Below are positions 1-64,000 of a DNA stretch of 64,000 nucleotides, piece after piece. Every line of letters starts with the position of its first letter. Positions within the stretch are counted from its first letter, which is position 1. The notes beneath the pieces are model-generated. The model had not been told where the DNA came from. It ran no database searches and worked only from the letters and a program-made list of their open reading frames with translations. Both the position numbers and the translations under genes were made by a program. The stretch covers positions 4,396 through 68,395 of the forward strand of contig OY970378.1 in assembly GCA_963718875.1 (NCBI GenBank), written 5' to 3'. Source of the DNA: Candidatus Parcubacteria bacterium. GTDB taxonomy: Bacteria > Patescibacteriota > Saccharimonadia > UBA4664 > JBIOIQ01.

Positions 1-3000
1 GTGCGATTACTGTGGACATTAAAAGTTGGGCACTGGGTGTACGGCCATAAACCCTGTAGGAAATGGCCCCGGTAACGGCTGTCCAGCTTAGGTCGACTGA
101 ACCAGCACCTCCCCCGCCAGCAATAGAACAGCTGGCTTCGGCACCGGCCGTGGTTGTGCCTACGCCGTCGGAGGCGCCAATTTTATAGGCGTAGGTGCCA
201 TCGGCTAGGTTACCACCGCTGGTATTACATATTAGGGTTGGGGCAGCTGGCGCACCAGTTTCAATGGCGGCGGCATTGCCGGCTCCCAGAGTTAAGGCTT
301 GCTGAGGGCTGGATGTGCCAATGCCGATACGCCCGTTAAGAGTATCTGCTACGAATAAGCTGCTCGTACCGGTGGCATTTTGGATTTCGAAGGCGTTAGT
401 AGAGTTAACAGAGTTTTGGAATGATACCGGGGAGTTAATAACCCCGTTAAGTGAAATCGTACCAGGACCGTATGGCCTCACTCCGGCACCGGCGTCTATC
501 TGAACCCCATCGAGATAGATTGTCCTGGCAGCGGCTGTCGTCTGGCGGAAGTACAGGTATGGCGTACCAGAAGTAGCTGTCGTTGACATGGTACAGGCAT
601 AACGGGTCCATCCTGTCGTGGGAACAGTTGGCATTGGTTGGACACAATCAACCTCGGTAGCTCCGTCAGCGGCATAACCGAAAACGTAGTTTACTGCGCC
701 GGACTGATTTTTTAAAAAGGCGCTGAATGTGTATGTACCAGGAGTTAGGGTTATGTTTTGTTTTACCCCTTGACTATTGACAGCTGTAGTGGTCAACTGC
801 AAAGCCGCGTTACCGATGTATTGTTGGGTTGTGACGCGAGCAACCGTTGTTTCGGTGCCAATTTTTTTAAGCCAAGCGGACATATCGGTACCTTCAAAGC
901 TGGGGTTTGTTATCGTGTTGGTGTCGGTGGTATCAATGTTGATAGATTGAGCACCAATAGAGTTTGCTACCTGAAAAGCAGTAGTTGAGTTAGTAAACGT
1001 TTGCAGATTGAGCCCGGCATTATTTAGCACCGTAGCTGTAGCTCCGGCTTGTAATGTAATCGTGGTACCAGAGTGGGAGTTAGCAGCCGCGCCACCGGTA
1101 CCACCTATTTTAATGGTATTGGCAGAGTTGTTTGGAGTAGCAATGTTGACAGCATTCGTCCCCGTAGAAGTACCGACATTTGCGGTTTGTGCCGCTGTGC
1201 CTGTGCCAAGGTTAATTGTTGTTGCATTGGTACCAACCGTAACAGTACCAGAACCAACGGTGTCGAGGGTGAGAGTACCGGTACCAGATGTTTGGACCGT
1301 CAAATTCTGGTTGGTACCGCCCACTTGCCAAATGGAGGTAGCATTAGCAGTTATAGCAAGACCTGTGGCAGCGGGAGCAGCTAAGGTTGGTGTGACAAAC
1401 GACGTATCGGCAGTGCCGGTACCGGAGATATGGAAGTTACTTGATGCTTGCAAGCCACTTTGGTTAAAGATGTAGTTGGTGGAGCCAGCTGGGAGATCGG
1501 CGGCCAGAATGGCGCTGGAGACAAAGTTAGTGCCATTGCCGCGGAGGTAGTTGCCTGAGGCGGCAGCACCAGCAATCTGGTAGCCGGTTGAAACGTTGAG
1601 GACACCAGCAGCGGTTAGCGACGCTGACTGCGTGAAGGCCTGGTTATCGGCGGTAGCAGTAGGGGCATTTCCAAACAGGAAGCCACCTGCTAGGTTGCTT
1701 TTTAGGATAGAGCCGGCAATGCCACGAGTAAGGTATGTGTTGATGTTAGTACCCGCTTCGGCATTAAAGGCCAGGAATGGCGCACCGTCGTTAGATTGGG
1801 CTCCAATCGTGCTTCTGTATCCCGCCGTATTAGTGTGACCGAATTCTATGCTGTTGCCATTGGAGATGGCAGCTATGAGAGCGTTGGACACCGGAGTGGT
1901 GGCGCCAACTCTAACGTTACCGTTCCCGAGAACGGTTAAACGCTCGCCACCGGTTAAGGTGTAGGTTAGAGGGCTGGCGGTTGTTGAAAAAGCAACGGTG
2001 ACAGTTAGACTAGTGTTGCTGGGGATTGTAGCGATGGTGCGAACAGTTTCGCCTTGAACCGTAATAGTATCCCCGACTTTAAATGTGTTTAAAAACTCCG
2101 TATTTGTGCCGGTAAGGGTAATTGTAGCGTTTGTAGCAACCGTTCCCGGGCCGGCAGTGGGAGTTGCGACCTGAAAAATACCATTTGGGGTAGTTGTACC
2201 AATGCCAACGTTACCGCTATCGTGAGCAGTCAAAACCAAGTTGCCAGCAGCGCTAGTATAGAGTTGGCTTGCCTGATACTGGTCGGTCATATTGGTGGCG
2301 TTAAAGTTGTTGCCAACAAACAGCGGACCGTGGTTAATGCGCTTTAAGGTAATGTGGTCCATTTGGGTAGTGGCGCCAGTGGCGCCGTAGTTGATTAACC
2401 CCAGCACCCGAACGTACCTAGTATTTACTGGGAAGTTACCGGCTACGGTGCCTTCACCTGTGGTGGTAGCGCTAAGTTTGTGCCAGTTACCGTCGGCTGG
2501 TAAAACGTAACCCGAAGCAGCAAAGTAACAGTACGTTCCGCAGGGAGCCGTTGTAATGGCAGTCTTAGCAGCATTGTAAGCAATGTAGCCGAAGTACATT
2601 ACCCCTGGTGTACCGCCAGCAACTGTCTTTTTAAAGTACCCTTCAAGCTGCAGCACGTCTCTAGTAGGATCGACCGGGATGTAGTCATTACTGAGGACTG
2701 TCGCACTTTGCGTAGTTATTTCGGCCGCTTGGTCGCCAGAATAGCCTCCTGTGACGGAGGAGTTAATACCGCTCCACCCGTATGTCCCCTGCTCAAAGTC
2801 ACCATTTACCAGCAAATTGTTGGTAGCGGCATCGGCCAACAGGTAGCCGTTTTGGCTAGCTAAACCACCTGCCAATGAGAAGTTTTGACCAGTGGCTACA
2901 ACCGTGTCTTGGTTGAGGTTAATGACGCTGGCGTTGGTGGTGCCGATGTTGAGGGCAACGTTTGAGGCCGTATCGAGCAGCGGAGCTTGCAAAGCGGTGC

Positions 3001-6000
3001 TGGCGGTGTAGGTTGTACCGCCTGTCAGGGTGCCGCTAGTGGTTATGCCGGTGCTGGAAACACCAAAGTAGGTTGATCCTCCACCATTACTTTGGACCTC
3101 AAGTAGCCTTGCTCCAATTGGACTGGCGTTGTCCTGGACGGTAAGGGCACCGCGGGTTGCATCAACCACTATCTCGACAGCTGTGGGGGAGTTAGTATAG
3201 CCGGCTTGGAGGGTCGAGCCAGAACCGGTACCGGCACAGCTGCTCCAAATTGGGGCGGCGGAGTTTTGCCCAATCAAACATTGGCCGGTTGTACCTTGAG
3301 CCGTGACACCAAGCCCGCTGGTGGCGTTTCCATAAATGACGCCGTATTGAGTAAACGTGGTCTGGCCTGTGCCTCCATACCCAACGGCAATTGTGTTGCC
3401 GTTGTAGGTGACGTTTTGCAGCAAACCGGCGTTGGTAAGACGGGTGGTGCCTGCTGTGTTGATGTTGCCTGCTTGAACATTAAGGTTTCCAGTATTAACC
3501 ACTGTGCCATTAGTAGTGGAAACCGCCAAAAGATCGGTGCCGTTGTTTTGGACGGCAAACTTACTGGTAGAACCAGTGGCGATATTGACGGTAAAGTTGG
3601 AATCGGTGGTTTCATTGGTGAGAGTAACTGCTAAGTCACGGCCGGCAGTGTAGCCAGCGCTTGAGAGTGTATTGCCATTATCGTAGGCGGCCTGAAGCGT
3701 TGATCCGGATCCTGCACCGGAACAAGAGCCCCAAACTGGATTGCCGGCAGTTGATACCAGACATAGTCCGGCACTACCGGCCGCGGCCGTCATGCCTACT
3801 GCCGAGGTACCATTACCATACAAAATCCCATTTGCCGTAAGAGTAGCACGCCCGGTCCCACCTTGAGCCACATTAACGGCCGTAAAGCCGGTAGTAAGGG
3901 AGCCAGAGCTAAGCGCGCCCACTTGAGCAATGTTGGAGTAACTGACCCCCGTAGAAAAGCCGGCATTTTGGATTGTGCCGCTGCCGTTAATAATGGGCGT
4001 GGCGCCGGCCACCAAAATGGAGTTGTAGCCGGTTCCAACCGTTAAAGCGTTAAAGACGTTATTGGTGACGGTAGTGACGTTGGGTAGGTTTAAAGCATTG
4101 AGTATATTGGCGTTGGTGTTGGCGTTGGCTCCGCCCACAGGAGTAACAGACAGGCCATTGACGGTAGTAACCGTGGCGCTGGCATTGGTGTTGGTGACTG
4201 CTATATTGGCAGAGCTTGAGTTATTGGCTCCGGATGCCGAAACCGAAAAGTAGGTGTTCGTACCGGCGTTATTTTGGACTTCTAGCAAGGGGCTTGAGGT
4301 AATGGGAGTGCCATTGTCGCGAATTGTTAATGCTTTGTTGGTGTTGTCTAAGACAATCTCATTAACACCAGAGTTGGTGTAGGCACTTTGCAGCGTGTTT
4401 CCCGAACCGCTGCCGGAGCAAGCCTGCCAAGTTGGGGCAGCTGAGTTATTGCCCATAAGACATTGGCCAGTATTACCCACAGCGCTGACTTGCAAGGTGC
4501 TGGAGCCATTGCCCAGGAGTACCCCATACTGAGTAAACGTAGCGGCGCCAGTACCACCGTTTGTAACTCCAAGGGTTCCAGTAACAGCGGCTGATTGGGA
4601 GATATCAATAGACCCAAAAGCCGGTGCTCCCCCGACGCTGGGAACACGAAAGACCTGGTTGGCCGTACCGGCAGCTGTTACATTAAGCGCCGAGGCGTTA
4701 TTACCCAACAGTACTCCATTGAGTGTAAAGGTAGCCGCGCCCGTGCCTCCCCTAGCTACCCCCAAGGTACCAGCGGTAAGAATATTGGTATTGGCAGTGA
4801 CTGAGTTGGTGTTGTCGAGCGAAACGTTTTGCAGAATCCCAGTACTGCCAAGACGAATAGTGCCTCCGGTGAGAAGATTTCCATTAAGATTTAGCTCGGG
4901 TAGCGTCATCTCTTTGGTTACGTATATATCATCCCATTTATGAACTACGCCAGTGGTGCCTGAGCCTGTACGTAAGAAGATACGTAGAAAGGCGGCATCT
5001 GCTGGTGCGGTGGCGTTACCAGAAATTCTGGTCCATGTATCGGCGGTGGTTGAGCCAAACCCGGGATAGGTATTTGGGGTAATGGCTGAATCGGTACCAT
5101 TTTTTTGTTTCCAGTTGAACCTTAGTCCCCCTTGACCTGCTGAGGTGATAGATTTTATCCAGGCTTCGCCATACCATATTTCCCCGCCTTGGGTTGGAAT
5201 ATCAATTGAATGTTCGTAGTAAAAGTTGCCGGCAGTTGAAGTAGAGGTAACGGCGAAGTTACCGGTTCGGGTATCTGTAGACTCAAGTGCATAAGAGGCA
5301 CTATTTACCCATCCTTCGTCCTCGTTTCCAGTTTCAAAGCCTGGGTTATCGATGTAGTTATCGTAAGTTCCAACCCCTGTATTCATTATCTGAACTTGGC
5401 CACCTTGTAAGGTAATACCGGCTGACCCAGCGTCAATATTAACGGCCGTCGCCCCGGTAGTATTGCCTAACGTAATTGTTTTGGCGTTAGCACTCGTGCC
5501 AATATTGAGAGCGCCGACGGTGCCGGAGTCGACTGTCAATATTGTGCCAGCTCCGGAAGCGAGCGTTACGGCCCCGGTGCCTGTGATATTGGTACCAACT
5601 CCGGTAATACTCCCGGCGTTAGTAATACCGGTGGAGTTAACGTCGATTCCACCAGCCGATACGGTGAGGCCACCAGTATTAACTACCGTTCCGCCAGCCG
5701 TTGTAACCCGCAAAAGATCGGTGCCATTGTTTTGGACGGCAAATTTGCCGGTAGAGCTAGTGGCAATATTTACTAAAAAGTTAGAGTCAGTAGCGGTATT
5801 AACCAATGTAATGCTAACGTCCTTAGCATCGGTAGTCGCAATAGTATTGCCGTTATCGTAAGCTGCTTGCAAAGTTGAGCCAGATCCAACTCCAGAGCAG
5901 GTTTGAAATGTCGGAGCAAAGCCGACCCCATTTGAGACTAAACATTGGCCGTCTGTTCCGACAGTCGTTGTTGCAAGGGTTGTAGAGTTACTAGCATAAG

Positions 6001-7441
6001 CCACCCCATTGACGGCAAAGCCACTCCCAAGAGTAAGAGTGCCAGAGTTGTCGGGCAGGGTCATGATTCTGGTTCCACTAGTGGAGGCCCCTGTAAAGCG
6101 GAAGTTGTTAGTGCCGGGGGTCCCGGACGTACCGGAAATAAACAGCTCGCCAAATGGTAAAGTAGCCGAACCTATATTAACGGCGCCGGCCGTGCCCGGT
6201 AATAGCGAGGTATTAATAGCTACGCTAGCTAGGTTAGAAAGGGCGGTGTTGGCTCCCCCGCCGCCGGCCCCAGCACAAGAGCCAAAAGCCAGGGTCCCGG
6301 CGTTGTCGGTGGTGGTAACACATTGACCCGTGCTACCTACTGCAGTAGGTAGCGTTAGGTTAAAAGTACTGGCGGTGGCACCGCTTTGGAGCGTAACCGT
6401 GTTGGAGTTGGCGCCGTTAAAAAACCTGACGGAACCGAGTCTTCCAGCGCTGGAAGCACCGAGGGTTAAGGAGGCAGAGGTAGGAATGGTAACACCGATG
6501 GCGCCGTGACCAATGTTGATGGCGGACGCATTGGTGGTACCAATGTTTATTACACCGGTGGTTCCAGTAGCAGTACCGGAGTCGACCGTAATATTGCCAG
6601 AATTTGAAGTTGTGCCACTAGCATTGCCGCTTTGTAGCGTCAGGACGTTGGAATGGGTGCTGGCGGCGTTGGTAGGAGCGGTTTGCAAAACGCCATTGAT
6701 AGAGATATTTCCAGTGCTGCCGTCAACGTTTAAAGCCGTAATGGTGCCACCGGCGTTTTGGATCCTAAAAGCGGTAGCGCTAGAGTTTTGGAATAGATTG
6801 GTACCACTAAAGGTTTGGTTGGCGGCTAGTTGGCCAAACTGGCTAGCGGTAAGCCCGCCGAGCTGACCCGCGTTTTGGGCATACGGGGAGGCTGTAAAGC
6901 GGATCATGGGTAGCATTTCCCCGTCCGGCGAACAGTTGGCAAACACGTTGGTGGCGCCACAATTGGTGGTGTTGCCCAAGTTGATCGATAGCCAAATGGT
7001 GTCGTTATTCCAAATATTGGTTGGTAGCGGGTTGCCGCCTTGGGCACCAAGGTTTACTTGAAAAATACCGCTACTTACGGAAATGGAGGTGGAGTTGTTG
7101 ACCAAGTGATCTTCGGTAAAAACTAAAGTTCCACCGGGGTTGCCAGCACTGGTTCCGGCTCCATCGGTGTAGAGCTTAAACTGAACATTATAGTTGCCGT
7201 CGGTAATATTGGTGCCATTAACATTGACTAGCTTGCCCTGAAAGTTAACTTGGGAATTAATGCCGACCGCAGCATTGGCTTGCGGCAAACTCCAAGACAC
7301 AAGAAACAAGTTACAAACAATAGCCAATATCCAAGCACCAAGTGCCCAATGTTTGTGAGTTGTGTGTTGTGTGTTGTGTGTTGTGTGGCGATTGTGTCTT
7401 GCTGGTTTCTTACCAAAAAACTTAGTTTTTCGAGTACGCAA
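1..7441 (-). CDS. giant repetitive secreted surface protein (N-terminal >2480 aa; C-terminus lies beyond window start). Thr/Gly/Asn/Ser/Ala-rich with internal ~180-aa repeat modules containing paired Cys
   Basis: Minus-strand frame (codon low coordinate = 2 mod 3) stays open from a TTG at 7441 (or GTG 7498) to position 1. Hand translation at 7100-7440 and 2940-3000 gives plausible protein. N-terminus reads KKPARHNRHTTHNTQHTTHKHWALGAWILAIVCNLFLVSWSLPQANA|AV, a signal peptide with AXA site. Plus-strand ORFs in this span are V/P/A-rich antisense artefacts. Internal nucleotide repeats, e.g. 3531-3590 vs 5711-5770. Confidence 0.6.
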   Translation of the reverse strand, partial: MRTRKTKFFGKKPARHNRHTTHNTQHTTHKHWALGAWILAIVCNLFLVSWSLPQANAAVGINSQVNFQGKLVNVNGTNITDGNYNVQFKLYTDGAGTSAGNPGGTLVFTEDHLVNNSTSISVSSGIFQVNLGAQGGNPLPTNIWNNDTIWLSINLGNTTNCGATNVFANCSPDGEMLPMIRFTASPYAQNAGQLGGLTASQFGQLAANQTFSGTNLFQNSSATAFRIQNAGGTITALNVDGSTGNISINGVLQTAPTNAASTHSNVLTLQSGNASGTTSNSGNITVDSGTATGTTGVINIGTTNASAINIGHGAIGVTIPTSASLTLGASSAGRLGSVRFFNGANSNTVTLQSGATASTFNLTLPTAVGSTGQCVTTTDNAGTLAFGSCAGAGGGGANTALSNLASVAINTSLLPGTAGAVNIGSATLPFGELFISGTSGTPGTNNFRFTGASTSGTRIMTLPDNSGTLTLGSGFAVNGVAYASNSTTLATTTVGTDGQCLVSNGVGFAPTFQTCSGVGSGSTLQAAYDNGNTIATTDAKDVSITLVNTATDSNFLVNIATSSTGKFAVQNNGTDLLRVTTAGGTVVNTGGLTVSAGGIDVNSTGITNAGSITGVGTNITGTGAVTLASGAGTILTVDSGTVGALNIGTSANAKTITLGNTTGATAVNIDAGSAGITLQGGQVQIMNTGVGTYDNYIDNPGFETGNEDEGWVNSASYALESTDTRTGNFAVTSTSTAGNFYYEHSIDIPTQGGEIWYGEAWIKSITSAGQGGLRFNWKQKNGTDSAITPNTYPGFGSTTADTWTRISGNATAPADAAFLRIFLRTGSGTTGVVHKWDDIYVTKEMTLPELNLNGNLLTGGTIRLGSTGILQNVSLDNTNSVTANTNILTAGTLGVARGGTGAATFTLNGVLLGNNASALNVTAAGTANQVFRVPSVGGAPAFGSIDISQSAAVTGTLGVTNGGTGAATFTQYGVLLGNGSSTLQVSAVGNTGQCLMGNNSAAPTWQACSGSGSGNTLQSAYTNSGVNEIVLDNTNKALTIRDNGTPITSSPLLEVQNNAGTNTYFSVSASGANNSSSANIAVTNTNASATVTTVNGLSVTPVGGANANTNANILNALNLPNVTTVTNNVFNALTVGTGYNSILVAGATPIINGSGTIQNAGFSTGVSYSNIAQVGALSSGSLTTGFTAVNVAQGGTGRATLTANGILYGNGTSAVGMTAAAGSAGLCLVSTAGNPVWGSCSGAGSGSTLQAAYDNGNTLSSAGYTAGRDLAVTLTNETTDSNFTVNIATGSTSKFAVQNNGTDLLAVSTTNGTVVNTGNLNVQAGNINTAGTTRLTNAGLLQNVTYNGNTIAVGYGGTGQTTFTQYGVIYGNATSGLGVTAQGTTGQCLIGQNSAAPIWSSCAGTGSGSTLQAGYTNSPTAVEIVVDATRGALTVQDNASPIGARLLEVQSNGGGSTYFGVSSTGITTSGTLTGGTTYTASTALQAPLLDTASNVALNIGTTNASVINLNQDTVVATGQNFSLAGGLASQNGYLLADAATNNLLVNGDFEQGTYGWSGINSSVTGGYSGDQAAEITTQSATVLSNDYIPVDPTRDVLQLEGYFKKTVAGGTPGVMYFGYIAYNAAKTAITTAPCGTYCYFAASGYVLPADGNWHKLSATTTGEGTVAGNFPVNTRYVRVLGLINYGATGATTQMDHITLKRINHGPLFVGNNFNATNMTDQYQASQLYTSAAGNLVLTAHDSGNVGIGTTTPNGIFQVATPTAGPGTVATNATITLTGTNTEFLNTFKVGDTITVQGETVRTIATIPSNTSLTVTVAFSTTASPLTYTLTGGERLTVLGNGNVRVGATTPVSNALIAAISNGNSIEFGHTNTAGYRSTIGAQSNDGAPFLAFNAEAGTNINTYLTRGIAGSILKSNLAGGFLFGNAPTATADNQAFTQSASLTAAGVLNVSTGYQIAGAAASGNYLRGNGTNFVSSAILAADLPAGSTNYIFNQSGLQASSNFHISGTGTADTSFVTPTLAAPAATGLAITANATSIWQVGGTNQNLTVQTSGTGTLTLDTVGSGTVTVGTNATTINLGTGTAAQTANVGTSTGTNAVNIATPNNSANTIKIGGTGGAAANSHSGTTITLQAGATATVLNNAGLNLQTFTNSTTAFQVANSIGAQSINIDTTDTNTITNPSFEGTDMSAWLKKIGTETTVARVTTQQYIGNAALQLTTTAVNSQGVKQNITLTPGTYTFSAFLKNQSGAVNYVFGYAADGATEVDCVQPMPTVPTTGWTRYACTMSTTATSGTPYLYFRQTTAAARTIYLDGVQIDAGAGVRPYGPGTISLNGVINSPVSFQNSVNSTNAFEIQNATGTSSLFVADTLNGRIGIGTSSPQQALTLGAGNAAAIETGAPAAPTLICNTSGGNLADGTYAYKIGASDGVGTTTAGAEASCSIAGGGGAGSVDLSWTAVTGAISYRVYGRTPSAQLLMSTVIA
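7355..7385. repeat. heptanucleotide repeat (CACACAA)x3 plus one imperfect unit on the coding strand, inside the 5' end (n-region of the signal peptide) of the giant gene
   Basis: Plus strand reads gtgtgttgtgtgttgtgtgttgtgtgg. Encodes HNTQHTTHNTQ-like residues. Confidence 0.8.
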
Positions 7442-7605
7442 AAGCAGTGTGGCTTGTATTTGAAGCGATAGAGGTACGAGTAAAAATACCCATATCACGC
7501 TCTGTAACTTCACTCTCACAAGCACCACACGTTACAGGTGTGATTATATCAAAATGGTTATGCTAATGCAAGTCCTCTGAGTACAATCGGTAAATTGAAA
7601 AGCGA

Positions 7606-7634
7606 TTGACATAGTCACCTTGACGTGCTATGGT
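7606..7634 (+). promoter_or_regulatory. sigma70-like promoter candidate (TTGACA-17 bp-TATGGT)
   Basis: ttgaca at 7606-7611, 17-bp spacer, tatggt at 7629-7634. No annotated downstream plus-strand gene except a 48-codon ORF. Confidence 0.3.
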
Positions 7635-7720
7635 ATATAGGTTTTTGGGCTGATTATTCGACAATTTTTCTTGTAGCTTGATGCGCCAGCACGGCGCATC
7701 CCGATCGAAGGGATTACAGT

Positions 7721-7867
7721 ATGTTCGCCCCAATCTTTCTCATCTTTCTTCTGACAGGCTGCGTGTTATGTATAGTGGCCATGGCCCGAAAGAATCACCG
7801 CCCCGACCCTATCCAGCCTCTCGCTCTGAGCGGTCAAGTCCTAGTAAACGAGTATTGCCCTGATTAG
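7721..7867 (+). CDS. small hydrophobic peptide (48 aa) with lipobox-like LTGC; alternatively an untranslated small RNA
   Basis: ATG 7721 preceded by aaggga 8 nt upstream. Translation MFAPIFLIFLLTGCVLCIVAMARKNHRPDPIQPLALSGQVLVNEYCPD. Lies between promoter 7606 and terminator 7908. Confidence 0.25.
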   Translation: MFAPIFLIFLLTGCVLCIVAMARKNHRPDPIQPLALSGQVLVNEYCPD

Positions 7868-7907
7868 AGCCTTGCCCACACGAAGAACAGCGGATCCACT
7901 CAACTCG

Positions 7908-7944
7908 GCCCCGAGGCTACCAAGCATCGGGGCTGCATTTTTAT
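7908..7944 (+). terminator. rho-independent terminator (GC hairpin gccccga...tcggggc followed by tgcatttttattt)
   Basis: Inverted repeat 7908-7933 followed by a T-tract. An A-tract upstream means it may also serve the convergent minus gene ending at 7945. Confidence 0.5.
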
Positions 7945-8889
7945 TTAATCGCTCTTTTGATGCTTTTGCCTTAATTGTCTTTTGTAAATAAATACCCCCA
8001 AAGATGTAACAACAGTAAGACCTAATATAATCGCAGCAAGTAAAATAAGGGCTCCTCTTGGAATGTAGTAGAGGCTTGTCTTATAGGTAGTAAAGTTATC
8101 TCGGCCATCATAACGATACTGAACGACTAGCTGGTATTTACCAGGAGCGGATATGCGCCGAGTCGTCATTAGGGGAACAGTAAAACGGCGAAAAGAATCT
8201 GGCAGAATCCGCGATGACTCCTCATTAATGGCGGCCCGAGCCACCTCGCGACCACGCGGATCAAGTAAACGAATAACTCCTCGAGGAACGACATCTATAT
8301 TGCCCTTATTATGAAACCGCGCTTTCAAAGACAACGTTTGCCACCAGTCGGTGGCGGGCTGAACGCTATCTAGCTTGAGGTCATATTTTTCGCCGCCGAT
8401 TTTATTTACAAACAGCAAGGTGGAGAGCACGGATTGGACAATTACCTTGTCTTTGGAGGCAGCTGCTGTAGGCTGTTCCCCTAGCAAGATGGCACCGTAA
8501 TGTCCTCCGGGAGTCAAAGACGGCTGATTATTAATGCTAGCCCGCATGGTTTTAACTTCGCCGGGTCGTAAAGTCACAGTACTATCACTTAGCGTGAGCC
8601 AATTTACTAACCCATGGGGGCGAATTTGACCAGGTGTGCTAGCCAAGAAAGCTACCCCTCCTGATTCGTCTAGACTACCGAAGTCGCTGGTAGATAAAGT
8701 AAAAGTTTTAGTTTGCGACGGGTCATTGTTGGTTACAGAATAGCTAAAATCGGCTGTCTGCTGGTCTTTGGTTATGGTTATGTTTTGAAATGGAGGTGAA
8801 ATTGTCACTCCCTCGGCGGCAAAAGCATTGTTTTTAACTACGCAAAGTGCAATGACAACAGTGAAGGCTACAAACAACCATCGTCGCAT
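7945..8889 (-). CDS. cell-surface protein with signal peptide, beta-rich ectodomain, C-terminal TM helix + basic tail (DUF916/DUF3324-like; diverged paralog of the next two genes)
   Basis: ORF 7945..8949; likely start MRRWLFVAFTVVIALCVV at 8889. C-terminus ...LILLAAIILGLTVVTSLGVFIYKRQLRQKHQKSD. Confidence 0.45.
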   Translation of the reverse strand: MRRWLFVAFTVVIALCVVKNNAFAAEGVTISPPFQNITITKDQQTADFSYSVTNNDPSQTKTFTLSTSDFGSLDESGGVAFLASTPGQIRPHGLVNWLTLSDSTVTLRPGEVKTMRASINNQPSLTPGGHYGAILLGEQPTAAASKDKVIVQSVLSTLLFVNKIGGEKYDLKLDSVQPATDWWQTLSLKARFHNKGNIDVVPRGVIRLLDPRGREVARAAINEESSRILPDSFRRFTVPLMTTRRISAPGKYQLVVQYRYDGRDNFTTYKTSLYYIPRGALILLAAIILGLTVVTSLGVFIYKRQLRQKHQKSD

Positions 8890-8890
8890 T

Positions 8891-9916
8891 TTATCGCCTC
8901 CGGGGTAACAACTTACGGATAATTTTTTTAACAGTCGACTGCAACCCAATGATCATAAAAATACTTACGAATACAAGAACTCCAATCACCCGCCACGGCA
9001 CCACCCAAAAGCTAACGCTGCCGGTAAGAGGGATGTCTCTGGTGCCGTCATTGTAGGCCATGGTAAAGCTGGCGGTGTACTTACCAAAACGGAGCTTGGG
9101 AACTTGGGTAAAGTCCCACTTAAGGGTCATTTCCGGTTGGTTGTTTTTAATGATGGGTTTACCATCTTGGAGCTTAGGGACATAGACAGGAAAGCCATCT
9201 TTCCAGGCGGCAGTGTAAATACGGTTGGAGTTGGGCAGGATATTGCCCCCCGAATCATTAACGTCAATGGTGGAAACAGGTTTCTTGCCTTTGGTAATGA
9301 AAATGTTACCTTTGGGAACTACGTGAATATTACCAGCATTACGGAGCTTAATGTTAAAAGTAGCCGGTAGGAACTCGTAGAACTTGTGGTCGGCAGTAAA
9401 GCTGACAGGGGTAAGTTGGCGCTTAGTGTTAGGAGAGTTAACTGCTAGCAACACTAGGGTGGCACTGGAACCGGCCACTACAGCTTCGGCGCCGGTAGGC
9501 TTAATGTCTTCCGCTCGGGAAAAAGTAGCAGCCAGGTAGTAGCCAAAGGCAGCTGTTTTAGGAATAGCGATGGTCATCTTGATGGTTTTCCACTCTCCTG
9601 GTGGAGCGTCAAACACGCTGGGGCTAAATTTAACCCAGTCAAAATAGCTGTCCGCAGCCTGGCGGTCACTTAAAACTGGTGAGCCGTCCTCACCCTGGGC
9701 GCCAAACTTAATTAAGCCAACTTTTAGACGTTCGGGAGCAGTGCCATTGTTTTTAACCCGCAAGTCGGCAGTGACAGTAGTGCCAGGATTGGCGGTTAGG
9801 TTAATGGGGAGAGGTGAAGTAGCGATGGAGAGTGGTTGTCCGGCGGCGGTGAGCGGGAGAGGGATAAAAAGGAGGGACAGGGCAATTAAAAAAAGCGAGT
9901 GTGCCAGCTTCGTCAT
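8891..9916 (-). CDS. cell-surface protein (DUF916/DUF3324-like), copy 2 of tandem duplicate
   Basis: Likely start ATG 9916 (MTKLAHSLFLIALSLLFIPLPLTAAGQ), overlapping the upstream stop in ATGA. ~330 aa identical to the 9913..10971 product except signal peptide and C-terminal anchor. C-terminal TM + KKIIRKLLPRRR. Confidence 0.5.
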   Translation of the reverse strand: MTKLAHSLFLIALSLLFIPLPLTAAGQPLSIATSPLPINLTANPGTTVTADLRVKNNGTAPERLKVGLIKFGAQGEDGSPVLSDRQAADSYFDWVKFSPSVFDAPPGEWKTIKMTIAIPKTAAFGYYLAATFSRAEDIKPTGAEAVVAGSSATLVLLAVNSPNTKRQLTPVSFTADHKFYEFLPATFNIKLRNAGNIHVVPKGNIFITKGKKPVSTIDVNDSGGNILPNSNRIYTAAWKDGFPVYVPKLQDGKPIIKNNQPEMTLKWDFTQVPKLRFGKYTASFTMAYNDGTRDIPLTGSVSFWVVPWRVIGVLVFVSIFMIIGLQSTVKKIIRKLLPRRR

Positions 9917-10917
9917 CGCTGTCTCTTTGCGGCCCGTTTCATGCGTCGTTTCATCAGCCAATAAACCAGGATAGCTGGCACAACCGGAACGGCTATACCG
10001 AAGAGAATCACCCGCCACGGCACTACCCAAAAGCTAACGCTGCCGGTAAGAGGGATGTCTCTGGTGCCGTCATTGTAGGCCATGGTAAAGCTGGCGGTGT
10101 ACTTACCAAAACGGAGCTTGGGAACTTGGGTAAAGTCCCACTTAAGGGTCATTTCCGGTTGGTTGTTTTTAATGATGGGTTTACCATCTTGGAGCTTAGG
10201 GACATAGACAGGAAAGCCATCTTTCCAGGCGGCAGTGTAAATACGGTTGGAGTTGGGCAGGATATTGCCCCCCGAATCATTAACGTCAATGGTGGAAACA
10301 GGTTTCTTGCCTTTGGTAATGAAAATGTTACCTTTGGGAACTACGTGAATATTACCAGCATTACGGAGCTTAATGTTAAAAGTAGCCGGTAGGAACTCGT
10401 AGAACTTGTGGTCGGCAGTAAAGCTGACAGGGGTAAGTTGGCGCTTAGTGTTAGGAGAGTTAACTGCTAGCAACACTAGGGTGGCACTGGAACCGGCCAC
10501 TACAGCTTCGGCGCCGGTAGGCTTAATGTCTTCCGCTCGGGAAAAAGTAGCAGCCAGGTAGTAGCCAAAGGCAGCTGTTTTAGGAATAGCGATGGTCATC
10601 TTGATGGTTTTCCACTCTCCTGGTGGAGCGTCAAACACGCTGGGGCTAAATTTAACCCAGTCAAAATAGCTGTCCGCAGCCTGGCGGTCACTTAAAACTG
10701 GTGAGCCGTCCTCACCCTGGGCGCCAAACTTAATTAAGCCAACTTTTAGACGTTCGGGAGCAGTGCCATTGTTTTTAACCCGCAAGTCGGCAGTGACAGT
10801 AGTGCCAGGATTGGCGGTTAGGTTAATGGGGAGAGGTGAAGTAGCGATGGAGAGTGGTTGTCCGGCGGCGGTGAGCGGGAGAGGGATAAAAAGGAGGGAC
10901 AGGAATATGGCTAAACT
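8988..10917. repeat. tandem direct duplication, two ~1020-bp units (~910 bp >99% identical) spanning the two DUF916-like genes
   Basis: 8991-9897 matches 10011-10917 with a single mismatch noted at the 5' edge. Identical antisense ORFs appear twice in the ORF track. Confidence 0.9.
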
Positions 10918-10971
10918 AAAACGGGTAAAATTAAAAGCACTCCACTTCATGTTGTAAGTATACCCTAGCAT
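9913..10971 (-). CDS. cell-surface protein (DUF916/DUF3324-like), copy 1 of tandem duplicate
   Basis: Signal peptide MKWSAFNFTRFSLAIFLSLLFIPLPLTAAGQ (start 10971 or 10950). C-terminal TM + KRRMKRAAKRQR. Confidence 0.5.
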   Translation of the reverse strand: MLGYTYNMKWSAFNFTRFSLAIFLSLLFIPLPLTAAGQPLSIATSPLPINLTANPGTTVTADLRVKNNGTAPERLKVGLIKFGAQGEDGSPVLSDRQAADSYFDWVKFSPSVFDAPPGEWKTIKMTIAIPKTAAFGYYLAATFSRAEDIKPTGAEAVVAGSSATLVLLAVNSPNTKRQLTPVSFTADHKFYEFLPATFNIKLRNAGNIHVVPKGNIFITKGKKPVSTIDVNDSGGNILPNSNRIYTAAWKDGFPVYVPKLQDGKPIIKNNQPEMTLKWDFTQVPKLRFGKYTASFTMAYNDGTRDIPLTGSVSFWVVPWRVILFGIAVPVVPAILVYWLMKRRMKRAAKRQR

Positions 10972-10991
10972 AAGAGTGTTAGGAACAGGGT

Positions 10992-12209
10992 TTAGAATCT
11001 ACCGGCGGCAACAATTGTTAGAGTGTCGGCGTAGTCGGTGGCGGCAGGAGTAACGCCGGAAACAGTGGCACGCTCAACGAAGTTAATGACGTCACCAGCT
11101 GAAGTTCCGGTTGAGGAGGCGAATGGGGAATAAAAGCTGGGGTTAATGGGGCCCATTTTACAGGTACCGTTACCGGAGCAGGTGGCAAATCCACCCGTAG
11201 AGTCGTAGGCGGCATTGGCACTGGGGGTTCCAGCTTGGCCACCACCACCGGCGGTAACAGAGGTAACAGCAAAACCGTAGTCTTCAGCACCGGCCGTATT
11301 AGTGTGAGCAGCAGTACCAATTGAGTTAGTGGTGTTGTTAGATATTTTGTAGTTAGCAGCAGTTGGTGACATGAGGGCTCCATGTAAGTTGCCCGAGGAA
11401 GTATCGGAAACGGTTTTGGCGTTTGCACTTAAATCTTTAACATACGCTACCCAACCGCCGTTGGCATTGGTGGTGACGGAAATGTTTAAGGCCGCCGTTG
11501 AGACTGTGCTAGAGGGGTCTAGGTTGGTACTAAATGCTTGTGAATTACCACTTAGAGTAAAGATGAAAGTTGGCGGAACAGTGGCTGTAACATTAACTTG
11601 ATCGGCGGTGATGCTTGAACCAATGATGGAAACAGCATATGCGCTGGTGGCGGCGTCGGCAGTACCTGGGTAAGCGCCTGTACGAGTTGTAACTGTGCCA
11701 GCCAAGTTATTGCCCGAAGTAGCAGGAGTCCTAAGCGCGGTAGTGGAGTTGGTCCAGTTAAAGCAGTAAACGGCCGCCGAAGCAAGGTTGCCACTAACAA
11801 AATCGACGGTTTGAGCAGCAGGTGCGTTGGTAGGCTGAGCGATGCCGGTCCATGCTACCGACCCCGCAGGCCACGATGTGTTAGTTGTACTATTAACAGC
11901 CCAATCTGCTTGGGTGGCGCTAAGAACAAATCCAGTAGGGAATACTACTCGAGCGGTAGTTTCGGTGCCAGCCACATTGGCGGCAGACATGTTGGCGCAA
12001 ACCGTACCCGAAGCAAAGACGCTACCGCCGTTGGAGGCAGCAACGCGATCAAGTCGTACTGTGATTTCGTTAAACTCAGGTGCCGCCATAGCCGTACCCG
12101 TCATAAACGGAACAAAAGCTTGGAATAGTAAAGCAACGATACTTGCAATACGCAGGCGTTGAAGGAAGTTTCTATTTAGAAACTGGTTTCTCATCAATTT
12201 ATAACCCAC
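10992..12209 (-). CDS. secreted protein, paralog A (pilin/fibre-subunit-like; ends ...ATDYADTLTIVAAGRF)
   Basis: Signal peptide (RLRIASIVALLFQAFVPFMTGTAMAAPE). 3' half nucleotide-identical to the paralog at 12343..13527. Confidence 0.55.
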   Translation of the reverse strand: MGYKLMRNQFLNRNFLQRLRIASIVALLFQAFVPFMTGTAMAAPEFNEITVRLDRVAASNGGSVFASGTVCANMSAANVAGTETTARVVFPTGFVLSATQADWAVNSTTNTSWPAGSVAWTGIAQPTNAPAAQTVDFVSGNLASAAVYCFNWTNSTTALRTPATSGNNLAGTVTTRTGAYPGTADAATSAYAVSIIGSSITADQVNVTATVPPTFIFTLSGNSQAFSTNLDPSSTVSTAALNISVTTNANGGWVAYVKDLSANAKTVSDTSSGNLHGALMSPTAANYKISNNTTNSIGTAAHTNTAGAEDYGFAVTSVTAGGGGQAGTPSANAAYDSTGGFATCSGNGTCKMGPINPSFYSPFASSTGTSAGDVINFVERATVSGVTPAATDYADTLTIVAAGRF

Positions 12210-12288
12210 TTGCTAAAACTCTAATGCTTAAATCATAATCATGAATTTACTCATTGTCAACCTCTCTTCAGATACCTGCGTTCCATAA

Positions 12289-12320
12289 CAAAAAGACCCT
12301 CGTATGAAGGTCTTTTTGTT
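12289..12320. terminator. bidirectional rho-independent terminator (aaaaagacc-loop-ggtctttttgtt)
   Basis: Perfect hairpin flanked by an A-tract and a T-tract, immediately downstream of the minus gene ending at 12343. Confidence 0.55.
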
Positions 12321-12342
12321 ATAACTAAAGTAAAAGTATCTT

Positions 12343-13527
12343 TTAGAACCTGCCAGCGGCAACAATAGTTAGAGTGTCGGCGTAGTCGGTGGCGGCAGGA
12401 GTAATACCAGCAATGTTGGCACGCTCTACAAAGCTAATGACGTCACCAGCTGAAGTTCCGGTTGAGGAGGCAAATGGGGAATAAAAGCTGGGGTTAATGG
12501 GGCCCATTTTACAGGTACCGTTACCGGAGCAGGTGGCAAATCCACCCGTAGAGTCGTAGGCGGCATTGGCACTGGGGGTTCCAGCTTGGCCACCACCACC
12601 GGCGGTAACAGAGGTAACAGCAAAACCGTAGTCTTCAGCACCGGCCGTATTAGTGTGAGCAGCAGTACCAATTGAGTTAGTGGTGTTGTTAGATATTTTG
12701 TAGTTAGCAGCAGTTGGTGACATGAGGGCTCCATGTAAGTTGCCCGAGGAAGTATCGGAAACGGTTTTGGCATTGGCACTTAAATCCTTGACGTAAGCCA
12801 CCCAACCAGCCGAGGCGTTGGTGGTGACAGAAATGTTTAAGGCCGCCGTTGAGACAGTGGTAGCAGGATCTAGGTTGGTACTAAATGGTTGGGAGTTACC
12901 ACTTAGAGTAAAGATGAAGGTTGGCGGAACAGTGGCTGTAACATTAACTTGATCGCCTGTTCCACCGGAGCCTATTACAGAAGTGGCGTAGTTACTAGAG
13001 GCGGCGTCGGCAGTACCTGGGTAAGCGCCTGTACGGGTTGTAACTGAGCCGGTCAGGTTGTTCCCCGCACTGGCTGGCGTACTAAGGGCTGTGGTTGTGT
13101 TGGTCCAGTTAAAACAATAAATATTTGCCGAGGCAAGGTCACCGCTTACAAAGTCGACGGTTTGACCGGTGGGCGCATTAGTAGGTAGAGAGATGCCGGT
13201 CCATGATACTGCCCCCACAGGCCACGAGGTGTTAGATGTACTGTTAACCGTCCAGTTAGCAGGTGTAGTGCTGACAGTAAAGCCCGTAGGAAACACTACC
13301 CTGACGGTGGTTTCGGTGCCAGCTACATTGCCCGCGGTTGCGTTGACGCAAACGGTTCCGGAAGTAAAGACCGTACCCGCGGAAAGACGATCAAAACGAA
13401 CTAAAGCATAAGTGTACGGAGCGGCGGCGGCAGTGCCTACCATAAATGGAACAAAAGCTTGGAATAGTAAAGCTACGATGCTGGCTATTCGAAAGCGCTG
13501 AAATATTTTATGATTGTGTATTTTCAT
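12343..13527 (-). CDS. secreted protein, paralog B (same family; identical C-terminal ~150 aa ending TLTIVAAGRF)
   Basis: Signal peptide MKIHNHKIFQRFRIASIVALLFQAFVPFMVGTAAAAPY. N-terminal half diverged from paralog A, C-terminal half identical. Confidence 0.55.
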   Translation of the reverse strand: MKIHNHKIFQRFRIASIVALLFQAFVPFMVGTAAAAPYTYALVRFDRLSAGTVFTSGTVCVNATAGNVAGTETTVRVVFPTGFTVSTTPANWTVNSTSNTSWPVGAVSWTGISLPTNAPTGQTVDFVSGDLASANIYCFNWTNTTTALSTPASAGNNLTGSVTTRTGAYPGTADAASSNYATSVIGSGGTGDQVNVTATVPPTFIFTLSGNSQPFSTNLDPATTVSTAALNISVTTNASAGWVAYVKDLSANAKTVSDTSSGNLHGALMSPTAANYKISNNTTNSIGTAAHTNTAGAEDYGFAVTSVTAGGGGQAGTPSANAAYDSTGGFATCSGNGTCKMGPINPSFYSPFASSTGTSAGDVISFVERANIAGITPAATDYADTLTIVAAGRF

Positions 13528-13622
13528 GGCTGTTGTTGAGTTTCCCCTTTTTTTATTTTTGTTTTTTTATATGAATACATTAAGAGTTTGGATCAAAGTT
13601 CTTATGCTGTCAAGCTTTTTTT

Positions 13623-13754
13623 CTGACCCACGTGCACTTTGCGAATTTTGATGTCATGTTGAGCTTGTCGAAACATCTATCCAGATAGATCTCTTCCGTC
13701 GACTGACGGATCGAGATGACAATAGGAAGAGAACTAAAAGTGCACGTGGGTCAG
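13623..13754. repeat. MITE-like element: 18-bp perfect terminal inverted repeats (ctgacccacgtgcacttt / aaagtgcacgtgggtcag) enclosing a palindromic core shared with 25913-26000
   Basis: Inverted-repeat arms at 13623-13640 and 13737-13754. Internal atgtcatgttgagc...gtcgaaacatctatccagatagatctc...cgagatgacaat. Confidence 0.6.
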
Positions 13755-13774
13755 CTTTTTTTGGCCTTTATTGG

Positions 13775-14809
13775 CTAAAACGATCCCGAGGCGACTAGTG
13801 TTAGAGTATCTGTGTAGTCGCTGGCTGACGGGGTTGTGGCGCTAGCTTTAGCCTTAATGACAATCTGAGCCGAACCGCCCGTTATTGGGGCAGTGCTATT
13901 AAAAATAGTTTGAAAAGCTAACGCCAGCCCTCCAACGTTATTTGTGGAGCCATTAAATGGGCTTGCTACCGTAAATGGACCTCCGCTTGATTGAGTAGCA
14001 CTAGCTCCTTGTGCCCCATAGCCCGATGAGGCTGCACTAAGATCGGCGGTCGAAGAAACAATTAGTGGCCCAACCACATTACTTTTAAGCCCGGCATTTT
14101 TTGAGGCCACATAAACATTTCCCCCGGATTCGGCATTGGTATCAAGTGTGATACTGCCGTTGGGGGTAGCGGTAATAACGCTCCCGGCCGAAAGCGTACC
14201 TAGGTCTACCGTGCTGGGAGAGACAGAAAAAGATAATTGAGCAGTGGACGTTGATGCAGCCGCAGTAGGCCCGTAAGCTGACTCTGTAAATCTACCCTGA
14301 ATTGCCCTGGCTTTAACGGTGTAAGTAGTGTTGGGAGTTAAGCCTATTACCGTTGTTCCCGAGCCGCTACCCCATGACGAGTAGGTTCGGTAGTCTGTTG
14401 GGTAAACCAAGGTCGTGCCAACCGTATTGTCGCTTTTTACGTAATTAATGTTACTAGCAAATGCGTCGGTGCTAATCGCTACTGCGTACAATGCATCCGT
14501 AGGATTGCCTTGGGTACCAATAGTAATAAGTAGCTTATTATAGAAATTATTAACATTGGTAATGGTAATAGTGGGAACGTTGGAGTTTTGAGCATTATTA
14601 TTTCCGGATTGAACCGCCTTTGCAGTACCCGTAGACTGAGCGGTACTTTGTTCTCCGGCTGTGCCATTTACTCTATAAGTAGTCGAAGCCGAACTAGCTG
14701 TACCGCCAGTCCCTATGCTGTAATTATGCAGCTGATAGGTTGTGCTTGACGGCAATGCGGCTAACAGCATAACTGTACCGCCTAAAAAAGTACTAAACCA
14801 TCCACTCAT
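13775..14809 (-). CDS. secreted protein, paralog C (ends ...SDYTDTLTLVASGSF; same C-terminal strand motif)
   Basis: Signal peptide MSGWFSTFLGGTVMLLAALPSSTTYQ; Ser/Thr/Gly-rich; C-terminal motif shared with paralogs A and B. Confidence 0.5.
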   Translation of the reverse strand: MSGWFSTFLGGTVMLLAALPSSTTYQLHNYSIGTGGTASSASTTYRVNGTAGEQSTAQSTGTAKAVQSGNNNAQNSNVPTITITNVNNFYNKLLITIGTQGNPTDALYAVAISTDAFASNINYVKSDNTVGTTLVYPTDYRTYSSWGSGSGTTVIGLTPNTTYTVKARAIQGRFTESAYGPTAAASTSTAQLSFSVSPSTVDLGTLSAGSVITATPNGSITLDTNAESGGNVYVASKNAGLKSNVVGPLIVSSTADLSAASSGYGAQGASATQSSGGPFTVASPFNGSTNNVGGLALAFQTIFNSTAPITGGSAQIVIKAKASATTPSASDYTDTLTLVASGSF

Positions 14810-15108
14810 ACCCTTATCATAAGATAAGCATAGGCGTTTTACAACGGGACTAGGGTTGGTTCATTACGCTTAAAGCGGAAAGCATACTTTTATGCAGTGT
14901 AAATGGACTTTCAATAACTCCGGGTGGCTTTTCTTTAGCATGGAACTCTAGCAATATCTTGGTAAGAAGCGTCCTCAGAAGCCAATCCCCGATACGGATC
15001 ACAAACCGGTCCAGACAGCTTCAATCATTTTCGGCCAGGTTAATTTTAGTTTTAAAGAACCCGACTTAAAGACCAGGTGAAGGCGTATCATTTTTGAGGT
15101 TTTTAGGA

Positions 15109-15132
15109 AGTTATATAACGTGTTATATAACT
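15109..15132. promoter_or_regulatory. operator-like perfect inverted repeat agttatataac-gt-gttatataact (11-bp arms)
   Basis: Seen directly. Lies in the 870-bp AT-rich non-coding region upstream of the minus gene 13775..14809. Confidence 0.3.
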
Positions 15133-15680
15133 ATTTGTCTTTTTAAAAAATGCAATAGCCCAGGTTGAGCATCTGGCTGAAAATGTGAGGCATAATAGGC
15201 AGGTTGTATGGTTAAATTAACCATACAAATTTCAAAATTATATAATTCGTCAAACACCCTAAAAAGACATAAGTACTTCCTGCCCGAAAAAGGCATAGGC
15301 ACTCTCTTAAATAAAAAGCTAGGTTAGTGGGCTAGTTATCTCTTCGTTCAAAAACACTAAGGGATTACCACAGACGTCAAGCTGCTAAAAGACTTTTGAC
15401 TTCTGCTAGCGGGAGATAGGAGAGGCTGCACAAAGACATTTAAATGGTCTTATCTTAAATGTGTGCTACTTGCCCAGCATCTACCTGTCGGTAGACGCTG
15501 GGCTCAACAAATATGTAAGATGCCGCGTGTCCGAACCGAAAAAACGCAACTTAGCATTATGACAGCCCTGTCCGCTAAAAGTTTCAAAACTTTACTTAAA
15601 CAGCTCTGGTCATCTAGAGGCTAACTGGTTTGTCCTAGTTAGATTGTAGCTTGTTCCGTTTTAGCGTAATGAACCTGAGG

Positions 15681-16277
15681 TTAGTTCCAGCGAAAAGTGG
15701 ACATAATGTGATCCATGACTGCGCCATGCTCATCGGCATCTGCTTGTGGCGACGTAAAAGCAATTGTGGCTAGCTTATCGTGGCGCGGAATAAAAACCGT
15801 TTGCTCATAGCCTTCCTGAGTTTTTGTCATTATGATGGCTTCACTTCCGCCTACCTGTGCTTTTGTTTGAGTATAAAGTTCTGGCCTAAGTTGACGAAAA
15901 CGATATGAGGAATTTTCATTTATATTGGTAAAGCGAGCCTGGACGGCTACCGCCAGATGGTCGGAGCCGGCGATGCTACTAGTATTAAGAAGAAAATTGT
16001 CAAGATCGCCATAGCTCGCGCCATTCCCAAGCGGGGCTAAACTAAAGGACGAGGGATAAGAAAGGGTAAAAGTTTTTCCTTTCAGTTCTATATATGTTAC
16101 TTTTTTGCGGCTGGCGACAGAGGCTGTAGGGGTTTTTGTTTGAACCGTGCCTTGGGCAGGATTAGAGAGCAGATTTTTCAAGAGCCACCCGACCGCAAGC
16201 AATATCATGACAATACAGACTGTTCCTAATATAATGAGTCGTCGCGGTTTTGAAGTTTTAGTCATATCCGGAGGCAT
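15681..16277 (-). CDS. membrane-anchored hypothetical protein (N-terminal TM)
   Basis: ORF with TM segment LIILGTVCIVMILLAVGWLL; 6 nt downstream of the PKD gene, likely co-transcribed. Confidence 0.45.
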   Translation of the reverse strand: MPPDMTKTSKPRRLIILGTVCIVMILLAVGWLLKNLLSNPAQGTVQTKTPTASVASRKKVTYIELKGKTFTLSYPSSFSLAPLGNGASYGDLDNFLLNTSSIAGSDHLAVAVQARFTNINENSSYRFRQLRPELYTQTKAQVGGSEAIIMTKTQEGYEQTVFIPRHDKLATIAFTSPQADADEHGAVMDHIMSTFRWN

Positions 16278-16283
16278 GCTACT

Positions 16284-17252
16284 TTAAGTACCTAACGCTG
16301 GAGTTTGTGGTAGTCCTCGCTCCTCAGCTTTACGTCCTCGCCATTCACCCAACCAAAAGCTAACTACCATTAAAAGCAGAAGCGCCCAGATTGGCCAGGC
16401 CAAAAGCAACTGTCCCCCAGTAGGTCGGCTTGTAGTAAGCGCGGCTCCGACGTCGTTATTCACGATGGCGGCTAACTGTAACAGACCAGCTGTGCCAACC
16501 GAATCTACCGCTTTAATGGTTAAAACGTAACTGCCCTTATAACCGCCAGCTTTTTTGTATGTATGGGTGATGGTGAACTTGCCGGGAGTTGTGCGGGTGA
16601 AGAGATTGCTTGTTCCATCGCCCCAATCCACACTAACGGCATATGGGGCTTGACCGCCGAGTACTTCGACTTCCCAACTAACATTCTGACCAGGAACACT
16701 GCCTTTATAGATGCTGGGGGCTTTAATGATGACGTTGCCGTTTTGGCCATTAACCGAACCGTTAATGACATTAAGGGGGCTGGACGGTAAATCGTAGTAC
16801 GCAATCACTTCATTTGAATCTGGGCTTGATTGGTTGGCTTGATTTAGCATTTTTGCTACCAATTTGTTTTGCCCTATAAAAAGGTCGGCCTGCATGGCAA
16901 ATTGCCCCGTACGATCACAAATGACGGCCCCAGCAAGTACATCGTTTTTATAAACGTTGACCAGTAGCCCGCTTTGACAGGTACCCCTAATATTGATGGG
17001 GTTACTGGTGAAGCGCTGGCCATTTGCTGGGGCTGTAATAATAGGCCCATTTTTAGGGATAGCCCCCGGCACGACCGCCTGGACAGATATGGTACTAGTA
17101 ACAGGAGGAGGATCGTCAGCTTGGGCGAAAGCAGTAAGGCCAGCTAAGATGACTCCAGCAAGTAAAGTCACAAAAAGCAGCGATCCGTAAGAAGTGTGAT
17201 GGTGGGGTTGATAACGACCAGTGTGGCGATGGGGACTAAGCTTTGGTTTCAT
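16284..17252 (-). CDS. PKD-domain surface protein with signal peptide and C-terminal TM anchor
   Basis: PKD motif VSVDWGDGTS...ITHTY. N-terminal HHHTSY + hydrophobic segment. C-terminal LLLAWPIWALLLLMVVSFWLGEWRGRK. ATG at 17252 (the track's 17255 start is TTG). Paralog at 38021..38965. Confidence 0.65.
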   Translation of the reverse strand: MKPKLSPHRHTGRYQPHHHTSYGSLLFVTLLAGVILAGLTAFAQADDPPPVTSTISVQAVVPGAIPKNGPIITAPANGQRFTSNPINIRGTCQSGLLVNVYKNDVLAGAVICDRTGQFAMQADLFIGQNKLVAKMLNQANQSSPDSNEVIAYYDLPSSPLNVINGSVNGQNGNVIIKAPSIYKGSVPGQNVSWEVEVLGGQAPYAVSVDWGDGTSNLFTRTTPGKFTITHTYKKAGGYKGSYVLTIKAVDSVGTAGLLQLAAIVNNDVGAALTTSRPTGGQLLLAWPIWALLLLMVVSFWLGEWRGRKAEERGLPQTPALGT

Positions 17253-17257
17253 CAAGG

Positions 17258-17599
17258 TTATTGTAGCATAATAGCTTTGAGCTTTGAGCTTTGAGCTTTG
17301 AGCTTTGAGCTTTGAGCTTTGAGCTTTGAGCTTTGAGCTTTGAGCTTTGAGCTTTGAGCTTTGAGCTTTGAGCTTTGAGCTTTGAGCTTTGAGCTTTGAG
17401 CTTTGAGCTTTGAGCTTTGAGCTTTGAGCTTTGAGCTTTGAGCTTTGAGCTTTGAGCTTTGAGCTTTGAGCTTTGAGCTTTGAGCTTTGAGCTTTGAGCT
17501 TTGAGCTTTGAGCTTTGAGCTTTGAGCTTTGAGCTGGTTAATTATGTTTTGAGGAACTGAAGTGTCAAATGCCTGCCCTGAGCGAAGACGAAGGGTCAA
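17258..17599 (-). CDS. repeat-encoded ORF (MTLRLRSGQAFDTSVPQNIINQ-(LKAQSSK)n-AIMLQ); translation uncertain
   Basis: The 7-bp repeat is stop-free in all three minus-strand frames. The ORF ends 5 nt before the PKD gene ATG. Confidence 0.2.
   Translation of the reverse strand: MTLRLRSGQAFDTSVPQNIINQLKAQSSKLKAQSSKLKAQSSKLKAQSSKLKAQSSKLKAQSSKLKAQSSKLKAQSSKLKAQSSKLKAQSSKLKAQSSKLKAQSSKLKAIMLQ
17273..17535. repeat. heptanucleotide microsatellite (AGCTTTG)~37 (CAAAGCT on the gene strand)
   Basis: Perfect 7-bp periodicity over ~263 bp, ending 21 bp upstream of the PKD gene start codon. Confidence 0.95.
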
Positions 17600-17694
17600 A
17601 TGTTAATTGTTCCCGAGGTGTTAAATGTTAAATGGATGCCGTTGTACAAGACTAGCCATAAGCAGTATTATGTTAAGCGTTAAGAAGTTTTTTT

Positions 17695-18669
17695 GTGCAG
17701 CCATCTTCTCCCAATATTCGTCCCGATCCGCAAACCCAGGATCCCAACACCCAGACGTCTGGAGTGGCACCCTTAATGCCCTTGGATGCTTCCCTCGACG
17801 GATCTGCATCAACAGCTAAACGTCGTTCGCCGTTCGACACCTTGCGCAGAGCTCGTAGGACTAGCATAATTGCTGGCCTACTGGTAGCAGGCTTAGTAGC
17901 AATTATTATTGTGCTTTATATCACAAATGGAGCCAAACGTTCTGGACAGACGTCGAGCGGGTCTTTATCGGATACTGATTTGCAAAAACTTTCGTCAAAA
18001 AATATTAGCGGCGGGGGGTCTAACCAAGACTTGACGTTCCATAGCCCTACTACATTCGACAATACGCTTAAGGTTTCTGGTGCAACAACCCTAAAAGACT
18101 TATCTATTAGCGGCATCTTCAGCCCCAGCAGTATTGACGTAGGCAAAAACTTTCAAGTTGGCGGCGTAACGCTTTTGCAAGGAGATGTCACCACCAAGGG
18201 TGCGCTTTTAGTAGGTAATAATCTGACTGTTACGGGCTTAAGTAGTTTTGGAGGTAATGCCACATTCAACAGCGGGGCTGCTTTTGCAGGGAGTTTATCG
18301 GCTGACTCTTTAACTGTAAAAACTGCCAGCATCGGCGGTTTATCCTTCGGGCACATTGTGACCACTGGCGCTAACCCATCGGGAGCCATGGCAGTTGCGG
18401 CAGGAGGTGGAAGTTTTGTTATCAGTGGAAACGATACTAGCGGAACCATTACTTTTACAGTTGGGGGCAGCCCAATTGGCGGAGAAATGGTGAAGCTAAA
18501 CTTTCGCACTCCATACACCAGCACACCTCACGTTAATTTAACACCTGTTAATACTAGTTCAGCCGGTTCTCAATATTACGTAACCCGATCAGTTACAGCT
18601 TTTACTATTAATATCATTAATCCCACTCCGGGGGCACAATATGTGTTTGATTATCTTGTTACGCAGTAA
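17695..18669 (+). CDS. membrane-anchored surface protein with Gly/Ser/Thr-rich beta-repeat ectodomain
   Basis: TM helix IIAGLLVAGLVAIIIVLYI followed by repetitive G/S/T-rich segments. Divergent from the SSR/PKD operon. Confidence 0.5.
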   Translation: MQPSSPNIRPDPQTQDPNTQTSGVAPLMPLDASLDGSASTAKRRSPFDTLRRARRTSIIAGLLVAGLVAIIIVLYITNGAKRSGQTSSGSLSDTDLQKLSSKNISGGGSNQDLTFHSPTTFDNTLKVSGATTLKDLSISGIFSPSSIDVGKNFQVGGVTLLQGDVTTKGALLVGNNLTVTGLSSFGGNATFNSGAAFAGSLSADSLTVKTASIGGLSFGHIVTTGANPSGAMAVAAGGGSFVISGNDTSGTITFTVGGSPIGGEMVKLNFRTPYTSTPHVNLTPVNTSSAGSQYYVTRSVTAFTINIINPTPGAQYVFDYLVTQ

Positions 18670-18683
18670 CTACCCTAATCGGC

Positions 18684-21122
<2,439 letters not shown>

Positions 21123-21126
<4 letters not shown>

Positions 21127-22547
21127 GCTGACGCTTGAATAGAGTTAGATTTAATTAACTGGCTTATTGCAGAATCAAAATGTTGTTCAGTTGATAACTC
21201 TAAGGCTAGTTCTTTGGTTTGGCGCTTAAGCGAGTCGACGTTAAGTTTGATTTTACCTGCCGCATTAAGTACAGCAGACAGCATGAGCTGTTGCTCAGTT
21301 AAAGTATAGCGCTCATCGGGGGTTTGCTTGAAAACTTCATAAATATTTTTTCCCAACTCTAAACTGGCTTGAGACTCTAGGGCAAGCTCTGAACCAAAGT
21401 GTGAAAACTCCGAGGCCTGGCGGTATCCAGCCAGTGTTTTAAACAGATTACTCGATAAATTTTTTCGTAATGTGTTTTGGGCTCTACCCCCAACCCGCGA
21501 AACACTCAAGCCGGCATCGACGGCAGGGCGAATGCCTTGGCGAAATTGCTCTAGCGCAAAAATGATTTGCCCATCTGTAATAGACATTATGCTAGTCGGC
21601 AAATAAGCTGTAATGTCGTCGCTTGGTGTTACTACCACCGGGATCGCAGTGAGAGTTTTGCCATTGCTGGCTAGTTTGCCAGCTCGCTCCAATAAAGACG
21701 AGTGAGCATAAAACATATCACCGGGGTAAGAATCACGACCTGGGGGCACCTGTGATAACAAAGAAATTTCGCGATAGACTTTGGCATGACTTGAAAGATC
21801 GTCATAAATGACCACCACGTCGTGGCCCTTATGCCACAAATATTCGGCAATAGTGGCAGCAGCATAAGGTATTATGTATGACTGGGCCAATGAGTCGAAA
21901 ATGCTCGCAATCATGACAATCGTGTGTTCCAATGCTCCAGTCGCGGTTAATTTGGTAATAAGATTATCAACGTCGACTTTGCGCTTGCTAATTAAGACAT
22001 AAATAACAATATGACCCGTTCCTAACTGATTAACCGTCAAGCTAGTAAGAAAAGCTGTTTTGCCAGCTCGAGTGTCACCTAGGACCGCAATACGCTGTCC
22101 TAATACTATAGGGAACAAGGTATCTACTAAAGTAGTCCCCGTTATGAGCTGTTCATTTAGTAGGCTTCGCTCCATAATACCAGGAGCTGTGGCAAAAATT
22201 GATTGAGCCTGTGCAACCGCAATCGGCCCTTTTCCATCAAGCGGGACTCCCAAAGCTGAAATTACTCTTCCTACCAGCTCTTCACCCACTGGGGTTGTCA
22301 GTGTTTCATTTTGCAAAACAACCAGTGTCTTGAGAGTTATTTTTTCGCTGTTCAAATTCAAGACAGTCACCATGTCGGCGGTTATTTCCCGGACCAACCC
22401 TTGTTCTCCATTTTCAAACATCACCAGAGCCCCTACTGCTATATGTCGCAGCCCCTTAACTTTGACGAGAAATCGGTTTACTGCTACTACCTCTCCTGTG
22501 GGATTGTCTTGGTCTATTAATGCCTGAAAAGTTTGGTTTTCAAACAT
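21123..22547 (-). CDS. atpA: F1 ATP synthase alpha subunit
   Basis: GDTRAGKTAF P-loop and alpha-type fold. Confidence 0.85.
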
Positions 22548-23043
22548 CTTTGGCTGTACCCACCGTGTATCGCTTCATAACCTTTACCATCGCTTCAGAG
22601 TCGTTTAAAAGAGCTTTGCGGAACGAAAAATCATGAAGCTTGCTGCCCGTGCGTAGTGCAAACCCTCCCGCCAAAGCCCGATTGTATTCAAACGCAAGCA
22701 ATGCAAAAGCATGTATTTCGTTACGGAACCAAACCACAATATCGTTTCTTAGTTGAGCAGTGGGCAGACCTGGTAATGTTAGGCGTATTTCCGGAGCGGA
22801 GGTTTTTAGTTGTTCGAGCCAAGATAGGGCTTTTTCTAACTCAAATAGGGCTGGGAGAGTTTGGCTTGATTTCATCGATAACACCTCCGTGAGTCCTGGC
22901 GAAACAGCAGCTGTAGTAAAAGTTTTGGTAGGAGTGAGACTATGTTCTCGCGACAAATCAACTAACTCTGAGGCCTCTAAGTACAGTAGCTCCAAATCAT
23001 CACGACCAATTGTGATGGGACTTAGCTTATAGCCCACTATCAA
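22540..23043 (-). CDS. atpH: F1 ATP synthase delta (OSCP) subunit
   Basis: 167 aa; C-terminal GGFALRTGSKLHDFSFRKAL resembles the delta signature; position. Confidence 0.6.
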   Translation of the reverse strand: MIVGYKLSPITIGRDDLELLYLEASELVDLSREHSLTPTKTFTTAAVSPGLTEVLSMKSSQTLPALFELEKALSWLEQLKTSAPEIRLTLPGLPTAQLRNDIVVWFRNEIHAFALLAFEYNRALAGGFALRTGSKLHDFSFRKALLNDSEAMVKVMKRYTVGTAKDV

Positions 23044-23650
23044 GGGCCTTTTTAATTTCGTCTTTGTGATGCTCTAGAGTGGCGAAAAGATATCCCCTTT
23101 GGGCGCCAAGATCGACATTGGTTCCCAATGTTTCTACTAAATATCCAGCTATAATGTCGCCCATATTGTGCTCAAAGGCTTCGATAATTTTTTGTTTTTC
23201 TGCTTCTACTACTACAGTCATGTCTTGGCTTTGCTTTTGGCTTTCTTCTTTAATTGTAGTCTGTATTCGACTAAGAGTTTCAATTGAAGCCTGGCGCATT
23301 TCACCAAAAGCGTCTTGGTACTTGGTAAGCTCATCAGCAATGACCTTGTCCGTTAGTTCTTCGACTTTGGTGTTAACTTTTTTCGAAGTATTAGCAAGAT
23401 CCTCTTGAAAGTGTTTAGTGACGTTAATCAAGACTTTTTGAATATCATCCTTGGCAACATTTTCTAAACGTAGTAATTCTTCGGCTACAAGAATGGTATG
23501 AGCCTGGTCATTGCTGGCCTCGACTAGATTGGGGGTTTTTAATGGAGCAAGTTTTAGCCTTTTTTGAAGCACTAAAACCCAGTACAAGCTACCAAGGTTG
23601 ATTACGCCAAGCGCAATGATGACCGCAAATACGGCATAATACTGGTTCAT
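23027..23650 (-). CDS. atpF: Fo ATP synthase b subunit
   Basis: N-terminal TM followed by a long charged helix, 207 aa; position upstream of atpH. Confidence 0.55.
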   Translation of the reverse strand: MNQYYAVFAVIIALGVINLGSLYWVLVLQKRLKLAPLKTPNLVEASNDQAHTILVAEELLRLENVAKDDIQKVLINVTKHFQEDLANTSKKVNTKVEELTDKVIADELTKYQDAFGEMRQASIETLSRIQTTIKEESQKQSQDMTVVVEAEKQKIIEAFEHNMGDIIAGYLVETLGTNVDLGAQRGYLFATLEHHKDEIKKALDSGL

Positions 23651-23696
23651 GCAGAAGCCGTGAGCCGCATACCGTTATCCGTATACCGTAGCAAAC

Positions 23697-23725
23697 GGAA
23701 GACGAAAGACGAAAGACGGAAGACT
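23697..23725. repeat. heptamer direct repeat (RAAGACG)x4 in the intergenic region upstream of atpF
   Basis: ggaagacgaaagacgaaagacggaagact. Confidence 0.7.
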
Positions 23726-23756
23726 ATAAGATCTTTAATTAAAATTATCATTCTGC

Positions 23757-24578
23757 TCACCTACTTAATATCAAGTATACCGAAATAAGCGTAACCAGTA
23801 AAATAATACCGACTAATCCCAATATTTGCAGTAAGCTTTTTCGAACGGGTAATTTCGACAAGGGGTTGCGACCGATGGATATAATGCTGCTGCCGACTGC
23901 ACTATATACAAGAGTGACCGATATAATTAAAGCAACCAATAAAAGCAGGCCACTGATTAAAATGCGGGTGGACGAAACCTGTCGGCCAGCAACTGTATTA
24001 CTAAAGTCTTGTAAGGCTTGCGGAATTATGCCCCGATTGGCGTTGGGCGGGCCACCATAATAACCAACGTTTATTTGTACCAAAACTCTTCCAACACGAG
24101 TAGATACTGTTGCGCCGTCAACGTTTTCGGCTTGAATAGTTTGAACATTGGACGAGGAACCCAGATCCGTTTTAGCCAGTCCTAGCACCCGAGACTCAGA
24201 TGTTGATTTCATTCCAACGCCGGCTATAGACGAAGCTGTTATATAATCCCCTTTTTTTACTTCGCCATTTATGTCTGAAACTAGTGCGTAGGCCAAGCCA
24301 TTAATAGCAACCTGGCGCTGGCCGCTGCCGGAATTAACTGTCAAAAGCGGTTCTTCAGATCCAACTACCACGCCAATCAAATCGCTAGAGCTTGAAATTG
24401 TAGCCGGCTTAGCAAAGCCCGCGCTAGCGTTATCACTTACTACCAATGTCCCTTCAGTAACGGCGCCGGTAATACGATGTCCGACGGACGTTGTAACTCT
24501 ACTGTCTTGTGCCGAAGCGCGGGCAGTGACAATAAGAACCAAAGCCAATAGCCCTGTAAGCCAAAAGATATGAAACAT
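23757..24578 (-). CDS. secreted/membrane protein with signal peptide and C-terminal two-helix hairpin (loop GRNPL), occupying the position where atpB/atpE normally sit
   Basis: Likely start MFHIFWLTGLLALVLIVTARASA (ATG 24578; ORF extends to 24734). C-terminus LISGLLLLVALIISVTLVYSAVGSSIISIGRNPLSKLPVRKSLLQILGLVGIILLVTLISVYLILSR. Confidence 0.4.
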   Translation of the reverse strand: MFHIFWLTGLLALVLIVTARASAQDSRVTTSVGHRITGAVTEGTLVVSDNASAGFAKPATISSSSDLIGVVVGSEEPLLTVNSGSGQRQVAINGLAYALVSDINGEVKKGDYITASSIAGVGMKSTSESRVLGLAKTDLGSSSNVQTIQAENVDGATVSTRVGRVLVQINVGYYGGPPNANRGIIPQALQDFSNTVAGRQVSSTRILISGLLLLVALIISVTLVYSAVGSSIISIGRNPLSKLPVRKSLLQILGLVGIILLVTLISVYLILSR

Positions 24579-24695
24579 TGTGAAAGACTTTAAAAGTAAG
24601 CTGTTTAACGTCGGCATTATACTTATGATTATACACCGCCCTTTACCTCTTGCGTCACCTTTATACCTGATATACAATAACGGTAACGTTAATTT

Positions 24696-25214
24696 GTGAG
24701 GCAGTTTTTTATGGATGTTCGTCAACAACAGCAATCATCACGTCCGGAACCAGCACCAGCACCGGTAGCTCGTGAGAGCTTGCGAGTAAAAAGCCAAAAT
24801 TTAAATAAAGTTTTGTATGGCTTGATTGGTGTTTTGGCTGCACTGGGAATTATCGGGCTGCTATCGAAGGGTTTTAACGCTTTTACAGCCAACCAAGCCG
24901 TGTCAAACAAAGAATACCAAGCATTGTTTCTAACAAATGGCCAAGTATACTTTGGTAAACTTTCAGGTGTGGCCAATGACTATGTTAAATTAACAGACAT
25001 TTATTATTTACAGGTTCAGCAGGCTGTGCAACCAAAAGACTCGTCGCAGCAAGCCCAGCAATCTGTTTCACTAGCCAAGCTGGGTGGTGAATTGCATGGT
25101 CCAGAAGACTCAATGTACGTATCCCGACAGCAAGTGCTATTCTGGGAAAACATGAAAGACAGCGGGAAAGTAGTTACTGCCATTAAAGAGTACCAAGCTA
25201 AGCAGAAAAAATAG
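24696..25214 (+). CDS. membrane-anchored hypothetical protein (Gln-rich)
   Basis: TM LYGLIGVLAALGIIGLL; followed by a terminator. Confidence 0.5.
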   Translation: MRQFFMDVRQQQQSSRPEPAPAPVARESLRVKSQNLNKVLYGLIGVLAALGIIGLLSKGFNAFTANQAVSNKEYQALFLTNGQVYFGKLSGVANDYVKLTDIYYLQVQQAVQPKDSSQQAQQSVSLAKLGGELHGPEDSMYVSRQQVLFWENMKDSGKVVTAIKEYQAKQKK

Positions 25215-25226
25215 CTCAAACAATTA

Positions 25227-25251
25227 AAGGCCTCGCAAGGGGCCTTTTTTT
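25227..25251 (+). terminator. rho-independent terminator (aggcctcgcaaggggcct + T7)
   Basis: Hairpin followed by a T-tract. Confidence 0.6.
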
Positions 25252-25710
25252 GTAGCAATATTTTAGGTGATGAAACCATATTTTATAACTATGCCAAGTA
25301 TATAATTATATGTATCTGATTTAACTCGCAAGGATGTCGTAACAGAGCTTGTAGCCATAATTAAGTCTTACTTGAAATTGCCGATATGACAGGTAAAAAG
25401 AAAAACTCTTTTAATGGTAAGCTGTGGGGGGTTCTCCCTCTCGTTTTCTTTCCCTCGTTGTCTTCCCCTCGTTACCCTTATCGTCTGCCCGACCCTGAAC
25501 CAAAACAGTCAAGCGTAAGGGATCCGGTACTTCATTTTTGGGTATTATTAGAATTATATAATTCGCGAAAACCTTTAAATAGACATGTGGGTTGTCTTGG
25601 TAATAGAATAGCCCTGAATTCAAAACCCTCCATACTTGTCATCCTCGGTGAGTGGATCGCGGGTCCTTTTTTGGGTTGGATTTCGGCTTTTTAAAGGTGC
25701 CTAGGGCATA

Positions 25711-25778
25711 CACATTTGCTATAGGTCTAAGTTAGACATGTTTAAAGCGCTTAAAAGCAGTCTATGTTAGACCTATAC
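25711..25778. repeat. palindromic intergenic repeat element, family A (tataggtctaa...ttagacctata); inverted copy at 39107-39176
   Basis: Reverse complement matches 39107-39176 nearly base for base. Confidence 0.8.
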
Positions 25779-25912
25779 AAGAATTGCAATGAGGGTGGTT
25801 GCTTGCAGATGTCGTTAAGAAGCGTCAAAACGCTTTTTACAAAACAAGTTGCCAGCTAGAAATAGGGTTATGCTTATATGTTGTATTACAAGACCTGAGT
25901 CTCAAAACCCCA

Positions 25913-26000
25913 TATGTCATCTCGACCGGAGCGGAGAGATCTATCCAGATAGATGTTTCGACTTCGCCTGCCTGTCGGCAGACAGGCTCAACATGACATA
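25913..26000. repeat. palindromic repeat element, family B; inverted copy of the 13651-13723 core with a ~22-bp insertion
   Basis: tatgtcatctcgacc...gagatctatccagatagatgtttcgac...gctcaacatgacata. Confidence 0.75.
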
Positions 26001-26115
26001 GGAGAAGTAGATTACAAAATTGAATCTGAGCTGCAGAATTAGAATGGGGATATGTTTATATGTAATAGTGAAGCCATAATAAGTGATTTATATAGTGAAA
26101 AGTTCTAGCGGCAAC

Positions 26116-26150
26116 TAAAAAGCCCCCGCTGTAAAGCAAGGGGCTTTTTT
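26116..26150. terminator. bidirectional rho-independent terminator (agcccc...ggggct flanked by A5/T6)
   Basis: Downstream of the minus-strand RRM gene. Confidence 0.6.
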
Positions 26151-26171
26151 AGTTATCTAGTTAGAATCTAA

Positions 26172-26435
26172 TTAGAATCGTGACTCAGTTTTTGGACGAG
26201 CCTCGTTAACGGTCAATTTGCGTCCGTCTACGTCGCTTCCGTCGAGCTGCTTGATAGCTGCATCGGCTTCGGCGTCGTTTGAAAATTCTACAAAGCCGAA
26301 GCCTTTAGAACGTCCACTGTCGCGGTCGGTGATAACTGTAGCGCTATCAACAGTACCAAAACTGACAAACATGTCTCTTAATTGATCACTTGTTACTGAA
26401 TAGGCTAAATTGCCTACAAATAATTTTTTTGCCAC
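26172..26435 (-). CDS. RRM-type RNA-binding protein (glycine-rich RNA-binding protein-like)
   Basis: RNP-2 LFVGNL and RNP-1 KGFGFVEF motifs. Confidence 0.85.
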   Translation of the reverse strand: MAKKLFVGNLAYSVTSDQLRDMFVSFGTVDSATVITDRDSGRSKGFGFVEFSNDAEADAAIKQLDGSDVDGRKLTVNEARPKTESRF

Positions 26436-26578
26436 TGATTGGCTCCTTCTTCATCATTCTAGCCAATCAGCGATGGTCGCTTCTCTTACTAGGACGATTG
26501 GTTCTTTCTCTTAGAACCCTAATTTATCTTACGGCTGAATCTTAGCACAGTTTTTTAAATTTGTAAATGATTATTTAC

Positions 26579-26742
26579 CTGAATCAAGAAACTCCCAACC
26601 TGTCATTCCCTATCGGAAGCCAAACTCCACCCTTGCCTAGTTTGGTGCTCCGGATAGGGAATCAGATCCTCCGGTCATCCGTCGCTTGACGGACGTAGGA
26701 TGACAAGTGAGGTTAACAGATGTAGAGGTTTCTTGATTCAGG
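26579..26742. repeat. composite MITE-like element: 15-18-bp terminal inverted repeats (cctgaatcaagaaac / gtttcttgattcagg) enclosing family C and family D palindromes
   Basis: Terminal inverted repeats at 26579-26593 and 26728-26742. Family C hairpin at 26601-26665, family D at 26673-26707. Confidence 0.75.
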
Positions 26743-26752
26743 TTTATTTGGC

Positions 26753-27337
26753 TTATCGATCGGCAGTAACGGCGGCTTCGCTTAAGATCCACAATAGATA
26801 TATATTGATTGCCAGGCCAATAACGCTGCCTACAGCAGCAAGAGCGTTTCCAAGTGAGTAGCCTTCAATAATTAAGCGACCTGCCATATTAAACCACAAA
26901 TCAACTCCATATTGGGCGGTAACAATCAGAGCAAACACTACTACTGCAAGTAAAACGAACTGCAAGCGAATTTTTTTTATCCATTTGGAAAGGCTACCTT
27001 TGTTGGCGAACTCAGTGCTAAGCACCACCTCATTTCGGGCTTCAACAACGGCATTTACCAGACCTAGATAAATAATGTAGGCGCATAGCCCTACGATAGC
27101 CCAAAATAGGCCCTGAACCCCCAACCGAACCAAAGAAAAACTGTTGAGGTTAACGAGCTGTTGCTGCTTACCGGCTTCTAGGTACGGAGCGAAGCCATTT
27201 CCGCCCAGGAGGTGCGGTAAAACCAGACTCTGGAAGACGAGCATTAGCATTGATAATGATAGGGCCAGCGATACTAGAGCCTGGCGGGCGGTGGGCATGA
27301 GAATGTTCATTATGCGATGTGGAGTCATATTAAACAA
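26753..27337 (-). CDS. polytopic membrane protein, unknown function
   Basis: Multiple hydrophobic helices. Confidence 0.45.
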   Translation of the reverse strand: MFNMTPHRIMNILMPTARQALVSLALSLSMLMLVFQSLVLPHLLGGNGFAPYLEAGKQQQLVNLNSFSLVRLGVQGLFWAIVGLCAYIIYLGLVNAVVEARNEVVLSTEFANKGSLSKWIKKIRLQFVLLAVVVFALIVTAQYGVDLWFNMAGRLIIEGYSLGNALAAVGSVIGLAINIYLLWILSEAAVTADR

Positions 27338-27360
27338 TTATACACGAAGTGCTTATAGCT

Positions 27361-27891
27361 TTATTTATTAGTCTTTGTTTTCATAATACCCAGCCAGATC
27401 GCCAGGGCCAAGCTAATTAGCGCAATTAAGAAGCTTACGCCAGCAAGATCAGGCGCCCAAGCGGGGGCATTCAACCGATAAACGTAAGCTGAATGATCTG
27501 GTAATACTGGGGGTTTTGGTTGGGTACCAGGGGTAGAGTTAGATTGAACATATGCCTCCATGCAACGAGCCGTTTTGACTGCGTCGCTAACCTGGCAGGC
27601 TTTTTGGGCGGCGGCATAGACAGCAGGGTTAGCCGTCGGAATTGAAGCTTGCTCGGCGGCTAGGATGGCGCGCTTATAACTACCTTCTAGGCTAAACGTA
27701 ACACTTGCACGGCTGTGACTGTGAACATAGTTGCTCAATTTGTTGAGATCGGCAGTTATGTCGTCGCCGGCTTGGTCTTTAGCAATAATACTGCGCGCGG
27801 ATGATATTACGTTTTGATGGTTAAGCCCCAGCCCAATAAGGCCAGTGATGAGGGCCAGTACCGCAATAATAATGAGGTAACGTTTTTTCAT
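27361..27891 (-). CDS. membrane protein with N- and C-terminal TM segments, unknown function
   Basis: ORF; TMs LIIIAVLALITGLIGLGL and FLIALISLALAIWLGIM. Confidence 0.45.
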   Translation of the reverse strand: MKKRYLIIIAVLALITGLIGLGLNHQNVISSARSIIAKDQAGDDITADLNKLSNYVHSHSRASVTFSLEGSYKRAILAAEQASIPTANPAVYAAAQKACQVSDAVKTARCMEAYVQSNSTPGTQPKPPVLPDHSAYVYRLNAPAWAPDLAGVSFLIALISLALAIWLGIMKTKTNK

Positions 27892-28065
27892 AACGATTAT
27901 TAAGGTTACAGGCTTGGTGGGTGTAAGTAAACCCCAGAGCGAATATCGAAAGTAAAGGCTGGGATTAGTTTATAAAGAGTGTTGCCGGGGGCGAGCCTGA
28001 TCCGAAGATCTAACCGCCTTTTGTTGGAAAAGGCTTGTCCTTTTGCGCTCGGAGCAGACACCCAT

Positions 28066-28605
28066 CTATTTGAATATATTTCTGCTTGATATGCCCTTGA
28101 CCGACTTAGTTCGCCTACGGTAATAGATATCGATTGGTAGCAAAATGAGGCGCATAAAAAGAACTTTTGTTGCGAGCGAAAAACTATCTATCCAAATTCC
28201 CCAGCTTTGGGCCCGCGAGCTTGAGTTGAATGCAAGCGGTACCCAGAAATATAATCCGTTAAGAATAATTAAAATAAGTAAAATAACTAGCGAGGTCCAG
28301 GTATACACTTCTCCGCGACTGAGCCGGTAGTTGCGACGACTGTCAGTAAACCATAGAAAGGCCATGATTGCTAAGAATATTGTTACCACTACTTGTCCAT
28401 AAGTAATTGGCAATGCGGAAAGGTTGCTACTTGGGACAAAGCTCACAAAGAAGCCCCCAAATGGGGCCGGTTCATAACTCGGATATGGAGGGACAATGGT
28501 TAGCGTAACAAATACGCCCACTGCCAATGATGTACATACAAAAGTTTTGAAGTTCCAACTGCTATTTTTGATATCGTTTAGCAATGTCTTTATATAGCTA
28601 TGCAT
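28066..28605 (-). CDS. polytopic membrane protein (PadR-associated)
   Basis: 8-bp overlap with the upstream PadR-like gene. Confidence 0.45.
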   Translation of the reverse strand: MHSYIKTLLNDIKNSSWNFKTFVCTSLAVGVFVTLTIVPPYPSYEPAPFGGFFVSFVPSSNLSALPITYGQVVVTIFLAIMAFLWFTDSRRNYRLSRGEVYTWTSLVILLILIILNGLYFWVPLAFNSSSRAQSWGIWIDSFSLATKVLFMRLILLPIDIYYRRRTKSVKGISSRNIFK

Positions 28606-28981
28606 TGTACGGACCTTTCTTAATTAATCTCTCCATGGTGACGTTATAGAATGGCCGAATGATATTTCGTTCTAAAAAACTTTCTAAAAGCCGGCTCCCC
28701 AGTTCGGTAAGTCGGTAAACTTTTAGGTCTGGTCCACCTGGAGCTTCCTGGCTAGAAAAATCGAGCATTTCAACGTCATAATATCGTCTTAGTGCACGAT
28801 ACAGGCTTTTATCGTCAGCGGATAACGTACCACCACTATTTTTTACAATAAAAAGCTTTAGTTGTGACATATGCTTTGGTCCATCCTTAAGCGCCAGCAT
28901 TATCCATAGTGTAAGTTGACCTTTTTTGTAAACTTCTTCCCAGCCGGAAAGAAGTTGTTGCTCGTAGCTTGACTGCCACAT
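28598..28981 (-). CDS. PadR-family transcriptional regulator
   Basis: Winged-helix pattern: ...LWIMLALKDGPKHMSQL...YRALRRY...YRLTELG. Confidence 0.55.
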   Translation of the reverse strand: MWQSSYEQQLLSGWEEVYKKGQLTLWIMLALKDGPKHMSQLKLFIVKNSGGTLSADDKSLYRALRRYYDVEMLDFSSQEAPGGPDLKVYRLTELGSRLLESFLERNIIRPFYNVTMERLIKKGPYNA

Positions 28982-29104
28982 TTGAAGACCCTAATTATGT
29001 ATTATACCAAGAGTATACTACATCTTGTATACTTGTCAATATGAATTATGATGTCTTAAGAATTTTTGAGCAAACTCTTTAATTCAGACATAGACAGAGA
29101 TTAG

Positions 29105-30037
29105 TTACCCCTGCTGCCGCTTTGTTGGCGTTTCTAGCTCAACTTGGATGTGATGGACGGCGGGGACGCGCTGTTTGACGCGCTGTTTAATGTTATCTAT
29201 TAATTGCTCGATTTCGGCGGTACGCAGTTTTTGATCCAAATGGACCTCTAGGTTTACTAAGACGCGATTGGAGCCAAGGTACATGGTGCGCAGGTCCAAA
29301 AGCTGCTTTACGCCTATCACCTCGGTAACGGCAAGTCGGATTTCTTCCTCTGTTTGGGGCGCTGCGCTCTTACCTACCAATAAATCTTTAACTTCACGTA
29401 TGAGTATGACTGCAAAAATAGCCGTAAGAATACCTACTAAAACTGCGCCTATGCCATCAAAGCGCTGGTCACCGGTAATTTGATAGAAGAACAATGAGAC
29501 TATACCTAGCATGGCCGCCAGTGTCCCCATGCAATCTAATATGAGTGTGGCTTTGGCCTCAACATGGGTGGAATGCACGATATTGCTCCATAAAGATCCA
29601 AACTCAGTTGCGCCGAGGCGTCGTAAGCTGAGGCTGAGTGTGTACAAATTACTAATAAATCCAATCGTCAAAGCAATGTAAGCTAAGGGTAGATGGTTTA
29701 AAAACAGCGGATGCAAAATGCGTTGTAAGCCAAAGAATATGGAGAAGGTGGCCGTAATGGTTACCATTGACACTCCGGCCATTAAAATCCAAAAAAATAA
29801 TTCCCGGCCGTAGCCAAATCGATAATCCCGGTTTGATCGCCGGCGAGACTGGCCTACGCCAATTAAAAGTAGCCCAGAGGTTAAAAGATCTGCTCCTCCC
29901 TGCAAGGCTTCAGCCAAAATTACTATTGACCCGGTTATTGCAGCCACAACAAAATTTAATACGAGGTCGGTTACGTCTAACAAAAACGACGTCCACACAA
30001 CTCGTTTGGCTGATACTAGTTTAGAATGACGACTCAT
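29105..30037 (-). CDS. cation diffusion facilitator (CDF) family transporter
   Basis: Six-TM core plus cytoplasmic C-terminal domain typical of CzcD/FieF-like proteins. Divergent from a Fur-family gene. Confidence 0.65.
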   Translation of the reverse strand: MSRHSKLVSAKRVVWTSFLLDVTDLVLNFVVAAITGSIVILAEALQGGADLLTSGLLLIGVGQSRRRSNRDYRFGYGRELFFWILMAGVSMVTITATFSIFFGLQRILHPLFLNHLPLAYIALTIGFISNLYTLSLSLRRLGATEFGSLWSNIVHSTHVEAKATLILDCMGTLAAMLGIVSLFFYQITGDQRFDGIGAVLVGILTAIFAVILIREVKDLLVGKSAAPQTEEEIRLAVTEVIGVKQLLDLRTMYLGSNRVLVNLEVHLDQKLRTAEIEQLIDNIKQRVKQRVPAVHHIQVELETPTKRQQG

Positions 30038-30174
30038 GTCTTTCTAGTTTAGCAGGAAAAGTAGTTATGTTTACTCTAACTATTTAGATTGTTGCCGGCA
30101 TAAGTTCGTAATTTCATTGTCTATAAAAATAAGTATTATTGCAAATTTGTCGCATTTATGTTAATTTTTTGTAC

Positions 30175-30588
30175 ATGATTGCTGGATATCAAAAACTTGA
30201 GACGGCATTGCGAGACGCTGGCCAAAGCGTAACCACACCGCGTAAAGCCGTCTACTCGGCCATGGCAGGACGAGGACCGGTGAGTATTGAAGTTGTGATA
30301 TCAGCCTGCCTGTCCCAAGCCGATAGGGCTAGCATTTACCGCACGCTAGCATTGTTCCGCCAACTAGGAATTATAGATGATTTAGTGGTAGGTGGGCGCA
30401 AAGTTATAGAGTTGAGCGAAGAATTTTCGGGGCATCATCACCATTTATACTGTACCTCGTGCGGCAAGTCGATTGATATTACAGATAAGCTGATTGAACG
30501 ACGATTGGATGGGGTGGCAGATTTATATGGTTTTTTGGCAACGTCTCATCAGGTGGAAGTAAGTGGGTTGTGTGCTAACTGCCGCTAG
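30175..30588 (+). CDS. Fur-family metalloregulator (Zur/Fur-like)
   Basis: HHHHLYCTSCG...GLCANC metal-binding motifs; likely start MIAGYQK (ORF from 30139). Confidence 0.7.
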   Translation: MIAGYQKLETALRDAGQSVTTPRKAVYSAMAGRGPVSIEVVISACLSQADRASIYRTLALFRQLGIIDDLVVGGRKVIELSEEFSGHHHHLYCTSCGKSIDITDKLIERRLDGVADLYGFLATSHQVEVSGLCANCR

Positions 30589-31233
30589 CTATTCAAATCC
30601 ATGGCGCTTACCCCAGTTTGGAGTATCGTCTAGCCAATCGAGCACCATTTCACGCTCTTCTTCCCCTATTTGACCCCTTTGAACTGCGACATCTACCACA
30701 ATTGGGAAAGTGGTGAGATGAGAAAGGTTTGCGTTTGCGGCTTTTAAGCCATCGACTGACTGAGGCAAGGTGTAGTTATAAATAGCGACAATGTTGTCTG
30801 CTACTCCACCGCTTTCTCGTATGGCTCTTTGAGTTTCTAGGCAGCTCTTGCCAGTAGTAATTAAATCTTCAATGATGACTGCCTTTTGGCCGTGAGAAAG
30901 CAACCCTTCAATCTGACTTTTTTTACCATGTTCCTTGGCTTTGCCTCGTACATACACCATTGGTAGGTTCATCTCATGTGCAATCCATGCCGCATGAGGA
31001 ATGCCGGCAGTAGAAGTGCCCGCTATAACATCAAAGTTACCTATCTCTTTGATCTGCTCAACCAAATATTGGATTACACGCTGGCGTTCGGCTGGGTAAG
31101 ATATAAGTAAACGATTATCAATATAAATCGGACTTAAAAGACCATTTGTAAAACGATATGGTTGTGTTGGATTGAGCGTTACCCCTTTTATCGATAAAAG
31201 AATATCGGCGACCTCTTCGGCTACGTTTGTCAT
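30589..31233 (-). CDS. pyrE: orotate phosphoribosyltransferase
   Basis: PRTase PRPP-binding motif VIIEDLITTGKS; adjacent to pyrF. Confidence 0.65.
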   Translation of the reverse strand: MTNVAEEVADILLSIKGVTLNPTQPYRFTNGLLSPIYIDNRLLISYPAERQRVIQYLVEQIKEIGNFDVIAGTSTAGIPHAAWIAHEMNLPMVYVRGKAKEHGKKSQIEGLLSHGQKAVIIEDLITTGKSCLETQRAIRESGGVADNIVAIYNYTLPQSVDGLKAANANLSHLTTFPIVVDVAVQRGQIGEEEREMVLDWLDDTPNWGKRHGFE

Positions 31234-31237
31234 TATA

Positions 31238-32068
31238 TTACTTATCCTCCCTAGCTTTATTAATAGCATCTCTTAGTTCAATGGTTTTGGCTCGGGCAGC
31301 TTCGGCAAAGTCGGGACCACTTGAAGCAAAGATGATGGCGCGTGAGGAGTTAATAATTAGACCGCCTCTCTGCGAATTCAACCCAGCGTCAAGCATAGAT
31401 TCAAGCTCCCCCCCTTGAGCTCCCATCCCGGGAACTAGTATGGGGGCCGAGGGGCCCACGAGTTCCCTAATCCGTTTTAACTCATTGGGGTATGTAGCAC
31501 CGGCAACCACCATGATATTTTGATATTTGTTCCAGTCCGCCAAGGCCTTTTGGGTTACATATTCATATAGTGGCACAGAATTAATCGATAAGTTTTGAAA
31601 CTCACTGGAGCCAGGATTGGATGTTTTGACCAATATAAACAACCCTTTATCGCTGTAGCCAAAAAACGGCTCTAAAGCTTCCCCGCCTTGATAAGGCTGA
31701 AGTGTGATTGCATCTACCTGTAAGTAGCCGAAAGCAAACTGAGCATACTTTGCATTGGTGTTGCCTATATCACCGCGTTTGAAATCAAGCAATATTGTTA
31801 TGTCAGGATAATTGGTTCGGATATAGTCGCAAGTTTTTTTGAGCTGTTTGATGCCAGTTGCTCCCTCGGCTTCGTAGAAGGCTGAGTTTGGTTTATATGT
31901 GCACACCAGATCGGCTGTGGCGTTAATAATAGCTTTATTGAATGCAAAAAGGCATTCTTCGCTCCCCTTTAAGTGGTCGGGAAGCGCATTGATATCTGGA
32001 TCCAGTCCAACGCAAACTAGTGATTTGTTTTTTTCGACCACCTGGCTTAACTTATCAACAAATGTCAT
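31238..32068 (-). CDS. pyrF: orotidine-5'-phosphate decarboxylase (type 2, long form)
   Basis: LVCVGLDPD and LLDFKRGDIGNT motifs. Confidence 0.75.
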   Translation of the reverse strand: MTFVDKLSQVVEKNKSLVCVGLDPDINALPDHLKGSEECLFAFNKAIINATADLVCTYKPNSAFYEAEGATGIKQLKKTCDYIRTNYPDITILLDFKRGDIGNTNAKYAQFAFGYLQVDAITLQPYQGGEALEPFFGYSDKGLFILVKTSNPGSSEFQNLSINSVPLYEYVTQKALADWNKYQNIMVVAGATYPNELKRIRELVGPSAPILVPGMGAQGGELESMLDAGLNSQRGGLIINSSRAIIFASSGPDFAEAARAKTIELRDAINKAREDK

Positions 32069-32442
32069 TGTTTATGCGCCTGCAATGATGATTACATCGT
32101 CTGACATTTCAGAAAGCGCATCACTCAAATAGTTAATTTTAGAAATAATCTTGCTAAAATCGCCAGCCGCTGAGCCAAAAACACCAATTTTGTATTTCAT
32201 ACCATTACTGTAATACAGCTTTCGACTCATTGGCAAACCAAGCTTTGCAAAATTCTTTTAATTGGGTTACTTGACGTACACCATATAAATTATAAATTCG
32301 GCCAACATCTCGCCCTTATTCTCATCACAAACCTGACAAGTTCAGCCCTTGAGATCACTAGCCCCCTTAATGTTTTACCTACATTGCGTTTTCATATCAT
32401 ATATAGTATGAAAACGTATAGTAACTAAAAAGGGTCGGGAAG

Positions 32443-32724
32443 ATGAAGATAGACTCCAGAAATTCTACGTTAGAAGCTTTTGGTAAAAAATTAAGGGAAA
32501 GAAGAGAATATTTTGGTGTGTCACAACGTTATTTAGCTGAAAAAGCCGGCACCACTCAGGCGGCGGTGGCGAGGATTGAAGCTGGGCTAGGGAACCCCAC
32601 GCTAGATAAGCTGGAACGGATGGCTAATGTTCTTAATGTCGATCTCAACCTGCGATTTTTTTATTTCGCAATCCAAGTCGAAGAAGTTAAATATGATTTT
32701 GGCCTTCAAAAAGGGCCGATATAG
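32443..32724 (+). CDS. XRE-family helix-turn-helix transcriptional regulator
   Basis: HTH_3 region: VSQRYLAEKAGTTQAAVARIEAG. Confidence 0.6.
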   Translation: MKIDSRNSTLEAFGKKLRERREYFGVSQRYLAEKAGTTQAAVARIEAGLGNPTLDKLERMANVLNVDLNLRFFYFAIQVEEVKYDFGLQKGPI

Positions 32725-33661
32725 ATAAGCCGCCAAAAACAGCTGTGATGGCATCAGCGATAATAGGAGCGATTGAAAGAACTTCAATTTTAGACTGGTC
32801 GCCGTCACTTTTGATTGGCACTGTGTTGGTAACAATAACTTTCGTAAAAGCGGATTTTTGAATGCGCTCTAAGGCGGGGTCGCTCAAGATTCCATGAGTA
32901 GCCAGGCCATAAATTTCTTTAGCACCGTGTTCAGCCAACAAATCGGCGGCTGCGCAAATGGTACCGGCGGTATCAATCATGTCGTCAACAATAATACAGA
33001 TTTGATCCTTGACCTCACCAATCAAGTACTTGGCTTCTACGGTGTTGTGCTTAGTAAGAGAGCGGTGCTTGTGAATAATGGCTAGGCTACAGTCCAGGGC
33101 GCTGCTATAACGCTCGGCCGTCTTTACCCCACCGGCATCCGGAGATACAACTACAACATTTTTATCAAAATGAGTGCGAACATACTTGCGCAAAACCGGC
33201 ATGGCAATTAAATGGTCAAACGGGCCATTAAAAAAACCTTGGGTTTGACCTGAGTGCAAATCTACACTCATTATTCGGTTAGCGCCGGCAGACGCCAGCA
33301 TGTCTATAACGATACGGGCGGCTATTGGCTCACGTCCGCTGGCACGACGATCTTGGCGGGCATAGCCAAGTAGTGGGCAAACAGCCGTAATTGAGCGGGC
33401 CGATGCACGTTTGGCGGCGTCGATCATAAGTACTTGCTCCATGATGGCTTCGTTAACGTTAGTCCCACCATGAGTTTGGACTATAAACAGATCGCTGCCG
33501 CGGATAGACTCATCTAGGCGGCAGCTGATTTCGCCGTTGGCAAAATTTCCAAGCTGGGCTTTGCCAAGCGGCACGTCTAGCGCCTGAGCTATCTCTTGAG
33601 CAAGTTCTGGATATGCGCGGCCGGAAAGGATTTGCAGCCTCCGCTTTTGAACCTCAATCAT
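32687..33661 (-). CDS. prs: ribose-phosphate pyrophosphokinase
   Basis: PRPP synthetase signatures: DLHSGQTQGFF, IIVDDMIDTAGT. Confidence 0.9.
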   Translation of the reverse strand: MIEVQKRRLQILSGRAYPELAQEIAQALDVPLGKAQLGNFANGEISCRLDESIRGSDLFIVQTHGGTNVNEAIMEQVLMIDAAKRASARSITAVCPLLGYARQDRRASGREPIAARIVIDMLASAGANRIMSVDLHSGQTQGFFNGPFDHLIAMPVLRKYVRTHFDKNVVVVSPDAGGVKTAERYSSALDCSLAIIHKHRSLTKHNTVEAKYLIGEVKDQICIIVDDMIDTAGTICAAADLLAEHGAKEIYGLATHGILSDPALERIQKSAFTKVIVTNTVPIKSDGDQSKIEVLSIAPIIADAITAVFGGLSISALFEGQNHI

Positions 33662-33899
33662 GATTTAATGATACCAGACCCGTTTGGCTTCCCCTATAGC
33701 AAGCTTTTGTAGAAATTTGTATCGCCTATAGCTTTGTGACAGGACTTTTGTAGCGCACTGTAAGATTAACCAGGCTGATTAAACACCCTTGCAAAGGTAT
33801 TTTTTGACCTTCAAAAAAAGGTCTTGAACTATGATTTTAATCCGTTAGCATGGAAAATATCGATGAAGCTTAAAGTACTAGTAGGTATGGGATTAAACG

Positions 33900-35432
33900 A
33901 TGAAGCCAAATAACATTCTTAGCGCAGAATCGCTGGACAATACGCGCGCAGAGCTAGAAAGCGGCGAAGGCATTCAAGCTAGCAATTGGCAGCTTTTTAA
34001 AGGAGCTATTTTTGGTCGTGACTCTGCCCGCGTGGCGTTAGACCTGGTGGCCGCTCGCAAGCATCCTGAGCTGGTGCAAAAAATTATTGCTTCATTACTA
34101 TATTGCCAGGGACGGGATGCTAATTTTTTAACTGGAGAGGAACCGGGACGGATTCATCATGAGCACCGTCGACTAACCTTTGATGGCCAGTCTATTGACC
34201 ACGATACAGAGAATGTCTTTTGGGAGTTGGCAAATTTATGGGGGCAAGTTCACTCAGCCATAACTACGAAGGAAATTATTAGTTATGGCTCAGTCGATGC
34301 TGCACCTCAGTTTGTTAGGCTAGTGTATCAATTTTGCGAATGGCAAGGCTGGGAGTTCTTAGAAAATTCCTATCCTACCCGTGATGGCGGTAGTAGAACA
34401 GTCCTAGCGAGCCTGGAAGATGCATTGAGCTGGATAAGCAGCCGAATTTCAGCCTCAGATTTAGGATTATTAGAAAAGCTTCCAAGTACCATTAAGTGCT
34501 GGGAGACTATGCGGGATGGCACTATGTCTTATCTCCACGAAAATGGTGCGCTGGGCAATGATGAAGCGCCATTTGCTTCTATTGAAGTGCAGGGGTTGGC
34601 TTATGACGCTTTAATGTATGGCACTAAGTTATTTCCGAACCATTACAGAATAAGGGCGTGGGTAAAACAGGCTGAGTATTTGCAAAAGCAAGTATTAGAA
34701 TTGTTCTATTTGCCGGACAAACATTTTTTTGCACAAGCGATTGACCGTGACAAACACGGAAACTCACGGATTATGACTACTCGTACTTCTTTGCCACCCG
34801 AACTGCTCGAAACCAGTATTTTTGAAAAGCTTCCTCGAAAATGGTCTAAAAAAATTATTATTACGGATTTAATTAGACCAATGTTTAGCGAAGAGTTTTT
34901 AACTCCGGTGGGCTTACGAATGCGGTCTTTACAGCATAAAAACTTAACTGACTATGCGGATTACCAAGGATCACTTGTGTCATGGGCGGCTTGTAGCAAT
35001 GTGCTAGCATTGGGCCTACGCCGTTATGGGTTCGTTAAGCTCGCCCAAGATATTGAGCAGCGAATGCTGGAAGGATTGAAGAGAACCAATAACTTTGTTG
35101 AGTTTTGGTACACCATGGAAGATGGACGTGTCCACTATGATGAAGGAAAGCAGACTCCTTGTCCTGGCAAACCGGAAATAATCAAAGCCACCAACATTCC
35201 AGAAATAACCCAAGCATGGACTTGGTCGGCGGCAGTGCGCTCTATCCAAGCCATAGAGAACGAGTCCAAACCTCCTCGTCAACAAAAATGGCAGCGAGAG
35301 TTAACGGCGGAATGTCTTTTTAACGCAGGACGTTTGGACTCGGCCCATTTGCCTAGTAGCCATTTTCATATTAACACCCAAGAAGGGGTTGAAAAGGAAC
35401 GGGCTTTTTTGAAGCGACAAGCAGCGCTTTGA
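33900..35432 (+). CDS. six-hairpin glycosidase-like protein (amylo-alpha-1,6-glucosidase/GDE_C-like)
   Basis: FGRDSARVALDL motif and (alpha/alpha)6-type length; family assignment tentative. Confidence 0.4.
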   Translation: MKPNNILSAESLDNTRAELESGEGIQASNWQLFKGAIFGRDSARVALDLVAARKHPELVQKIIASLLYCQGRDANFLTGEEPGRIHHEHRRLTFDGQSIDHDTENVFWELANLWGQVHSAITTKEIISYGSVDAAPQFVRLVYQFCEWQGWEFLENSYPTRDGGSRTVLASLEDALSWISSRISASDLGLLEKLPSTIKCWETMRDGTMSYLHENGALGNDEAPFASIEVQGLAYDALMYGTKLFPNHYRIRAWVKQAEYLQKQVLELFYLPDKHFFAQAIDRDKHGNSRIMTTRTSLPPELLETSIFEKLPRKWSKKIIITDLIRPMFSEEFLTPVGLRMRSLQHKNLTDYADYQGSLVSWAACSNVLALGLRRYGFVKLAQDIEQRMLEGLKRTNNFVEFWYTMEDGRVHYDEGKQTPCPGKPEIIKATNIPEITQAWTWSAAVRSIQAIENESKPPRQQKWQRELTAECLFNAGRLDSAHLPSSHFHINTQEGVEKERAFLKRQAAL

Positions 35433-35496
35433 CCAGATTTGGCAACCAGACTTCATGTCCTTGCGTTTTTTGACTATGAGTCTGACTTCAACTATC

Positions 35497-36249
35497 TTAA
35501 AACTGTGATAGCCCAAGCACCAGACTAATGAATCCGGCCGCGATGACGGTCCAAAAGATCACTTGACTATAGTGTCGATCACTAACCCGCTTGACGGTTC
35601 TTCTGCCCACTTGATGCCCAATAACTGTAAGGGGTATCAGTAATGCAGCTACGTAAACACCCCTTAGCGTTAAGGAACTGTGTTTCAAAGTATAAATAAT
35701 GCCTATGCCGGCAATGTTCATAGTTAAAAAAATCATAGCCAGGGTGTCTCTTATTTGATTGCGATTAATTTTATGACTACGCAACCAGATTACCAGGGGT
35801 GGCCCACCCAATGACGTCGATGTGTTAAGAATCCCGGCGCAGAATCCTGCTAAGACACTAGTAAAGGAGGGTTTGGGAGGTGTTACGGGGTTAGGAGCAA
35901 GGTATTTCTGGATCATTGCTCCCGCGATAACAAGTATGCCCAAAATGACTTGCAAAAGCTCTTTGTGAATTACTGTCACAATCAATGCACCAATGACGAG
36001 ACCTGGAAGTGCCGAGACGGTAAGCGAGACAATAATTGATCTGGAGTATTCTCGCTGTCGATCTTCTCCGTACAAAATTAAAAGATTCAGCGCACTGGCA
36101 ACTATCAAGCTAGTTGTTACCGAGACAGATGGGGGGAAGTAGATGAGAAGTACCGGTGCCAGAAAAAAAACAAAACCAAACCCGACGACTGTCTGCAAGA
36201 AAGCCCCTATTAACGTGACGATGGATAAGAGTAAAATTTCAATCATCAA
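35497..36249 (-). CDS. TSUP (TauE/SafE) family membrane exporter
   Basis: Two-repeat 4-TM architecture; VVGFGFVFFLAPVL. Confidence 0.55.
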   Translation of the reverse strand: MMIEILLLSIVTLIGAFLQTVVGFGFVFFLAPVLLIYFPPSVSVTTSLIVASALNLLILYGEDRQREYSRSIIVSLTVSALPGLVIGALIVTVIHKELLQVILGILVIAGAMIQKYLAPNPVTPPKPSFTSVLAGFCAGILNTSTSLGGPPLVIWLRSHKINRNQIRDTLAMIFLTMNIAGIGIIYTLKHSSLTLRGVYVAALLIPLTVIGHQVGRRTVKRVSDRHYSQVIFWTVIAAGFISLVLGLSQF

Positions 36250-36298
36250 TATAGCAGTTGACGCCTAAAACCAAGTTAAAGGACATGCTAACATCCTA

Positions 36299-36763
36299 TC
36301 ATAGGCCGGTTTTAGGTTCATGCTGGGACATTCGTCGTTCAGCCGCCGTTACACTTTGAATGGTCCAGGGCGGTGCCTGCGGGTTTTTAATAATTTCTGC
36401 CCACGTCAGCCAATGCACCGCCTTTACTTCATCGGGGCTTTTTGCGCTGGCCGTACCAAAAAAATCTCGACACAAGAAAGCAACGCTTAAACACATTACC
36501 CCCGTATCCATTATGAAAGTTTTACTTTCTAAGTATTCAAGTGTCTGCAAACGCAAGCCAACTTCTTCTAGACATTCCCGCCGAAGAGCCTGCTCCAGCG
36601 CATCTGGCGAGGTAACGATGAGATCAACTTTACCGCCGGGTATAGAGAGCATGCCTGGAGCATGCTCTTCCTGGTCAGAACGTTCAATAATTAAGTAAGA
36701 GTTGTTGCGGCACACAACTGCTTCGACATTAACAATAAAGTAAGGGGGCTGTGTCATATCCAT
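36299..36763 (-). CDS. NUDIX hydrolase
   Basis: Nudix box GGKVDLIVTSPDALEQALRRECLEEVGL; start likely the internal Met (ORF extends to 36859). Confidence 0.75.
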   Translation of the reverse strand: MDMTQPPYFIVNVEAVVCRNNSYLIIERSDQEEHAPGMLSIPGGKVDLIVTSPDALEQALRRECLEEVGLRLQTLEYLESKTFIMDTGVMCLSVAFLCRDFFGTASAKSPDEVKAVHWLTWAEIIKNPQAPPWTIQSVTAAERRMSQHEPKTGL

Positions 36764-36771
36764 ATAATACC

Positions 36772-37536
36772 TTATAAAAAAGGTTGGCAAACAGGACAGA
36801 AATAGGTCGATCGCTTGAGCGCCGCGCCTTGATATATACGCATAATTTTGGTGTTGCAAAAAAAGCAGGGTTGACCATTGCGTCGATAAACAAAATTGGG
36901 GATGGTTTTTTGTCCAGTAGTATTAATGGGCCCGGAACGCGTTATATCGGCAATCATTTGGGGATGCAAAAAATCAAATAACTTTTGATACTTTTCTGAT
37001 GTAATTTGATTAGCAGGAACGAGTGGATTTAAGTGGGCTACAAATAACCCTTCAGACTTATAAATGTTGCCCACCCCTGCCACTATCGCTTGATCCAGCA
37101 AAGCTTCGCCAATGGCTCGACTATCCTTGTAAAGATACTCGAAGGCAGCGCTTGGATTTCGGCTTTTTAAAACTTCCGGACCAATAAGAGATTGGATACG
37201 CAAGGCTTGCTCGTGAGTAATATGTTTAAGTATGCCTCCGCCAAAATAGCCTAAGGATCCTCGGTTGGTAATAAAACCGGTATTAAGGCGTTTTTTGCCA
37301 ATAGCTTCTAAGGTAGTCCGCCACGACCCCCACATTAGCATGTGATTGTATATAACCGTTCCATTGGCTAGGGTTATAAAAATGTTTTTACCTTTGGATG
37401 TAGCGTTTACAATATTGATAGGTAACGATAATTCCCATGGTACGCGCGAAGGCGGGTGCCGGATAAATAAAATGGTTGAACCTGAAAAATGGTTTATCAA
37501 ATTGGCGGACTTTGCTACTTGTGGCCCCTCTGGCAT
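36772..37536 (-). CDS. mutM: formamidopyrimidine-DNA glycosylase / endonuclease VIII family
   Basis: N-terminal MPEGPQV and C-terminal zinc finger YFCPVCQ. Confidence 0.8.
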   Translation of the reverse strand: MPEGPQVAKSANLINHFSGSTILFIRHPPSRVPWELSLPINIVNATSKGKNIFITLANGTVIYNHMLMWGSWRTTLEAIGKKRLNTGFITNRGSLGYFGGGILKHITHEQALRIQSLIGPEVLKSRNPSAAFEYLYKDSRAIGEALLDQAIVAGVGNIYKSEGLFVAHLNPLVPANQITSEKYQKLFDFLHPQMIADITRSGPINTTGQKTIPNFVYRRNGQPCFFCNTKIMRIYQGAALKRSTYFCPVCQPFL

Positions 37537-37583
37537 TATGATTGCCTTGCTCTATTATAGCGTAAGGCGAGACGTGTATACTT

Positions 37584-37955
37584 GTGGCTATGGATCATGC
37601 TTGGTTGTCCTTGCTATTTGCCCTGGCCGTTACTGAACTAACTCACAACGCTATTGAAATTTGGGGGATCCGACAAAAGGTATCCTGGTTGACTGCGCGC
37701 CTTGACGGGTTGGAGCATTCGAAATGGCCTATCAACATAGATACTAAAGCAAAAGTTGCGTTAGTACATGGGGCAATTTTAATTGTGCTCGCCGGTCCGG
37801 TGTGGCTAGCTTCGGAGTTATTAATATTGCCTCCAAGCACTTTAATTATAGGATCAGCGACGGTTTTGCTGGCAAGTTTTATCTACACGACAATTTCGGT
37901 TGATCGGTACCACACGGAAATTAGCAAGGTACTGAAGCGTTTTAAGCGGTTTTAA
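37584..37955 (+). CDS. small membrane protein, unknown function
   Basis: Three hydrophobic segments. Confidence 0.4.
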   Translation: MAMDHAWLSLLFALAVTELTHNAIEIWGIRQKVSWLTARLDGLEHSKWPINIDTKAKVALVHGAILIVLAGPVWLASELLILPPSTLIIGSATVLLASFIYTTISVDRYHTEISKVLKRFKRF

Positions 37956-38020
37956 ATTGGGTCAAAGCAGCCAAAAGTTATCATTATGTTTAGTAGTTAT
38001 GTTCTTAAACAAGGTTTGCG

Positions 38021-38965
38021 TTAAAACCCTTGAGCTGACGATAACATGCGGCCTTTTCGATGGCGCTCACCCAACCAAAAACTTATCATCATTAAAAAGG
38101 CTGTAACCCACAGCGGCCAAGCTATTTGTAATCCCCCTCCAAGAGGCGCTCCGCCGGTTCCAGCAAGTGCCACGGCCTTTCCATTGATAATTGTTATTAG
38201 CTGCAAGTAAGCCGTATTGCCGTTGGCGTCAGAGGCACGGACAATCACAGTGTAGTTGCCAGGCTTAGAATATGAGTGAACGGCCTGAAGTTTGCCATCT
38301 TGGCTACTATAAAGGTTGCTTTTGCCATCCCCCCATTCCAGGTTGATGGCATACGGAGCCTTGCCCCCACTAACATTTACGACCCAGCTCAAACTGTCAA
38401 ACGGAAACGCACCGCGGTACAAAATGGTGTCGGAGTTTATGGTTAACGGGGGTAGAGTGGTAACAATTGGGTTGCCAGTGGTGGGGCCAGGGTTGGGACG
38501 AGGATTAGCAACCGGAACTAGGGGCGGTGGTGGTGGATCATAGAAAACTGTTACTCCGGGGGTAGTTGGGCCTTGTCGGTCAAAGATGTCATAAACTTGA
38601 GCAACAAGGTTATTTTGCCCTGGTACAAGATCGATTTGTAAATTAAAGTTTCCGTCCAAGCCGCAATAGGTGGTACCCGCAAACACGTTGTTGCGTAAGA
38701 TTTTGACATAAGCGTCGCTGGGGCAAGTTCCTGTCACTGCTATGGGTAAGGTATTAAAACGCTGAGCGCTTGTTGGTGAGGTTATGTATGCGCCGACAGT
38801 CGGTGCGGGGCCAATAATGGCGGATGAAATTGTTTGGGAAGCACGGCTAGAATATGAGCAAGCCGACAGGATCACTCCCGTTGCTAAAAGCATGAATGTT
38901 AAACCTGCATATGAAGTGTGATGATGAGGCAGTCGGCGACCGGAATAGTGATGCTTGCTTAGCAT
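38021..38965 (-). CDS. PKD-domain surface protein, paralog of 16284..17252
   Basis: HHHTSYAGLTFMLLATGVIL N-terminus; INLEWGDGKSN...AVHSY; C-terminal IAWPLWVTAFLMMISFWLGERHRKGR. Confidence 0.65.
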   Translation of the reverse strand: MLSKHHYSGRRLPHHHTSYAGLTFMLLATGVILSACSYSSRASQTISSAIIGPAPTVGAYITSPTSAQRFNTLPIAVTGTCPSDAYVKILRNNVFAGTTYCGLDGNFNLQIDLVPGQNNLVAQVYDIFDRQGPTTPGVTVFYDPPPPPLVPVANPRPNPGPTTGNPIVTTLPPLTINSDTILYRGAFPFDSLSWVVNVSGGKAPYAINLEWGDGKSNLYSSQDGKLQAVHSYSKPGNYTVIVRASDANGNTAYLQLITIINGKAVALAGTGGAPLGGGLQIAWPLWVTAFLMMISFWLGERHRKGRMLSSAQGF

Positions 38966-39106
38966 AAGCGTATTGTCTCACAAAACTTGGTGGCTTTAAA
39001 AAACAAGGGACAAGATTCTTTTAGTAGGAGACTGTTTATGGTTTGGTTAATTAGCCGTTGTCTCATTCCCGACTTCTCCAGCACTAACCGCCATCACTGC
39101 ATTTCT

Positions 39107-39176
39107 CGTATAGGTCTAACATAGACTGCTTTTAAGCGTTTTAAACATGTCTAACTTAGACTTATAGCAAATGTGG
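39107..39176. repeat. family A palindromic repeat element (inverted copy of 25711-25778)
   Basis: Direct comparison. Confidence 0.8.
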
Positions 39177-39285
39177 CACGTCCAAAGGGATCCCTAGTCA
39201 CCCCAGATCCACCGGTCATCCGTCGCTTGACGCATGACCGGATGACAAGAAAGGCTTCTTGATTCAGGGTCCTAACTATTACCTA

Positions 39286-39477
39286 TGTACCGCCTTTAGG
39301 ACAGTAGTTCAACTGATCAAATACGAGTAGCTGCAAGAAATCACTCGTCTAAAACGTTTAAACGGGCTCTGATTAGCTGGGCTCTTGCAACGATCAATAA
39401 TGCCCCAAAATAGATAAACATTACTTGGAAGCGCTTGAGGTGGCAAAACCTCAGAGCACTGTCCTAAAGGCGGTACA
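39286..39477. repeat. long-range perfect 20-bp inverted repeat (tgtaccgcctttaggacagt / actgtcctaaaggcggtaca) enclosing ~150 nt with internal hairpins; foldback element or structured RNA
   Basis: Arms at 39286-39305 and 39458-39477. Internal hairpins cgagtag...cactcg and tgaggtggcaaaacctca. Confidence 0.6.
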
Positions 39478-39551
39478 TTGCCTAAAATGATGTGAGCTCC
39501 TTTTAAGGGCTGGGCTCTATCTCATATTTAAATGTTTAGAATGATGACCTG

Positions 39552-40016
39552 TTAGTTGACTTGTTTGCCCCACTTCAAAGTGTACTTTTGGGCTGGAGTC
39601 GACTCAATACTATCAAGTAAATAAAAGTTGTCCACCGAGATCATATAAAATTTATGGCCTTCGACGGTTTTGGCCTCATCTACTATTGTTGAGTCGGTAT
39701 CAAACCTGGAACAGTAAAGTGTATAGGCCGGATGATTTACGCTTACATCAGTAAGCAGCTTTGCTGTGCCATCAAAGAAGACGCCCCGCAACTTTTGGCC
39801 AACAATATGTTGCGTGACTATACTACCAGCTACCGTTGGATTAGCTGCAATGTCTTGGCTATGACGTCGCGACTCAAGAGATCGGAAGTAAAAATTAAGG
39901 TCACTATCATAAACGTAGTGAAGTTCACATGCCCAGGGTTTATTGTCGCGCGCTGTAGACAGAGACATGTGAATAATGTTGGGCAAGTACTCGCGAATTA
40001 CTTTTTCTACATCCAT
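39552..40016 (-). CDS. pyridoxamine 5'-phosphate oxidase-like FMN-binding split-barrel protein
   Basis: 154 aa; pattern typical of PNPOx-like / general stress protein 26. Confidence 0.5.
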   Translation of the reverse strand: MDVEKVIREYLPNIIHMSLSTARDNKPWACELHYVYDSDLNFYFRSLESRRHSQDIAANPTVAGSIVTQHIVGQKLRGVFFDGTAKLLTDVSVNHPAYTLYCSRFDTDSTIVDEAKTVEGHKFYMISVDNFYLLDSIESTPAQKYTLKWGKQVN

Positions 40017-40124
40017 GTGTTCTCCTATATACTCGGCAATGATAACATTTTTTTGTCAGCATGATTTCTGGAATATTACTGGGTTTAATCGCTAGGTTAC
40101 GTTATCTTTGCTAGTATTAGTGTA

Positions 40125-41111
40125 ATGCATTTACTCGCCGCAACCGCCACAAGCTTTCACTCATATAAAATACCTTGGTTTATGTATGCACTTGTGGCGG
40201 CAGCTTTGGTTGTGTATGCAATTATCGAATACCAGCACACCCGACACGATCACGAAATTAAGTTTAAAGAAGCCGTTCATTGGTCAATCATATATGTAAG
40301 CGCCGCGTTGCTGTTTGCTATCCCCGTGTTTATTTTTATCAGCCCCCAGGCGAGCGGCGAATATTTGGCGGCTTGGGCGGTTGAAAAGGCATTGAGCCTT
40401 GATAACTTATTTGTGGTTGGTCTAATATTTACCAGTTTTAAGGTTAAGCCTGTATTTGAACGCCGGATGCTAAACTATGGTATTGCAGGCGCCATTTTTT
40501 TTCGTTTAATTTTTATTGTGGCGGGCTTAGAACTTTTAAAACGATTTGAATGGCTTGGCATTGTATTTGGCCTGATCCTCCTGCATGCTGCCTGGAAAGC
40601 TTTGATGGATGCACGCAGTAAACATGGTCACGAAGAACAGCCAAACATGGCAAAGAGCTGGTTGTGGCGGTTTTTGACAAAAGTATTACCAATCCACCCC
40701 GAGTTTGTAGAGCATAAACTGATAGTAAAAGTTAAGGGAAAGCGCATGCTTACCATGATGGCGGCGGTAATCATTGTGATTGAAATAACGGACATTATTT
40801 TTGCGGTTGATAGCGTACCGGCAGTGTTAGCAGTAAGTCCAGATAGATTTATCGCTTATTCGAGTAATATATTTGCCCTTTTGGGGCTGCGGGCGTTGTT
40901 TTTTGTGTACCGAGCTGTGGCCGAGAAGTTTTGGGCGTTGACATGGGCTTTAGCAGGAGTGCTGGCCTGGATTAGCTTTAAACTCATATCCGGACCGCTA
41001 GGATTTCATGTCCCAGTATCGGTAAACTTGGCCGTGTTAGGGCTTTTACTAGGCGGTGGGGTGGTTGTTTCGTTAATGTGGCAAAAACACTCTCCCCACA
41101 TGTCATCCTGA
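40125..41111 (+). CDS. TerC-family integral membrane protein
   Basis: LSLDNLFVVGLIF and DIIFAVDSVPAVLAVS motifs. Confidence 0.7.
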   Translation: MHLLAATATSFHSYKIPWFMYALVAAALVVYAIIEYQHTRHDHEIKFKEAVHWSIIYVSAALLFAIPVFIFISPQASGEYLAAWAVEKALSLDNLFVVGLIFTSFKVKPVFERRMLNYGIAGAIFFRLIFIVAGLELLKRFEWLGIVFGLILLHAAWKALMDARSKHGHEEQPNMAKSWLWRFLTKVLPIHPEFVEHKLIVKVKGKRMLTMMAAVIIVIEITDIIFAVDSVPAVLAVSPDRFIAYSSNIFALLGLRALFFVYRAVAEKFWALTWALAGVLAWISFKLISGPLGFHVPVSVNLAVLGLLLGGGVVVSLMWQKHSPHMSS

Positions 41112-41183
41112 CTAGGAAGTCCTACTTAAGCGGGAATCCAACCTTTCAATATCTAACTATTTTTTGAATTTATAAAAGTTGTT

Positions 41184-41210
41184 GGAGGGGCGCCTTGTGG
41201 GCGCCCCTCC
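41184..41210. terminator. GC-rich hairpin (ggaggggcgcc-ttgt-gggcgcccctcc) between convergent genes
   Basis: Perfect 11-12-bp stem; no strong T-tract. Confidence 0.45.
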
Positions 41211-41228
41211 TGGTGATCCGTGATGGCC

Positions 41229-41738
41229 TTAGATGAGTACCATCATGCCTTCGGGGACACCGATGTCGTGCAGATCGGCCAGATCCCGAAGCTCGTCGTA
41301 CCAATCCTCTGCTTCGAACAACGCTGCAGCTTGGTGTGACTCAATGAGTCTCAGGACAACCAAGTAACGAACATCGTGGTCGTACGAGTGTCGTTCGTTT
41401 TTCCCTGTGTTCTGGTTACGTACTGTCTCTCGAACAGACCCGCAGCGTTGGCAGCGAAACGTTCGTTGGATGCCACCAGTCACTTGCTTGGGTCGAATGC
41501 CAGAAACCCTGACCAAGCTGTGCCGGCTTTTTGAAACGCAGACCAGGCACTCCCGAAGATGGGGATCTCCATAGCCAATGGATAGCTCATGCTGGATTTC
41601 AAGGAGCGCGTGATGAGCGCTCGTCAGTCCGGCTTGAATCTCGGCATTGACGCTGAGGAGGTCCCTAACCTCGGGCTCGTTCAGCTTTCCGCTGGCGGCG
41701 AGCCCTTGGATCAGCTGGAACGTCAGACGTGCGGACAT
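41229..41738 (-). CDS. hypothetical protein with C-x2-C...C-x2-C zinc ribbon, encoded on a high-GC (~55%) insert
   Basis: Compositional shift relative to flanks; Arg/Ala/Leu/Val-rich translation; CLVC...CQRCG. Confidence 0.4.
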   Translation of the reverse strand: MSARLTFQLIQGLAASGKLNEPEVRDLLSVNAEIQAGLTSAHHALLEIQHELSIGYGDPHLRECLVCVSKSRHSLVRVSGIRPKQVTGGIQRTFRCQRCGSVRETVRNQNTGKNERHSYDHDVRYLVVLRLIESHQAAALFEAEDWYDELRDLADLHDIGVPEGMMVLI

Positions 41739-41860
41739 GATACTTTGAGACCTCCGTCTCTCGGAAGAGTAGGACTAAACGGATCTCTTTTTTAGCACAT
41801 ATCGGTGCTACTGTCAATCATAAGTGTTGTTTTTGCTCTCTGTGAATCCCTAAACATCAC

Positions 41861-41936
41861 TGTCATTCCCTATAGGAAGCCAAGCTCAACTATCGCCTAG
41901 CTTGGCGCTCCTGATAGGGAATCTAGAAAAAAAAAC
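41861..41936. repeat. family C palindromic repeat element (tgtcattccctataggaagcc...ggcgctcctgatagggaatctag)
   Basis: Copies at 26601-26665, 59706-59771, and inverted at 61867-61931. Confidence 0.8.
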
Positions 41937-41972
41937 ATTTTTTTCTTATAAGCGGAGGGTTTTTGCTAATAC

Positions 41973-42899
41973 TTAAGCGGCTTTTAGAACCACGGCTGTA
42001 CGGGCGTCTTGACTGTCCCCTTTTAGCTCCGTGGCCAACCTTTGGGCAGCTTGTTGCGGATTATCGGCTTTGGTAATAAGTTTTTGGATTGGCCTTAAGT
42101 TTGGACTTTTTTTTCTTACGCCGTTACTTGTAACAATTAACTGATCCCCTGGCCTAATTCGCTTTGTAAATACATTTGGCTTGAATTCAAGGGGCTTGCC
42201 TAGCGCTTGTCGCTTGTCTCGGACAGGTAGGTGTGTGTGATAGTTGGTAAGCTCTATTAATTCTCCGTCCCGCAACAAGTAAATTGGGCTATCGCCCACA
42301 TTACCAATAACGGCATAGGTTCTACCATTTTCTTCAATGAGTTTGACTGCCGAAACAGTCGCAGCCATAGTGTTCCCACTTGCCTCCCGTTGCCCTAGCA
42401 TAAAATCATTGGCATTATATAGCACTTCCGACATAATCTTTTCGGCCAAAGACCGGTCATTAATGTTATCTAGTTGAGCTAGCTCGGGCATCAAGCAGTC
42501 GACCGTTTTTTGGGAAGCCTCGGCACCGTTGCCGCCACTCCCCACGCCATCGCTGACCACAATTGTTCCTTTTACGTCATAAGCAAACCGGTCTTCATTA
42601 ACTTTTTGGCCTTCCGACGCCGAAGCCGCGCCAAAAGTTAGTGTCAGTTTTTCGACTCCGCGCTCGACCTCGCCTGATTTACTTTCTGGAAAAACAGCAT
42701 CCAACCTGGCTCGCGCCTCGGCCATGGCTGCCTGACGAGCAGCATCGGTTTCGTCATCAACTTCAAGTTGAAAGCTACGCCTCATTTCCTCGTCGGCCTC
42801 GCTCCATGTCCCTAAATCTTGAGCCAACTCGCTTTGGTGAAACGGATCCGTTTCACTAGATCCATCACGATCTTGCTCGGGTGCAGTTTTTGACTTCAT
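41973..42899 (-). CDS. PP2C-family serine/threonine protein phosphatase with acidic N-terminal extension
   Basis: VNEDRFAY, VSDGVGSGG, GNVGDSP motifs. Confidence 0.75.
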   Translation of the reverse strand: MKSKTAPEQDRDGSSETDPFHQSELAQDLGTWSEADEEMRRSFQLEVDDETDAARQAAMAEARARLDAVFPESKSGEVERGVEKLTLTFGAASASEGQKVNEDRFAYDVKGTIVVSDGVGSGGNGAEASQKTVDCLMPELAQLDNINDRSLAEKIMSEVLYNANDFMLGQREASGNTMAATVSAVKLIEENGRTYAVIGNVGDSPIYLLRDGELIELTNYHTHLPVRDKRQALGKPLEFKPNVFTKRIRPGDQLIVTSNGVRKKSPNLRPIQKLITKADNPQQAAQRLATELKGDSQDARTAVVLKAA

Positions 42900-43040
42900 A
42901 AACTACATCATAGCAAAGTAGTCGTTTTAGAGTACACCAGATTGACCCGAGCTCGAGTTTGTGCGTATAATCACGTGGTACCTAAGTGAGTATATGTAAT
43001 ATTCCGAAGTAGCTCTCCGTTAGCTAACGGAGGTAGAGCG

Positions 43041-43313
43041 GTGGCTTATATGGTTTATGCAATTTATAATCAAACTGCAAGTAAGTTTTACATTGGTCAA
43101 ACTGAAAACTTCGACATAAGACTGCAACTTCATAACTCAAAAGCTTTTAAAGGCTATACATCCAGGTTTCCTGGCAGTTGGGAGTTGATTTATTCAGAGT
43201 CAGCCGCCACTCGTCAAGAAGCTTTGAGACGAGAAAAACAACTAAAGTCGCAGAAAGGGCGAGAGTTCATAAAAACTTATATTCCGGAGTTCCGTCATCA
43301 GTCAGCCGACTGA
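43041..43313 (+). CDS. GIY-YIG nuclease-family small protein
   Basis: YAIYNQTASKFYIGQTENFDIRLQLHN core motif. Confidence 0.75.
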   Translation: MAYMVYAIYNQTASKFYIGQTENFDIRLQLHNSKAFKGYTSRFPGSWELIYSESAATRQEALRREKQLKSQKGREFIKTYIPEFRHQSAD

Positions 43314-43339
43314 GAGGATCAGCGGTAATGTAAACATAT

Positions 43340-43414
43340 TCCGGAGTAGCTCAGCGGTAGAGCAGTTGACTGTTAATCAATTGGTCGCCGGTTCGAATCC
43401 GGCCTCCGGAGCCA
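43340..43414 (+). tRNA. tRNA-Asn (anticodon GTT), CCA encoded
   Basis: Acceptor stem tccggag/ctccgga, D-arm agctcagcggtagagc, anticodon loop cuGUUaa, T-loop ggttcgaatcc, 3' gCCA. Confidence 0.9.
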
Positions 43415-43475
43415 AAGAACTTATTGCTTATTTGTGGCTTTGTTAAGCTTTGAATGATCATAGGGGCTCTGTAGT

Positions 43476-44000
43476 TTATATCGACACATTGCCGAATAAC
43501 TGTGCCAATATTTCTTGCCGGTCGGTTTTTTCGGCCAGACATATTGTTCCCTGTTTAATCCTAGACCGATGCCCAGAGCTGAGGTCGAATGAATTTTTGA
43601 ATATAGCCAAAATCTCACAGGCGGTGTCGTCTGCAGCAATACGGTTAATGGATAATTTCGGGCAACCTGAACAGTCGTGAATGAGCATAATTTCTCCACG
43701 ACGAAGTTTGCCCTCGATTCTGAAGGTTAGGCCAATAGGCTTCATTCCCCCTTGGCATGAGGCTCTGCGGTCACCTTTTTTCTCGTCTACATGCTTAGAC
43801 CACAGGCACATATTGCAGTGGTTACGGTTAGCTGTACCCATTAGTTCATTGATCACCACCCATTGTCGGCAGTGCGAACAGGTAAACCCACCCTTACGCT
43901 CCAAACGGTTATGACGTGCAATATGCTTTTCAAAATTTTCTTCAAATTTAAAGCGATGATGCTTTTTATAGCGCTGCTTCATCTTTACTCTCCAAATCAA
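43476..44000 (-). CDS. RNHCP-domain Cys-rich protein
   Basis: RNHCNMCLWSKH motif plus multiple CxxC pairs. Confidence 0.5.
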   Translation of the reverse strand: MIWRVKMKQRYKKHHRFKFEENFEKHIARHNRLERKGGFTCSHCRQWVVINELMGTANRNHCNMCLWSKHVDEKKGDRRASCQGGMKPIGLTFRIEGKLRRGEIMLIHDCSGCPKLSINRIAADDTACEILAIFKNSFDLSSGHRSRIKQGTICLAEKTDRQEILAQLFGNVSI

Positions 44001-44547
44001 AAACCAGCCGGTTGGCTGGTCGCGCTGGATAGTAAAGAGGACTAAACTATTTTATGGTTATTTTGTTATATTGAATTTGACCAGCCAAAAGCTGCCCCTT
44101 TTGCAGGGGCCGGGGCATTGGCAGTGGTTTTATGACTTAATTTGGATAACACGCTGGTTACTATATAGCATATGCTTAAATATGTCAACTTACCGTTATG
44201 GTTCAATGGCTTTGCACCAAGCCCTTTGTACCATTTCTGTCGGTATTTTGAGATCTATTCCCATGTGTTCCCGGCCGGTATTGTAGTAAATCAAATTCGG
44301 ACTCAAGGAATATTAGGGTTTGATGTGTATGCCATGGTTCATAGATTAAACATTAGTTTGTACTAACGTTGTGCTCTGCTTTACACATCGATGGCATTTG
44401 GCGTCCTAGGGATTTTAGTAGTTTTGACCGGTTCGGGTCCGGATAAGCAAGCCTCTGAAGCCATGGTGGTTATGTTTATTGACTATAAGTGTTAAAGTAT
44501 ACTTGTGAAATCCGAAACGTGATTGATAAACAATAGGTGGGAAAGTT

Positions 44548-44724
44548 ATGGAGCTGTTTGTACTTGATATAGTGTCGATTATTATGATGGTTACCTTGGC
44601 AGTTCAATTTGCATATATATTTGCTCTACGGAGCAAGATTGATCATCAGACTGAACGAATGGAAAAAATGGAGAAGATGATGGGAGAAATGTATATTGCC
44701 TCAAAAAACTGGCATGAGCATTGA
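44548..44724 (+). CDS. small membrane peptide (58 aa) translationally coupled to mgtE
   Basis: SD aggtgg 7 nt upstream of ATG 44548; stop TGA overlaps the mgtE TTG start (TTGA). Confidence 0.4.
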   Translation: MELFVLDIVSIIMMVTLAVQFAYIFALRSKIDHQTERMEKMEKMMGEMYIASKNWHEH

Positions 44725-45959
44725 ATGATCAACTTTTAGCCAAAATAAAGAAAGATAAAAAACATCGAGCCGACATATTCAGCTCCTTAGACCCCATACA
44801 GGGAGGTTTGTTACTGTTATCAATGTCCCCCCAATTGCAGGCAAGGATATTAGCCGACCTCAATGACAAAGATGTAATTAATGTCTTAAACCAACTCGAC
44901 CCAGACAAGGTCACCAATATTCTGCGTAGATTAAAAGATAAACGCGCAAAACACATACTACAATTGCTCAATGACAGCATTCGCAATAAAGTTGAGTATC
45001 TACTAAAATTCGATCCAAATACTGCTGCTGACTTAATGAGTCTTGATTATATCCAGGTGGACGCTAACGAAACTTTTGAAGCAATTAAAAAAAGTCTTGT
45101 CGAGCATGAAAAACATACCGGAAAGTTCCCTACAATTTTGGTTACTTCTGAGGGCAAGGTACACGGTGAATTGCCAGGTCATGCTTTAGCACTCCAGCCT
45201 GCCTCCGAAAAAGTCTCTAGCCATATCCGCCGCTTAGTTACTGTGAAGTACAACAATGACGCACGAAAAGTAATCGACACCTTCCTTAAACATCCTCACA
45301 GCAAAGTGATTGTTTTAAATGACGACGATAGTGTCATAGGGGTTATTCACTCAGATGACGTATTGAGATATATTGAAGGACGATCAGCTCGCGACTTGTA
45401 CGGTTTCGCAGGCGTCAATCGTGAAGAGCATGTGGGCGACGGGGCTTGGACAAAGGTCAGGTATCGTTATAAATGGTTGATAATTAATCTTGCTACTGGC
45501 TTTATGGCGGCTTCAGTAGTTGGACTTTTTGAAGATACAATTACAAGAATTGTGCTACTGGCCGTATACATGCCAATAGTCGCAGGCATGGGTGGTAATG
45601 CAGCCACCCAAACTCTAGCCGTAGTAGTGCGAGGACTTGTAACGAAGGAGGTGGATCTTAAATCTGTTGCACCAGTTATTCGAAACGAGGTGACGGCTGG
45701 GTTTATTAACGGTGTAATCAACGGGCTCTTGGTAGCCGCGGTGGCGGTGTTGTGGAATAAGAACCCAGTGTTTGGACTAGTCATTGGCTTAGCTATGGTT
45801 ATCAATTTGGTCATAGCTGGATTTTTTGGTGCAATCGTCCCTGTGGTTATGAAGTCCTTAAAACAAGATCCGGCCGCTTCTGCCACGATCTTCATTACCA
45901 CTGCGACCGATGTTTTTGGCTTTTTCTGTTTCCTAGGTCTAGCCACTGTGCTTTTGTAG
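44721..45959 (+). CDS. mgtE: magnesium transporter MgtE
   Basis: MgtE N-domain, tandem CBS, C-terminal TM domain with GGNAATQ motif. First in-frame start is TTG 44721 (in-frame stop at 44715). Confidence 0.85.
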   Translation: MNDQLLAKIKKDKKHRADIFSSLDPIQGGLLLLSMSPQLQARILADLNDKDVINVLNQLDPDKVTNILRRLKDKRAKHILQLLNDSIRNKVEYLLKFDPNTAADLMSLDYIQVDANETFEAIKKSLVEHEKHTGKFPTILVTSEGKVHGELPGHALALQPASEKVSSHIRRLVTVKYNNDARKVIDTFLKHPHSKVIVLNDDDSVIGVIHSDDVLRYIEGRSARDLYGFAGVNREEHVGDGAWTKVRYRYKWLIINLATGFMAASVVGLFEDTITRIVLLAVYMPIVAGMGGNAATQTLAVVVRGLVTKEVDLKSVAPVIRNEVTAGFINGVINGLLVAAVAVLWNKNPVFGLVIGLAMVINLVIAGFFGAIVPVVMKSLKQDPAASATIFITTATDVFGFFCFLGLATVLL

Positions 45960-46133
45960 CCTGTCTTCTTCATTAAGCGCTACATTTAGGGTTATTACCT
46001 GTTAGGTTGAGAGATTAAAGTTAACTTCCTCCACGATGCGGGCCAAAGAAAAAGTCCCACCCCGCGTGCCTTGATTAGTGGTCCTTAGAACGAGCCCCAT
46101 GGTGCTTATGCTTATATTTAATATACTCACAAT

Positions 46134-46424
46134 ATGAAGGTTTTTTCAGTTCTAAAGCGTAAGGTAAAAGGCAAGTCTTTGTTCTTGATAATTGTCACTG
46201 TGATTGCAGTATGCCTTGTCACGACATATCTGGGGATGTCAATTTACTATTTAATTAAGCCCATTGGAACAACAGGACCCAAGTGCACATTTGATAACTT
46301 TGACTGTGAAAGTAACGGGAAACTGCTTCTTGTCTTGGGCAACTTTATGCTTGCTGCCATGTCAGCGGCTGCTTATGGTGCATTTAGAATAGTTTACGGG
46401 CTGTTTAAGAGGCGCAAACCATAG
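46134..46424 (+). CDS. small membrane protein
   Basis: Two hydrophobic helices. Confidence 0.4.
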   Translation: MKVFSVLKRKVKGKSLFLIIVTVIAVCLVTTYLGMSIYYLIKPIGTTGPKCTFDNFDCESNGKLLLVLGNFMLAAMSAAAYGAFRIVYGLFKRRKP

Positions 46425-46492
46425 GTAGACATGGTGCTTATGATTATTTATGCTTTAACTAAGCTATTTATCCTATGTGATACGATTGAGTA

Positions 46493-46906
46493 ATGAAGAT
46501 TAGAGTAATTATATTAGTAAGCGTTGTGGCTGTTGGGGTTTTGTTCTACACGCTTAGGCCAAAGTCCCAGACAGAATCACCTGGTGCAACCAATCAACAG
46601 CGAGTTCAGTCTCCGTCTTCCTCGCCACAGGTAGCAAGCAAGACCTTTGCGCTGGAGATTCGCAACGGAGATCTCGTAGTGGGTGAAAGCGTGATTAAGG
46701 TAGACCAGGGTGGTGACGTGAATATTAAGGTTGTTTCAGACGTAAAGGATGAGCTACACATACATGGCTACGACAAGGAGCTAATATTACAGGCAAATAT
46801 TCCCGCCAGTGTAACTTTCAAGGCGGACATTGCGGGTAGATTTGAAATCGAACTTCATAGTAGCGAACAGGCAATAGCAGCTTTAGAGATCCAGCCCAAG
46901 CTATGA
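46493..46906 (+). CDS. secreted/anchored hypothetical protein (beta-sandwich-like; ELHIHGYD motif)
   Basis: Signal anchor; 4-bp overlap with the downstream membrane protein. Confidence 0.45.
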   Translation: MKIRVIILVSVVAVGVLFYTLRPKSQTESPGATNQQRVQSPSSSPQVASKTFALEIRNGDLVVGESVIKVDQGGDVNIKVVSDVKDELHIHGYDKELILQANIPASVTFKADIAGRFEIELHSSEQAIAALEIQPKL

Positions 46907-48282
46907 TAGGGCTGAAGCCTTTGCTAGCTCACGCGTTTGGACAAACTTATACCCTACCTGTACCGCTATGGTTATTTCTGTTCGGGGCAGGCACAGCAGT
47001 CATTGTGTCTTTTGTAGTTATCGGCATATTCCTAGATAGCAGGCCACCCAGCAAGAAACGTGATCGGCCAGCCAAGAACCTAGGCACAATTAGGCAGATT
47101 GTCAGAATAGTAGGGGTGTTCTTGCTAGTATTAGTCATTGCGACAGGGCTGCTCGGTAAACAAGAGGGTTATCTTAATTTCAGCGTCCCATTTGTGTGGA
47201 TTGGTTTCATAGTTGGTTTTACCTATACTGTGGCTTTTTTAGGGAATCTGTGGGAGTGGTTGAACCCTTTTAAGACACTTTTGGAATGGCTGGAGAAGCT
47301 GATAGGCAAGAAGTTAGGGCCAGTGGAAGAATACCCAAAGGCTCTAGCATACTACCCTGCCCTTTTAACATATTTCGGCTTAATTTGGCTCGAGCTATTG
47401 TCAAATAATTTTGCTATAGTGCCGAAAAACCTGGCCCTTATGGTGATTGGCTATACATTTATTACTCTTTTATGCGCTTATTGGTATGGAAAAGAAGCGT
47501 GGTTTAAATATGGAGAGTTTTTTTCGGTTTTTTTTGGTCTGGTTTCAAAAATTGCTCCCGTAAAAATTGTCGGGGGCGAGGTATCTTTACGCAAACCTTT
47601 GAGTGGTCTGCTTGATGATGGCGCCAGGGATTTTAGCTTATTGCTGTTTGTATTATTTATGTTGGCCTCTACGGGCTTTGATGGATTAAGAGAGACGGTC
47701 ATTTTTGGGCGGCTCGAGGGGTTGATGCCAAACTTTATTTCCAGCGTGCCTAATCTTTTTGAGACTCTAGTGATGGCACTACTGCCATTTGCCTTGCTAG
47801 CTTTTTATGTTGCCTGCATGACGACGATCAAACGGCTAGTTAAAACGAATTTGTCCACTATGCAGCTAGCGTATGGCTTTGCTTTTTCGCTTGTTCCGAT
47901 TGCGATTGGGTACAACATTGCTCACTATTTCACCCTACTACTGTTACCAGGACAGACAATTATAAAGACTCTCTCTGACCCGTTTGGTTATGGATGGAAC
48001 CTCTTGGGTACGGCTGCTTATGAACTAAATTCGACATTTCTTGGTGCCTTTGCCGTTTGGTATATTCAGATAGCCCTCATTGTGGTCGGCCATATTGCTG
48101 CTGTCTACATAGCCCATACCCAGGCACTGAAGTTATTTAATGTGCGCAAAAATGCCCTTGTAAGCCAGTACCCGATGCTAATCCTGATGGTTCTTTATAC
48201 AATTGGTAGCCTCTGGATCATAGCTCAGCCCATTGCAGTAGAAGGTAGTAAGCAAAAACAGCAAGCTGAGCAGCACTATTGA
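46903..48282 (+). CDS. polytopic membrane protein (>=10 TM), unknown function
   Basis: ORF of 459 aa with many hydrophobic helices. Confidence 0.5.
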   Translation: MIGLKPLLAHAFGQTYTLPVPLWLFLFGAGTAVIVSFVVIGIFLDSRPPSKKRDRPAKNLGTIRQIVRIVGVFLLVLVIATGLLGKQEGYLNFSVPFVWIGFIVGFTYTVAFLGNLWEWLNPFKTLLEWLEKLIGKKLGPVEEYPKALAYYPALLTYFGLIWLELLSNNFAIVPKNLALMVIGYTFITLLCAYWYGKEAWFKYGEFFSVFFGLVSKIAPVKIVGGEVSLRKPLSGLLDDGARDFSLLLFVLFMLASTGFDGLRETVIFGRLEGLMPNFISSVPNLFETLVMALLPFALLAFYVACMTTIKRLVKTNLSTMQLAYGFAFSLVPIAIGYNIAHYFTLLLLPGQTIIKTLSDPFGYGWNLLGTAAYELNSTFLGAFAVWYIQIALIVVGHIAAVYIAHTQALKLFNVRKNALVSQYPMLILMVLYTIGSLWIIAQPIAVEGSKQKQQAEQHY

Positions 48283-48379
48283 GAGTATAAAATCCTTAAG
48301 GCAACCACCAATGCCTAGCCTGCCAGTTGATAATGGTGTTGCACCTTAATATGAATCATTTAGCTGCTACGATATATCT

Positions 48380-48775
48380 ATGAACATGGGCATGACTTTT
48401 TATTTTGCTGGCGCGATCTTTTCACCCCAGGATGTATTCATGTTCGGGGCTTTAGCCTTCCTAATTTTGAGTACGGTTGTTGGTTTAATAATTTATGCAG
48501 GCAAAAGGCTTTCGAGAAAAGCATCCTTTACGAATTCAAAAAAGAAGGTAAGTTTACCTGTTTCAATACTAATCGGATGTGGCGTTGTAGCTACTGTGGT
48601 TCTAGTTTTTATCGTGATACCCACTGTAGTTAACGATAATAATCATATTAAAAAGCAAGATGAATGCGCACTTAGCGCTGGATTCAAGGATAGATTTGAG
48701 TCAGAGTCTTCTAGTGTAGATAATTTAGCCGAAAAACAGGCTCTATATAACACCTGTCTTAACGCCGCACTTTAA
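48380..48775 (+). CDS. small membrane protein
   Basis: ORF with two TM segments. Confidence 0.4.
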   Translation: MNMGMTFYFAGAIFSPQDVFMFGALAFLILSTVVGLIIYAGKRLSRKASFTNSKKKVSLPVSILIGCGVVATVVLVFIVIPTVVNDNNHIKKQDECALSAGFKDRFESESSSVDNLAEKQALYNTCLNAAL

Positions 48776-48782
48776 AATAACT

Positions 48783-49406
48783 CTAAACAGGGACGGCGCT
48801 ATGTGGGCTTCCACTCCCCTTGTCCGGTTTCTTTGCCCTCCAGCTGTAGGTACAGGCCAGGAATATTACAAACATTAAAAGCCATAACACTGAGTATGAA
48901 ACAGTTAACAAATTGTATTGTTCTAGAGCAAATAGAATCAAAATTAGTTTCAGCATCAGCAAATAATAGCTAGGCAGCGATTCTGAATATGGCGCGTTTC
49001 GAGTCTTGCGGAAAGTTGGGATGAACGACGTCATTTCAGCAGCCGTCACAATTGCCAGCGAAACAACTGGCTGCTTACTAAGTAATGCATAAGCAATGAC
49101 CCCAAGTATAGAGATGGTGAGACAAACTTTATCCATTGGTACTATGTCTTTGGTACCAAACCGAAAACAATAAAAAAGTATGACGCCATCTACAAACACG
49201 CCCAGGATAGTAGGGATTGCTCCTACACCCGCCCCACCAATCACCTGGAGGTAGGCTACAACGGCGGTGACCAAGAAAATGCTTATCCATGTATAGAGGT
49301 GCGGTTGGTTTTTACCTCTAAACATATCGACCAGGTAAGGGACATAGGCGATTAATGCAATGCCGGTAGCGATGATGGAAGCAATGACTTTTAGATCGTG
49401 GTTCAT
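48783..49406 (-). CDS. polytopic membrane protein
   Basis: ORF with 6-7 TM segments. Confidence 0.45.
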   Translation of the reverse strand: MNHDLKVIASIIATGIALIAYVPYLVDMFRGKNQPHLYTWISIFLVTAVVAYLQVIGGAGVGAIPTILGVFVDGVILFYCFRFGTKDIVPMDKVCLTISILGVIAYALLSKQPVVSLAIVTAAEMTSFIPTFRKTRNAPYSESLPSYYLLMLKLILILFALEQYNLLTVSYSVLWLLMFVIFLACTYSWRAKKPDKGSGSPHSAVPV

Positions 49407-49669
49407 GTGTTAAAGGATAGCATAAGTAGCTTAGTTGAGGCTTGGGATTGCACAAAGTGCCCAAATATACTTTAGTTGTGCATATGGGTTTAGGAGGGTA
49501 CTTCTAAACCTTGTTCTGTCTAACTCGGACCATACTGGAGGCAAGGCATGAGCAGGATCAGCGAGATTAAGGCATGTGAACGGAACATCAGCCGTACCAA
49601 CCCAGATCACGGTGACCGCCCTCTTTTCTTTTATTAAGCCATGAAGGTAATGTCTCAACTGGTTTTTCT

Positions 49670-50233
49670 TTGCAACAAACGGTCAAACCACTTATTATAC
49701 GTATAATAATGGCTAGACGAAAAAGCGGTCTGCAAAGGCGGCTCAAATACATGAGGTCTTGGCTAAGGCATCCGAGTGTCTTGTTTTTCGTGATATTTCT
49801 AATGATGTTCTTTGTTCTAACGTTGGGATTGTCATTGCCATGTGGTCGTGGCGGCGTACCGATACACGGCATATGTAGTAACGGCGCCCCTCTTATGACG
49901 CCACAATCCTTACTTGTACTAGGGTTATTAATTGGGGTTTTTGTTTCATTACTAGCTATGATAATAGGGCCCCATGATGGCAAATGGAGTACTGTTAGAG
50001 TAGTGCAAGATTTTGTAAGTGAGCGTCGCTTGCGCGGAAAGAGGCCGTTCACCTATGTATTATTCTTAATGACATACATTTTCTTGGCATTAATAACATA
50101 TTTCTTTTTCAATCAAAATGCTGGGTTGCGATGGTATAACTATGTTGCGCAGTATGTAGTGGTTTTACCAATCTTTGCTTCATATATTTCGCATTTGTTT
50201 ACAAAAAAGTATGCTAAATCTAGTAAAAAGTGA
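49670..50233 (+). CDS. membrane protein (4 TM)
   Basis: Hydrophobic helices; the overlapping minus-strand ORFs are judged antisense artefacts. Confidence 0.4.
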   Translation: MQQTVKPLIIRIIMARRKSGLQRRLKYMRSWLRHPSVLFFVIFLMMFFVLTLGLSLPCGRGGVPIHGICSNGAPLMTPQSLLVLGLLIGVFVSLLAMIIGPHDGKWSTVRVVQDFVSERRLRGKRPFTYVLFLMTYIFLALITYFFFNQNAGLRWYNYVAQYVVVLPIFASYISHLFTKKYAKSSKK

Positions 50234-50250
50234 TGATAGGAGCCTGACTG

Positions 50251-51666
50251 ATGCAGAAAACCAACAAAAATACGACCAATACCAACTTAAACAGACTGCA
50301 CCCAAAGCCCAAGGGTTCATCTGAGACGCATAAGGGAATACAAGCTTACGCGGTTGAAAAAGGCCAGCGATTCTATAAAAAAGTCTGGATCGAAATTACA
50401 TCAAAAGAAATAATTGTTAGCAGCAAGAACGGGCTTGAGCAGCTCTTTAGAGCACCTCTTGAAAAACTCATAATTGGGAATGATTTCGCGACAATAAGTT
50501 CTCAATCCAGCCACATAAGAAGTACCGTGATAAAAAGCTCTACCGACCAAATACATTTACGGTTCGTTAACTCCTATTATGCAGCTTTTTTGCTAATAGG
50601 TTTGATTTTCCTATACTTTGCTATTCTTTCGATACTGCGTATTAACCCATTTGGGCTGACGGCTGTATTCCCTTTTACACTTGTCATAGTGCCCGCAATG
50701 TTCAGGTATATTAACAAGTTGAATAAAACTCGTAAGAACTTTGAAAGTTTTGCTGATGCGATTGAACAAGCTATGGCTTCTGCCAAGATACAATTTGCTG
50801 CAGAAGGTAATGAAATAGCTGCAATAGTTAGTGAAGGCGCTGAACGTCAAATTAATGCCGAGCGCAGGGCACACATAGGGCTAGCCTTTCCAATTGCTGG
50901 GATCATGTTTTTTTTCGGGCTAATTTCAATCTGGGCTACAGCAAGAGTCATCACAGCGCGGTTTTTAAGTGATTATATAAGCGTTATTTTTTCTCTGGTC
51001 ACAGCGGTTATAATTACATCTCTAGGTTTTTGGTCATACTTTAAAACTGTCAAAAGTGCCGCAAACCGGCATCAATCTGACTCGATGGAGGCAATAAAAG
51101 ATCGGCTGTTATCAGACGAGGAGCTAGCGAAGCTTAGACTAAGTGGATGGGAACTGATCCAAGCAGGTTGGAAACAAATACTATATTTTGTGATAATTCC
51201 ATTCTCAATCATGCTCCCCTCGATTTTTATATTTGAGCCTAAAATAGATATTGCCAAAAGCCGAGAAGTCAGTCATCAATTTGTAGCTGCACTTCAAAAT
51301 GAAGATTACATTAATGCACGCAAATATATGTGTAAAAATGTGAAAGAAGATGTGTCTGTCTTTTATCAAAACATCAAAACAATTGGTGAAGATAGTTTTG
51401 AATCCCTTCAAAACTTTAGATATGTGTCGATGAACCCTTTAAGTCCTCAGTTAGTGCAGTTCGTCTATAAAAATCCTAGATACCCTAAGCTTTCGTTTGA
51501 TACAGTCGTTGGTCTGGAAAACAAAACTACCTGTGTGAACTTTGCGGTTTTACCCCTGGGATTTGCGTCTGTTGATATTGGAAAAACCGATCATGATTAT
51601 CTTAGAGAGCCCGGGATTGATGAGCCGCGGAAGCCGCGTGCCGACTTGCCTCAACAAGGTAAATAA
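50251..51666 (+). CDS. large membrane protein, unknown function
   Basis: 471-aa ORF with several TM segments. Confidence 0.5.
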   Translation: MQKTNKNTTNTNLNRLHPKPKGSSETHKGIQAYAVEKGQRFYKKVWIEITSKEIIVSSKNGLEQLFRAPLEKLIIGNDFATISSQSSHIRSTVIKSSTDQIHLRFVNSYYAAFLLIGLIFLYFAILSILRINPFGLTAVFPFTLVIVPAMFRYINKLNKTRKNFESFADAIEQAMASAKIQFAAEGNEIAAIVSEGAERQINAERRAHIGLAFPIAGIMFFFGLISIWATARVITARFLSDYISVIFSLVTAVIITSLGFWSYFKTVKSAANRHQSDSMEAIKDRLLSDEELAKLRLSGWELIQAGWKQILYFVIIPFSIMLPSIFIFEPKIDIAKSREVSHQFVAALQNEDYINARKYMCKNVKEDVSVFYQNIKTIGEDSFESLQNFRYVSMNPLSPQLVQFVYKNPRYPKLSFDTVVGLENKTTCVNFAVLPLGFASVDIGKTDHDYLREPGIDEPRKPRADLPQQGK

Positions 51667-51881
51667 TTATCATTTTTCTGTCACGATTCAATTATGTGGG
51701 GTAAATTTACATAGCCTCAAAGAACCGGCTTGAACATTCGTACAAAGTTCTTAAAAACTTGATAAAATAGATTATGATCATGGAACTGCTACCGGCGTGG
51801 TGCGTGCCTTTTACTGGGTCGGCTGCATGCATCGGCTGAAATTAAAACGTATTTAGCAGTGTTAATGTAAGGAGTGGCGAG

Positions 51882-52340
51882 ATGAAAATAATAACACCTA
51901 ATCTATGGTTTGATGGCAATGCTGAGGAAGCAGTGGATTTTTACGTATCGGTGTTCCCGGACAGCAAGGTGATTTCAACAAGCAATTATCCAATGAGTGC
52001 CGAAGAAGGTTTGGCTGACTTCCAGTTAGAAATGGCTGGTAAAATTTTGACTGTTGAATTCGAGCTTAGCGGCAATCGTTTCATGGCAATTAACGCCGAC
52101 TCAACCTTCAGGTTCAGCGAAGCAGTATCCTTTTCAATCCCCTGCGATGGCCAAGAAGAGATTGATTACTACTGGGAAAAGCTTTCGAAGGTTTCAGAAT
52201 CCGAGCAATGCGGCTGGTGCAAAGACCAGTTTGGACTGAGTTGGCAGATTGTACCGAAAAACATAGAAGAGCTTATAAAAAAGCCTGGGGCATTCGCTAA
52301 GATGATGCAGATGAAAAAACTGGTTATAGCTGACTTTTAA
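51882..52340 (+). CDS. VOC-superfamily protein of the PhnB/YjdN (3-demethylubiquinone-9 3-methyltransferase-like, PF06983) type
   Basis: ITPNLWFDGNAEEAVDFY ... CGWCKDQFGLSWQIVP. Confidence 0.8.
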   Translation: MKIITPNLWFDGNAEEAVDFYVSVFPDSKVISTSNYPMSAEEGLADFQLEMAGKILTVEFELSGNRFMAINADSTFRFSEAVSFSIPCDGQEEIDYYWEKLSKVSESEQCGWCKDQFGLSWQIVPKNIEELIKKPGAFAKMMQMKKLVIADF

Positions 52341-52435
52341 AGTTGGCTTAAAAGGCAAAGAAGCAGGGCCGTGGCCGTAAAGTTCCCGCCCACTTCGTTT
52401 GGTTAAGACTACGGCTTTTGTGCTACATTTAACTT

Positions 52436-53107
52436 ATGAACCTCAAGATGAATTCTAATCTAGCTTCTAATCAATTTGCCGCCAACAAAAGACCGCGCAA
52501 CTTACAGGTGTTTGCCTGGGCTTTAGGCACCTTCGTCAGCGGATTGGCTTTAGTTGCTTGGGGGCGTGAATATAATTGGGCTTTACTTCCTATAAATGCT
52601 TATCAATTATTCCCTTTACTCGGCCTGTTGGCATTTAGCATTATGTGGTCGCACTATATTACCGGAACTATTCGTGAGCTGTTGAATATTAACAAGTCTG
52701 TGCTGTCCAAATACTTCCGGCTTACAAGCTATGTGGTATTGATTTTAATTTTATTACACCCAGGTCTTTTCATATACCAGCGCTTTCGAGACGGATACGG
52801 CTTGCCGCCTGGAAGCTATGAATCTTATGTTGCCCCGGGTCTTGGATGGGTTACCTTGTTGGGCACTGTTAGCTTACTAGTATTCATAGCTTTTGAATTT
52901 CATCGGTTGTACGGCAAGCGTTCCTGGTGGCAATACGTTGCAGATGCAAGCGACTTTGCTATGCTTGCCATCCTATATCATGGACTGCGGTTGGGCGGAC
53001 AGCTACAACAGGGCTGGTTCCGGTACGTTTGGTTGTTTTATGGTGTTAGCTTGGTGGCGGTATTAGTAAGAAAATACATGTTGAGGATAAAGAATGCCAA
53101 GCTATAA
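52436..53107 (+). CDS. polytopic membrane protein
   Basis: ORF with 5-6 TM segments. Confidence 0.45.
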   Translation: MNLKMNSNLASNQFAANKRPRNLQVFAWALGTFVSGLALVAWGREYNWALLPINAYQLFPLLGLLAFSIMWSHYITGTIRELLNINKSVLSKYFRLTSYVVLILILLHPGLFIYQRFRDGYGLPPGSYESYVAPGLGWVTLLGTVSLLVFIAFEFHRLYGKRSWWQYVADASDFAMLAILYHGLRLGGQLQQGWFRYVWLFYGVSLVAVLVRKYMLRIKNAKL

Positions 53108-53266
53108 TCCACTCGCCCGTGTGGGATTATAAGACCAGGCATCTCGCACAAAGACTAGACTGTATAGAATTTTTACTTCTTGGCCTTCATAAAGCCAGGG
53201 AAGCGCTTAGTTGCACATAATTACTAAAGATAACTAGTTAAATATGATGTAGAATGGCATCTTATT

Positions 53267-53818
53267 TTGGAGAAAAAGATGATTAAAGAGTCGGCACAAC
53301 TTAATAGCTTTGCCATCGATACGAGGGAAGATCTTGTTATTAATGCCATTGAAATATTTGACACTATCAAGCAGTCGCTTATGGTGCTGAATAAAGATTT
53401 GAGTGTGGTTATGGCAAATGCCGCGTTCTACAAAACATTTAATGTTACTCGCGAAGAGACTGAAGGAAATCGCATATATGATATTGGTAATGGCCAGTGG
53501 AATATAGACAAGTTAAAAATACTTTTAGAAAAAATTATTCCTCAAAGTAAAGCCGTAGATGATTACGAGGTGAGTCATAATTTTGACAGTATTGGCGAAA
53601 AGGTAATGCTGTTAAACGCTCGTGAAATTGTTCGTCAAGATAATAGGAAAGAAGTGATCTTGTTAGCGATTGAGGACATAACACACAGCAAACGGATTGA
53701 GAAAGAGGCAAAAGAGGCCGAGTCTCATATTAATTCAATTCTGGAAAATCTTGTGGGGTCGGCCGTGCGAAATACTGGCGGGACTGCGCCCCAACCCGCT
53801 TCAAAGAGAAAACTATGA
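53267..53818 (+). CDS. PAS-domain protein
   Basis: PAS-like fold pattern (LMVLNKDLSVVMANAAFYKTFNVTREE...). Confidence 0.5.
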   Translation: MEKKMIKESAQLNSFAIDTREDLVINAIEIFDTIKQSLMVLNKDLSVVMANAAFYKTFNVTREETEGNRIYDIGNGQWNIDKLKILLEKIIPQSKAVDDYEVSHNFDSIGEKVMLLNAREIVRQDNRKEVILLAIEDITHSKRIEKEAKEAESHINSILENLVGSAVRNTGGTAPQPASKRKL

Positions 53819-53971
53819 CGTACTACTTGGGGTGAAAATTGGACCTAAAAGAGCTTGAAGCAGCATTTGAAGGGGTTAAAATATCTAACTCATAACTCTT
53901 CAATGGATAGGTTGAGATTTGATTCTTGTAACTTGGCAAAGTTTGCAAATTAATCAATAATTGCGACTAAT

Positions 53972-54757
53972 TTGCAAAAACATCTGGGCTTAGGTAGTAT
54001 GGGCGACATGGCAAACTACACTCATGTTATTTTTTTCTCGTTGGTTGGTGGTCTTTTTTCACTAGTTGGTGGCATCTTGCTACTACAACAAAAGTCGATT
54101 GCAAATAAATTGGCGCAGTATGCGGCGCCGTTTGCAGCAGGGGCGCTACTATCGGCGGTATTTCTAGACTTACTTAAAGAAGGCATTGCCGAAGCTGATC
54201 CGAATCAAGTTTTACTTTCGGCTTTGGTGGGCATAATAATCTTTTTTTGGGCTGAGCGTTACTTACGATGGTTCCATCATCACCACCAGCACGAAGGAGA
54301 AGTAGACCCTGCAGTACCACTCATAATAGTCGGTGATGCCCTACATAATGCTATAGACGGGGTAGTTATTGCAGCAGCTTTTTTAGTGGACGTCCAGGCG
54401 GGTATTGTAACCACCTTGGCCGTGGCTGCCCACGAAATTCCTCAAGAAATTGGCGACTTTGGCTTGTTGCTCAGCAAGGGCTTGTCGCGCGGCAGAGTAT
54501 TGTTGGTTAATGTACTTAGTGCGCTAGCAACAACTGTTATGGCTGTGGCAACGTTTGCCCTAGGCAGCGCAGAAAAATTACCAACAGGAGTACTACTTGG
54601 AGTTAGTGCTGGATTTTTGCTTTACATAGCTACTAGCGACATAATCCCTGAGATCCATGCAAAAGCCCAACATAAGAAGCTCTTTGATGCCCAGCCTTTG
54701 CTCTTGGTCCTGGGAGCGATTACAGTTGGCATTGTTACCTCGCTTTTAGGAGTATGA
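53972..54757 (+). CDS. ZIP-family zinc/metal transporter (ZupT-like)
   Basis: HHHHQHEGE loop; HNAIDG and HEIPQEIGDF motifs. Confidence 0.8.
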   Translation: MQKHLGLGSMGDMANYTHVIFFSLVGGLFSLVGGILLLQQKSIANKLAQYAAPFAAGALLSAVFLDLLKEGIAEADPNQVLLSALVGIIIFFWAERYLRWFHHHHQHEGEVDPAVPLIIVGDALHNAIDGVVIAAAFLVDVQAGIVTTLAVAAHEIPQEIGDFGLLLSKGLSRGRVLLVNVLSALATTVMAVATFALGSAEKLPTGVLLGVSAGFLLYIATSDIIPEIHAKAQHKKLFDAQPLLLVLGAITVGIVTSLLGV

Positions 54758-54807
54758 CCAATATGAAACTGATAGTTCGTTAATCTTTTCATTTCACCTC
54801 TGGGTTA

Positions 54808-55848
54808 TCAAGATGGGGGTGTAATAAATCTCATAACAATAGCCGACATTTGGTCTGGTGGTATGCCACTCCCTGCTTCGCGAGGGCTCCCTCCGATGGT
54901 GTCCCCCCCTCCCCATCGATCTTCGCCGCTAAAGCCTTCTAACTCGTTAAGGTATTCGTAAAGCCCAACAATATCAAAAGGAACATAAGGCGAAAGTCGA
55001 CCAACACTATATCGGTATCTGCCGTCTGGAAGTTCGGTAACGCTGGTAAAGGCTTGGATACCATCAGATAACATACCGACTTTAGCGTGCTTGCCAGACT
55101 CACGTACCATGCTCCAAATACCATTCTGCTCAAGCAAGTCATATCTTGCATCTAACTCTATAGACGAACCACGACCAGTTATATGCTGTTCTATTCGTTC
55201 ACCCACCTCATCGATGACAGCTAGGTATTCGCCAGCGTCCATACGTGTAAGGCCGCCCGTATTACGAAAATTGTGATAAGGTTCGAAAACCCAAAAAAAT
55301 TCCGGTAAACTAGTGTAACTTTGGGGCCATGGATAAAATCCCCCCGTTACATCCATGATACCCTCCATCTCAACCAATCTATTCAAAGCCGGGTTGTCTA
55401 TTCGGGCAGCAAATTCGGGGTGTCGTAATAAAAAAACAGTTGTGCAGACGTCTTCGTCGCAATCATTTATGAAAACTTGAGCCTGAAATTCGCCATTAAC
55501 TTCCAGAAACGAATCAAGCCCCCGCCTAAGCTCAAACAAGGCTTGTTGACATGTAGCCAGAGTAGACGACCGATCGACTCGTTCATGATGATTGAGATTG
55601 ATAACTTTTCGGTCTAGATCCCGCTGGATCGGCCCTTCAACATAGCCGTCTATGGCAATGGAGTTGGGCTGAGCGTTGGCTTGAAAATCCTCCCACTGAA
55701 CAGTGCGTCCTGGTTCAATACTAAGCTCAACCCTGGATGATAAACTACTCTGGATTTCAATCGGATCTGCATAGGGTATACCGCCCTCTCGAGTTTTGGC
55801 ATGCTCATCTATGGATGGTGAGTCAGGTTGGTCATACATAATCCACAT
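54808..55848 (-). CDS. hypothetical protein
   Basis: 346-aa ORF; no family recognised. Confidence 0.45.
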   Translation of the reverse strand: MWIMYDQPDSPSIDEHAKTREGGIPYADPIEIQSSLSSRVELSIEPGRTVQWEDFQANAQPNSIAIDGYVEGPIQRDLDRKVINLNHHERVDRSSTLATCQQALFELRRGLDSFLEVNGEFQAQVFINDCDEDVCTTVFLLRHPEFAARIDNPALNRLVEMEGIMDVTGGFYPWPQSYTSLPEFFWVFEPYHNFRNTGGLTRMDAGEYLAVIDEVGERIEQHITGRGSSIELDARYDLLEQNGIWSMVRESGKHAKVGMLSDGIQAFTSVTELPDGRYRYSVGRLSPYVPFDIVGLYEYLNELEGFSGEDRWGGGDTIGGSPREAGSGIPPDQMSAIVMRFITPPS

Positions 55849-55905
55849 ATTAACACTAAAGCGAGCCGATTGTCTTGATAGAGTCTACTCCCTTCGCATG
55901 CTAAT

Positions 55906-56337
55906 ATGTACAGCATGGAAGTGTCCGCAAACATAGAAAAGAAGCTTGTAGTAGTTATCAATACTGATTTAGAAATTGGCTTAGTTGCAAACACGGCCGC
56001 CGTTTTGGCGCTCTCGCTAGGAGCTCGCCACCCTGAGTTGATAGGCAGTGACTTGCTTGATGGCAGCGGACAGCAACACCTTGGCATTACTACTGTAACA
56101 ATACCCATTTTGGCGGCAGATGGTTCCACCTTGACTGGGCTGGTCCAAAAACTTAAAAAAACTGATGTTGAGCTGGTTAGCTTTAGTAAGATTGCTCAAT
56201 CGATCCACAGTTATGATGAATATTCACAAAAGCTGCGGGAAACGCCAGGTGAAAAAATTGAGTATAGCGGCATTGCCCTTTTTGGCCCCAAGAAGGCAAT
56301 CAACTCACTTGTTGGTAGCTTGCCACGGTTGAAATGA
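55906..56337 (+). CDS. DUF2000-like small protein
   Basis: KKLVVVINTDLEIGLVANTAAVLALSLG pattern; tentative. Confidence 0.4.
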   Translation: MYSMEVSANIEKKLVVVINTDLEIGLVANTAAVLALSLGARHPELIGSDLLDGSGQQHLGITTVTIPILAADGSTLTGLVQKLKKTDVELVSFSKIAQSIHSYDEYSQKLRETPGEKIEYSGIALFGPKKAINSLVGSLPRLK

Positions 56338-56360
56338 AGTGAAGCCGCTATGATTTTAGC

Positions 56361-56999
56361 ATGACAACAAAACGATCACTCATAGCCATTGGACTAATCG
56401 CCGCCGTTTTGATAGCTGGTTTTACCCTAGCCAAAACCTCCTTGGGTAGGAATATTCGTCATGATGCCGAAGCGCTTACGGCGCATCTTAGCGGAACAAC
56501 TCGCACACCGTTCCCGAACCTAGAAAACCAGGCGTTAACGCCGTTGCAGGCAAACTTAGTTGAAACACTCAAAAAAGAGTATGTTAGTCATCCCGTAAGC
56601 TATGACGCCGTGGTTTTAAAATATTCGGAAGGGCATAAGGAAGCCTGGTGTGCCGACTTTATAAGCTGGGTTATGCGCGAATCGGGAAGCCCACTAGTAA
56701 ATCCTAATTCGTCTCACTGGCGAATTCCCGGGGTGCTGACCTTGCAACAGTATTACCAAGCCACTGGACGCTACCAAAAAGCTAGTGAATATACACCCAA
56801 GCTCGGTGATGTAGCCATATACGTAGGGAAAAACTTTTATGGCGGCAGTCGTGAGCATGCCAATATTGTTTTAAAGGTCGAGGGAGGTGTCATGACTACA
56901 ATTGGTGGCAACGAACGAGGCAATTTACGTATAAATCGGACCAAAATTATGGTCAATGAAAGCGGCTTGGTTGGTTTTGGAATAGCAGAAAAAGGTTAA
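56361..56999 (+). CDS. membrane-anchored CHAP/NlpC-P60-like amidase-peptidase
   Basis: EAWCADFISWV (catalytic Cys) and GDVAIY...HANIV (His). Confidence 0.55.
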   Translation: MTTKRSLIAIGLIAAVLIAGFTLAKTSLGRNIRHDAEALTAHLSGTTRTPFPNLENQALTPLQANLVETLKKEYVSHPVSYDAVVLKYSEGHKEAWCADFISWVMRESGSPLVNPNSSHWRIPGVLTLQQYYQATGRYQKASEYTPKLGDVAIYVGKNFYGGSREHANIVLKVEGGVMTTIGGNERGNLRINRTKIMVNESGLVGFGIAEKG

Positions 57000-57724
57000 T
57001 TAAAAAGCTGCTGTTCGAACTTAGAAACGGGATCGTACCAGCCTTGACCAATAACATAGGCCTGCAATTGTTTATCTAGACCAAAAAAGACTGTAATTCC
57101 AGTGATAATGAATAAAATCCCAATAGTGCGCATAAACCAGCCGTGGGGATTACTCAGCCAAGCGAGTTTGTTGGCCAAAGATTGTCCAGCCACGCTAATT
57201 AATAGCAATGTCAGCGCCAAGCCCAATGAGTAGGCAACTAAGTACAGTAGGCCAAGAGCAAAAGATTTTGGCAATATTGCTGCCACTATTAACGCGTAGG
57301 TTGGGCTACAACTACTAAAAACTGGCCCGAGTGAGGCTCCTATCAAAACGTCTCGCGAGTAACCCTTTTTTGAGTAGGATTTACCTAAAAGGGCATTGGC
57401 TTTTATGCCAAATTTAAACCTAGCCGCAAGACTCTCCCAAGCAGACGGAAAAACAAGACTACAACCAAGGAGTAACAAAATAATGGCCGACAGGCTGTTC
57501 CAGACTGCGGTAGACACCCCCAACAGCGATGTAGTGGCTTTAAGTAGAAGTGTAAATATGGTTATCGAGGCCGCCAGACTGCCGGCAATTATAATGGGTT
57601 TAAACCAATTGGCTTTATGGTCGCCCGCAATCGATCCGCCAACAATTATGGGTAGCAGGGGTAAAACGCATGGCGCCATGACTGTCAAAACGCCGGCTAG
57701 GAAAGAGACAATAAGTAATGTCAC
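56996..57724 (-). CDS. ccdA: cytochrome c-type biogenesis / thiol:disulfide interchange membrane protein CcdA/DsbD family
   Basis: MAPCVLPLLP motif with paired Cys; 6 TM. Confidence 0.75.
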   Translation of the reverse strand: MTLLIVSFLAGVLTVMAPCVLPLLPIIVGGSIAGDHKANWFKPIIIAGSLAASITIFTLLLKATTSLLGVSTAVWNSLSAIILLLLGCSLVFPSAWESLAARFKFGIKANALLGKSYSKKGYSRDVLIGASLGPVFSSCSPTYALIVAAILPKSFALGLLYLVAYSLGLALTLLLISVAGQSLANKLAWLSNPHGWFMRTIGILFIITGITVFFGLDKQLQAYVIGQGWYDPVSKFEQQLFN

Positions 57725-58104
57725 GGCAATAGCTGGGATGTTACGGAAGCTAGCGTCGGCTCATTATAGGCTACGTACTTACTCACAAAGTCACCGTTAT
57801 GATCGACCTTGACTAAGGTTGTTTGAATGGTAACTCCATATTTTTGGCGCAAGGCTTGGTTTGAATCGTAGTCGACTTTAAAGATGGTAACGTTGTCCGG
57901 TAGAGTCTTGGTTTTGATGTCTGCCTCTAGAGCCCGACACTGTGGGCACCAAGGGGCGTAAAAAAACAATATTTTGGTGCCTGGTGTGGAAGCAAGGCTT
58001 TGGGATGAGAAACTGACATACTTTCCTGGCTGACTTTTACCCGACCTCCGAAGGGCTTGGGCTTGTGGCGGAAGTACTGGATTTTGGACTTTCTGGTTGG
58101 GCAA
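57721..58104 (-). CDS. thioredoxin-like protein (WCPQC active site)
   Basis: FFYAPWCPQCRALE; 5' region overlaps the next ORF in another frame. Confidence 0.7.
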   Translation of the reverse strand: MPNQKVQNPVLPPQAQALRRSGKSQPGKYVSFSSQSLASTPGTKILFFYAPWCPQCRALEADIKTKTLPDNVTIFKVDYDSNQALRQKYGVTIQTTLVKVDHNGDFVSKYVAYNEPTLASVTSQLLP

Positions 58105-58312
58105 TCGGTGTCACTATCTGCGCCATTTTGGGGCGCGTGAGCATTGTGTAGGCAAAGGCCGTGCCAATTAGGGCTAAGATGGCGATTATAATAATAGGTT
58201 TTCGGTTCATAATGACCATTATACTGCCAATGAGGCTAAGGTGGCACAAGAACTTGAGTTGGCTGCGGATAAGACGGACTAATTTTAATACGGTATAGTT
58301 ATAACTATGCAA
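58037..58312 (-). CDS. membrane anchor + Ser/Pro/Thr linker ORF, possibly the frameshifted N-terminus of the thioredoxin gene
   Basis: MNRKPIIIIAILALIGTAFAY TM followed by an SPT-rich linker; 68-nt overlap with 57721..58104. Confidence 0.35.
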   Translation of the reverse strand: MHSYNYTVLKLVRLIRSQLKFLCHLSLIGSIMVIMNRKPIIIIAILALIGTAFAYTMLTRPKMAQIVTPIAQPESPKSSTSATSPSPSEVG

Positions 58313-59642
58313 ACCGATTTACGACCCCGGCACCAAAAACAATTGCGCGAGCTAGCGACCAGCCTGGCGGGTAATAGCCAGCGACTGTTGATAAAAAAGA
58401 AGACTATTTCAAACTTGTTTCGTTACGACGGTCGATCGGACTTAAATGGTCGAGAGGTGGACCTAAGTCAGTTCAACCAGCCATTATACCTTGACCCAGG
58501 GGCGCAGACGCTTGAAGTTCAAGGCCTAACTACTTATCAAAGTATTGTTGATTTTGTACTCCCCCACGGTTTTTTGCCTACAATTACGCCAGAACTTAAA
58601 CACATCACTGTTGGCGGAGCGACCGTTGGGATTGGAATTGAGACTAACAGTTTTCGTTATGGTTTTGTTCACAATAGCTTGTTGGAAGCGGACGTGTTGT
58701 TGCCGACAGGCGAAGTAGTTACTTGCACGCCTACAAATGATTACGCCGACTTGTTTTTTGGTTTAGCTAATTCATACGGGACTCTTGGGTACATTTTGCG
58801 AGCTAAAATTCAACTACGACCGGCACTACCGTTTGTGCGTCTACGCACAGAGAGGTTTAATTCTGTTTCCGCATATCTTGGTACCATGAAAACAGCGGCG
58901 TGCAGAGTCAAAAAACGACTATGTCGAAGGGCTCGCCTACAAGTCAGAAGAGCTGTACCTTACAACCGGTCGAGAAGTGAGTTCGGCCGACAAGTTGACC
59001 AGCATATATGGAAAGACGGTTTTTTATAAAGAGGTTAGCCGGCCAGGAGAGTTGTGGCTTAATACCAAGGATTATTTATTCCGCTATGATCCAGAGTGGT
59101 TTTGGAACATGCCAGAATCACCTGTGATTAACCTGTTTAGAAAATTGGCTCCCAAAAGCCTGCGTAACTCGGCTTTTTATGCCCGCTATAGCTCAATGAA
59201 ACTGCCTTTTGTGGCGAATGAAGATCCGGCTTATGAAAAACTGATCCAAGATTGGGAAGTACCGTGGAAACACTCTGAGGCGCTTTTAAGTTTTGTGTTG
59301 GGTTCGGTTGATTTGGCCGAGAAACCTTTGATGGTGGCCCCTCTTCAAGTGCCAGCTAGTGTTACTAACTATCCAATGAAACCAAACGAGCTTTATCTGA
59401 ACTTAGGCAGCTACAGTTTTGTAAAAAAACTAGATAATAAGCCGTTGTATTACCACACCATGGCAATTGATGAATTTTGTTTTTCACACCAGGGCATCAA
59501 AATGCTTTATTCAACTACATTCATGAAAGAAGCAGCTTTTAACGATATATATGGAGGCAAAGAGTACAAGGTTTTAAAACAAAAATATGACCCGCAAGGA
59601 TCGAGTCCGACTTTGTATGAAAAGGCGGTTAGAGCAAGCTAA
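58307..59642 (+). pseudogene. FAD-linked oxidase (FAD_binding_4 / DprE1-alditol oxidase-like) disrupted by a frameshift near 58880
   Basis: The N-terminal ORF (58307..59029) has the FAD-binding motif ITVGGATVGIGIETN but ends in an Arg-rich nonsense tail. The C-terminal part (KQRRAESKNDYVEGLAY...KQKYDPQG) continues in another frame that opens at 58887. An A4 run lies at the junction. Confidence 0.6.
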
Positions 59643-59705
59643 ACGCTAGAAGTCACAACTGCACCAAATGTCATATAAGCCCGTGAATCCGAAGCCTCCT
59701 ATTAC

Positions 59706-59771
59706 TGTCATTCCATATAGGAAGCCAAGCTCATCTATTGCCTAGCTTGGCGTTCCTGATAGGGAATCTAG
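59706..59771. repeat. family C palindromic repeat element
   Basis: tgtcattccatataggaagccaagctcatctattgcctagcttggcgttcctgatagggaatctag. Confidence 0.8.
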
Positions 59772-59971
59772 AACGAAAAACTTTTCTTTTCTGGATCCCC
59801 GATCAGAAGCGGTCGTTGTCATCTGAGCACCAGTACTTTAAAAGACCTTTCTATCGAGGATGACAAAAGTAGTTTATGGAAATGAGTGCGGCATTCGCGT
59901 TCATAACGTAAAACCTTAAATGTAGTCAAGAGGTTTGTCTTTTTCCGTTCAGCGGTGATAAAATCCTAAGC

Positions 59972-61153
59972 ATGGTTAGCAAAACAATTTTTGATAAAAT
60001 TTTATCTCGTGCTAAATCGGGGGCTATAGGGGTTGATTATTGGGGTAAAGAAAAGAAGATTTATGGTAAGGGCGCACCATATGCCACTCTAGTTATAAAA
60101 GACCCAAAAGCAGTTGGTGAGATTTTGCGCCGATCGGACCTTGGCTTTGGCGAGGCCTACATGGACGGCCGCGTAGAAGTTAAAAAAGAAGAATTGCTGG
60201 GCTTGCTAAGATTTACAAGTGAAAATAGCCAAATGGTTACAGCCACTTTTGGGAAGCTCAAAGGCTACCGCTATGAAGTGAATGCCAAAAAAAATCAGCA
60301 GCGCCAAATTCAAACTCACTACGATTTGGGAAATGATTTTTATAAGCTGTGGCTTGACGATACTATGACTTACACTTGTGCTTATTTTAAGTCTTCAAAG
60401 GACAACTTAGAACAAGCGCAGCGTCAAAAAATTGATCATGTATTACGCAAATTGCAGCTGCAAAAAGGCCATGAGTTTGTTGATATTGGTTGCGGTTGGG
60501 GGCATTTGGTGGTGAGGGCGGCTAAGCTGTATGGAGCCAAAGGTCTGGGGGTGACCATAAGTCACGAGCAGTACAAGTTTGCCACCGAGATGGCCAAGCG
60601 CGAAGGCGTGAGTGACCTAGCAACTTTTAAAGAAATGAATTACCAGGATCTTTTGCCTAACAAAAAGCAGTATGATCGCGTGGTAAGTGTAGGGATTTTG
60701 GAGCACGTTGGCCGCGGCAACCATCGTCAATACTTTGACGTGGTTAATGGCTTACTTAAGCCTCGGGGCGTATCGGTAATGCATTCAATAACTACCCAAA
60801 CCGAAGCTGCAACTCCGGCGTGGATTGATAAATACATTTTTCCCGGTGGGTACATTCCTAGCATCCGGGAGATTGTAGGATTACTGCCGGAATACGGCTT
60901 TCGGTATACCGATATTGAAAACTTACGGCCACACTACGCCCTTACTTTGCACGAATGGCTAAAGCGATTTGAAAAGCATCTGCCAGAGATTACCAAGATG
61001 TACGACGAACGTTTTGTGCGCATGTGGCGACTGTACTTGGCTGGCTCAATCAGCTCATTTAGCGATGGTGATAGCGACCTAACTCAGCTGGTATTTACCA
61101 AGGGCATCAATGAAGACATGCCTCTAACACGAGACTTTCTGTATTCAAAGTAG
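59972..61153 (+). CDS. cfa: cyclopropane-fatty-acyl-phospholipid synthase family SAM-dependent methyltransferase
   Basis: VDIGCGWGHL SAM motif and CFA-synthase-like flanking regions. Confidence 0.8.
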   Translation: MVSKTIFDKILSRAKSGAIGVDYWGKEKKIYGKGAPYATLVIKDPKAVGEILRRSDLGFGEAYMDGRVEVKKEELLGLLRFTSENSQMVTATFGKLKGYRYEVNAKKNQQRQIQTHYDLGNDFYKLWLDDTMTYTCAYFKSSKDNLEQAQRQKIDHVLRKLQLQKGHEFVDIGCGWGHLVVRAAKLYGAKGLGVTISHEQYKFATEMAKREGVSDLATFKEMNYQDLLPNKKQYDRVVSVGILEHVGRGNHRQYFDVVNGLLKPRGVSVMHSITTQTEAATPAWIDKYIFPGGYIPSIREIVGLLPEYGFRYTDIENLRPHYALTLHEWLKRFEKHLPEITKMYDERFVRMWRLYLAGSISSFSDGDSDLTQLVFTKGINEDMPLTRDFLYSK

Positions 61154-61155
61154 AT

Positions 61156-61542
61156 ATGCGAGAGAACCATTTATCTATTCTAATCAGTAGACCAATCGCT
61201 GACGTCTTTTCTTTTACTGTTACTCCTCCAAATTCAACTCTTTGGATCCCGGACATCGTTGATGAAAAGATTGACACACCATCTGTGATCGAAGGCACCG
61301 TTTATGATCTGACGGATAAGAAAGGGCTGGTGTCGAAGGTTGTGGTTTCACGCATTAAAAAGAACGAATACGTGGAGTGGGTATCTTCTGATCGGTCTTA
61401 TCATTGTAGATACACCTATACGTTAATCAATGAGCAAACGACCAAGCTTGAGTATTATGAGTGGGATGATAATAAAGACTTAGCCGAGCCATTTACTATT
61501 AAGGTGTTGGAGCAGTTGAAGAAGGTGCTGGAAAGTAGCTAG
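61156..61542 (+). CDS. SRPBCC (Bet v1/polyketide cyclase-like) family protein
   Basis: 128-aa size and pattern; tentative. Confidence 0.4.
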   Translation: MRENHLSILISRPIADVFSFTVTPPNSTLWIPDIVDEKIDTPSVIEGTVYDLTDKKGLVSKVVVSRIKKNEYVEWVSSDRSYHCRYTYTLINEQTTKLEYYEWDDNKDLAEPFTIKVLEQLKKVLESS

Positions 61543-61762
61543 AATCTAGCCCAGCAGTAAGGCGGCAGCTAAACCTAAAGTCGTGTCATCATCTTTGTTA
61601 GTTATGATTTTAAATTGAGGTACAAGTTCGGTTTTGGCTTGAGGGGTAAATACTTCAAAGGTATAGGAAAATAAGTAGCCGCGGTAGAGTTGTCGTAATT
61701 TTCGTTTAGAAATCATTTTTTGCTTTCTTATGAATATTGTCACTTATGAACTTTGCATTTTC

Positions 61763-61931
61763 TTGTCATCCTCGATAGAAAGGCTATTCTATCCAGCCAG
61801 AGTTTATGCATTAGCCACTTCTAATCGGGGATCCAGAAAAAAAGGTGAAAAAAGTTTTTTGTTCTGGGTTCCCTACCCGGAGCGCAGTAATACTGTTTTT
61901 GTTATTGCTGGCTTCCGATAGGGAATGACAG
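61763..61931. repeat. repeat cluster: family E (cttgtcatcctcgatagaaaggc) plus an inverted family C copy at 61867-61931
   Basis: Matches 59844-59869 and the left arm of the 26601 copy. Confidence 0.7.
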
Positions 61932-61940
61932 GGGTGGGGG

Positions 61941-62561
61941 TTAGTACTTTCTTATGACGCCGATAACAACGCCTTGGATCTGGATAGGAGTACTTGGTTT
62001 TACAATAATTGGATCCATAGAGGAGTTGGCGGGCTGCAAACGAATATGGTCTTTTTCTTTGTAGTAACGCTTAAGAGTGGCTTCGCTCCCGTTTACTAAG
62101 GCCACAACGACTTCGCCATTAGAAGGAACTTCTTTTTCAGCAATTACCACGAAGTCACCGTCTAAAATACCGTCTTCGATCATGCTTTGCCCTTTTACTT
62201 GCAAGACATACGAATTCCGGCGCCCAACCATGAAGGGTGGAACTTCTAAAGTGTCGCGATGACCTTCGATGGTTTCAATCGGTTGTCCGGCGGCAATTAG
62301 GCCAAGGATGGGTAGACCCACGCTGCGCTCTGTGTCTAGATCGGAAGGCTTGATGAGCTGCAGCGAACGAGCCTCGTTATCCCCTTTTTGAAGCAGCCCC
62401 TTAGAGACCAGGGATTCGACGTGCTCAGCTACCGTAGCAACGGAGCCAAGCTTAAAAGCTTCAGCAATTTCACGATAGCTAGGCGCATAACCGTGAATTT
62501 CAATAAATTGCGTTACGTAATCTAATATTTCTTTTTGGCGTTTGGTAAGTGGCTCGGCCAT
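61941..62561 (-). CDS. lexA: LexA repressor (S24 peptidase)
   Basis: N-terminal winged HTH; AAG cleavage site; GQSMIEDGILDGD and K motifs. Confidence 0.85.
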   Translation of the reverse strand: MAEPLTKRQKEILDYVTQFIEIHGYAPSYREIAEAFKLGSVATVAEHVESLVSKGLLQKGDNEARSLQLIKPSDLDTERSVGLPILGLIAAGQPIETIEGHRDTLEVPPFMVGRRNSYVLQVKGQSMIEDGILDGDFVVIAEKEVPSNGEVVVALVNGSEATLKRYYKEKDHIRLQPANSSMDPIIVKPSTPIQIQGVVIGVIRKY

Positions 62562-62632
62562 TTTTAAATCCCTCCCCGGAAGCTTAATTGTTTGCAAGTC
62601 AAAATTTTACTTTTTCTTATGTTTGAATTATA

Positions 62633-62671
62633 CCGAACAAAAACCGCTAGTGTCAAGCGGTTTTTGTTCGG
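62633..62671. terminator. perfect 15-bp-arm palindrome ccgaacaaaaaccgc-N9-gcggtttttgttcgg
   Basis: Downstream of the pilin-like gene and upstream of lexA. Confidence 0.5.
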
Positions 62672-62691
62672 TGAAGCGAATTGTTTTAAGT

Positions 62692-63126
62692 TTAGTTGCT
62701 GGCTGAGCAAGTGCCGTCAGTACTAGTATGAGTGACGCCATTGACTGTACAAGTAGCAGTACCATTGGACCCGTTGGCGCCATTTTGCTGAATAACGGTT
62801 GTGTTGTTTACACCTGGCGTACCGGGACTGGTGGATGTAGAACTACTGCTCGAACCAGAAGTGGCGGAACAGCGACCATTAACTGTTGGTACAGTGACGC
62901 CATTGACAGTACAAGTAGCTGAAGCTCCTGAGTTTGTAGTACTTGTAGAGGTATTAGTGGTGGGGACAGTATAGCAAAACGGACGCCCAAAGAAGTTTTG
63001 ACACCTGGTTGCGGCACGACTGCCTGTAACTTTAATAGCGACGACGGCGATTACGGCAATGACTAATGCTGCTATAAGTAATTCTGCTACTAAAGCGACA
63101 CCTTTTTGGTTTTTCAAATGGTCCAT
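62692..63126 (-). CDS. type IV pilin-like / prepilin-type N-terminal domain protein with Ser/Thr-rich Cys-containing C-terminus
   Basis: MDHLKNQKG|VALVAELLIAALVIAVIAV; Glu at +6 rather than +5. Confidence 0.45.
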   Translation of the reverse strand: MDHLKNQKGVALVAELLIAALVIAVIAVVAIKVTGSRAATRCQNFFGRPFCYTVPTTNTSTSTTNSGASATCTVNGVTVPTVNGRCSATSGSSSSSTSTSPGTPGVNNTTVIQQNGANGSNGTATCTVNGVTHTSTDGTCSASN

Positions 63127-63236
63127 TTCTTATAAATCCTTCCATTACTTTTGTTTTTAGTGGTTATGCTTAACATACTCATTAATTGGTGTGTTGTCAA
63201 TAGTTATTATGCTTATCAGCATGATATTATGTTTTT

Positions 63237-63779
63237 ATGATTAAGCTCTGCCTTTATGGTGTGCCGGGATCTGGCAAAACAACCCTGGGTCTGGCTCTGC
63301 AGCAACATTTAGAAATACCATTAGTCGAAGGAGACTTATTGCGAGATGAAGCTCAGAGGGCTGTTAGCAAAGATCTTGACCCCTTTTCATATTTAGGCAC
63401 AACTGAGGCCTGGCAAAAATTTGGTGAAGCAACGCCAGAAAACATTATAAAGGGGCTGTTAGCAGTTCGAAAGAGTATGAATCTGCATGTAGAGAAAGAG
63501 CTGGGCAAAGATGGCCCATTTATACTTGAGGCTGCTTTTTTAAATCCTGTCATTAAAAAAGACTTTCGGTTGTTTTTGATAATCACATCTCAGGAAGAGC
63601 TGCATCGCTCCCATTACTACTCTCACCGTAAAGCTGGTCCAGAAACATATGCAAACTTTTTAGCGACTCGTACAATTCAGGAATATTTAATAACCGAGGC
63701 CGCGCAACTTGGCATACCCGTAATTAGGAACGATGCTGGCATCGATACGGCCGTTAGGGCTGTACTGGCCGAGCTTTAA
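63237..63779 (+). CDS. P-loop NTPase / small kinase-like protein
   Basis: GVPGSGKTT Walker A. Confidence 0.55.
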   Translation: MIKLCLYGVPGSGKTTLGLALQQHLEIPLVEGDLLRDEAQRAVSKDLDPFSYLGTTEAWQKFGEATPENIIKGLLAVRKSMNLHVEKELGKDGPFILEAAFLNPVIKKDFRLFLIITSQEELHRSHYYSHRKAGPETYANFLATRTIQEYLITEAAQLGIPVIRNDAGIDTAVRAVLAEL

Positions 63780-64000
63780 TTAAAGCCGGGTAGTTTAACT
63801 TCGGTAAAATCAAGGCTGGATGCGTACCTAGTGGTGACAGTGTCTGTTTTTAATACCTTGCCACTCAGATCTTGGACATCCCGGTAAAAAACGGTAGTTG
63901 ATGGCTTAGTTACATCACTGTTTCCCGAAATGTATGACGGTCCGCGGATAACACCAACTTTGGTTTTGGTACCGTAAAAGTCAAACTTAAGTGTAGCATT
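63776..64000 (-). CDS. C-terminal 74 codons of a protein continuing beyond the window end
   Basis: Open minus-strand frame ...VKLPGFN* with stop at 63776-63778. Confidence 0.35.
   Translation of the reverse strand, partial: NATLKFDFYGTKTKVGVIRGPSYISGNSDVTKPSTTVFYRDVQDLSGKVLKTDTVTTRYASSLDFTEVKLPGFN

Follow-up and report, generated by a model that had tools for sequence, protein, structure and literature searches.

A probable Pam-type pilus locus with membrane-anchored, WxLIP-like chaperone candidates in a Saccharimonadia-like CPR bacterium

Pam pili and the locus under study

Bacteria of the CPR/Patescibacteria are obligate episymbionts whose attachment organelles are poorly known, and, to our knowledge, no filament other than type IV had been solved for this group before the Pam pilus. 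The filaments of Candidatus Mycosynbacter amalyticus were solved by cryo-EM and the pam operon was defined with them (Troman et al., bioRxiv 2026; doi 10.64898/2026.03.03.709456). Its pilins, PamA (QHN43273.1, 55.3 kDa) and PamB (QHN43269.1, 38.7 kDa; structures 25PZ/25QA), are most conserved in a linker and in a site of the C-terminal domain, while PamC and PamD are PapD/FimC-like chaperones with a C-terminal TM helix, and PamR combines an extra N-terminal strand with tandem Ig/FnIII domains and a C-terminal TM segment. The operon is restricted to the CPR and has as its neighbors the genes of an ATP synthase and that of a giant 'tail fibre-like protein' (Troman et al., 2026). NCBIfam already holds a model for a further component, PamT (NF058579; 241 positions, cutoff 240 bits). 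A second point of comparison is the WxL or csc clusters of Firmicutes, where the anchored WxLIP protein is predicted to insert a strand into the WxL protein, completing its partner's fold (PMC10599100).

Here we analyse a stretch of 64,000 nucleotides (the window; contig OY970378.1) from an ultrasmall CPR, Saccharimonadia-like bacterium. The minus-strand genes at about 1-17255 quite probably encode a Pam-type (CPR-type) pilus, i.e. a Sec-exported filament that polymerises by donor-strand exchange, with neither usher nor sortase. The original prediction had raised the prospect of an undescribed assembly system; however, the locus is most likely a further example of an already described CPR pilus type rather than a new system, because such filaments were first described in the 2026 preprint, and the NCBIfam PamT model also predates this analysis.

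Gene content and conservation

All seven consecutive minus-strand genes at window positions 1-14809 code for exported proteins, and the three groups that had been recognised among them stand: a giant Thr/Gly/Asn-rich protein of more than 2,480 aa (G), three proteins of about 330 aa (314-352 aa) with a C-terminal TM helix and a Lys/Arg tail (A1-A3), and three secreted proteins sharing a C-terminal motif (S1-S3). The functional unit reaches past 14809 to 17255, where it takes in two further co-conserved minus-strand genes, x and R, giving the gene order R-x-T-P-P-B-B-a-G (Table 1). The neighborhood is conserved in relatives, as had been anticipated: T-P-(B)-a recurs in 45 and the full order T-P-B-a-(x)-G in 32 of 79 related CPR loci, many of whose contigs are incomplete. 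In these, T lies directly upstream of P in 59/79 and G, the last gene of the conserved order, is found downstream in 34/79; x, which has no Pfam match, is present in 31 related loci, placed either before T or after 'a', and R stands upstream of T/P in 18. M. amalyticus is not among the 80 related loci listed. The named homologues are all from the CPR, apart from MAG labels reading 'uncultured Bdellovibrionales', Gammaproteobacteria and Pseudomonadales, which we take to be mislabels.

Table 1. Features of the locus and its flank (window coordinates)
Feature	Description	Coordinates	Strand	Basis	Parts
G	giant secreted Thr/Gly/Asn-rich fibre-like protein	1..7441	-	ORF, composition, signal segment	
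A1 ('a' type)	putative chaperone, PapD/WxLIP-like, 314 aa	7945..8889	-	homology to A3, hydropathy	TM helix, residues 280-302 (7984-8052)
A2 ('B' type)	membrane-anchored putative chaperone, 342 aa	8891..9919	-	A3-identical core; hydropathy	TM anchor (8942-8989)
A3 ('B' type)	membrane-anchored putative chaperone, 352 aa	9913..10971	-	AlphaFold2 model, Foldseek	domain 1, residues 42-170; domain 2, 179-316; TM helix, 319-351
S1 ('P' type)	major-pilin candidate, 405 aa	10992..12209	-	paralogy with S2	linker DQVNVTATVP (11574-11603); C-terminus (10995-11033)
S2 ('P' type)	major-pilin candidate, 394 aa	12343..13527	-	AlphaFold2 model	linker DQVNVTATVP (12925-12954); C-terminal motif (12346-12384)
S3 ('T' type)	tip-subunit or adhesin candidate, 344 aa (331 aa in NCBI)	13775..14809	-	NF058579, hhalign	PamT-like N-terminal segment, residues 9-42 of the 331-aa form (14645-14746)
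x	198-aa protein with N-terminal TM segment	15681..16277	-	hydropathy; co-conserved	
R	PamR-like terminator/anchor candidate, 323 aa	16284..17255	-	linker PSSM, hydropathy	C-terminal TM helix (16347-16409); mature N-terminus (17064-17096)
AGCTTTG array	perfect heptanucleotide array, x37.6	17273..17535		18 bp upstream of R start codon	
ATP synthase	F-type beta, gamma and alpha genes	18971..22547	-	Pfam ATP-synt_ab and ATP-synt; adjoin locus	

The heptanucleotide array in front of R is a possible phase-variation tract. Its region reads mechanically as an ORF (17258-17599), and a promoter-like site lies just upstream of it (17568-17541, minus strand), such sites not being enriched over shuffles.

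The ORF of G continues past the left window edge, with its C-terminus outside, and the TTG start at 7441 leaves 2,480 aa inside the window (Thr 15.7%, Gly 13.5%, Asn 9.6%). Its hydrophobic N-terminal segment ends ...PQANA/AVGIN, and the mature N-terminus A/AVGINSQVNFQGK is kept in the G proteins of 38 related loci, which vary in length and at the C-terminus. We found no Pfam and no PHROG match for G; where its homologues are assigned to a taxon, this is Saccharimonadia/Saccharibacteria or an unclassified 'bacterium', most matches being unlabelled. It is probably the equivalent of the 'tail fibre-like protein' in the Pam neighborhood, and probably serves as a host-recognition fibre.

Pilin, tip, anchor and chaperone candidates

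The two P-type proteins, S1 and S2, are paralogues with 83% identity overall, and the stretches that encode their C-terminal domains are 100% identical; the two pilin masses are 39.8 and 41.0 kDa. S1 consists of a signal peptide, an N-terminal beta-sandwich, the linker and a C-terminal Ig-like domain, and in the AlphaFold2 model of S2 (pLDDT 90.8) an N-terminal domain (about residues 41-185) is joined to a C-terminal domain (204-394) by an unpaired 18-residue linker (186-203). The predicted pilin fold matches generic Ig-like proteins, such as YcnI and alpha-2-macroglobulin domains, and S1-S3 have no Pfam assignment; the shaft-pilin profile nevertheless matches 1,767 protein clusters (50% identity clusters). 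Both S1 and S2 end in YADTLTIVAAGRF, and all three secreted proteins, including S3 with YTDTLTLVASGSF, close with Y-x-D-T-L-T-x-V-A-x-G-x-F. This motif is not a chance resemblance, because it recurs as D-Y-x-D-T-x-T-V-x-x-A-G-x-F in nearly all of 107 homologues and because D381 and Y382 are invariant across an alignment of 57 sequences. The other invariant columns are A198, V200, T236, N237 and G241, all seven lying in the linker or the C-terminal domain, and the top two conserved 10-mers of the family are DQVNVTATVP from the linker and TPAATDYADT from the C-terminus. The proposal of a strand-exchange fibre was right in kind, but its choice of the C-terminal strand as the donor was probably not: in the S2 model this strand is an integral part of the C-terminal domain, and the donor strand is probably the inter-domain linker DQVNVTATVP.

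S3 shares only its C-terminal domain with S1 and S2, this domain being homologous to the P family (hhalign 99.5%, E 2.4e-23). The DQxxVTATVP donor motif is absent from it, with no score in a scan with a linker PSSM. Its N-terminal approximately 65 residues (12-78) are the only part to match the PamT model NF058579 (E 1.6e-7, 31 bits against the cutoff of 240), and the same model matches 18/46 members of the T family, with a best E of 8.5e-9 and all scores far below the cutoff. The middle segment looks FN3-like by eye, and the signal peptide is a weak one, lacking a basic n-region and a hydropathy peak.

At the other end of the gene order, R shows a signal peptide, putative Ig/PKD-like domains and a C-terminal TM helix, with a weak Glucodextran_B match in R itself and a PKD match in an R paralogue (Pfam). 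Right behind the signal peptide its mature N-terminus, STISVQAVVPG, resembles the pilin linker. This placement is typical of the family, in that the best linker-PSSM match falls directly after the signal peptide in about 20 of 24 scanned R proteins (e.g. ADYVVTATVPAPIP and DSYDVSASVP). A linker-like strand also occupies the mature N-terminus of further proteins, secreted or anchored, that related loci encode, and a PSSM score of at least 15 was reached by only three of 4,288 unassigned ORFs, all three times right after the signal peptide and inside such loci.

By hydropathy, each of A1, A2 and A3 begins with a hydrophobic signal segment and closes with a hydrophobic helix, behind which comes a K/R tail. 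A2 and A3 are 100% identical over about 850 nt, their differences being confined to the signal peptide and the TM anchor, of which A2 has its own copies. A1, whose exact sequence is present in NCBI, is homologous to A3 along its full length (hhalign E 2.4e-43) and likewise comprises a signal peptide and two Ig-like domains ahead of the TM helix. Structure prediction shows a two-domain PapD-like fold with a TM anchor for these proteins; in the A3 model (AlphaFold2, pLDDT 90.2) a low-confidence loop (146-161) is followed by the strand SATLVLLAV and then K/R. In Foldseek searches its best PDB match is the E. faecium WxLIP in complex with a long WxL protein (9i25_C, E 9.8e-10; also 9i1y), followed by the chaperone-usher chaperones CfaA, CsuC, YadV and CupB2 at TMt of about 0.5, and by RbmA. 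More than 1,126 homologues of A3 were found. These likenesses point to a role for A1-A3 as putative chaperones.

Alternatives to a Pam-type filament

The same structural match could be taken to mean that the WxLIP-like anchors hold the secreted and giant proteins non-covalently in a non-polymeric adhesin, as proposed for the WxL clusters of Firmicutes, a reading that we regard as unlikely. It gains from PF06030 (WxLIP_PGBD, formerly DUF916) being the most frequent Pfam family among A1-type relatives (27/45, best E 2.7e-5) and matching 13/54 A3-type relatives, from the strand insertion predicted for WxLIP, and from a common gene grammar in which the gene for an anchored protein (about 340 aa; two Ig-like domains followed by a TM helix at the C-terminus) stands beside those for two or more secreted partners and for one large surface protein. 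To this extent the original description of the anchors as DUF916-like holds. However, all these PF06030 matches are below the Pfam threshold, PF11797 (DUF3324) matches one of the 45 A1-type relatives, A1-A3 themselves have no PF06030 match in a Pfam search of the window proteins, and the profiles match no PDB WxLIP sequence. The locus is not a csc/WxL cluster, as it had been likened to, because its secreted paralogues lack WxL domains and W-x-L motifs, which are missing from S1-S3 and from 57 and 46 of their relatives (Pfam, at E<=1 for the 57). Instead, the partners here are two-domain proteins with a donor-like linker, there is no LPXTG-bearing CscD-like protein, and the taxon is CPR as opposed to Firmicutes. 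Moreover, one-to-one holding does not account for a highly conserved linker strand that turns up again at the start of another, anchored protein, and cryo-EM has shown proteins built in the same way to form filaments in one CPR bacterium (Troman et al., 2026).

Less probable still is that these are co-regulated envelope or S-layer-like proteins acting without strand exchange, whose conserved termini serve folding, secretion or wall attachment. The generic Ig-like matches of the pilins and their want of Pfam assignments suit it, polymerisation at this locus being inferred; yet it leaves unexplained the PapD/WxLIP-like fold with a TM anchor, the linker that is unpaired but most conserved and recurs at the start of mature R, and a gene order repeated across 79 CPR loci. 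A classical pilus, whether sortase-dependent as in Gram-positives or of the chaperone-usher kind with its outer-membrane usher, is highly improbable, although Ig-like pilin folds resemble both classes and A3 resembles chaperone-usher chaperones, given that no LPXTG-like C-terminus occurs in any window ORF (the pilins end ...AAGRF/ASGSF), the sole TLxTC match in the window (54808-55848) has no sortase Pfam match, no usher-like protein was found among the locus genes scanned with Pfam, and the chaperone-like proteins are TM-anchored rather than soluble. Indeed, in the chaperone-usher pili (Pap/Fim, archaic Csu and alternate CFA/I) the donor strand is an N-terminal extension, as opposed to the internal inter-domain linker and two-domain subunits found here, where there is also no outer membrane. 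TasA-like TLP fibres and archaeal bundling pili differ in having no dedicated PapD-like chaperones and another subunit architecture, and no sequence similarity to them was found.

The Pam-type pilus remains the reading that we prefer, and the locus shares with the pam operon signal-peptide pilins in which a conserved linker joins an N-terminal beta-sandwich to a C-terminal Ig-like domain (compared with PamA/PamB by description), with conservation peaking at the linker and the C-terminal-domain site in both. Further shared elements are the chaperone candidates that recall PamC/PamD, the ATP synthase operon and giant fibre-like protein as neighbors, and the confinement of the named homologues to the CPR; an anchored R candidate that recalls PamR as described and a first gene with a weak match to PamT may belong with these. 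It differs from M. amalyticus in gene order and content, in pilin masses unlike those of PamA and PamB, in lacking a PamA-like pilin of about 55 kDa, in a T protein longer than the PamT model, and in three chaperone-like genes, two of them near-identical. The likeness is one of architecture, the partial, sub-threshold PamT match being the sole sequence link to a named Pam component; the P, B and a proteins match no other NCBIfam Pam model, nor any PDB sequence.

Assembly and wider implications

For the filament we posit the following scheme, with strand exchange between the subunits as its inferred core. First, every component would be exported via its predicted signal peptide. The tethered A1, A2 and A3 would then hold newly exported subunits at the outer membrane face and complete their C-terminal Ig-like domain, putatively an incomplete fold. 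With S1 and S2 as shaft subunits, the linker DQVNVTATVP of an incoming subunit would displace the chaperone strand from the C-terminal-domain groove of the previous one, and the conserved TNA..GW and DY.DT.T.V.AG.F-COOH elements probably line this groove. Such a step is suggested by the conservation, by the monomer model, in which the linker is unpaired, and by the pilins of M. amalyticus as solved by cryo-EM. S3, which is encoded first and has the acceptor domain without the donor motif, may start the filament at its tip, leaving its extra N-terminal domains free for binding, while R may close the filament at its proximal end and fix it to the membrane through its linker-like N-terminal strand and C-terminal TM helix. 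G and x are co-conserved with the pilus genes, G being probably a fibre that recognises the host.

The locus displays a compact and very widespread operon 'grammar' with one building plan, which combines a tip-like subunit with one or two shaft pilins, anchored chaperones of two kinds and a hypervariable giant fibre, and to which an anchor with a donor strand at its N-terminus may be added. The DQIxVTATVP linker and the DYxDTxTVxxAGxF-COOH terminus offer handles by which such loci could be annotated and terminators and adaptors found. Beyond this, the structural and weak sequence link to WxLIP/DUF916 could join two systems hitherto considered apart from each other; the Pam preprint mentions neither WxL nor DUF916 (Troman et al., 2026). 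We tentatively suggest, at somewhat short of even confidence, that the WxLIP (DUF916/DUF3324) proteins of Firmicutes are true homologues of the anchored chaperone-like proteins that Pam-type loci encode in the CPR, both forming one ancient family of tethered PapD-like chaperones in bacteria without an outer membrane. If so, a single strand-complementation machinery would have given rise both to WxL clusters, which hold their partners at the wall, and to Pam pili, which polymerise them.

Gene order and conservation of the putative pilus locus

The putative pilus locus is real, coherent and widely conserved. The seven consecutive minus-strand ORFs of the original prediction are all found at 1-14809, as are its giant repetitive protein of >2,480 aa (G; 2,480 aa from TTG 7441, T 15.7%, G 13.5%, N 9.6%), the hydropathy pattern of a C-terminal TM helix with Lys/Arg tail in the three anchored proteins A1, A2 and A3, and the shared C-terminal motif of the secreted proteins S1, S2 and S3. 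This motif is a family signature, near-invariant across the 107 homologues of S2 recovered by a word-indexed search. Export signals are likewise present, as N-terminal hydrophobic segments in G, A1, A2 and A3 and as signal peptides in S1, S2 and S3, that of S3 being weak. Two further genes, x for a small TM protein and R for a PamR-like anchor candidate, belong to the same unit.

A pilin-profile scan of GTDB species representatives yielded 251 relatives, from which 79 loci were retrieved; all come from metagenome-assembled genomes, the majority with a CPR label, and Ca. Mycosynbacter amalyticus is not among them. Gene types were assigned by local phmmer on all ORFs, and labels such as 'uncultured Bdellovibrionales' on related loci are taken as mislabels. 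The synteny of the locus is pronounced: an S3-type gene (T) lies directly upstream of the pilin gene (P, as S1 and S2) in 59 of the 79 loci, and a B-type gene (as A2 and A3) follows the pilin in 64. The order T-P-(B)-a, where 'a' is the A1 type, recurs in 45, and its complete form, T-P-B*-a-(x)-G, in 32, many contigs being truncated; the check on neighbourhood conservation called for at the outset thus came out positive. The x gene occurs in 31 loci, before T in those of the Saccharimonadia type and after 'a' in those of the Moraniibacteriota type, and R lies upstream in 18.

Two pairs of paralogs in the window are strikingly alike. A2 and A3 (8891-10971) are 100% identical over ~850 nt, with the signal peptide and TM anchor alone differing, and S1 and S2 (10992-13527), whose N-terminal halves have diverged to 55-80% DNA identity, share a stretch of 100% identity in the C-terminal half. 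Both pairs look as expected from a recent duplication, or from gene conversion, that preserves the assembly interfaces unchanged and lets the exposed parts drift apart; for A2/A3 an assembly artefact is also possible.

An F-type ATP synthase operon adjoins the pilus locus, and a homologue of the nearby, divergently transcribed 324-aa protein is also found beside R in two related loci (L003 and L028). Elsewhere, the seemingly reduced CPR genome encodes a cyclopropane synthase family methyltransferase.

Coordinates of the putative pilus locus genes, associated features of the window and linker-bearing proteins of related loci
Feature	Coordinates	Strand	Description or basis
G, giant ORF	from TTG 7441 to beyond left window edge	minus	ORF, composition
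TTGTGTG x5	7353-7387		5' end of giant ORF, between candidate start TTG 7441 and signal-peptide hydrophobic segment
A1	7945-8889	minus	N-terminal hydrophobic segment, C-terminal hydrophobic helix, K/R tail
A2	8891-9919	minus	N-terminal hydrophobic segment, C-terminal hydrophobic helix, K/R tail
A3	9913-10971	minus	N-terminal hydrophobic segment, C-terminal hydrophobic helix, K/R tail
S1	10992-12209	minus	C-terminal end YADTLTIVAAGRF
S2	12343-13527	minus	C-terminal end YADTLTIVAAGRF
S3	13775-14809	minus	C-terminal end YTDTLTLVASGSF
x	15681-16277	minus	198 aa, N-terminal TM segment, without family match
R	16284-17255	minus	signal peptide, Ig/PKD-like domains, C-terminal TM helix
KAQSSKL-repeat ORF	17258-17599		113 aa, probably not a gene
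AGCTTTG x37.6	17273-17535		perfect heptanucleotide tandem array (100% matches), 18 bp upstream of R start codon
Sigma-70-like site	17568-17541	minus	11/12
Divergent protein	17695-18669	plus	324 aa, N-terminal TM segment, Gly/Ser/Thr-rich ectodomain, probably beta-rich; no Pfam match
Orphan R paralogue	38021-38965	minus	314 aa, PKD E 5.5e-6, C-terminal TM helix
Cyclopropane-fatty-acyl/mycolic-acid cyclopropane synthase family methyltransferase	59972-61153	plus	PF02353, E 1.2e-93
Linker-bearing protein, L005	13589-14221		linker PSSM
Linker-bearing protein, L013	10093-10710		linker PSSM
Linker-bearing protein, L051	4449-5861		linker PSSM
Linker-bearing protein, L026	13721-15322		linker PSSM

Secreted subunits and the reuse of the linker strand

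An exhaustive representative search with the S2 profile matched 1,767 clusters, and the taxon-labelled homologues of S2, apart from labels taken as mislabels, are from CPR bacteria (Saccharimonadia, Moraniibacteriota, Dojkabacteria). The AlphaFold2 model of S2 (pLDDT 90.8) predicts an N-terminal beta-sandwich (~41-185) and a C-terminal beta domain (204-394), separated by an 18-residue stretch devoid of secondary structure (186-203). Conservation is concentrated in the latter two elements: all seven invariant columns of the pilin-family alignment fall within them, the linker DQ(I/V)xVTATVP is nearly constant across 57 divergent sequences, and the most conserved 10-mers are the linker and the C-terminal TPAATDYADT. 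Four long proteins, P0253 (1641 aa), P0255 (1113 aa), P0254 (936 aa) and P0266 (784 aa), match the entire pilin profile with their last ~330 residues, and could be large adhesins that join the filament through a fused pilin module.

S3, the candidate tip subunit, has the C-terminal domain alone in common with the pilins (hhalign 99.5%, E 2.4e-23), and the pilin-linker PSSM did not detect the linker motif in it. This domain is preceded by a distinctive N-terminal segment and then by a middle one that resembles FN3 in sequence, by eye alone. Of the whole locus, only the N-terminal segment of S3 matches a named family by sequence, namely the NCBIfam model NF058579 'CPR-type pilus protein PamT' (E 1.6e-7; 31 bits, the model cutoff being 240), and this match recurs in 18 of the 46 S3-family members. 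No Pam model was matched by the 57 P-family and 54 B-family members scanned against NCBIfam, and neither S1 and S3 nor the profiles of the P, B and 'a' families had a relevant sequence match in a PDB set lacking PamA and PamB (25PZ/25QA).

The linker strand is reused outside the pilins. A near-copy of it forms the mature N-terminus of R, reading STISVQAVVPG in the window and ADYVVTATVPAPIP or DSYDVSASVP in other R proteins. The pilin-linker PSSM gave only three strong matches among 4,288 unassigned ORFs, all right behind a signal peptide within such loci, and a fourth, weaker one (score 10.8) of the same kind. These proteins carry TITVTATVP, TIVVTATVP or TIVTTATV directly behind the signal peptide, and two of the four are anchored by a C-terminal TM helix. 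As a group they could provide the filament with alternative terminators or adaptors. The orphan R paralogue, far from the pilus locus and amid unrelated genes, has the mature N-terminus ...SQTISSAIIGPAP.

The giant protein and the repeat tracts

G matched no Pfam or PHROG family, and the 39 homologues of its N-terminal domain include few named ones, with uninformative names ('hypothetical protein', 'exported protein of unknown function'). Its hydrophobic signal segment ends in PQANA|AVGIN; across G proteins the mature N-terminus A|xGINxQINFQGK is conserved and the remainder is hypervariable, with A-T-G-I-N-x-Q-I-N-F-Q-G-K in common among the large downstream proteins of related loci, for example those of L010 (14088-17339), L013 (11656-14511) and L078 (13256-15223). 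The lengths of such proteins range from ~500 to >2,400 aa, and many share the C-terminus Y-(I/V/L)-E-(T/S)-D-(N/Y/R). Such a constant N-terminus with a hypervariable rest would suit a host-recognition fibre. The repeated Cys modules of G are supported by motif counts only, self-BLAST having given no matches. The L010 protein matches PHROG 13925 (function unknown; E 1.5e-22).

Changes in the copy number of the TTGTGTG repeat would shift the frame, and could thereby switch G on and off; with TTG 7327 as the true start, it would instead sit upstream of the gene. The AGCTTTG array, which lies just downstream of the sigma-70-like site and reads as the KAQSSKL-repeat ORF, may be a tract for slipped-strand phase variation of the anchor gene R. 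The promoter and terminator scan of the window, such sigma-70-like sites included, performed no better than on shuffled sequence.

Anchored proteins, proposed filament assembly and related systems

A1 and A3 are homologous along their full length (hhalign E 2.4e-43). The A3 model (pLDDT 90.2) points to a chaperone-like fold of two beta-sandwich domains with a terminal helix, in which a low-confidence loop (146-161) precedes an alternating-hydrophobic strand, SATLVLLAV, and conserved basic residues. The arrangement seems comparable to the F1-G1 region, where the chaperones of chaperone-usher systems, such as PapD, bind their subunits. Its top Foldseek match in the PDB is the WxLIP of E. faecium in complex with a long WxL protein (9i25_C, E 9.8e-10, and 9i1y as well), followed by RbmA, CEP192 PapD-like domains, and the chaperones CfaA, CsuC, YadV and CupB2 with target TM-scores of ~0.5.

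We consider it likely that the locus proteins are exported by the Sec pathway, that the tethered chaperone-like proteins capture the subunits, and that S1 and S2 polymerise as the linker strand of each enters the C-terminal domain of the subunit before it. S3 would then occupy the tip as an acceptor only, and R would be a donor-only, membrane-anchored terminator. The C-terminal strand of the secreted proteins, earlier proposed as the donor, is unlikely to serve so. In the model it is built into the C-terminal domain as one of its own strands; by analogy with chaperone-usher subunits, its more likely part is to pair with an incoming donor strand.

Troman et al. (bioRxiv 2026, doi 10.64898/2026.03.03.709456) solved thin filaments made by Ca. 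Mycosynbacter amalyticus and defined the CPR-restricted pam operon, in which PamT is the tip subunit, PamC/PamD are chaperones that resemble FimC/PapD and end in a TM helix at the C-terminus, and PamR is an anchor resembling RbmA that has both an additional strand at its N-terminus and a TM helix. The window locus agrees with this system in pilin architecture, conservation pattern, anchored PapD-like proteins, genomic context and distribution, and offers S3 and R as candidate counterparts of PamT and PamR. Identity with the M. amalyticus operon is ruled out, since the pilin masses (39.8/41.0 kDa as against 38.7/55.3 kDa) and gene order differ and a full PamT match is absent. Judged by its architecture, predicted fold and context, together with a single weak sequence link, the locus is best filed with these recently described Pam-type pili, rather than as the undescribed fibre or adhesin system first suggested.

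The resemblance to Firmicutes WxL (csc) clusters proposed in the original prediction holds for the gene grammar and for the presence of an anchored component of WxLIP type (PMC10599100), but not for the defining WxL domains, which are absent; scans for sortase/LPXTG and W-x-L motifs were negative, as had been noted. Likewise, the HMM searches it suggested gave a divided answer. Against Pfam and NCBIfam, the seven window proteins had no above-threshold match to DUF916, DUF3324, WxL or SCPU, the weak PamT hit being the sole Pam-related one, and the window's own anchored proteins do not match PF06030 (WxLIP_PGBD, formerly DUF916). Among relatives, PF06030 is the commonest Pfam match of the A1 type (27 of 45, best E 2.7e-5) and is also found in 13 of 54 of the A3 type, while PF11797 is matched by one A1-type relative, all sub-threshold. 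The Pam preprint makes no mention of WxL or DUF916 (doi 10.64898/2026.03.03.709456), and the structural and weak sequence link of these putative chaperones to WxLIP/DUF916 proteins is a lead that goes beyond it.

Follow-up and report, generated by a model that had tools for sequence, protein, structure and literature searches.

Pam pili were described only in 2026, and a role in host contact has been proposed for them in episymbiotic CPR bacteria. The Pam pilus of the CPR bacterium Ca. Mycosynbacter amalyticus involves PamC and PamD, putative PapD/FimC-like chaperones that carry a C-terminal transmembrane (TM) helix and are predicted to act by donor-strand complementation of pilins, in a Saccharibacterial cell without an outer membrane; multiple copies, paralogues, gene conversion and distinct anchor classes are not mentioned in the preprint (Troman et al., bioRxiv 10.64898/2026.03.03.709456). 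WxLIP, a protein of the WxL clusters of Firmicutes, is predicted to bind its partner by beta-strand insertion, which is the same principle as that of a pilus chaperone (Hassan et al., 2023; PMC10599100).

The window investigated here is a stretch of 64,000 nucleotides (positions 4,396 to 68,395 of the forward strand of contig OY970378.1, assembly GCA_963718875.1). Since a PamR-like gene is present, the locus was assigned to a probable Pam-type pilus operon of a Saccharibacterium, and it resembles the published Pam system further in having a weak PamT match and pilin-like genes beside the ATP synthase genes that adjoin the locus; the gene order departs from that suggested for M. amalyticus. Two tandem genes, here called A and B, resemble PamC and PamD in that a signal peptide is followed by two beta-sandwich domains, for which the fold matches are of the PapD/FimC type, and by a TM helix at the C-terminus, and as with PamD and PamC the larger form (A/B) has an extra segment that is absent from a smaller paralogue. 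No NCBIfam model matches A or B, and the comparison with the M. amalyticus proteins concerns fold, architecture and operon context.

Regarding the other two systems, WxLIP has the same architecture at a comparable length (337-365 aa, and 341-345 aa here), but A and B have no match to Pfam PF06030 or PF11797 above threshold, and both the phylum and the partner proteins differ; WxL-domain proteins were not detected in the locus by a Pfam scan of the neighbouring secreted proteins. The chaperones of chaperone-usher systems (PapD, FimC, CsuC, CfaA, YadV, CupB2) share the two-domain Ig-like fold and the position of their genes beside those of the subunits, whereas A and B are membrane-anchored where those proteins are soluble, have no PapD-family Pfam match, and lie in a locus where a scan of the neighbours with Pfam and NCBIfam revealed no usher-like protein.

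Gene content of the locus

The features referred to below are as follows, all on the minus strand.

7945..8889, minus strand: third, distant paralogue (314 aa), directly downstream of gene A; its exact product has been called publicly (P0122)
8891..9916, minus strand: gene A (341 aa), ORF with the same ectodomain as gene B and a G-type anchor
8894..8989, minus strand: anchor A, G-type TM helix and basic tail, VIGVLVFVSIFMIIGLQSTVKKIIRKLLPRRR
8984..9881, minus strand: repeat copy 2, the homogenised core of gene A, identical to copy 1 in ungapped comparison apart from the one mismatch given below
9882..10005, minus strand: 124-bp junction between the repeat copies, unique
9913..10950, minus strand: gene B (345 aa), ORF for a membrane-anchored, chaperone-like protein with two Ig domains and a P-type anchor
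9916..10011, minus strand: anchor B, P-type TM helix and basic tail, VILFGIAVPVVPAILVYWLMKRRMKRAAKRQR
10006..10903, minus strand: repeat copy 1, the homogenised core of gene B, which starts midway through the signal peptide, spans the two Ig-like domains and stops at the codons for ...PWRVI
10992..12209, minus strand: pilin-like gene 2 (405 aa), its product presumably a client of the chaperone-like proteins, with an identical tract at 11122-11420
12343..13527, minus strand: pilin-like gene 1 (394 aa), with an identical tract at 12473-12771
13775..14809, minus strand: third pilin-like gene (344 aa), with the C-terminal ...DYTDTLTLVASGSF motif common to the pilin-like genes
16284..17255, minus strand: PamR-like gene (RbmA-like pilus anchor), NCBIfam NF058578 PamR, 262.9 bits, E 2.6e-78

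The PamR-like gene is located 6 kb upstream of the twin genes, and its score of 262.9 bits is below the equivalog cut-off of 300. The N-terminus of the third pilin-like gene product gave a weak match to NCBIfam NF058579 (PamT; E 1.6e-07, well below the cut-off). Neither sequence nor PDB matches to PamA or PamB were obtained for the pilin-like proteins, and the label PamA/PamB was dropped for these genes because the PDB matches of the model were to generic two-Ig adhesins only. A sequence search of the PDB gave no match for either the family profile or the pilin-like protein.

Pilin-like genes 1 and 2 share an exact run of 299 nt and are ~65-93% identical elsewhere. The AF2 model of the product of gene 1 (pLDDT 87.9) consists of two beta-sandwich domains, its homologues are all from CPR bacteria (107/107), and the pilin-like subunits have a conserved C-terminal strand that ends in an aromatic residue. 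Judged by its context and by the two-domain model of its paralogue, pilin-like gene 2 probably encodes a pilin of the Pam type. Homogenisation is seen likewise in the C-terminal domains of the pilins of this operon.

The third paralogue has the same architecture as A and B, without the ~25-residue insertion of domain 2, and was related to the A/B family by hhalign with a probability of 98.3% at 23% identity; nearly all related loci have a counterpart of it downstream. The operon leader contains a perfect array of 37 copies of a heptamer, while heptamer arrays in the flanks of the 80 related loci described below amounted to a single weak case (L052). A scan for promoters and terminators between 7 and 18 kb found sites no more numerous than in shuffled sequences.

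The twin genes and their repeat

Regarding the near-identical tandem repeat of about 1 kb described in an earlier note on this DNA, the repeat is real, with coordinates that are slightly shifted: ungapped comparison gives an 898-bp direct repeat, 8984-9881 and 10006-10903, with an offset of 1022 rather than the implied 1020 and an identity of 99.9%. The sole mismatch, position 9002 (C) versus 10024 (T), is synonymous (GTG and GTA, both encoding Val). Chance is far too weak to account for 898 bp with one mismatch. Beyond the limits of the repeat, identity is at the random level at once; over their first 90 nt the two anchors show 44% identity, and the 124-bp junction, which contains anchor B, the overlap of the two genes and the N-terminal part of signal peptide A, has no identity at offset 1022.

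The genes overlap in ATGA (9916-9913), as had been noted, the ATG of A lying at 9916-9914 and the TGA of B at 9915-9913. The two protein sequences show 100% identity over a stretch that begins in the middle of the signal peptide and extends to ...FWVVPWRVI. As described earlier, the signal peptide and the TM helix with its basic tail are the only parts in which they differ, and in the signal peptide the difference is confined to the N-terminal part. The exact products of A (P0001) and B (P0121) are called on one public contig of 1,189,924 bp, and the count of two or more copies in this genome is taken from the assembled sequence.

Protein architecture and fold

In both proteins a signal peptide precedes two Ig-like domains, and a TM helix with a basic tail makes up the C-terminus. 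By inspection, the signal peptide was recognised as a hydrophobic helix at the N-terminus (residues 6-20 of the model) with ..PLTAAGQ after it, and the C-terminal part of both proteins is a hydrophobic stretch followed by a K/R-rich tail. In the AF2 model of the gene B product (pLDDT 88.3), the two domains are beta-sandwiches and residues 312-344 form a C-terminal helix. The top Foldseek matches of this model in the PDB were to WxLIP (9i1y/9i25, E 9e-10), with TM-scores of only 0.34-0.44, followed by the chaperones of chaperone-usher systems CfaA, CsuC, YadV and CupB2 (E 1e-8 to 4e-7), with similarly modest TM-scores of 0.31-0.55.

In scans of A, B and their neighbours with Pfam and NCBIfam, no family was found above threshold for A or B, and NCBIfam gave nothing for them even at E<=10. 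Matches to PF06030 (DUF916/WxLIP_PGBD) or PF11797 (DUF3324) were not detected among the window proteins at E<=0.1; among 37 family members, PF06030 gave sub-threshold matches in six (best E 0.0035) and PF11797 none. The designation DUF916-like, proposed earlier, is thus fair at the level of fold and architecture, WxLIP, a DUF916-DUF3324 protein, being the top PDB match, but is not supported as family membership. On the grounds of fold, architecture and operon context, A and B may be chaperones that act on the adjacent pilin-like proteins by donor-strand complementation, both serving the same clients.

Copy number and core identity in related loci

Comparison was made with 80 related loci from GTDB representatives, among which the genome of the window is not included. 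Two or three tandem copies were found in 29 of these loci and one copy, with adequate flanks, in 43, some of the latter being possible artefacts since assemblers can collapse a two-copy array into one chimeric gene. All three states expected if the repeat were a substrate for copy-number variation, as the earlier note proposed, are therefore present among relatives, and copy number differs even between the close relatives L047 (two) and L068 (one), the cores of which are 81% identical. Locus L021 is a three-copy case, in which the anchors are of P, Y and G type and the cores are 99.4-99.8% identical. The assembly in question is a nanopore-type MAG, and its third copy contains frameshifts.

In 23 of 30 two-copy loci, the core of the partner gene is closer than the core of any other genome. 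The cores are 99.4-100% identical at the nucleotide level in 13 loci (the window and 12 other assemblies), and therefore identical at synonymous sites too; as the relatives are mostly short-read MAGs, these values are to be read with the provision that bubble popping can raise 97-99% to 100%. In all 13 loci the 3' end of the identical tract falls between -1 and +11 nt relative to the PWR codon, while the 5' ends vary, from 30 to 141 nt upstream of TSPLP. Three sister species (L003, L007 and L011) have cores that are 80-81% identical between species and 99.9-100% identical within each genome. In locus L006 the tract is partial: identity is 100% over the initial 300 nt of the core and 48-72% over the remainder, with a longest identical run of 309 nt as against a maximum of 53 in shuffles. 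No signal of GC-biased gene conversion was detected, the GC3 excess being +0.063 in converted cores and +0.062 in single-copy genes.

Anchor classes

Anchors were classified by hierarchical clustering of alignment scores, which replaced a regular-expression classification that was too crude. The P-type anchor of the upstream copy is proline-containing (..AxPxxPAxxVYxxM+RR.., consensus LILfAIAIPVVPAlLVYllMRRRmKR) and the G-type anchor of the downstream copy has the motif ..GLW/K-S-T.. (consensus lIgggLvVliFVlIGLwST.rn.wRKlr). At least three or four classes exist, in the combinations P+G, P+Y, Y+G and P+Y+G. The P-type anchor was also considered as a sortase- or exosortase-type CTERM signal, a reading that was rejected given that no NCBIfam sorting domain matches and no LPXTG or PEP motif is visible.

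The best matches of anchor B are the anchors of first copies elsewhere (score 96 to L021 versus 12 to its own neighbour), and anchor A clusters with the anchors of second copies and with those of nearly all single-copy genomes; a G-like anchor is present in 47 of the 50 single-copy loci scored. Across the two-copy loci scored (28 relatives and the window), the best match of the anchor is in another genome in 29 of 29, with BLOSUM scores of 44-148 as against 1-47 to the partner, and mean scores are 47 for T1-T1, 35 for T2-T2 and 19-20 for T1-T2 pairs, although part of this similarity across genomes is compositional, as anchors are short and hydrophobic. Between the three sister species, anchors are 69-76% identical for type 2 and 60-64% for type 1, the latter being a weak signal at the nucleotide level when compared to the 47-62% of cross-type pairs. 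Of the different signal peptides and anchors pointed out earlier, the anchor is the conserved difference; that of the signal peptides is incidental, the tract covering nearly the whole signal peptide in some relatives.

Origin of the identical cores

The twin genes are very probably the product of recurrent gene conversion of the bodies between ancient tandem paralogues with distinct anchors in a Pam-type pilus operon. Ongoing gene conversion, one of the two origins that the earlier note had offered, agrees with anchors that are orthologous across genomes and bodies that are homogenised within them, with the partial tract of L006 and with the three sister species that each have their own identical pair. 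The exact 299-nt run in the adjacent pilin-like pair would be the same process nearby. The other origin offered, a very recent tandem duplication in this genome, with ends that diverged or were replaced afterwards and no gene conversion, would account for the near-perfect identity that includes synonymous sites, for the head-to-tail order with ATGA overlap and for the single copy of many relatives, but divergence after duplication cannot yield both ends that are 44% identical and a core with 1 difference in 898. The arrangement of two genes with a P-type and then a G-type anchor is old and widespread, recurring in distant genomes with each anchor closest to its counterpart elsewhere, and the three sister species, ~20% diverged, each have an identical pair of their own; together with the partial tract, this leaves a recent duplication highly improbable. 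A recent duplication of the single gene in each lineage, followed by gain of a P- or Y-type anchor cassette through recombination with some other gene or horizontal transfer, would agree with the differing combinations of three or four anchor classes, and anchors are short enough to move. This is nonetheless quite improbable, since the same acquisition at the same position would be required in at least 13 lineages, no donor of anchors was seen elsewhere in the loci, both anchors are common to sister species at species-level divergence, and the 5' tract of L006 and the variable 5' ends resemble conversion of the body and not replacement of the tail.

An assembly artefact had been raised as well; it could take the form of two copies made out of one real gene, or of a larger array or a pair with more divergence that was mis-resolved. 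Near-identical tandem repeats of 0.9 kb are difficult for assemblers, and the frameshifted third copy of the nanopore-type MAG L021 is a case in point, but the unique 124-bp junction, with anchor B and the start of signal peptide A, cannot be made by an assembler, both ORFs are intact, both anchors have orthologues in other genomes, and the same structure is present in 12 other independent assemblies. In addition, a Logan contig of 1,674 nt (ERR12037361) that carries the third paralogue begins 143 nt upstream of the ATG of that gene, at window position 9032, which is 9002+30 and hence 30 nt beyond the one position at which the copies differ. Logan uses a k value of 31, and a graph with k=31 would branch exactly at 9032 if the reads hold two continuations of the core. 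We consequently give an artefact hardly any credence. An explanation of a different kind is a selected recombination switch, in which RecA-mediated deletion and re-expansion toggles between P+G and G-only states, so that pilus assembly varies by copy number or phase. Deletion between direct repeats of 0.9 kb is efficient, the predicted deletion product keeps the G-type anchor that is found in almost all single-copy loci scored, the pair L047 and L068 differs in copy number, and with the 37-copy heptamer array in its leader the operon may be prone to contingency behaviour. Such a deletion is hard to reverse, however, once the P-type anchor is gone, the G-only state may simply be ancestral, and collapsed assemblies possibly contribute to the single-copy loci, so that a switch appears improbable.

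According to the gene-conversion model, A and B would be Sec-exported proteins with a PapD/WxLIP-like body of two Ig domains, tethered to the cytoplasmic membrane by the C-terminal TM helix with a positive-inside tail. Non-reciprocal homologous recombination between the direct repeats would repeatedly overwrite the DNA of the whole ectodomain, the tract extending until homology stops at the junction of ectodomain and TM helix, and/or longer tracts being removed by selection. Because the conversion tract would stop at this junction, the bodies would evolve in concert and the anchors as separate orthologous lineages, and because the unconverted anchors keep their orthology across genomes, the duplication would be older than the identity of the cores. 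The two anchors would place the same body into two different membrane contexts or partnerships, and unequal crossing-over between identical cores would be expected to remove the P-type copy and leave a single gene of G type.

Concerted evolution of paralogues is known in bacteria from tufA and tufB. Mammalian CEA-family paired receptors and TLR1/TLR6 are tandem paralogues that evolve in concert around a divergent module which is protected; as in the present locus, one part of the gene is homogenised by interlocus conversion and another remains distinct and orthologous across species, and the paired receptors likewise carry one ectodomain on differing TM or cytoplasmic tails (PMC2832619; PMC2077338). 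The present case differs in being a bacterial operon with overlapping genes and no signalling tails, and in tract ends that lie at most 11 nt from the domain junction in 13 independent genomes.

Regarding function, a speculative and rather unlikely reading is that the P/G pair is a unit that replaces the usher. The helices might pair with one another or with separate membrane partners, for instance the Sec translocon and the PamR base, holding two identical bodies side by side, one with the pilus base and one with the incoming subunit, for donor-strand exchange at the membrane; conversion would then be favoured because both bodies stay matched to fast-evolving pilins. As a corollary, WxLIP/DUF916 proteins of Firmicutes and CPR Pam chaperones might together make up a single ancient class of chaperones that are tethered to the membrane in monoderm envelopes and work by strand complementation.

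For annotators and builders of MAGs, the locus calls for caution, being prone to collapse. For evolutionary biology it is a clean bacterial case of domain-limited concerted evolution of the paired-receptor type. The link in fold to WxLIP/DUF916, based on the structural model, suggests a wider class of membrane-tethered chaperones in single-membrane bacteria. Many Saccharibacteria have one chaperone-like body on two or three conserved and different membrane anchors, the bodies very probably being kept identical by recurrent gene conversion up to the anchor junction. This suggests that the functional differences within the machinery lie in the anchors, and the finding bears on how Pam pili may be assembled without an usher or an outer membrane.

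Organization of the gene pair and its operon

An ungapped comparison of the window revealed a direct repeat of 898 bp (8984-9881 and 10006-10903, offset 1022 nt) with a single mismatch (9002 C, 10024 T), which is synonymous (GTG and GTA), and with sharp edges directly beyond which identity collapses. The near-identical tandem repeat described in an earlier note is confirmed, although the coordinates given there (8991-9897 and 10011-10917, with about 910 bp repeated at an offset of 1020) were a few bases off. The repeat is carried by two chaperone-like genes, B and A, whose products are both called exactly so on one public contig (1,189,924 bp). They belong to a pilus cluster flanked by ATP synthase genes, with the following transcription order:

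16284-17255, minus strand: PamR-like gene (NCBIfam NF058578, 262.9 bits, E 2.6e-78; equivalog cut-off of 300 not reached)
after the PamR-like gene, minus strand: membrane protein, 198 aa
13775-14809, minus strand: pilin-like gene, weak N-terminal PamT match
12343-13527, minus strand: pilin-like gene
10992-12209, minus strand: pilin-like gene
9913-10950, minus strand: gene B, 345 aa
8891-9916, minus strand: gene A, 341 aa
7945-8889, minus strand: distant third paralogue (hhalign 98.3%, 23% identity), without about 25 residues of domain 2
2-7531, minus strand: giant ORF of >2,500 codons that continues beyond the window edge, no Pfam match

Genes A and B overlap in ATGA as had been claimed (gene A ATG 9916-9914, gene B TGA 9915-9913). 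Their proteins have the same sequence from mid-signal peptide (..LSLLFIPLPLTAAGQ..) through ..FWVVPWRVI, after which the C-terminal segments of B (LFGIAVPVVPAILVYWLMKRRMKRAAKRQR) and A (GVLVFVSIFMIIGLQSTVKKIIRKLLPRRR) are unrelated to each other.

The cluster matches the pam pilus neighbourhood of Ca. Mycosynbacter amalyticus by context (10.64898/2026.03.03.709456). The three pilin-like genes, which we infer to encode Pam-type pilins, have a common C-terminal motif (..DYxDTLTxVAxGxF); a model of a pilin-like protein has two beta-sandwich domains (pLDDT 87.9), and sequence and fold searches of the PDB found no specific relative of it. The G+C content is 0.475-0.53 at the pilus-operon end (1-14000) and approximately 0.39-0.47 in the rest of the window.

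Protein family and fold

No Pfam or NCBIfam family scored above threshold for proteins A and B, and every one of the 884 homologues of the gene family comes from an assembly of Saccharibacteria or Patescibacteria. For gene B, an AlphaFold2 model built from a 37-sequence alignment (pLDDT 88.3) has a helical signal peptide, a pair of beta-sandwich domains and, at residues 312-344, a long helix at the C-terminus. The top Foldseek match of this model in the PDB is the WxLIP of Enterococcus faecium (9i1y and 9i25, E 9e-10), followed by RbmA and then the chaperone-usher chaperones CfaA, CsuC, YadV and CupB2, so that the best solved-structure match of a CPR pilus-operon protein is a Firmicute WxLIP, ahead of classical pilus chaperones. 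WxLIP, the DUF916-DUF3324-TM protein of WxL clusters, shares its architecture and size with proteins A and B, and the near-invariant family motif ..DxYFDWVxF.. may loosely recall its conserved ..YFDLK. The earlier description 'DUF916-like' is therefore fair for fold and architecture but does not amount to demonstrated family membership, since PF06030 (DUF916) gave only sub-threshold matches, in 6 of 37 family members.

Copy number and anchor classes in related genomes

Scanning one genome for each species with a profile yielded 80 related loci: 43 carry a single family member and have adequate flanks, 29 have two to three tandem members, and eight are incomplete, their copy number being uncertain. 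In nearly all loci the distant third paralogue comes next. The proteins were divided at two conserved motifs, TSPLP and PWR, with the segment after PWR taken as the anchor. Anchors group into classes recurring across genomes: the G-type (consensus lIgggLvVliFVlIGLwST.rn.wRKlr) in nearly every single-copy gene and, in most pairs, the downstream copy, the P-type (LILfAIAIPVVPAlLVYllMRRRmKR) in the upstream copy, and Y-type anchors (..IIYLVxSRRxYKK and ..NFALIxGLxxYVIRLRRRLK). Across 29 two-copy loci (28 relatives and the window), every anchor had its best BLOSUM62 match in another genome (score 44-148, versus 1-47 for its own neighbour), with mean scores of 47 between upstream anchors, 35 between downstream anchors and 19-20 between the two.

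One locus (L021, 5908-9088) has three tandem copies, whose anchors are P, Y and G and whose cores share 99.4-99.8% identity; 1-2-nt indels (frameshifts) break the third of them and may reflect a pseudogene or a sequencing error. The related species of L047 and L068, whose cores share 81% identity and whose G-type anchors are nearly the same, have two copies and one, respectively, reflecting either real copy-number change or collapse in short-read co-assembly.

Gene conversion, recent duplication and assembly

The two genes are ancient tandem paralogues with conserved distinct anchors, whose ectodomain-coding DNA has been converted recurrently, the conversion being limited at the anchor junction. 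In 23 of 30 two-copy loci a core is closer to that of its neighbour than to the core of any other genome, and cores are 99.4-100% identical at the nucleotide level in 13 (the window, L002, L003, L007, L011, L020, L021, L036, L044, L047, L058, L065 and L072). Such identity might suggest the very recent duplication that had been proposed, a simple form of which is ruled out by sister species, a partial tract and the tract ends. In the sister species L003, L007 and L011, cores are approximately 20% apart between species and 0-0.1% apart within each genome, while anchors are orthologous (type 2 69-76%, type 1 60-64% nucleotide identity); the pair is therefore older than these speciations and homogenization came later. 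In L006 identity between the cores is 100% over the first 300 nt and 48-72% thereafter; the longest identical run is 309 nt, and codon shuffles gave no run above 53. In 13/13 genomes the identical tract has its 3' end -1 to +11 nt from the PWR codon. Its 5' end varies, lying 30 to 141 nt upstream of TSPLP, so that the tract takes in anything from part of the signal peptide to almost the whole of it. Of the two differences between the proteins reported earlier, the anchor is therefore the conserved one and the signal peptide incidental. The alternative proposal of ongoing gene conversion is the one favoured by these comparisons. No signal of GC-biased conversion was seen. The same process is acting on a pilin-like pair, in which an exact 299-nt run in the C-terminal domain (11122-11420 and 12473-12771) is a second, internal tract in the operon, these genes being otherwise approximately 65-93% identical.

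An assembly artefact, also suggested for the two-copy arrangement, is argued against by the unique 124-bp junction (9882-10005), which encodes an anchor with orthologues elsewhere, by both ORFs being intact and by recurrence of the pattern in 12 other assemblies. An independent hint comes from a 1,674-nt Logan contig (run ERR12037361) that includes the third paralogue and whose start, 143 nt before the ATG of that gene, falls at window position 9032 (9002+30); if reads contained two core continuations differing at 9002, the assembly graph, which we take to have k=31, would have to branch exactly there. The opposite end of the contig lies within the (TTGTGTG)x5 repeat. The window array may have more than two copies, and in some 'single-copy' relatives a two-copy array may have been collapsed, which would give signal peptide 1 plus core plus G-anchor, the form seen in single-copy loci; at least one single-copy locus (L028) is from an MFD-prefixed MAG by isolate name, a series presumed to be long-read.

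Other repeats in the window

A perfect heptamer array, (AGCTTTG)x37.6 with 100% matches (17273-17535; CAAAGCT on the minus strand), lies in the pilus operon leader, with a promoter-like site (TTGACA-16-CATAAT, minus strand 17568-17541) on one side and the PamR-like start on the other, and is a candidate for a hypermutable contingency element. Only one weak heptamer array (L052) turned up when the flanks of the 80 related loci were scanned. The (TTGTGTG)x5 repeat (7353-7387), at the 5' end of the giant ORF, could alter its frame or start. An element of about 89 nt in three copies (26596-26684, 41856-41944 and 59701-59789), with an internal palindrome (..CTGTCATTCCCTATAGGAAGCCAAGCT..AGCTTGGCGCTCCTGATAGGGAATC..), resembles a small repeat of the REP/MITE type, and a 90-nt inverted repeat (25711-25800 and 39086-39175) is 92% complementary with arms 13.3 kb apart.

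Proposed mechanism and significance

Conversion would proceed by ordinary RecA-type non-reciprocal recombination between the direct repeats, with the tract halting where homology runs out; since anchors are conserved, tracts overwriting them are probably also selected against. Unequal crossing-over between cores would remove anchor B and signal peptide A and leave a G-type single gene, which fits the range of one to three copies and the predominance of the G-type among single-copy genomes, although the G-only state could simply be ancestral. The repeat had been called a substrate for copy-number variation, with which this range agrees.

Regarding function, PamC and PamD of Ca. Mycosynbacter amalyticus are PapD/FimC-like putative chaperones that, unlike classical chaperones, keep a C-terminal TM helix, PamD having an extra hairpin relative to PamC (10.64898/2026.03.03.709456). 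The most likely role of proteins A and B is that of membrane-tethered chaperones serving the adjacent pilin-like subunits, predicted to act through donor-strand complementation, the mode proposed for PamC and PamD, with identical client specificity, and their two anchors would presumably put one body into two membrane contexts.

Gene conversion of this kind also affects tufA/tufB. With a protected divergent module it is a known process in paired receptors of the CEA family and in TLR1/TLR6 (PMC2832619; PMC2077338). For Saccharibacteria, a search of the literature turned up no work on gene conversion. The preprint describing the Pam chaperones in 2026 (10.64898/2026.03.03.709456) makes no mention of copies, paralogues, conversion, anchor classes or WxL. 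The gene pair offers a clean and repeated example of domain-limited concerted evolution, one that singles out the TM anchors as the distinct parts of an usher-less pilus machinery and links this machinery at the fold level to Firmicute WxLIP/DUF916.

Follow-up and report, generated by a model that had tools for sequence, protein, structure and literature searches.

Tandem pilin genes with a likely gene-conversion tract in a pam operon of a Saccharimonadia bacterium

The Pam pilus of ultrasmall CPR bacteria, a Sec-dependent fiber assembled with chaperones by donor-strand exchange, was described in 2026 and is covered by the NCBIfam models NF058578, NF058579, and NF058581 (bioRxiv 10.64898/2026.03.03.709456). 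In "Candidatus Mycosynbacter amalyticus," the system comprises the pilins PamA, PamB (WP_260763280.1), and PamE, together with PamT, the chaperones PamC and PamD, and PamR; polymerization by donor-strand exchange was seen by cryo-EM, the experimental evidence concerning PamA and PamB. [quoted passage not shown] Duplication, paralogs, and gene conversion are absent from it. Pam pili are thought to make the first host contact for parasitic CPR bacteria.

The locus reported here resembles the chaperone-usher pili (Pap/Fim, the archaic Csu, and CFA/I) in its Ig-like subunits, which would be completed by a donated strand, and in its two-domain Ig-like chaperones. The donor strand of Pam pilins is, however, an internal interdomain linker, whereas that of chaperone-usher subunits is an N-terminal extension. 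The locus also differs from chaperone-usher systems in its membrane-anchored chaperones, with no evident usher or outer membrane and no sequence similarity. The usher family had no match in any of the operon proteins scanned, including the giant open frame described below.

We analyzed a 64-kb stretch of DNA, hereafter the window, in which all genes given with coordinates below lie on the reverse strand. The locus is a pam operon, and two of its genes, A and B, encode Pam-type pilins, as indicated by their signal peptide, a two-domain architecture with a linker (the model being compared with the published description), their conservation pattern, and the operon context. As in M. amalyticus, the bacterium belongs to the CPR (Saccharimonadia, as its homologs indicate), the pilins have Sec signal peptides and two domains joined by a linker strand (again compared by description), the operon holds at least two pilin classes, the chaperones carry a transmembrane helix, and a PamR-like anchor and an adjoining ATP synthase operon are present, the F1F0 subunit genes atpA, atpG, and atpD (alpha, gamma, and beta) lying directly next to the pam genes. 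The PamR-like protein (16284..17255) is RbmA-like with a C-terminal transmembrane segment and matched NF058578 over profile positions 3 to 288 of 297 (E value of 2.6e-78). Unlike the described system, this match stays below the model's cut-off (262.9 versus 300 bits), and A and B fall outside the NCBIfam Pam models, giving no match even at an E value of ≤10. The operon also encodes a 198-amino-acid (aa) protein (15681..16277) with a hydrophobic N-terminal stretch resembling a membrane anchor and no match in family searches. Downstream of the chaperone genes, a giant open frame (2..7531) of at least 2,510 aa continues beyond the window edge; it had no Pfam or NCBIfam match and, by analogy, may be the equivalent of the preprint's 'tail fibre-like protein'. 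A perfect heptanucleotide repeat of 37.6 copies lies upstream of pamR, the first gene of the operon.

Pilin A (10992..12209) is an open reading frame (ORF) of 405 aa, for which the ATG at residue 6 is the likelier start, and pilin B (12343..13527; 394 aa) is its tandem paralog upstream. In both proteins, we identified by eye a putative Sec signal peptide with the hydrophobic core RIASIVALLFQAFVPFM followed by AMA/A in A or AAA/A in B; cleavage of A would fall near residue 42, and AlphaFold2 predicted a helix at residues 13 to 36. Protein A then consists of an N-terminal beta-sandwich (approximately residues 43 to 200), a linker strand (approximately 205 to 220; VTATVPPTFIFTLS), and a C-terminal domain (approximately 226 to 405). 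In its AlphaFold2 model (mean pLDDT of 89.6), strands occupy residues 48 to 196, the linker strand residues 215 to 219, and the C-terminal beta domain residues 236 to 403. A and B align from end to end with three small indels only. Their protein identity is 83% overall, 69% for the N-terminal domain, and 95% for the C-terminal one, and neither the signal-peptide core nor the linker strand contains an amino acid difference. This contrasts with PamA and PamB, which have low identity, A and B being close paralogs.

Homologs of A and B are hypothetical proteins of CPR bacteria, numbering 70 members or, in another search, 1,450 clusters, and the closest one outside this genome was 63% identical in the homolog search. 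Neither protein matched a Pfam family or a PDB sequence, and the profile of the A family likewise yielded nothing meaningful; 1 of 64 family members matched NF058581 (CPR_Pam_pilin_C) with an E value of 2.6e-4. A Foldseek search of the PDB with the A model returned generic tandem Ig-like structures only (integrin legs and MSCRAMM adhesins; TM-score of ≤0.25). Conservation in the A family is maximal in the linker and the C-terminal strands, the invariant or near-invariant columns being concentrated at D203 to L219, T247 to G252, and A389 to F405. By analogy with the described Pam pilins, a donor-strand reading of A and B is supported, in which each pilin would consist of a signal peptide, an N-terminal beta-sandwich, a donor strand formed by the linker, and a C-terminal acceptor domain.

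Between B and A, we found a terminator-like hairpin 3' of B (12285..12322), with a 19-bp stem, a 4-nucleotide (nt) loop, and A and U runs on either side; one analysis gave 17-nt arms that are 94% complementary, and another gave −24 kcal/mol and a z score of −7.2. A promoter-like site for A follows (12232..12260; TTGACA, 17-nt spacer, TATGAT), which matches 11 of 12 consensus positions; it is a consensus match only, in a region that as a whole lacks enrichment for such sites. This pair of predicted elements favors separate transcription of A and B.

A third paralog, P3 (13775..14809; 344 aa), belongs to a conserved, PamT-related minor-pilin class; in most related loci, its gene directly precedes that of the main pilin. 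PamT-like sequence occupies the N-terminal ∼70 aa of P3 (NCBIfam PamT, E value of 1.6e-7, far under the cut-off), and the PamT model was matched by 19 of 34 P3 orthologs. The middle part reads by eye as fibronectin III-like by motif. From the linker onward, P3 is homologous to A and B (hmmsearch E value of 1e-23; hhalign probability of 99.5% and E value of 2e-23), so that the initial annotation, which granted P3 only the final strand motif, understated a homology that covers the linker and the whole C-terminal domain, or ∼160 aa. Whereas the published PamT is a single-domain protein (its NCBIfam profile has 241 positions), P3 has in addition the fibronectin III-like middle and a linker-like strand.

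[quoted passage not shown] A divergent third paralog of the chaperone family (7945..8949; 334 aa) has a C-terminal transmembrane segment and matched the A2 family HMM. This makes three chaperone genes, two of them with identical ectodomains, which distinguishes the operon from that of M. amalyticus. As judged from its AlphaFold2 model (pLDDT of 87.9; helix at residues 319 to 351), C is a counterpart of the PamC/PamD class. CsuC and CfaA, chaperones of chaperone-usher pili, were among its best structural matches (E values of ∼5e-8 to 1e-7), and the best PDB hit in Foldseek was the WxLIP structure 9i25_C (E value of 8.9e-10), with 9i1y also retrieved. In the WxL clusters of Firmicutes, WxLIP is a DUF916/DUF3324 protein with a transmembrane helix, a beta-hairpin of which is predicted to insert into the partnering WxL protein, and C shares the WxLIP architecture, a pair of Ig-like domains ahead of a transmembrane helix at the C terminus (PMC10599100). 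PF06030 (WxLIP_PGBD) had a weak match in 6 of 50 chaperone-family members (E value of 0.001 or weaker); C itself matched neither PF06030 nor any PDB sequence. The locus differs from WxL clusters in that WxL proteins, according to their description, are surface proteins bound to peptidoglycan rather than fibers, and in that the TM-scores between C and WxLIP are modest (0.35 to 0.46). Moreover, the WxL domain had no match in A, B, P3, or 64 family members at an E value of ≤1. Conceivably, Pam chaperones and Firmicute WxLIP share ancestry, which would link Pam pili to WxL clusters.

The initial annotation had proposed that A and B are secreted paralogs with nucleotide-identical C-terminal halves. 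The predicted secretion and a mosaic distribution of identity held, but the identity is exact over 299 nt only: aligning the genes located a mismatch-free tract at 11122..11420 in A, corresponding to residues 264 to 363 in the middle of the C-terminal domain, which recurs at 12473..12771 in B. At the repeat offset of 1,351 nt, positions 11030 to 11400, which had been called essentially identical to their counterpart, match at 360 of 371 positions (97.0%), but at the offset of 1,350 nt first given, identity is 28.8%. The tract grows to 337 nt with one mismatch when extended from 11084, and its flanks decay gradually, to 99.7% and then 84 to 88%. As the final 130 nt of A (10992 to 11121) are 88.5% identical to B, the claim of identity over the C-terminal ∼150 aa was too broad. 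Conversely, the N-terminal ∼200 aa, said to differ, have the same fold and retain end-to-end homology, the 5' two-thirds of the genes showing ∼70 to 80% nucleotide identity. In 60-nt steps, identity varied from ∼45 to 80% in the 5' part and reached 100% at alignment columns 790 to 1088. A mismatch-free run of ≥299 nt was obtained in none of 20,000 permutations over the whole gene and in none of 200,000 permutations of the better-conserved 3' half alone (618 columns with 40 differences).

Synonymous divergence between A and B followed the same mosaic: dS was 1.13 for the N-terminal domain, fell to 0.51 across the linker and the first part of the C-terminal domain and to 0.013 within the tract, and rose again to 0.31 for the 3' end. 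The N-terminal value of 1.1 rules out a recent simple duplication of the whole gene, and the near saturation of synonymous sites in this domain implies that the duplication is old. Since the tract includes loops that are variable in the family, its nucleotide identity is not explicable by constraint on the protein. Selection on the nucleotide sequence itself, for instance because an RNA element is embedded in it or a second reading frame overlaps it, is an explanation to which we give almost no credence. Alternative-frame ORFs do overlap both tracts (11018 to 11428 and 12426 to 12779), yet they lie on the same strand in another frame, encode low-complexity translations, and are unsupported; the region had no Rfam match, and a scan of the operon gave spurious, repeat-derived microRNA matches only. 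Furthermore, a fixed element does not fit tracts whose positions and lengths vary among relatives.

The chaperone genes carry a second tract, in which 9003..9881 is identical to 10025..10903 over 879 nt, or over 898 nt with one mismatch from 8984. The ectodomains of C and D are thus identical in nucleotide sequence, and their signal peptides and transmembrane tails differ. A recent simple tandem duplication of C and D is excluded by the 124 nt between the identical blocks, which match neither flank, and by the ends being orthologous by copy across genomes. In 12 other genomes, the adjacent chaperone pair had 0 to 2 mismatches in ∼835 nt and its transmembrane tails grouped by copy, and concerted evolution of the pair is clear in these 12 genomes.

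Among related loci, drawn from the best 80 of a genome scan, tandem pilin pairs were found in 12 of 79. Perfect pilin tracts measured 642 nt in locus L004, 497 nt in L035, 354 nt in L036, 950 nt in L040, and 127 nt in L078; all five extend into the 3' half, and the 5' parts of these pairs are 30 to 70% identical. The N-terminal domains of L030 and L078 were closer between orthologous copies (0.84 and 0.79) than within a genome (0.65 to 0.67). More generally, in the relatives' pilins (L030/L078, L004, and L035), N-terminal domains group by copy across genomes and C-terminal domains are identical within genomes. The relatives' pilins and the chaperone pair thus display the pattern in which a duplication appears to predate the species splits and the converted part groups by genome.

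These comparisons bear on a scenario in which the whole gene was recently duplicated in tandem and one copy then had its 5' part exchanged for a divergent allele from another strain. Saccharibacteria are described as naturally competent (PMC10633639), such an import would be expected to leave an identical 3' part next to a diverged 5' part, and tract lengths do differ between relatives. However, A and B show at least four levels of divergence with the perfect tract internal, and a single import cannot give graded divergence around an internal tract. The 5' domains of the relatives are also orthologous by copy across genomes, which means that each head has long been present at the locus there, and the chaperone pair has kept copy-specific ends in more than 12 genomes. 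We regard allele import as unlikely.

Slightly less probable still, in our judgment, is an assembly artifact, in which near-identical or allelic sequences were collapsed or chimerized and either the identity or the tandem arrangement is unreal. The related loci with a perfect tract are all on SPAdes NODE contigs from short-read metagenomes, where near-identical repeats can collapse, and identity is bimodal, with either 0 to 2 or more than 200 mismatches. Against this, the window belongs to a 1.19-Mb contig, the flanks of the A/B tract lack an abrupt switch, and the junction segments between copies need a true tandem arrangement. In addition, the chaperone genes on the long-read contig L048 are likewise duplicated and share a perfect run of 374 nt, even though the contig contains frameshift errors. 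Collapse would itself need ∼98% identity or higher, which implies conversion anyway.

The initial annotation read A and B as pilins or fiber subunits with a variable head and a conserved tail, of the kind that undergoes antigenic variation. The reading as secreted subunits whose C-terminal assembly domain is conserved and whose N-terminal domain is more divergent was borne out; antigenic variation was not. As in Neisseria pilE/pilS, non-reciprocal recombination appears to have occurred between pilin-coding repeats. In Neisseria, however, silent promoterless cassettes donate variable segments, whereas A and B are both full length with their own signals and the exchanged part is the conserved C-terminal assembly domain. 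A programmed system of this type, with A and/or B as expression loci fed by silent cassettes, would suit surface fiber subunits of an obligate episymbiont; there are signs of intragenic recombination, and heptanucleotide repeats such as the one upstream of the operon's first gene can mediate phase variation. Yet the silent cassettes that had been suggested were absent from the 64-kb window: tblastn and blastn searches with A, B, and P3 matched only these three full genes and no partial or promoterless copy. The N-terminal domain also bore no sign of diversifying selection, its dN/dS of ∼0.16 indicating purifying selection and its substitutions being evenly distributed (20 of 67 predicted strand positions and 27 of 88 non-strand positions) rather than concentrated in loops. 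We therefore consider programmed antigenic variation very improbable.

Gene conversion is known to drive the concerted evolution of paralogs in bacteria, for example, of tufA/tufB in Salmonella. The pam locus is similar in the within-genome synonymous identity of old duplicates whose orthologs diverge between genomes. It differs in that homogenization is confined to one domain and other parts (the pilin N-terminal domain and the chaperone signal peptide and anchor) stay copy specific across many genomes. We think it likely that A and B are old, tandem, separately transcribed genes for Pam major-type pilins whose 3' half has been re-homogenized by gene conversion. An old duplication would have left A and B as two tandem direct repeats, between which intrachromosomal homologous recombination presumably re-homogenized the 3' half repeatedly. 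The latest event would have copied 299 to 337 nt of the C-terminal domain, and earlier conversions probably explain why the linker and the 3' end have diverged to an intermediate degree. Because the linker strand is identical and the acceptor domain almost identical, the chaperones would be expected to accept either A or B, and the two pilins to co-polymerize; going by their sequences, they would then display N-terminal domains with 31% of positions different. Any selective benefit of this homogenization is a matter we infer.

The basic classification of the locus is unchanged by these results, which describe ordinary evolution at work in a system recognized only recently. They extend the Pam system to a divergent Saccharimonadia genome beyond the reach of the curated Pam pilin models. 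Compared with the preprint, what is new is that tandem pilin and chaperone paralogs are partly homogenized, probably by conversion, and that this recurs in independent genomes, a recurrence that points to the conserved interface as the part under functional constraint. In bacteria that lack an outer membrane, surface systems based on strand complementation may form a wider family, as the structural resemblance between the chaperones and WxLIP hints. As a tentative generalization, which we hold to be possible rather than probable, frequent conversion may preserve the identity of assembly modules (the linker plus C-terminal domain of the pilins and the ectodomain of the chaperones) between old tandem paralogs in pam operons across Saccharimonadia, while the modules particular to each copy (the N-terminal domains of the pilins and the signal peptides and membrane anchors of the chaperones) remain different. 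Were this under selection and not just tolerated, it would amount to a modular design in which any head fits one shared polymerization interface and a single surface on the chaperones. Through unequal crossing-over inside identical tracts, hybrid or single-copy variants could also arise in the population and thereby offer these genome-reduced episymbionts a simple route to variation of the pilus surface.

Genes A (10992-12209, 405 aa) and B (12343-13527, 394 aa) are tandem ORFs on the minus strand. Their nucleotide alignment was colinear, with 3 small indels near the 5' end and differences in 233 of 1,218 columns. Identity per 60 nt was about 45 to 80% over the first 600 columns, 80 to 97% from there to column 840, 100% at columns 841 to 1080, and 83 to 93% after column 1080, as far as the stop. 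An exact run of 299 nt was found at a fixed offset of 1,351 nt (11122-11420 = 12473-12771), and it reached 337 nt, starting at 11084, when one mismatch was allowed. As no mismatch-free run of 299 nt arose in 20,000 permutations of the A/B differences over the whole gene, or in 200,000 confined to the better-conserved 3' half, the mosaic is real and not a product of chance. This nucleotide-level mapping of the identity boundary confirmed the mosaic described in the initial annotation. The stretch reported there as identical, 11030-11400, is 97.0% identical at offset 1,351, but the coordinates with which it was paired imply an offset of 1,350, at which identity is 28.8%. The N-terminal halves, reported as different, are indeed more diverged, but this wording is too strong, since the N-terminal domains are 69% identical at the protein level and A and B do not differ in their signal-peptide core or linker.

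We then consider the age of these segments from Nei-Gojobori estimates on the A/B codon alignment, with regions delimited by A residues. dS was 1.13 in the N-terminal domain (residues 46-200), 0.51 in the linker and the start of the C-terminal domain (201-263), 0.013 in the tract of perfect identity (264-363), and 0.31 at the 3' end (364-405). Therefore, A and B are old duplicates that share a very recent tract, and the other portions of the 3' half are of intermediate ages, a pattern that fits several conversion events and not a single one. Protein-level constraint cannot explain the identity at synonymous sites, because the tract spans loops that vary in the family (many unconserved consensus positions). 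RecA-type gene conversion between direct repeats 1,351 nt apart is the most likely process: the more conserved 3' half would retain enough uninterrupted identity for recombination, and the N-terminal domain (about 70 to 75% nucleotide identity) has escaped.

The initial annotation had likened this architecture to antigenically variable pilins. However, a check for silent cassettes within the 64-kb window revealed no silent or partial pilin copies, the converted segment belongs to the conserved domain, and the N-terminal domain is under purifying selection (dN/dS of about 0.16 between A and B). Substitutions in that domain were evenly distributed, at 20/67 positions in predicted strands and 27/88 outside them, with no hypervariable-loop signature by this comparison. 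Antigenic variation, and with it the analogy to pilE/pilS, is thus not supported by the evidence from the 64-kb window.

Neither A nor B matched anything in Pfam, NCBIfam, or PDB sequence searches, and the NCBIfam model CPR_Pam_pilin_C weakly matched 1 of 64 family members. A search of 5.8 billion proteins returned 70 homologs of A (source contig, 1.19 Mb), all unannotated, and the named ones came from Saccharimonadia/Patescibacteria metagenome-assembled genomes (MAGs). A profile search yielded 1,450 clusters at 50% identity, 369 of them with E values up to 1e-30, and in some of these the pilin module forms the C terminus of a long protein. Family members of 780 to 1,640 aa with a complete C-terminal module (P0273, P0276, P0277, P0284, L025 11199-14003, and L054 2595-4886) may be large pilins or adhesins incorporated into the same fibre.

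The locus was identified as Pam, the CPR-type pilus system, from its neighbours: the ORF at 16284-17255, which matches the NCBIfam "pilus system RbmA-like protein PamR" (E 2.6e-78, 263 bits for a cut-off of 300), the PamT-like third paralog P3, and the F1F0 ATP synthase alpha, gamma, and beta genes that directly adjoin the locus. The names PamR and PamT are taken from a 2026 preprint that reports conserved ATP synthase genes beside the pam operon and cryo-EM structures for the PamA and PamB pilins of Ca. Mycosynbacter amalyticus (10.64898/2026.03.03.709456). In the AlphaFold2 model of A (64-sequence alignment, pLDDT 89.6), strands span 48-196, a single strand stands alone at 215-219, and residues 236-403 form a beta domain. 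The linker and C-terminal strands are the most conserved columns of the A family, as in Pam pilins (10.64898/2026.03.03.709456), and A and B are comparable in size to the smaller PamB of M. amalyticus. Foldseek of the model against the PDB gave generic tandem Ig-like matches only, with no Pam entry among the matches listed. The context and the predicted architecture lead us to assign A and B to the Pam-type pilins.

P3 (13775-14809, minus strand, 344 aa) had been thought to share only the final strand motif with A and B. That strand is common to P3, but homology to the A family extends across the linker and the whole C-terminal domain (hmmsearch, E 1e-23; hhalign, 99.5%, E 2e-23, 159 columns). 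Its first ∼70 residues match the NCBIfam "CPR-type pilus protein PamT" (E 1.6e-7), and fibronectin-III-like motifs were seen by eye in the middle part. In most of 79 related loci, the gene immediately upstream of the main pilin is a P3 ortholog, and 19 of 34 orthologs carry the N-terminal PamT match. P3 is a distinct conserved minor-pilin class.

Between P3 and B, a 146-nt strongly structured element (13615-13760; -55 kcal/mol, z -6.6), with 18-nt perfect inverted arms (13623-13640/13737-13754) around 96 nt and flanking A runs, may be a terminator, a stabiliser, or a small inserted element. The ∼870-nt AT-rich gap between a 198-aa gene and P3 (14810-15680) has no convincing ORF and no Rfam match, and contains several palindromes at 15091-15265. 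A perfect heptanucleotide repeat (AGCTTTG, 37.6 copies, 100% match, 17273-17535) separates the pamR start (ATG 17252) from a strong promoter-like site (TTGACA-16-CATAAT, 17568-17541, minus strand). It may serve for slipped-strand phase variation or as an unusual 5' leader of the pam operon, and no such repeat was found in any of the 79 related loci. An intergenic repeat of ∼89 nt, present in three copies (26596-26684, 41856-41944, and 59701-59789), resembles a dispersed element of the REP or MITE type; each copy folds into a long hairpin (-30 to -36 kcal/mol, z about -5), with A/T runs after it.

Three genes of a single chaperone-like family are found downstream of A: C (9913-10971), D (8891-9916), and a divergent third copy (7945-8949). 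C and D are translationally coupled, the D start overlapping the C stop as ATGA. They are perfectly identical over 879 nt (9003-9881 = 10025-10903), including the whole ectodomain, whereas the two proteins have unrelated signal-peptide and transmembrane-tail sequences. The C model (pLDDT 87.9) shows a pair of Ig-like domains and a transmembrane helix at the C terminus. Its best solved match was WxLIP of Enterococcus faecium (DUF916/DUF3324 plus transmembrane helix; 9i25_C, E 8.9e-10), ahead of the chaperone-usher chaperones CsuC and CfaA; RbmA was also among the best matches. Pfam WxLIP_PGBD (PF06030) weakly matched 6 of 50 chaperone family members. These matches hint at a possible evolutionary link of the Pam pili of CPR bacteria to the WxL clusters of Firmicutes. 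Next to the chaperones, on their downstream side, a giant open frame (2-7531, minus strand, at least 2,510 aa) continues past the window edge. Neither Pfam nor NCBIfam gave a match for it. It carries (TTGTGTG)x5 near its start (7353-7387) and an internal 119-nt repeat (3489-3607/5673-5791, 78% identical), and could correspond to the "tail fibre-like" protein reported in the preprint from beside pam operons.

A scan of relatives, with one genome per species, returned 239 relatives, from which 79 loci were kept; two tandem full-length pilins were present in 12. Perfect pilin tracts occurred in L004 (642 nt), L035 (497), L036 (354), L040 (950), and L078 (127). These tracts reach the 3' half, and the 5' parts are only 30 to 70% identical. 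The relatives' N-terminal domains group by copy, whereas the C-terminal domains are identical within genomes: orthologous N-terminal domains of L030 and L078 are 0.84 and 0.79 identical versus 0.65 to 0.67 for same-genome paralogs, and each one in L004 and L035 is nearer a copy in another genome than its own paralog. Likewise, the two chaperone copies differ by 0 to 2 mismatches over a ∼835-nt core in 12 other Saccharimonadia genomes, and L056, with 213 mismatches, escaped homogenisation. Between genomes, the core shows 63% protein identity whichever copies are compared, and the transmembrane tails sort by copy, at 0.41 and 0.37 for orthologous versus 0.22 to 0.29 for paralogous copies. The chaperone pair is thus a clearer case of concerted evolution than A/B. 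Together, these results represent concerted evolution of one module inside old duplicates. All relatives that bear tracts are SPAdes contigs, where collapse of near-identical repeats could overstate "perfect"; even so, collapse would require the tandem arrangement and identity above about 98%.

One MAG contained two pam pilin loci, L016 and L040 (CAZCNN010000013 and CAZCNN010000015), each with a tandem pair, one with the 950-nt perfect tract and the other 70% identical without a tract; either the genome has two such loci or the bin combines two strains. Many contigs with this CPR-type operon (L004, L006, L008, L025, L059, and others) bear the deposited MAG labels "uncultured Bdellovibrionales," "Gammaproteobacteria," "Pseudomonadales," or "Bacillota," which are probably wrong for Patescibacteria bins.

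The Pam system is already described and curated, and the A/B locus is a new, rather divergent member. As the preprint (10.64898/2026.03.03.709456) mentions neither duplication, paralogs, gene conversion, nor WxL, homogenisation restricted to one domain and the likeness to WxLIP are additions. A 19-bp hairpin (z -7.2) lies 3' of B and A has its own promoter-like site (TTGACA-17-TATGAT), so A and B may be independently expressed. Since their linkers are identical and their acceptor domains 95% identical, both pilins would be handled by the same chaperones and could follow each other in the filament, as we propose by analogy with M. amalyticus, where PamA and PamB stretches succeed one another. 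Such an A/B filament would display different N-terminal domains.

Follow-up and report, generated by a model that had tools for sequence, protein, structure and literature searches.

Does a long, perfect heptanucleotide repeat that abuts the start of a pilus gene switch that gene on and off, or is it a satellite without such a role? The question is raised by a locus within a 64,000-nt stretch of DNA (hereafter, the window) from a Saccharimonadia bacterium. Saccharimonadia are obligate episymbionts, a host-dependent lifestyle in which simple sequence repeat (SSR) contingency loci are common elsewhere. The features of the locus at gene scale are as follows.

17273..17535, minus strand: perfect heptanucleotide tract (Tandem Repeats Finder and direct reading of the sequence)
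16284..17252, minus strand: pamR-like gene, 322 aa (NCBIfam, AlphaFold, Foldseek and homologues)
15681..16277, minus strand: 198-aa gene, starting 6 nt past the pamR stop
17695..18669, plus strand: divergent neighbour, 324 aa (ORF; N-terminal TM helix, then a beta-rich region)
18684-23043: atp genes
13775-14809: pilin-like ORF with a weak PamT match
12343-13527: pilin-like ORF

The preliminary description of this DNA reported a perfect 7-bp repeat over 17273-17535 that is stop-free in all gene-strand frames and spells one cyclic heptapeptide, and both observations stand. Tandem Repeats Finder yielded a period of 7, 37.6 copies, 100% matches and a score of 526, and direct reading agrees: the tract spans 263 bp and contains no imperfect unit. 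On the pamR-sense strand the unit is (AGCTCAA)37.6, i.e., (CAAAGCT)n or (AGCTTTG)n in other registers. Three-frame translation of this minus strand leaves 3 of 3 frames open with an identical cyclic heptapeptide (SSKLKAQ), and the strand opposite pamR has a stop in each of its three frames across the tract. The length of the tract is far beyond chance. A census of the 64-kb window (at least 3 copies and at least 12 nt) returned two SSRs in total, compared with a mean of 0.85 in mononucleotide shuffles of the window at the same cut-offs, all of them trivial. Within the window, (CAAAGCT)n occurs at this one locus only. The second SSR, at 7353-7387, is an in-frame (CACACAA)4-5 in the 5' coding end of a neighbouring giant surface protein, and both window SSRs are thus located at 5' ends of surface-protein genes. 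Replication origin or iterons were considered as an identity for the tract and rejected, given a cumulative GC skew that is monotonic across the window and the lack of conservation of the tract. An Rfam search of the tract returned sub-threshold miRNA-hairpin matches only, which arise because the repeat is quasi-palindromic; at the gathering score, the window yields nothing besides one tRNA elsewhere.

Judged by its profile match, the gene beside the tract is a clear PamR homologue that does not reach equivalog status. NCBIfam NF058578 (CPR_pilus_PamR) aligns to the 322-aa protein at E 2.6e-78, covering profile positions 3-288 of 297; the score of 262.9 bits falls short of the 300 bits required for an equivalog. 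From its N-terminus, the protein has a His-rich motif and a TM/signal helix, followed by two Ig/FnIII-like domains and, at the C-terminus, a further TM helix. The AlphaFold model (pLDDT 84) places helices at 22-45 and 280-312 and beta-sandwiches at 71-153 and 175-264; hence, the two tandem FnIII/Ig-like domains and the C-terminal TM helix expected of PamR are present. Foldseek searches with this model match tandem Ig/FnIII adhesin domains, and RbmA is not among the best 50 matches. The protein has 85 Saccharimonadia homologues, and its N-terminus is conserved from M1. The preliminary description was right that the tract adjoins the start of a surface-structure gene, this gene being the PamR homologue. 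Its "PKD" label is borne out below threshold only: a match to Pfam PKD (PF00801) exists, but at 15.3 bits (E 0.021) it misses the gathering threshold of 23.5, and the family is PamR (NF058578). PKD_4 likewise scores 13.8 bits against a cut-off of 27, and a few PamR-like homologues do pass the PKD cut-off.

The Pam pilus of CPR bacteria, described as recently as 2026, is believed to act in contact with the host (Troman et al., bioRxiv 10.64898/2026.03.03.709456). PamR is RbmA-like and is proposed to terminate and anchor the Pam filament, and a tail-fibre-like gene and an ATP synthase operon accompany the pam genes (bioRxiv 10.64898/2026.03.03.709456). This neighbourhood (i.e., pilin-like genes, a probable tail-fibre-like gene and ATP synthase) is present around the tract, matching the preprint's description. 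The window gene therefore shares with the Pam system its tandem Ig/FnIII-like domains, C-terminal TM helix and gene context, and differs in the NF058578 score given above. The 198-aa gene is probably co-transcribed with pamR, and the same gene order is found in the related loci L001, L002, L126 and L127, which also keep a divergent neighbour of 334-361 aa. The 324-aa divergent neighbour in the window is probably the candidate "tail fibre-like protein" that co-localises with pam operons. The preprint text (bioRxiv 10.64898/2026.03.03.709456) contains no use of the word "repeat" and mentions no phase variation at pam loci.

The tract is located in the divergent intergenic region 17253-17694, the plus-strand gene starting at 17695, a setting that the preliminary description does not mention. 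The elements in and around this region are the following.

17260..17270, minus strand: P_core, extended -10 promoter TATGCTACAAT (TRTGn + TACAAT; conservation across orthologous loci)
17541..17568, minus strand: P_up, near-consensus sigma-70-type promoter TTGACA-16-CATAAT (11/12 consensus matches)
17543..17633, minus strand: six AWTTRAC heptamers, two tandem pairs and two singles (6 vs 0.055 expected)
17643..17671, plus strand: promoter-like site of the divergent gene, TGTACA-17-TATTAT (promoter scan; L003 alignment)
17258..17599, minus strand: repeat ORF, 113 aa, TTG start (mechanical ORF list)

P_core lies between the tract and the pamR ATG. Its core TGCTACAAT occupies 17268-17260, 7 nt before the ATG, and the promoter starts 3-4 nt past the tract end (17273). 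The extended -10 form TRTGnTAnAAT recurs, always 6-8 nt ahead of the ATG, in seven orthologous loci (among them L003, L001, L002, L126, L127 and L124). In the window, the TG extension is present at 17 of 53 TAnnnT-N5-8-start sites against a background of 6.4% (P = 1.8e-8); by this count, leaderless-type promoter arrangements are strongly enriched. The pamR mRNA made from P_core is predicted to be leaderless or to have a 1-nt leader. Given the position of P_core between tract and ATG, transcription would be expected to start at the ATG or 1 nt before it, i.e., at ~17252-17253, downstream of the tract. The -35 position falls within the tract, so that the -35/-10 spacing and the -35 sequence are the same at any copy number above about 5, and the repeat does not stand between -35 and -10 as in promoter-spacer arrangements of the hifA/B (TA)n type. 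Upstream of pamR no ribosome-binding site (RBS) is evident. The earlier suggestion that the tract alters promoter-to-RBS spacing consequently fails, with no evident RBS and with the -35 inside the tract. Many gene starts in the window have a weak Shine-Dalgarno (SD) motif or none, and a missing SD therefore does not exclude translation from a leadered pamR mRNA; we dropped it as an argument against long-leader translation, since many genes here lack a clear SD.

On the other side, P_up ends 6 nt before the tract. Its predicted start at ~17534-17535 is the first tract base, so P_up may transcribe the tract into a 5' leader. The window has 7 sites that match the promoter consensus at 11/12 positions or better, vs 1.45 in shuffles (~5-fold). 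P_up is lineage-specific, being absent from the closest relative, L003, and both of its hexamers overlap AWTTRAC heptamers. These heptamers sit in a ~103-bp window-specific segment of which no other copy was found in the window or in relatives, and may be the decayed remains of an older heptamer array or, alternatively, operator-like boxes. A mobile-element origin of this segment is not supported, as it has no second copy in those same sequences and no terminal repeats. Overall, the tract is framed exactly by two promoter-like elements, P_up before it and P_core after it.

In relatives, the orthologous intergenic region measures ~75-110 bp and has no tract. The block shared with L003 stops at the -35 hexamer of the divergent-gene promoter, and in the L003 alignment TCAGAGC..TCAATGGTCAAACTG, which resembles a proto-repeat, stands opposite the last repeat units. 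Another Saccharimonadia species carries an unrelated 428-bp insertion at the same intergenic site. Exact-protein look-ups with the PamR-like protein, the 198-aa protein, AtpD and the public P0001 sequence returned no indexed contig with another copy of the locus, a cluster look-up yielded no accession, and a metagenome scan for such a copy returned distant relatives only. We propose that a short proto-repeat, situated where the -35 of the pamR promoter lies, would have expanded in place into the tract. Together with the ~103-bp segment of what would be older decayed heptamers, the tract would have pushed two back-to-back divergent promoters, those of pamR and of the tail-fibre-like gene, ~340 bp apart, with pamR presumably expressed from the conserved extended -10, leaderless-type P_core between tract and ATG.

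How could a change in repeat number then reach the gene? The preliminary description observed that the repeat ORF starting at 17599 ends at a TAA 5 nt before the ATG at 17252, and that a change of one unit can join it to the gene's frame; the ORF list (TAA at 17260-17258) and simulation bear this out. With +1 or -2 units the repeat ORF runs in frame into pamR via ...SYYATITL-MKPKL (junction SYYATITLMKPK), and with -1 or +2 units it ends at a nearby TAG. This frame arithmetic is correct, and the 7-nt unit is not divisible by 3, as a switch of the opa type requires. The consequence drawn from it, namely that slippage decides whether the repeat ORF yields a peptide of its own or is instead fused to the N-terminus of the surface protein, or occludes it, is nevertheless very unlikely and does not agree with the elements described above. 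No promoter is predicted upstream of 17599 on the minus strand, and the P_up start lies downstream of the TTG at 17599; no ATG, GTG or TTG exists between that predicted start (~17534) and 17269, the tract included; the conserved P_core separates tract and ATG; and relatives have neither the tract nor the repeat ORF. An extension of ~115 aa would, moreover, bury the conserved N-terminal signal/anchor helix. The repeat is thus not placed downstream of a functional start inside an expressed ORF, as it is in the opa type. We judge the repeat ORF to be probably spurious; only the lack of stops in the repeat keeps it open. Its Pfam matches are low-complexity coiled-coil matches, all below their cut-offs, and a genuine coiled-coil protein was rejected on these grounds. 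It is also highly improbable that the tract, or its copy number, arose as an error of assembly or polishing. Assemblies do make errors at tandem repeats, but the source genome is one contig of 1.19 Mb, the unique flanks join the tract cleanly, both flanks can be aligned to relatives, and assemblers collapse or mis-count repeats rather than invent a perfect 263-bp heptamer array. An improbable alternative of another kind is that the tract sets the spacing and rotation of P_core relative to the AWTTRAC boxes or the divergent promoter, or that its 37 heptads form a protein-binding array, as the heptad operators bound by pSM19035 omega do. Each 7-bp unit would rotate the helix by about two thirds of a turn, with the phase returning after three units. 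The AWTTRAC boxes are ~100-fold enriched just upstream of the tract, and other bacteria offer cases in which SSRs ahead of promoters can modulate regulator binding (review: PMC12721329). However, there is no known regulator, neither boxes nor tract are kept in relatives, action across ~280 bp would need DNA looping, and binding arrays are usually short, degenerate and conserved, unlike 37 perfect copies.

A graded effect of repeat number is possible, if rather doubtful. P_up would fire, a second and longer pamR mRNA would arise with a ~282-nt 5' leader that takes in the whole tract, and the number of repeats would tune output gradually through one or more of three routes: leader structure or stability via 4-bp AGCU helices, translation efficiency, and read-through occluding P_core. 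A precedent exists in H. influenzae, where (ATCTTTC)n before hmw1A/2A is transcribed in the 5' UTR and expression drops as copies rise (PMC12721329); the repeats and a complementary G-rich arm form a long 5'-UTR hairpin that is an RNase III target (PMC12721329; PMC8262952; PMC2424069). In the window, the 11/12 consensus of P_up and its predicted start at the first tract base, the ~5-fold excess of such sites over shuffles, the weak or absent SDs at many starts, and a gene that encodes a pilus component for host contact all favour this reading. So does the folding of the tract RNA, which is better than in shuffles (z = -5.9). The AGCT core permits 4-bp self-pairing, and the tract DNA gives z = -6.6. 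The predicted RNA fold, though, contains only repeat-to-repeat 4-bp AGCU helices, the ensemble is degenerate with a centroid unpaired in the tract, and no complementary arm for a hairpin of the hmw type was found downstream. P_up and its flanking segment are missing from relatives, and both P_up hexamers derive from inherently promoter-like AWTTRAC units, so the promoter match may be a by-product. Furthermore, pamR keeps its own conserved promoter downstream. If the graded effect is real, cells of a population would differ in how much pilus terminator/anchor they make, with consequences for pilus length or anchoring.

The reading we prefer, with about even confidence, is that the tract is a non-coding, slippage-generated, length-hypervariable heptanucleotide satellite ("long SSR") without an ON/OFF role for pamR. 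Given P_core lies downstream of the tract, repeat number cannot change the -35/-10 spacing or the frame of any expressed ORF; as the gain or loss of units leaves that spacing, any RBS and every expressed frame unaffected, it does not gate pamR ON or OFF. The conserved P_core, the tract-free relatives, the proto-repeat in L003 and the lack of a start codon over 17534-17269 are all consistent with a satellite. The same is true of the other Saccharimonadia species, which tolerates the 428-bp insertion at the intergenic site and has a heptamer tract of another unit in the 3' intergenic space between convergent genes, where no promoter role is evident; this tract counts 9.4 vs 14.4 copies in two samples, values that short-read assembly collapse may have affected. 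Against a satellite, a perfect 263-bp array is striking in a reduced 1.19-Mb genome, as are its exact framing by P_up and P_core and the placement of both window SSRs at surface-gene 5' ends. Considering its perfect 37 units, the tract is expected to be hypermutable in this species, and we infer that its copy number lacks a strong phenotype. Any copy-number effect would be secondary and graded, and a rheostat role of the tract is possible from the elements described.

If the repeat does tune pamR, CPR bacteria would share the contingency-locus strategy of Haemophilus and Neisseria for diversifying host-interaction structures, and repeat length in long reads would be a simple marker of variation. 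A broader proposal is that the locus is the first SSR contingency element in a CPR/Patescibacteria episymbiont, with a transcribed leader tuning PamR and with (CACACAA)4-5 as a second ON/OFF locus. We consider this combination unlikely, although not negligibly so; if true, a clonal population would keep producing cells that differ in pilus length or anchoring and in host attachment. Literature searches for SSR phase variation in Saccharibacteria or Patescibacteria found no report. If there is no tuning, the locus is a clean case of a heptamer satellite born from a proto-repeat within a promoter region, which grew to 263 bp in a 1.2-Mb genome with both flanking promoters intact.

In genome contigs, (CAAAGCT)n is present at at least 120 loci across many phyla and, among the matches listed, reaches 3-5 loci per genome in some MAGs. 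The 805 kb surrounding other listed (CAAAGCT)n tracts contain 206 perfect tandem repeats, 186 of them with period 7. Among the listed tracts with both neighbours, 19 lie between convergent genes vs 4 between divergent ones, and most follow gene 3' ends. The idea that CAAAGCT is itself a special unit was dropped: in viral contigs it has 2 matches vs 3 and 20 for two control heptamers of the same composition.

In comparison with classical SSR contingency loci, namely the CTCTT coding repeats of Neisseria opa and the (TA)n promoter-spacer repeats of H. influenzae hifA/hifB, the tract likewise stands beside a surface or pilus gene and has a unit that is not a multiple of three, and with hifA/hifB it also shares a divergent promoter region. 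Yet it is neither inside a translated ORF nor between -35 and -10, and therefore neither classical ON/OFF mechanism applies. The hmw1A/2A repeats share with the tract a 7-bp unit in tens of copies just ahead of a gene for a surface adhesin or pilus component, a promoter (here the candidate P_up) placed such that the repeat could belong to the 5' UTR, and a host-dependent, small-genome organism. They differ in that the unit sequences are unrelated, that no G-rich complementary arm, and thus no long hairpin, exists here, and that the tract is followed by another promoter, which is conserved and of the leaderless type.

As PMC4679880 relates from Mrazek 2007, no other unit length is as frequent as the heptamer among the long SSRs of prokaryotes. 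Long, perfect intergenic arrays of 26 to 43 copies without demonstrated function have been described (PMC4679880; PMC4692102). The known intergenic families (cyanobacterial STRR, Nostoc GGGGAYT, Xanthomonas GGGAATC, Beggiatoaceae/Bacteroidetes TAACTGA) consist, like the tract, of perfect or near-perfect heptamers; they reach up to 26-43 copies, are mostly intergenic, vary in length between close relatives, and are attributed to polymerase slippage favouring 7-nt units (PMC4692102; PMC4679880). Whereas such families have many loci per genome, the 64-kb window has one (CAAAGCT)n locus, and its place at the head of a pilus gene cluster, with a promoter on either side, is atypical with respect to the mostly 3'-end tracts of other genomes. 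With its intergenic tandem heptamers far beyond chance, the tract falls within the heptanucleotide long SSRs, and our verdict is that it is a hypermutable heptanucleotide satellite of a known kind.

The promoter region of a pilus gene holds a genuine and very long heptanucleotide satellite, here called the tract. Tandem Repeats Finder delimits it at 17273-17535 (period 7, 37.6 copies, 100% matches, score 526), and direct reading gives (AGCTCAA)n on the - strand with unique sequence on either side. A census of SSRs with at least 3 copies and 12 nt found two in the 64-kb window, the tract being one of them. What the preliminary description reported about the repeat was reproduced in full by Tandem Repeats Finder, direct reading, a frame check, ORF listing and a simulation of unit changes: the tract is stop-free in all three frames of the gene strand, which encode one cyclic heptapeptide; the opposite strand has a stop in each frame. 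The mechanically listed repeat ORF (17258-17599, - strand, TTG start, 113 aa) is closed by a TAA, 5 nt short of the ATG at 17252. In the simulation, +1 or -2 units join its frame to that of the downstream gene. We consider an assembly artefact highly implausible. As DNA, the tract folds into AGCT-CAA-AGCT mini-hairpins (z -6.6), which could favour slippage.

The PKD label given earlier to the downstream gene holds only below threshold, with a Pfam PKD score of 15.3 bits against 23.5. NCBIfam model NF058578, "pilus system RbmA-like protein PamR", matches its product strongly, with an E-value of 2.6e-78 and 262.9 bits; the equivalog cut-off is 300. The source genome is of class Saccharimonadia (CPR/Patescibacteria), and every named protein among the 85 homologues is from Saccharimonadia, Saccharibacteria or Patescibacteria. 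A public sequence, P0001, which lies on a 1.19-Mb contig, is identical but N-terminally truncated; its annotation has 295 aa and starts at an internal GTG (V28). In the family alignment the N-terminus is conserved from M1, with H17, T20, S21 and Y22 nearly invariant in the N-terminal anchor. The motif HxHTGRxxPHxHTSY, ahead of the TM helix, is nearly invariant in 64 homologues. In the AlphaFold model (pLDDT 84), two Ig/FnIII-like sandwiches lie between an N-terminal TM/signal helix and a C-terminal TM helix; Foldseek places the model next to tandem Ig/FnIII adhesin domains. This architecture is the one described for PamR of the CPR Pam pilus, for which a role in filament growth termination and membrane anchoring was proposed; the pam operon is reported beside ATP synthase genes and a tail-fibre-like gene (2026 preprint, bioRxiv 10.64898/2026.03.03.709456). 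The window layout matches that context exactly; the tract stands at the start of this recently described Pam pilus cluster in an episymbiont.

Features of the pam-type neighbourhood in the window.
18684-23043, - strand: atp genes
17695-18669, + strand: divergent gene for a 324-aa beta-rich membrane protein
16284-17252, - strand: pamR-like gene (322 aa), followed downstream by a 198-aa gene and pilin-like genes

An insert of ~818 bp at 14858-15675 separates the 198-aa gene from the nearest pilin-like gene; relatives have only 25-50 nt there. The insert is bracketed by 17-nt inverted repeats (GGTTCATTACGCTTAAA / TTTTAGCGTAATGAACC, 94% complementary), includes a perfect 12+12 palindrome (15204-15228) and looks like a MITE or other non-autonomous element.

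The tract lies in the 442-bp divergent intergenic region at 17253-17694. Orthologous loci were compared at PamR identities of 75% (L003), 64% (L001 and L002), 55% (L126), 49% (L127/L128) and 40% (L124); both tract and repeat ORF are absent from all of them, and the intergenic region of the three closest spans only ~75-110 bp. Kept throughout (alignment A1) is the motif (C/A)TTATGnTAnAAT, set 6-8 nt ahead of the ATG. It reads TGATATACT-N6-ATG in L124 and TATGCTACAAT in the window, at 17270-17260, between tract and ATG. Its sequence is that of an extended -10 promoter of the Gram-positive type (TRTGn plus -10 hexamer), at a distance that fits a leaderless mRNA. Among TAnnnT-N5-8-ATG/GTG sites opening at least 100 codons in the window, TG occupies the extended -10 position in 17 of 53 (background 6.4%, P = 1.8e-8); an extended -10 near the start codon is thus a common arrangement in the source genome. 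The 17 long ORFs with TGnTAnnnT 5-8 nt ahead of their start include those at 40125, 42899, 52436, 55839, 59972 and 63237. These counts suggest leaderless mRNAs for roughly one in four genes here. A clear Shine-Dalgarno is missing at many genes, atp genes among them.

Relative to the inferred pamR start, the tract spans ~-21 to -283. The -35 position falls within it (CTCAAA, against ctcaat in L003), so that neither spacing nor local sequence varies with copy number. An array acting through distance, helical phase or protein binding seems improbable to us. We give an even chance to the reading in which slippage produced the tract as a by-product and the conserved leaderless pamR promoter stayed intact. 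The preliminary description had proposed that slippage toggles between separate and fused or occluded products, and the +1 unit change does fuse the frames. However, such a switch requires translation from the TTG at 17599, upstream of the start of P_up, the sole promoter predicted there; start codons are absent between ~17534 and 17269, the repeat ORF is missing in relatives, and an extension of ~115 aa would bury the conserved N-terminal anchor. We therefore regard it as very unlikely.

A possible origin of the expansion emerges from a global alignment with the L003 intergenic region, which has two conserved blocks: the + gene start with its promoter, up to CTTGTACA, and the pamR promoter with its gene start. 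Between them the window adds ~340 bases, comprising 103 bp of unique sequence and most of the tract. The L003 sequence TCAGAGC..AAACTCAATGGTCAAACTG aligns to the last repeat units and may be a degenerate proto-repeat, from which slippage could have expanded (TCAAAGC)n. The unique segment, of which neither the window nor the relatives hold a second copy, contains six AWTTRAC heptamers within 100 bp (17543-17633, - strand), where 0.055 would be expected: a tandem pair of ATTTAAC, a tandem AATTAAC-ATTTGAC and two single units. These may be operator boxes or a decayed older heptamer array, and look more like the latter. In the L127/L128 species, an unrelated GC-rich insert of ~428 bp without SSR (L127 2073-2500) occupies the same pamR/tail-fibre-like divergent site, which evidently tolerates insertions.

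Heptamer tracts also occur elsewhere in the clade. L127 and L128 represent a related Saccharimonadia species in two JGI samples and share one PamR sequence (P0012). Both carry (TCTAACT)n (L127 988-1053, L128 952-1052), 2-3 nt beyond the stop codon of the tail-fibre-like gene. The flanks are identical and the copy number is 9.4 in one metagenome and 14.4 in the other, a difference that short-read repeat collapse could also produce. The comparison provides direct, if imperfect, evidence for length variation of such tracts within Saccharimonadia and shows that they arise where a promoter role is not apparent; the length of the window tract is probably hypervariable. The one other SSR in the window, (CACACAA)4-5 at 7353-7387 (- strand), is also a heptamer. 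It falls within the coding sequence, at the 5' end of a giant ORF (- strand, 2,400 aa or more, running off the window start), and encodes a His-rich N-terminal stretch, ARHNRHTTHNTQHTTHKHW, directly ahead of a TM helix. It is currently in frame, and a one-unit change would lead to stops in the other frames; though short, it is hence a stronger candidate than the 37-copy tract for true ON/OFF frameshift switching. In the literature searched, we found no report of SSR phase variation in CPR bacteria. Tandem Repeats Finder also returned a 14-bp-period repeat at 25435-25473 (2.7 copies, 84% matches).

The one feature pointing to function is P_up, which abuts the tract. The promoter scan gives TTGACA-16-CATAAT at 17568-17541 (- strand), with 11/12 matches and ending 6 nt before the tract; sites matching at 11/12 or better number seven in the window versus 1.45 in shuffles, so most of them are probably genuine promoters. 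Transcription from P_up is predicted to start at the first base of the tract. The entire tract would then form the 5' leader (~282 nt) of an additional pamR transcript, and the scarcity of clear Shine-Dalgarno sequences gives no ground against translation from a leadered mRNA. The arrangement resembles H. influenzae hmw1A/2A, in which (ATCTTTC)n is transcribed in the 5' UTR and higher copy number lowers expression (PMC12721329). As RNA, the tract forms stacked 4-bp AGCU helices (MFE -84 kcal/mol, z -5.9), with a degenerate ensemble whose centroid is unpaired within the tract. The hmw mechanism needs a complementary G-rich arm to form a long hairpin, and this locus has none. P_up is lineage-specific and both its hexamers overlap and derive from the promoter-like AWTTRAC units, hence it may itself be a by-product. 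We hold a graded rheostat of this kind, acting through P_up, only tentatively.

(CAAAGCT)4 or longer occurs at at least 120 loci (L004-L123) in the species-representative genome collection, across many phyla. Among the matches listed, some MAGs hold 3-5 separate (CAAAGCT)4 loci, as in Phycisphaerales Desfum bin_9 (L044, L045, L063, L087, L121) and Bin_7_3 (L020, L035, L072, L117). In several CPR genomes, (CAAAGCT)4-5 lies within long ORFs on the coding strand (L028 and L088 of Peribacteria, L008, L022, L031, L077, L081, L098, L115), where it would encode an SKLKAQS-type peptide. The similar downstream flanks of L028 and L088 (…ATCCATCTTGCCGC…) suggest the same position in putative homologous genes of two species. 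Same-composition control heptamers are equally or more frequent in viral contigs, so the CAAAGCT unit is not special. Among the matches listed, about three quarters of the tracts are intergenic; those with both neighbours mostly follow gene 3' ends (19 convergent versus 4 divergent), flanks are often arrays of related heptamers (GCTCAnn, GAGCRAT), and 186 of 206 perfect tandem repeats in the surrounding 805 kb have period 7. This context fits the published picture (PMC4679880; PMC4692102), in which heptamers are the most abundant long SSRs of prokaryotes, attributed to polymerase slippage, and include long perfect intergenic arrays of 26-43 copies without known function.
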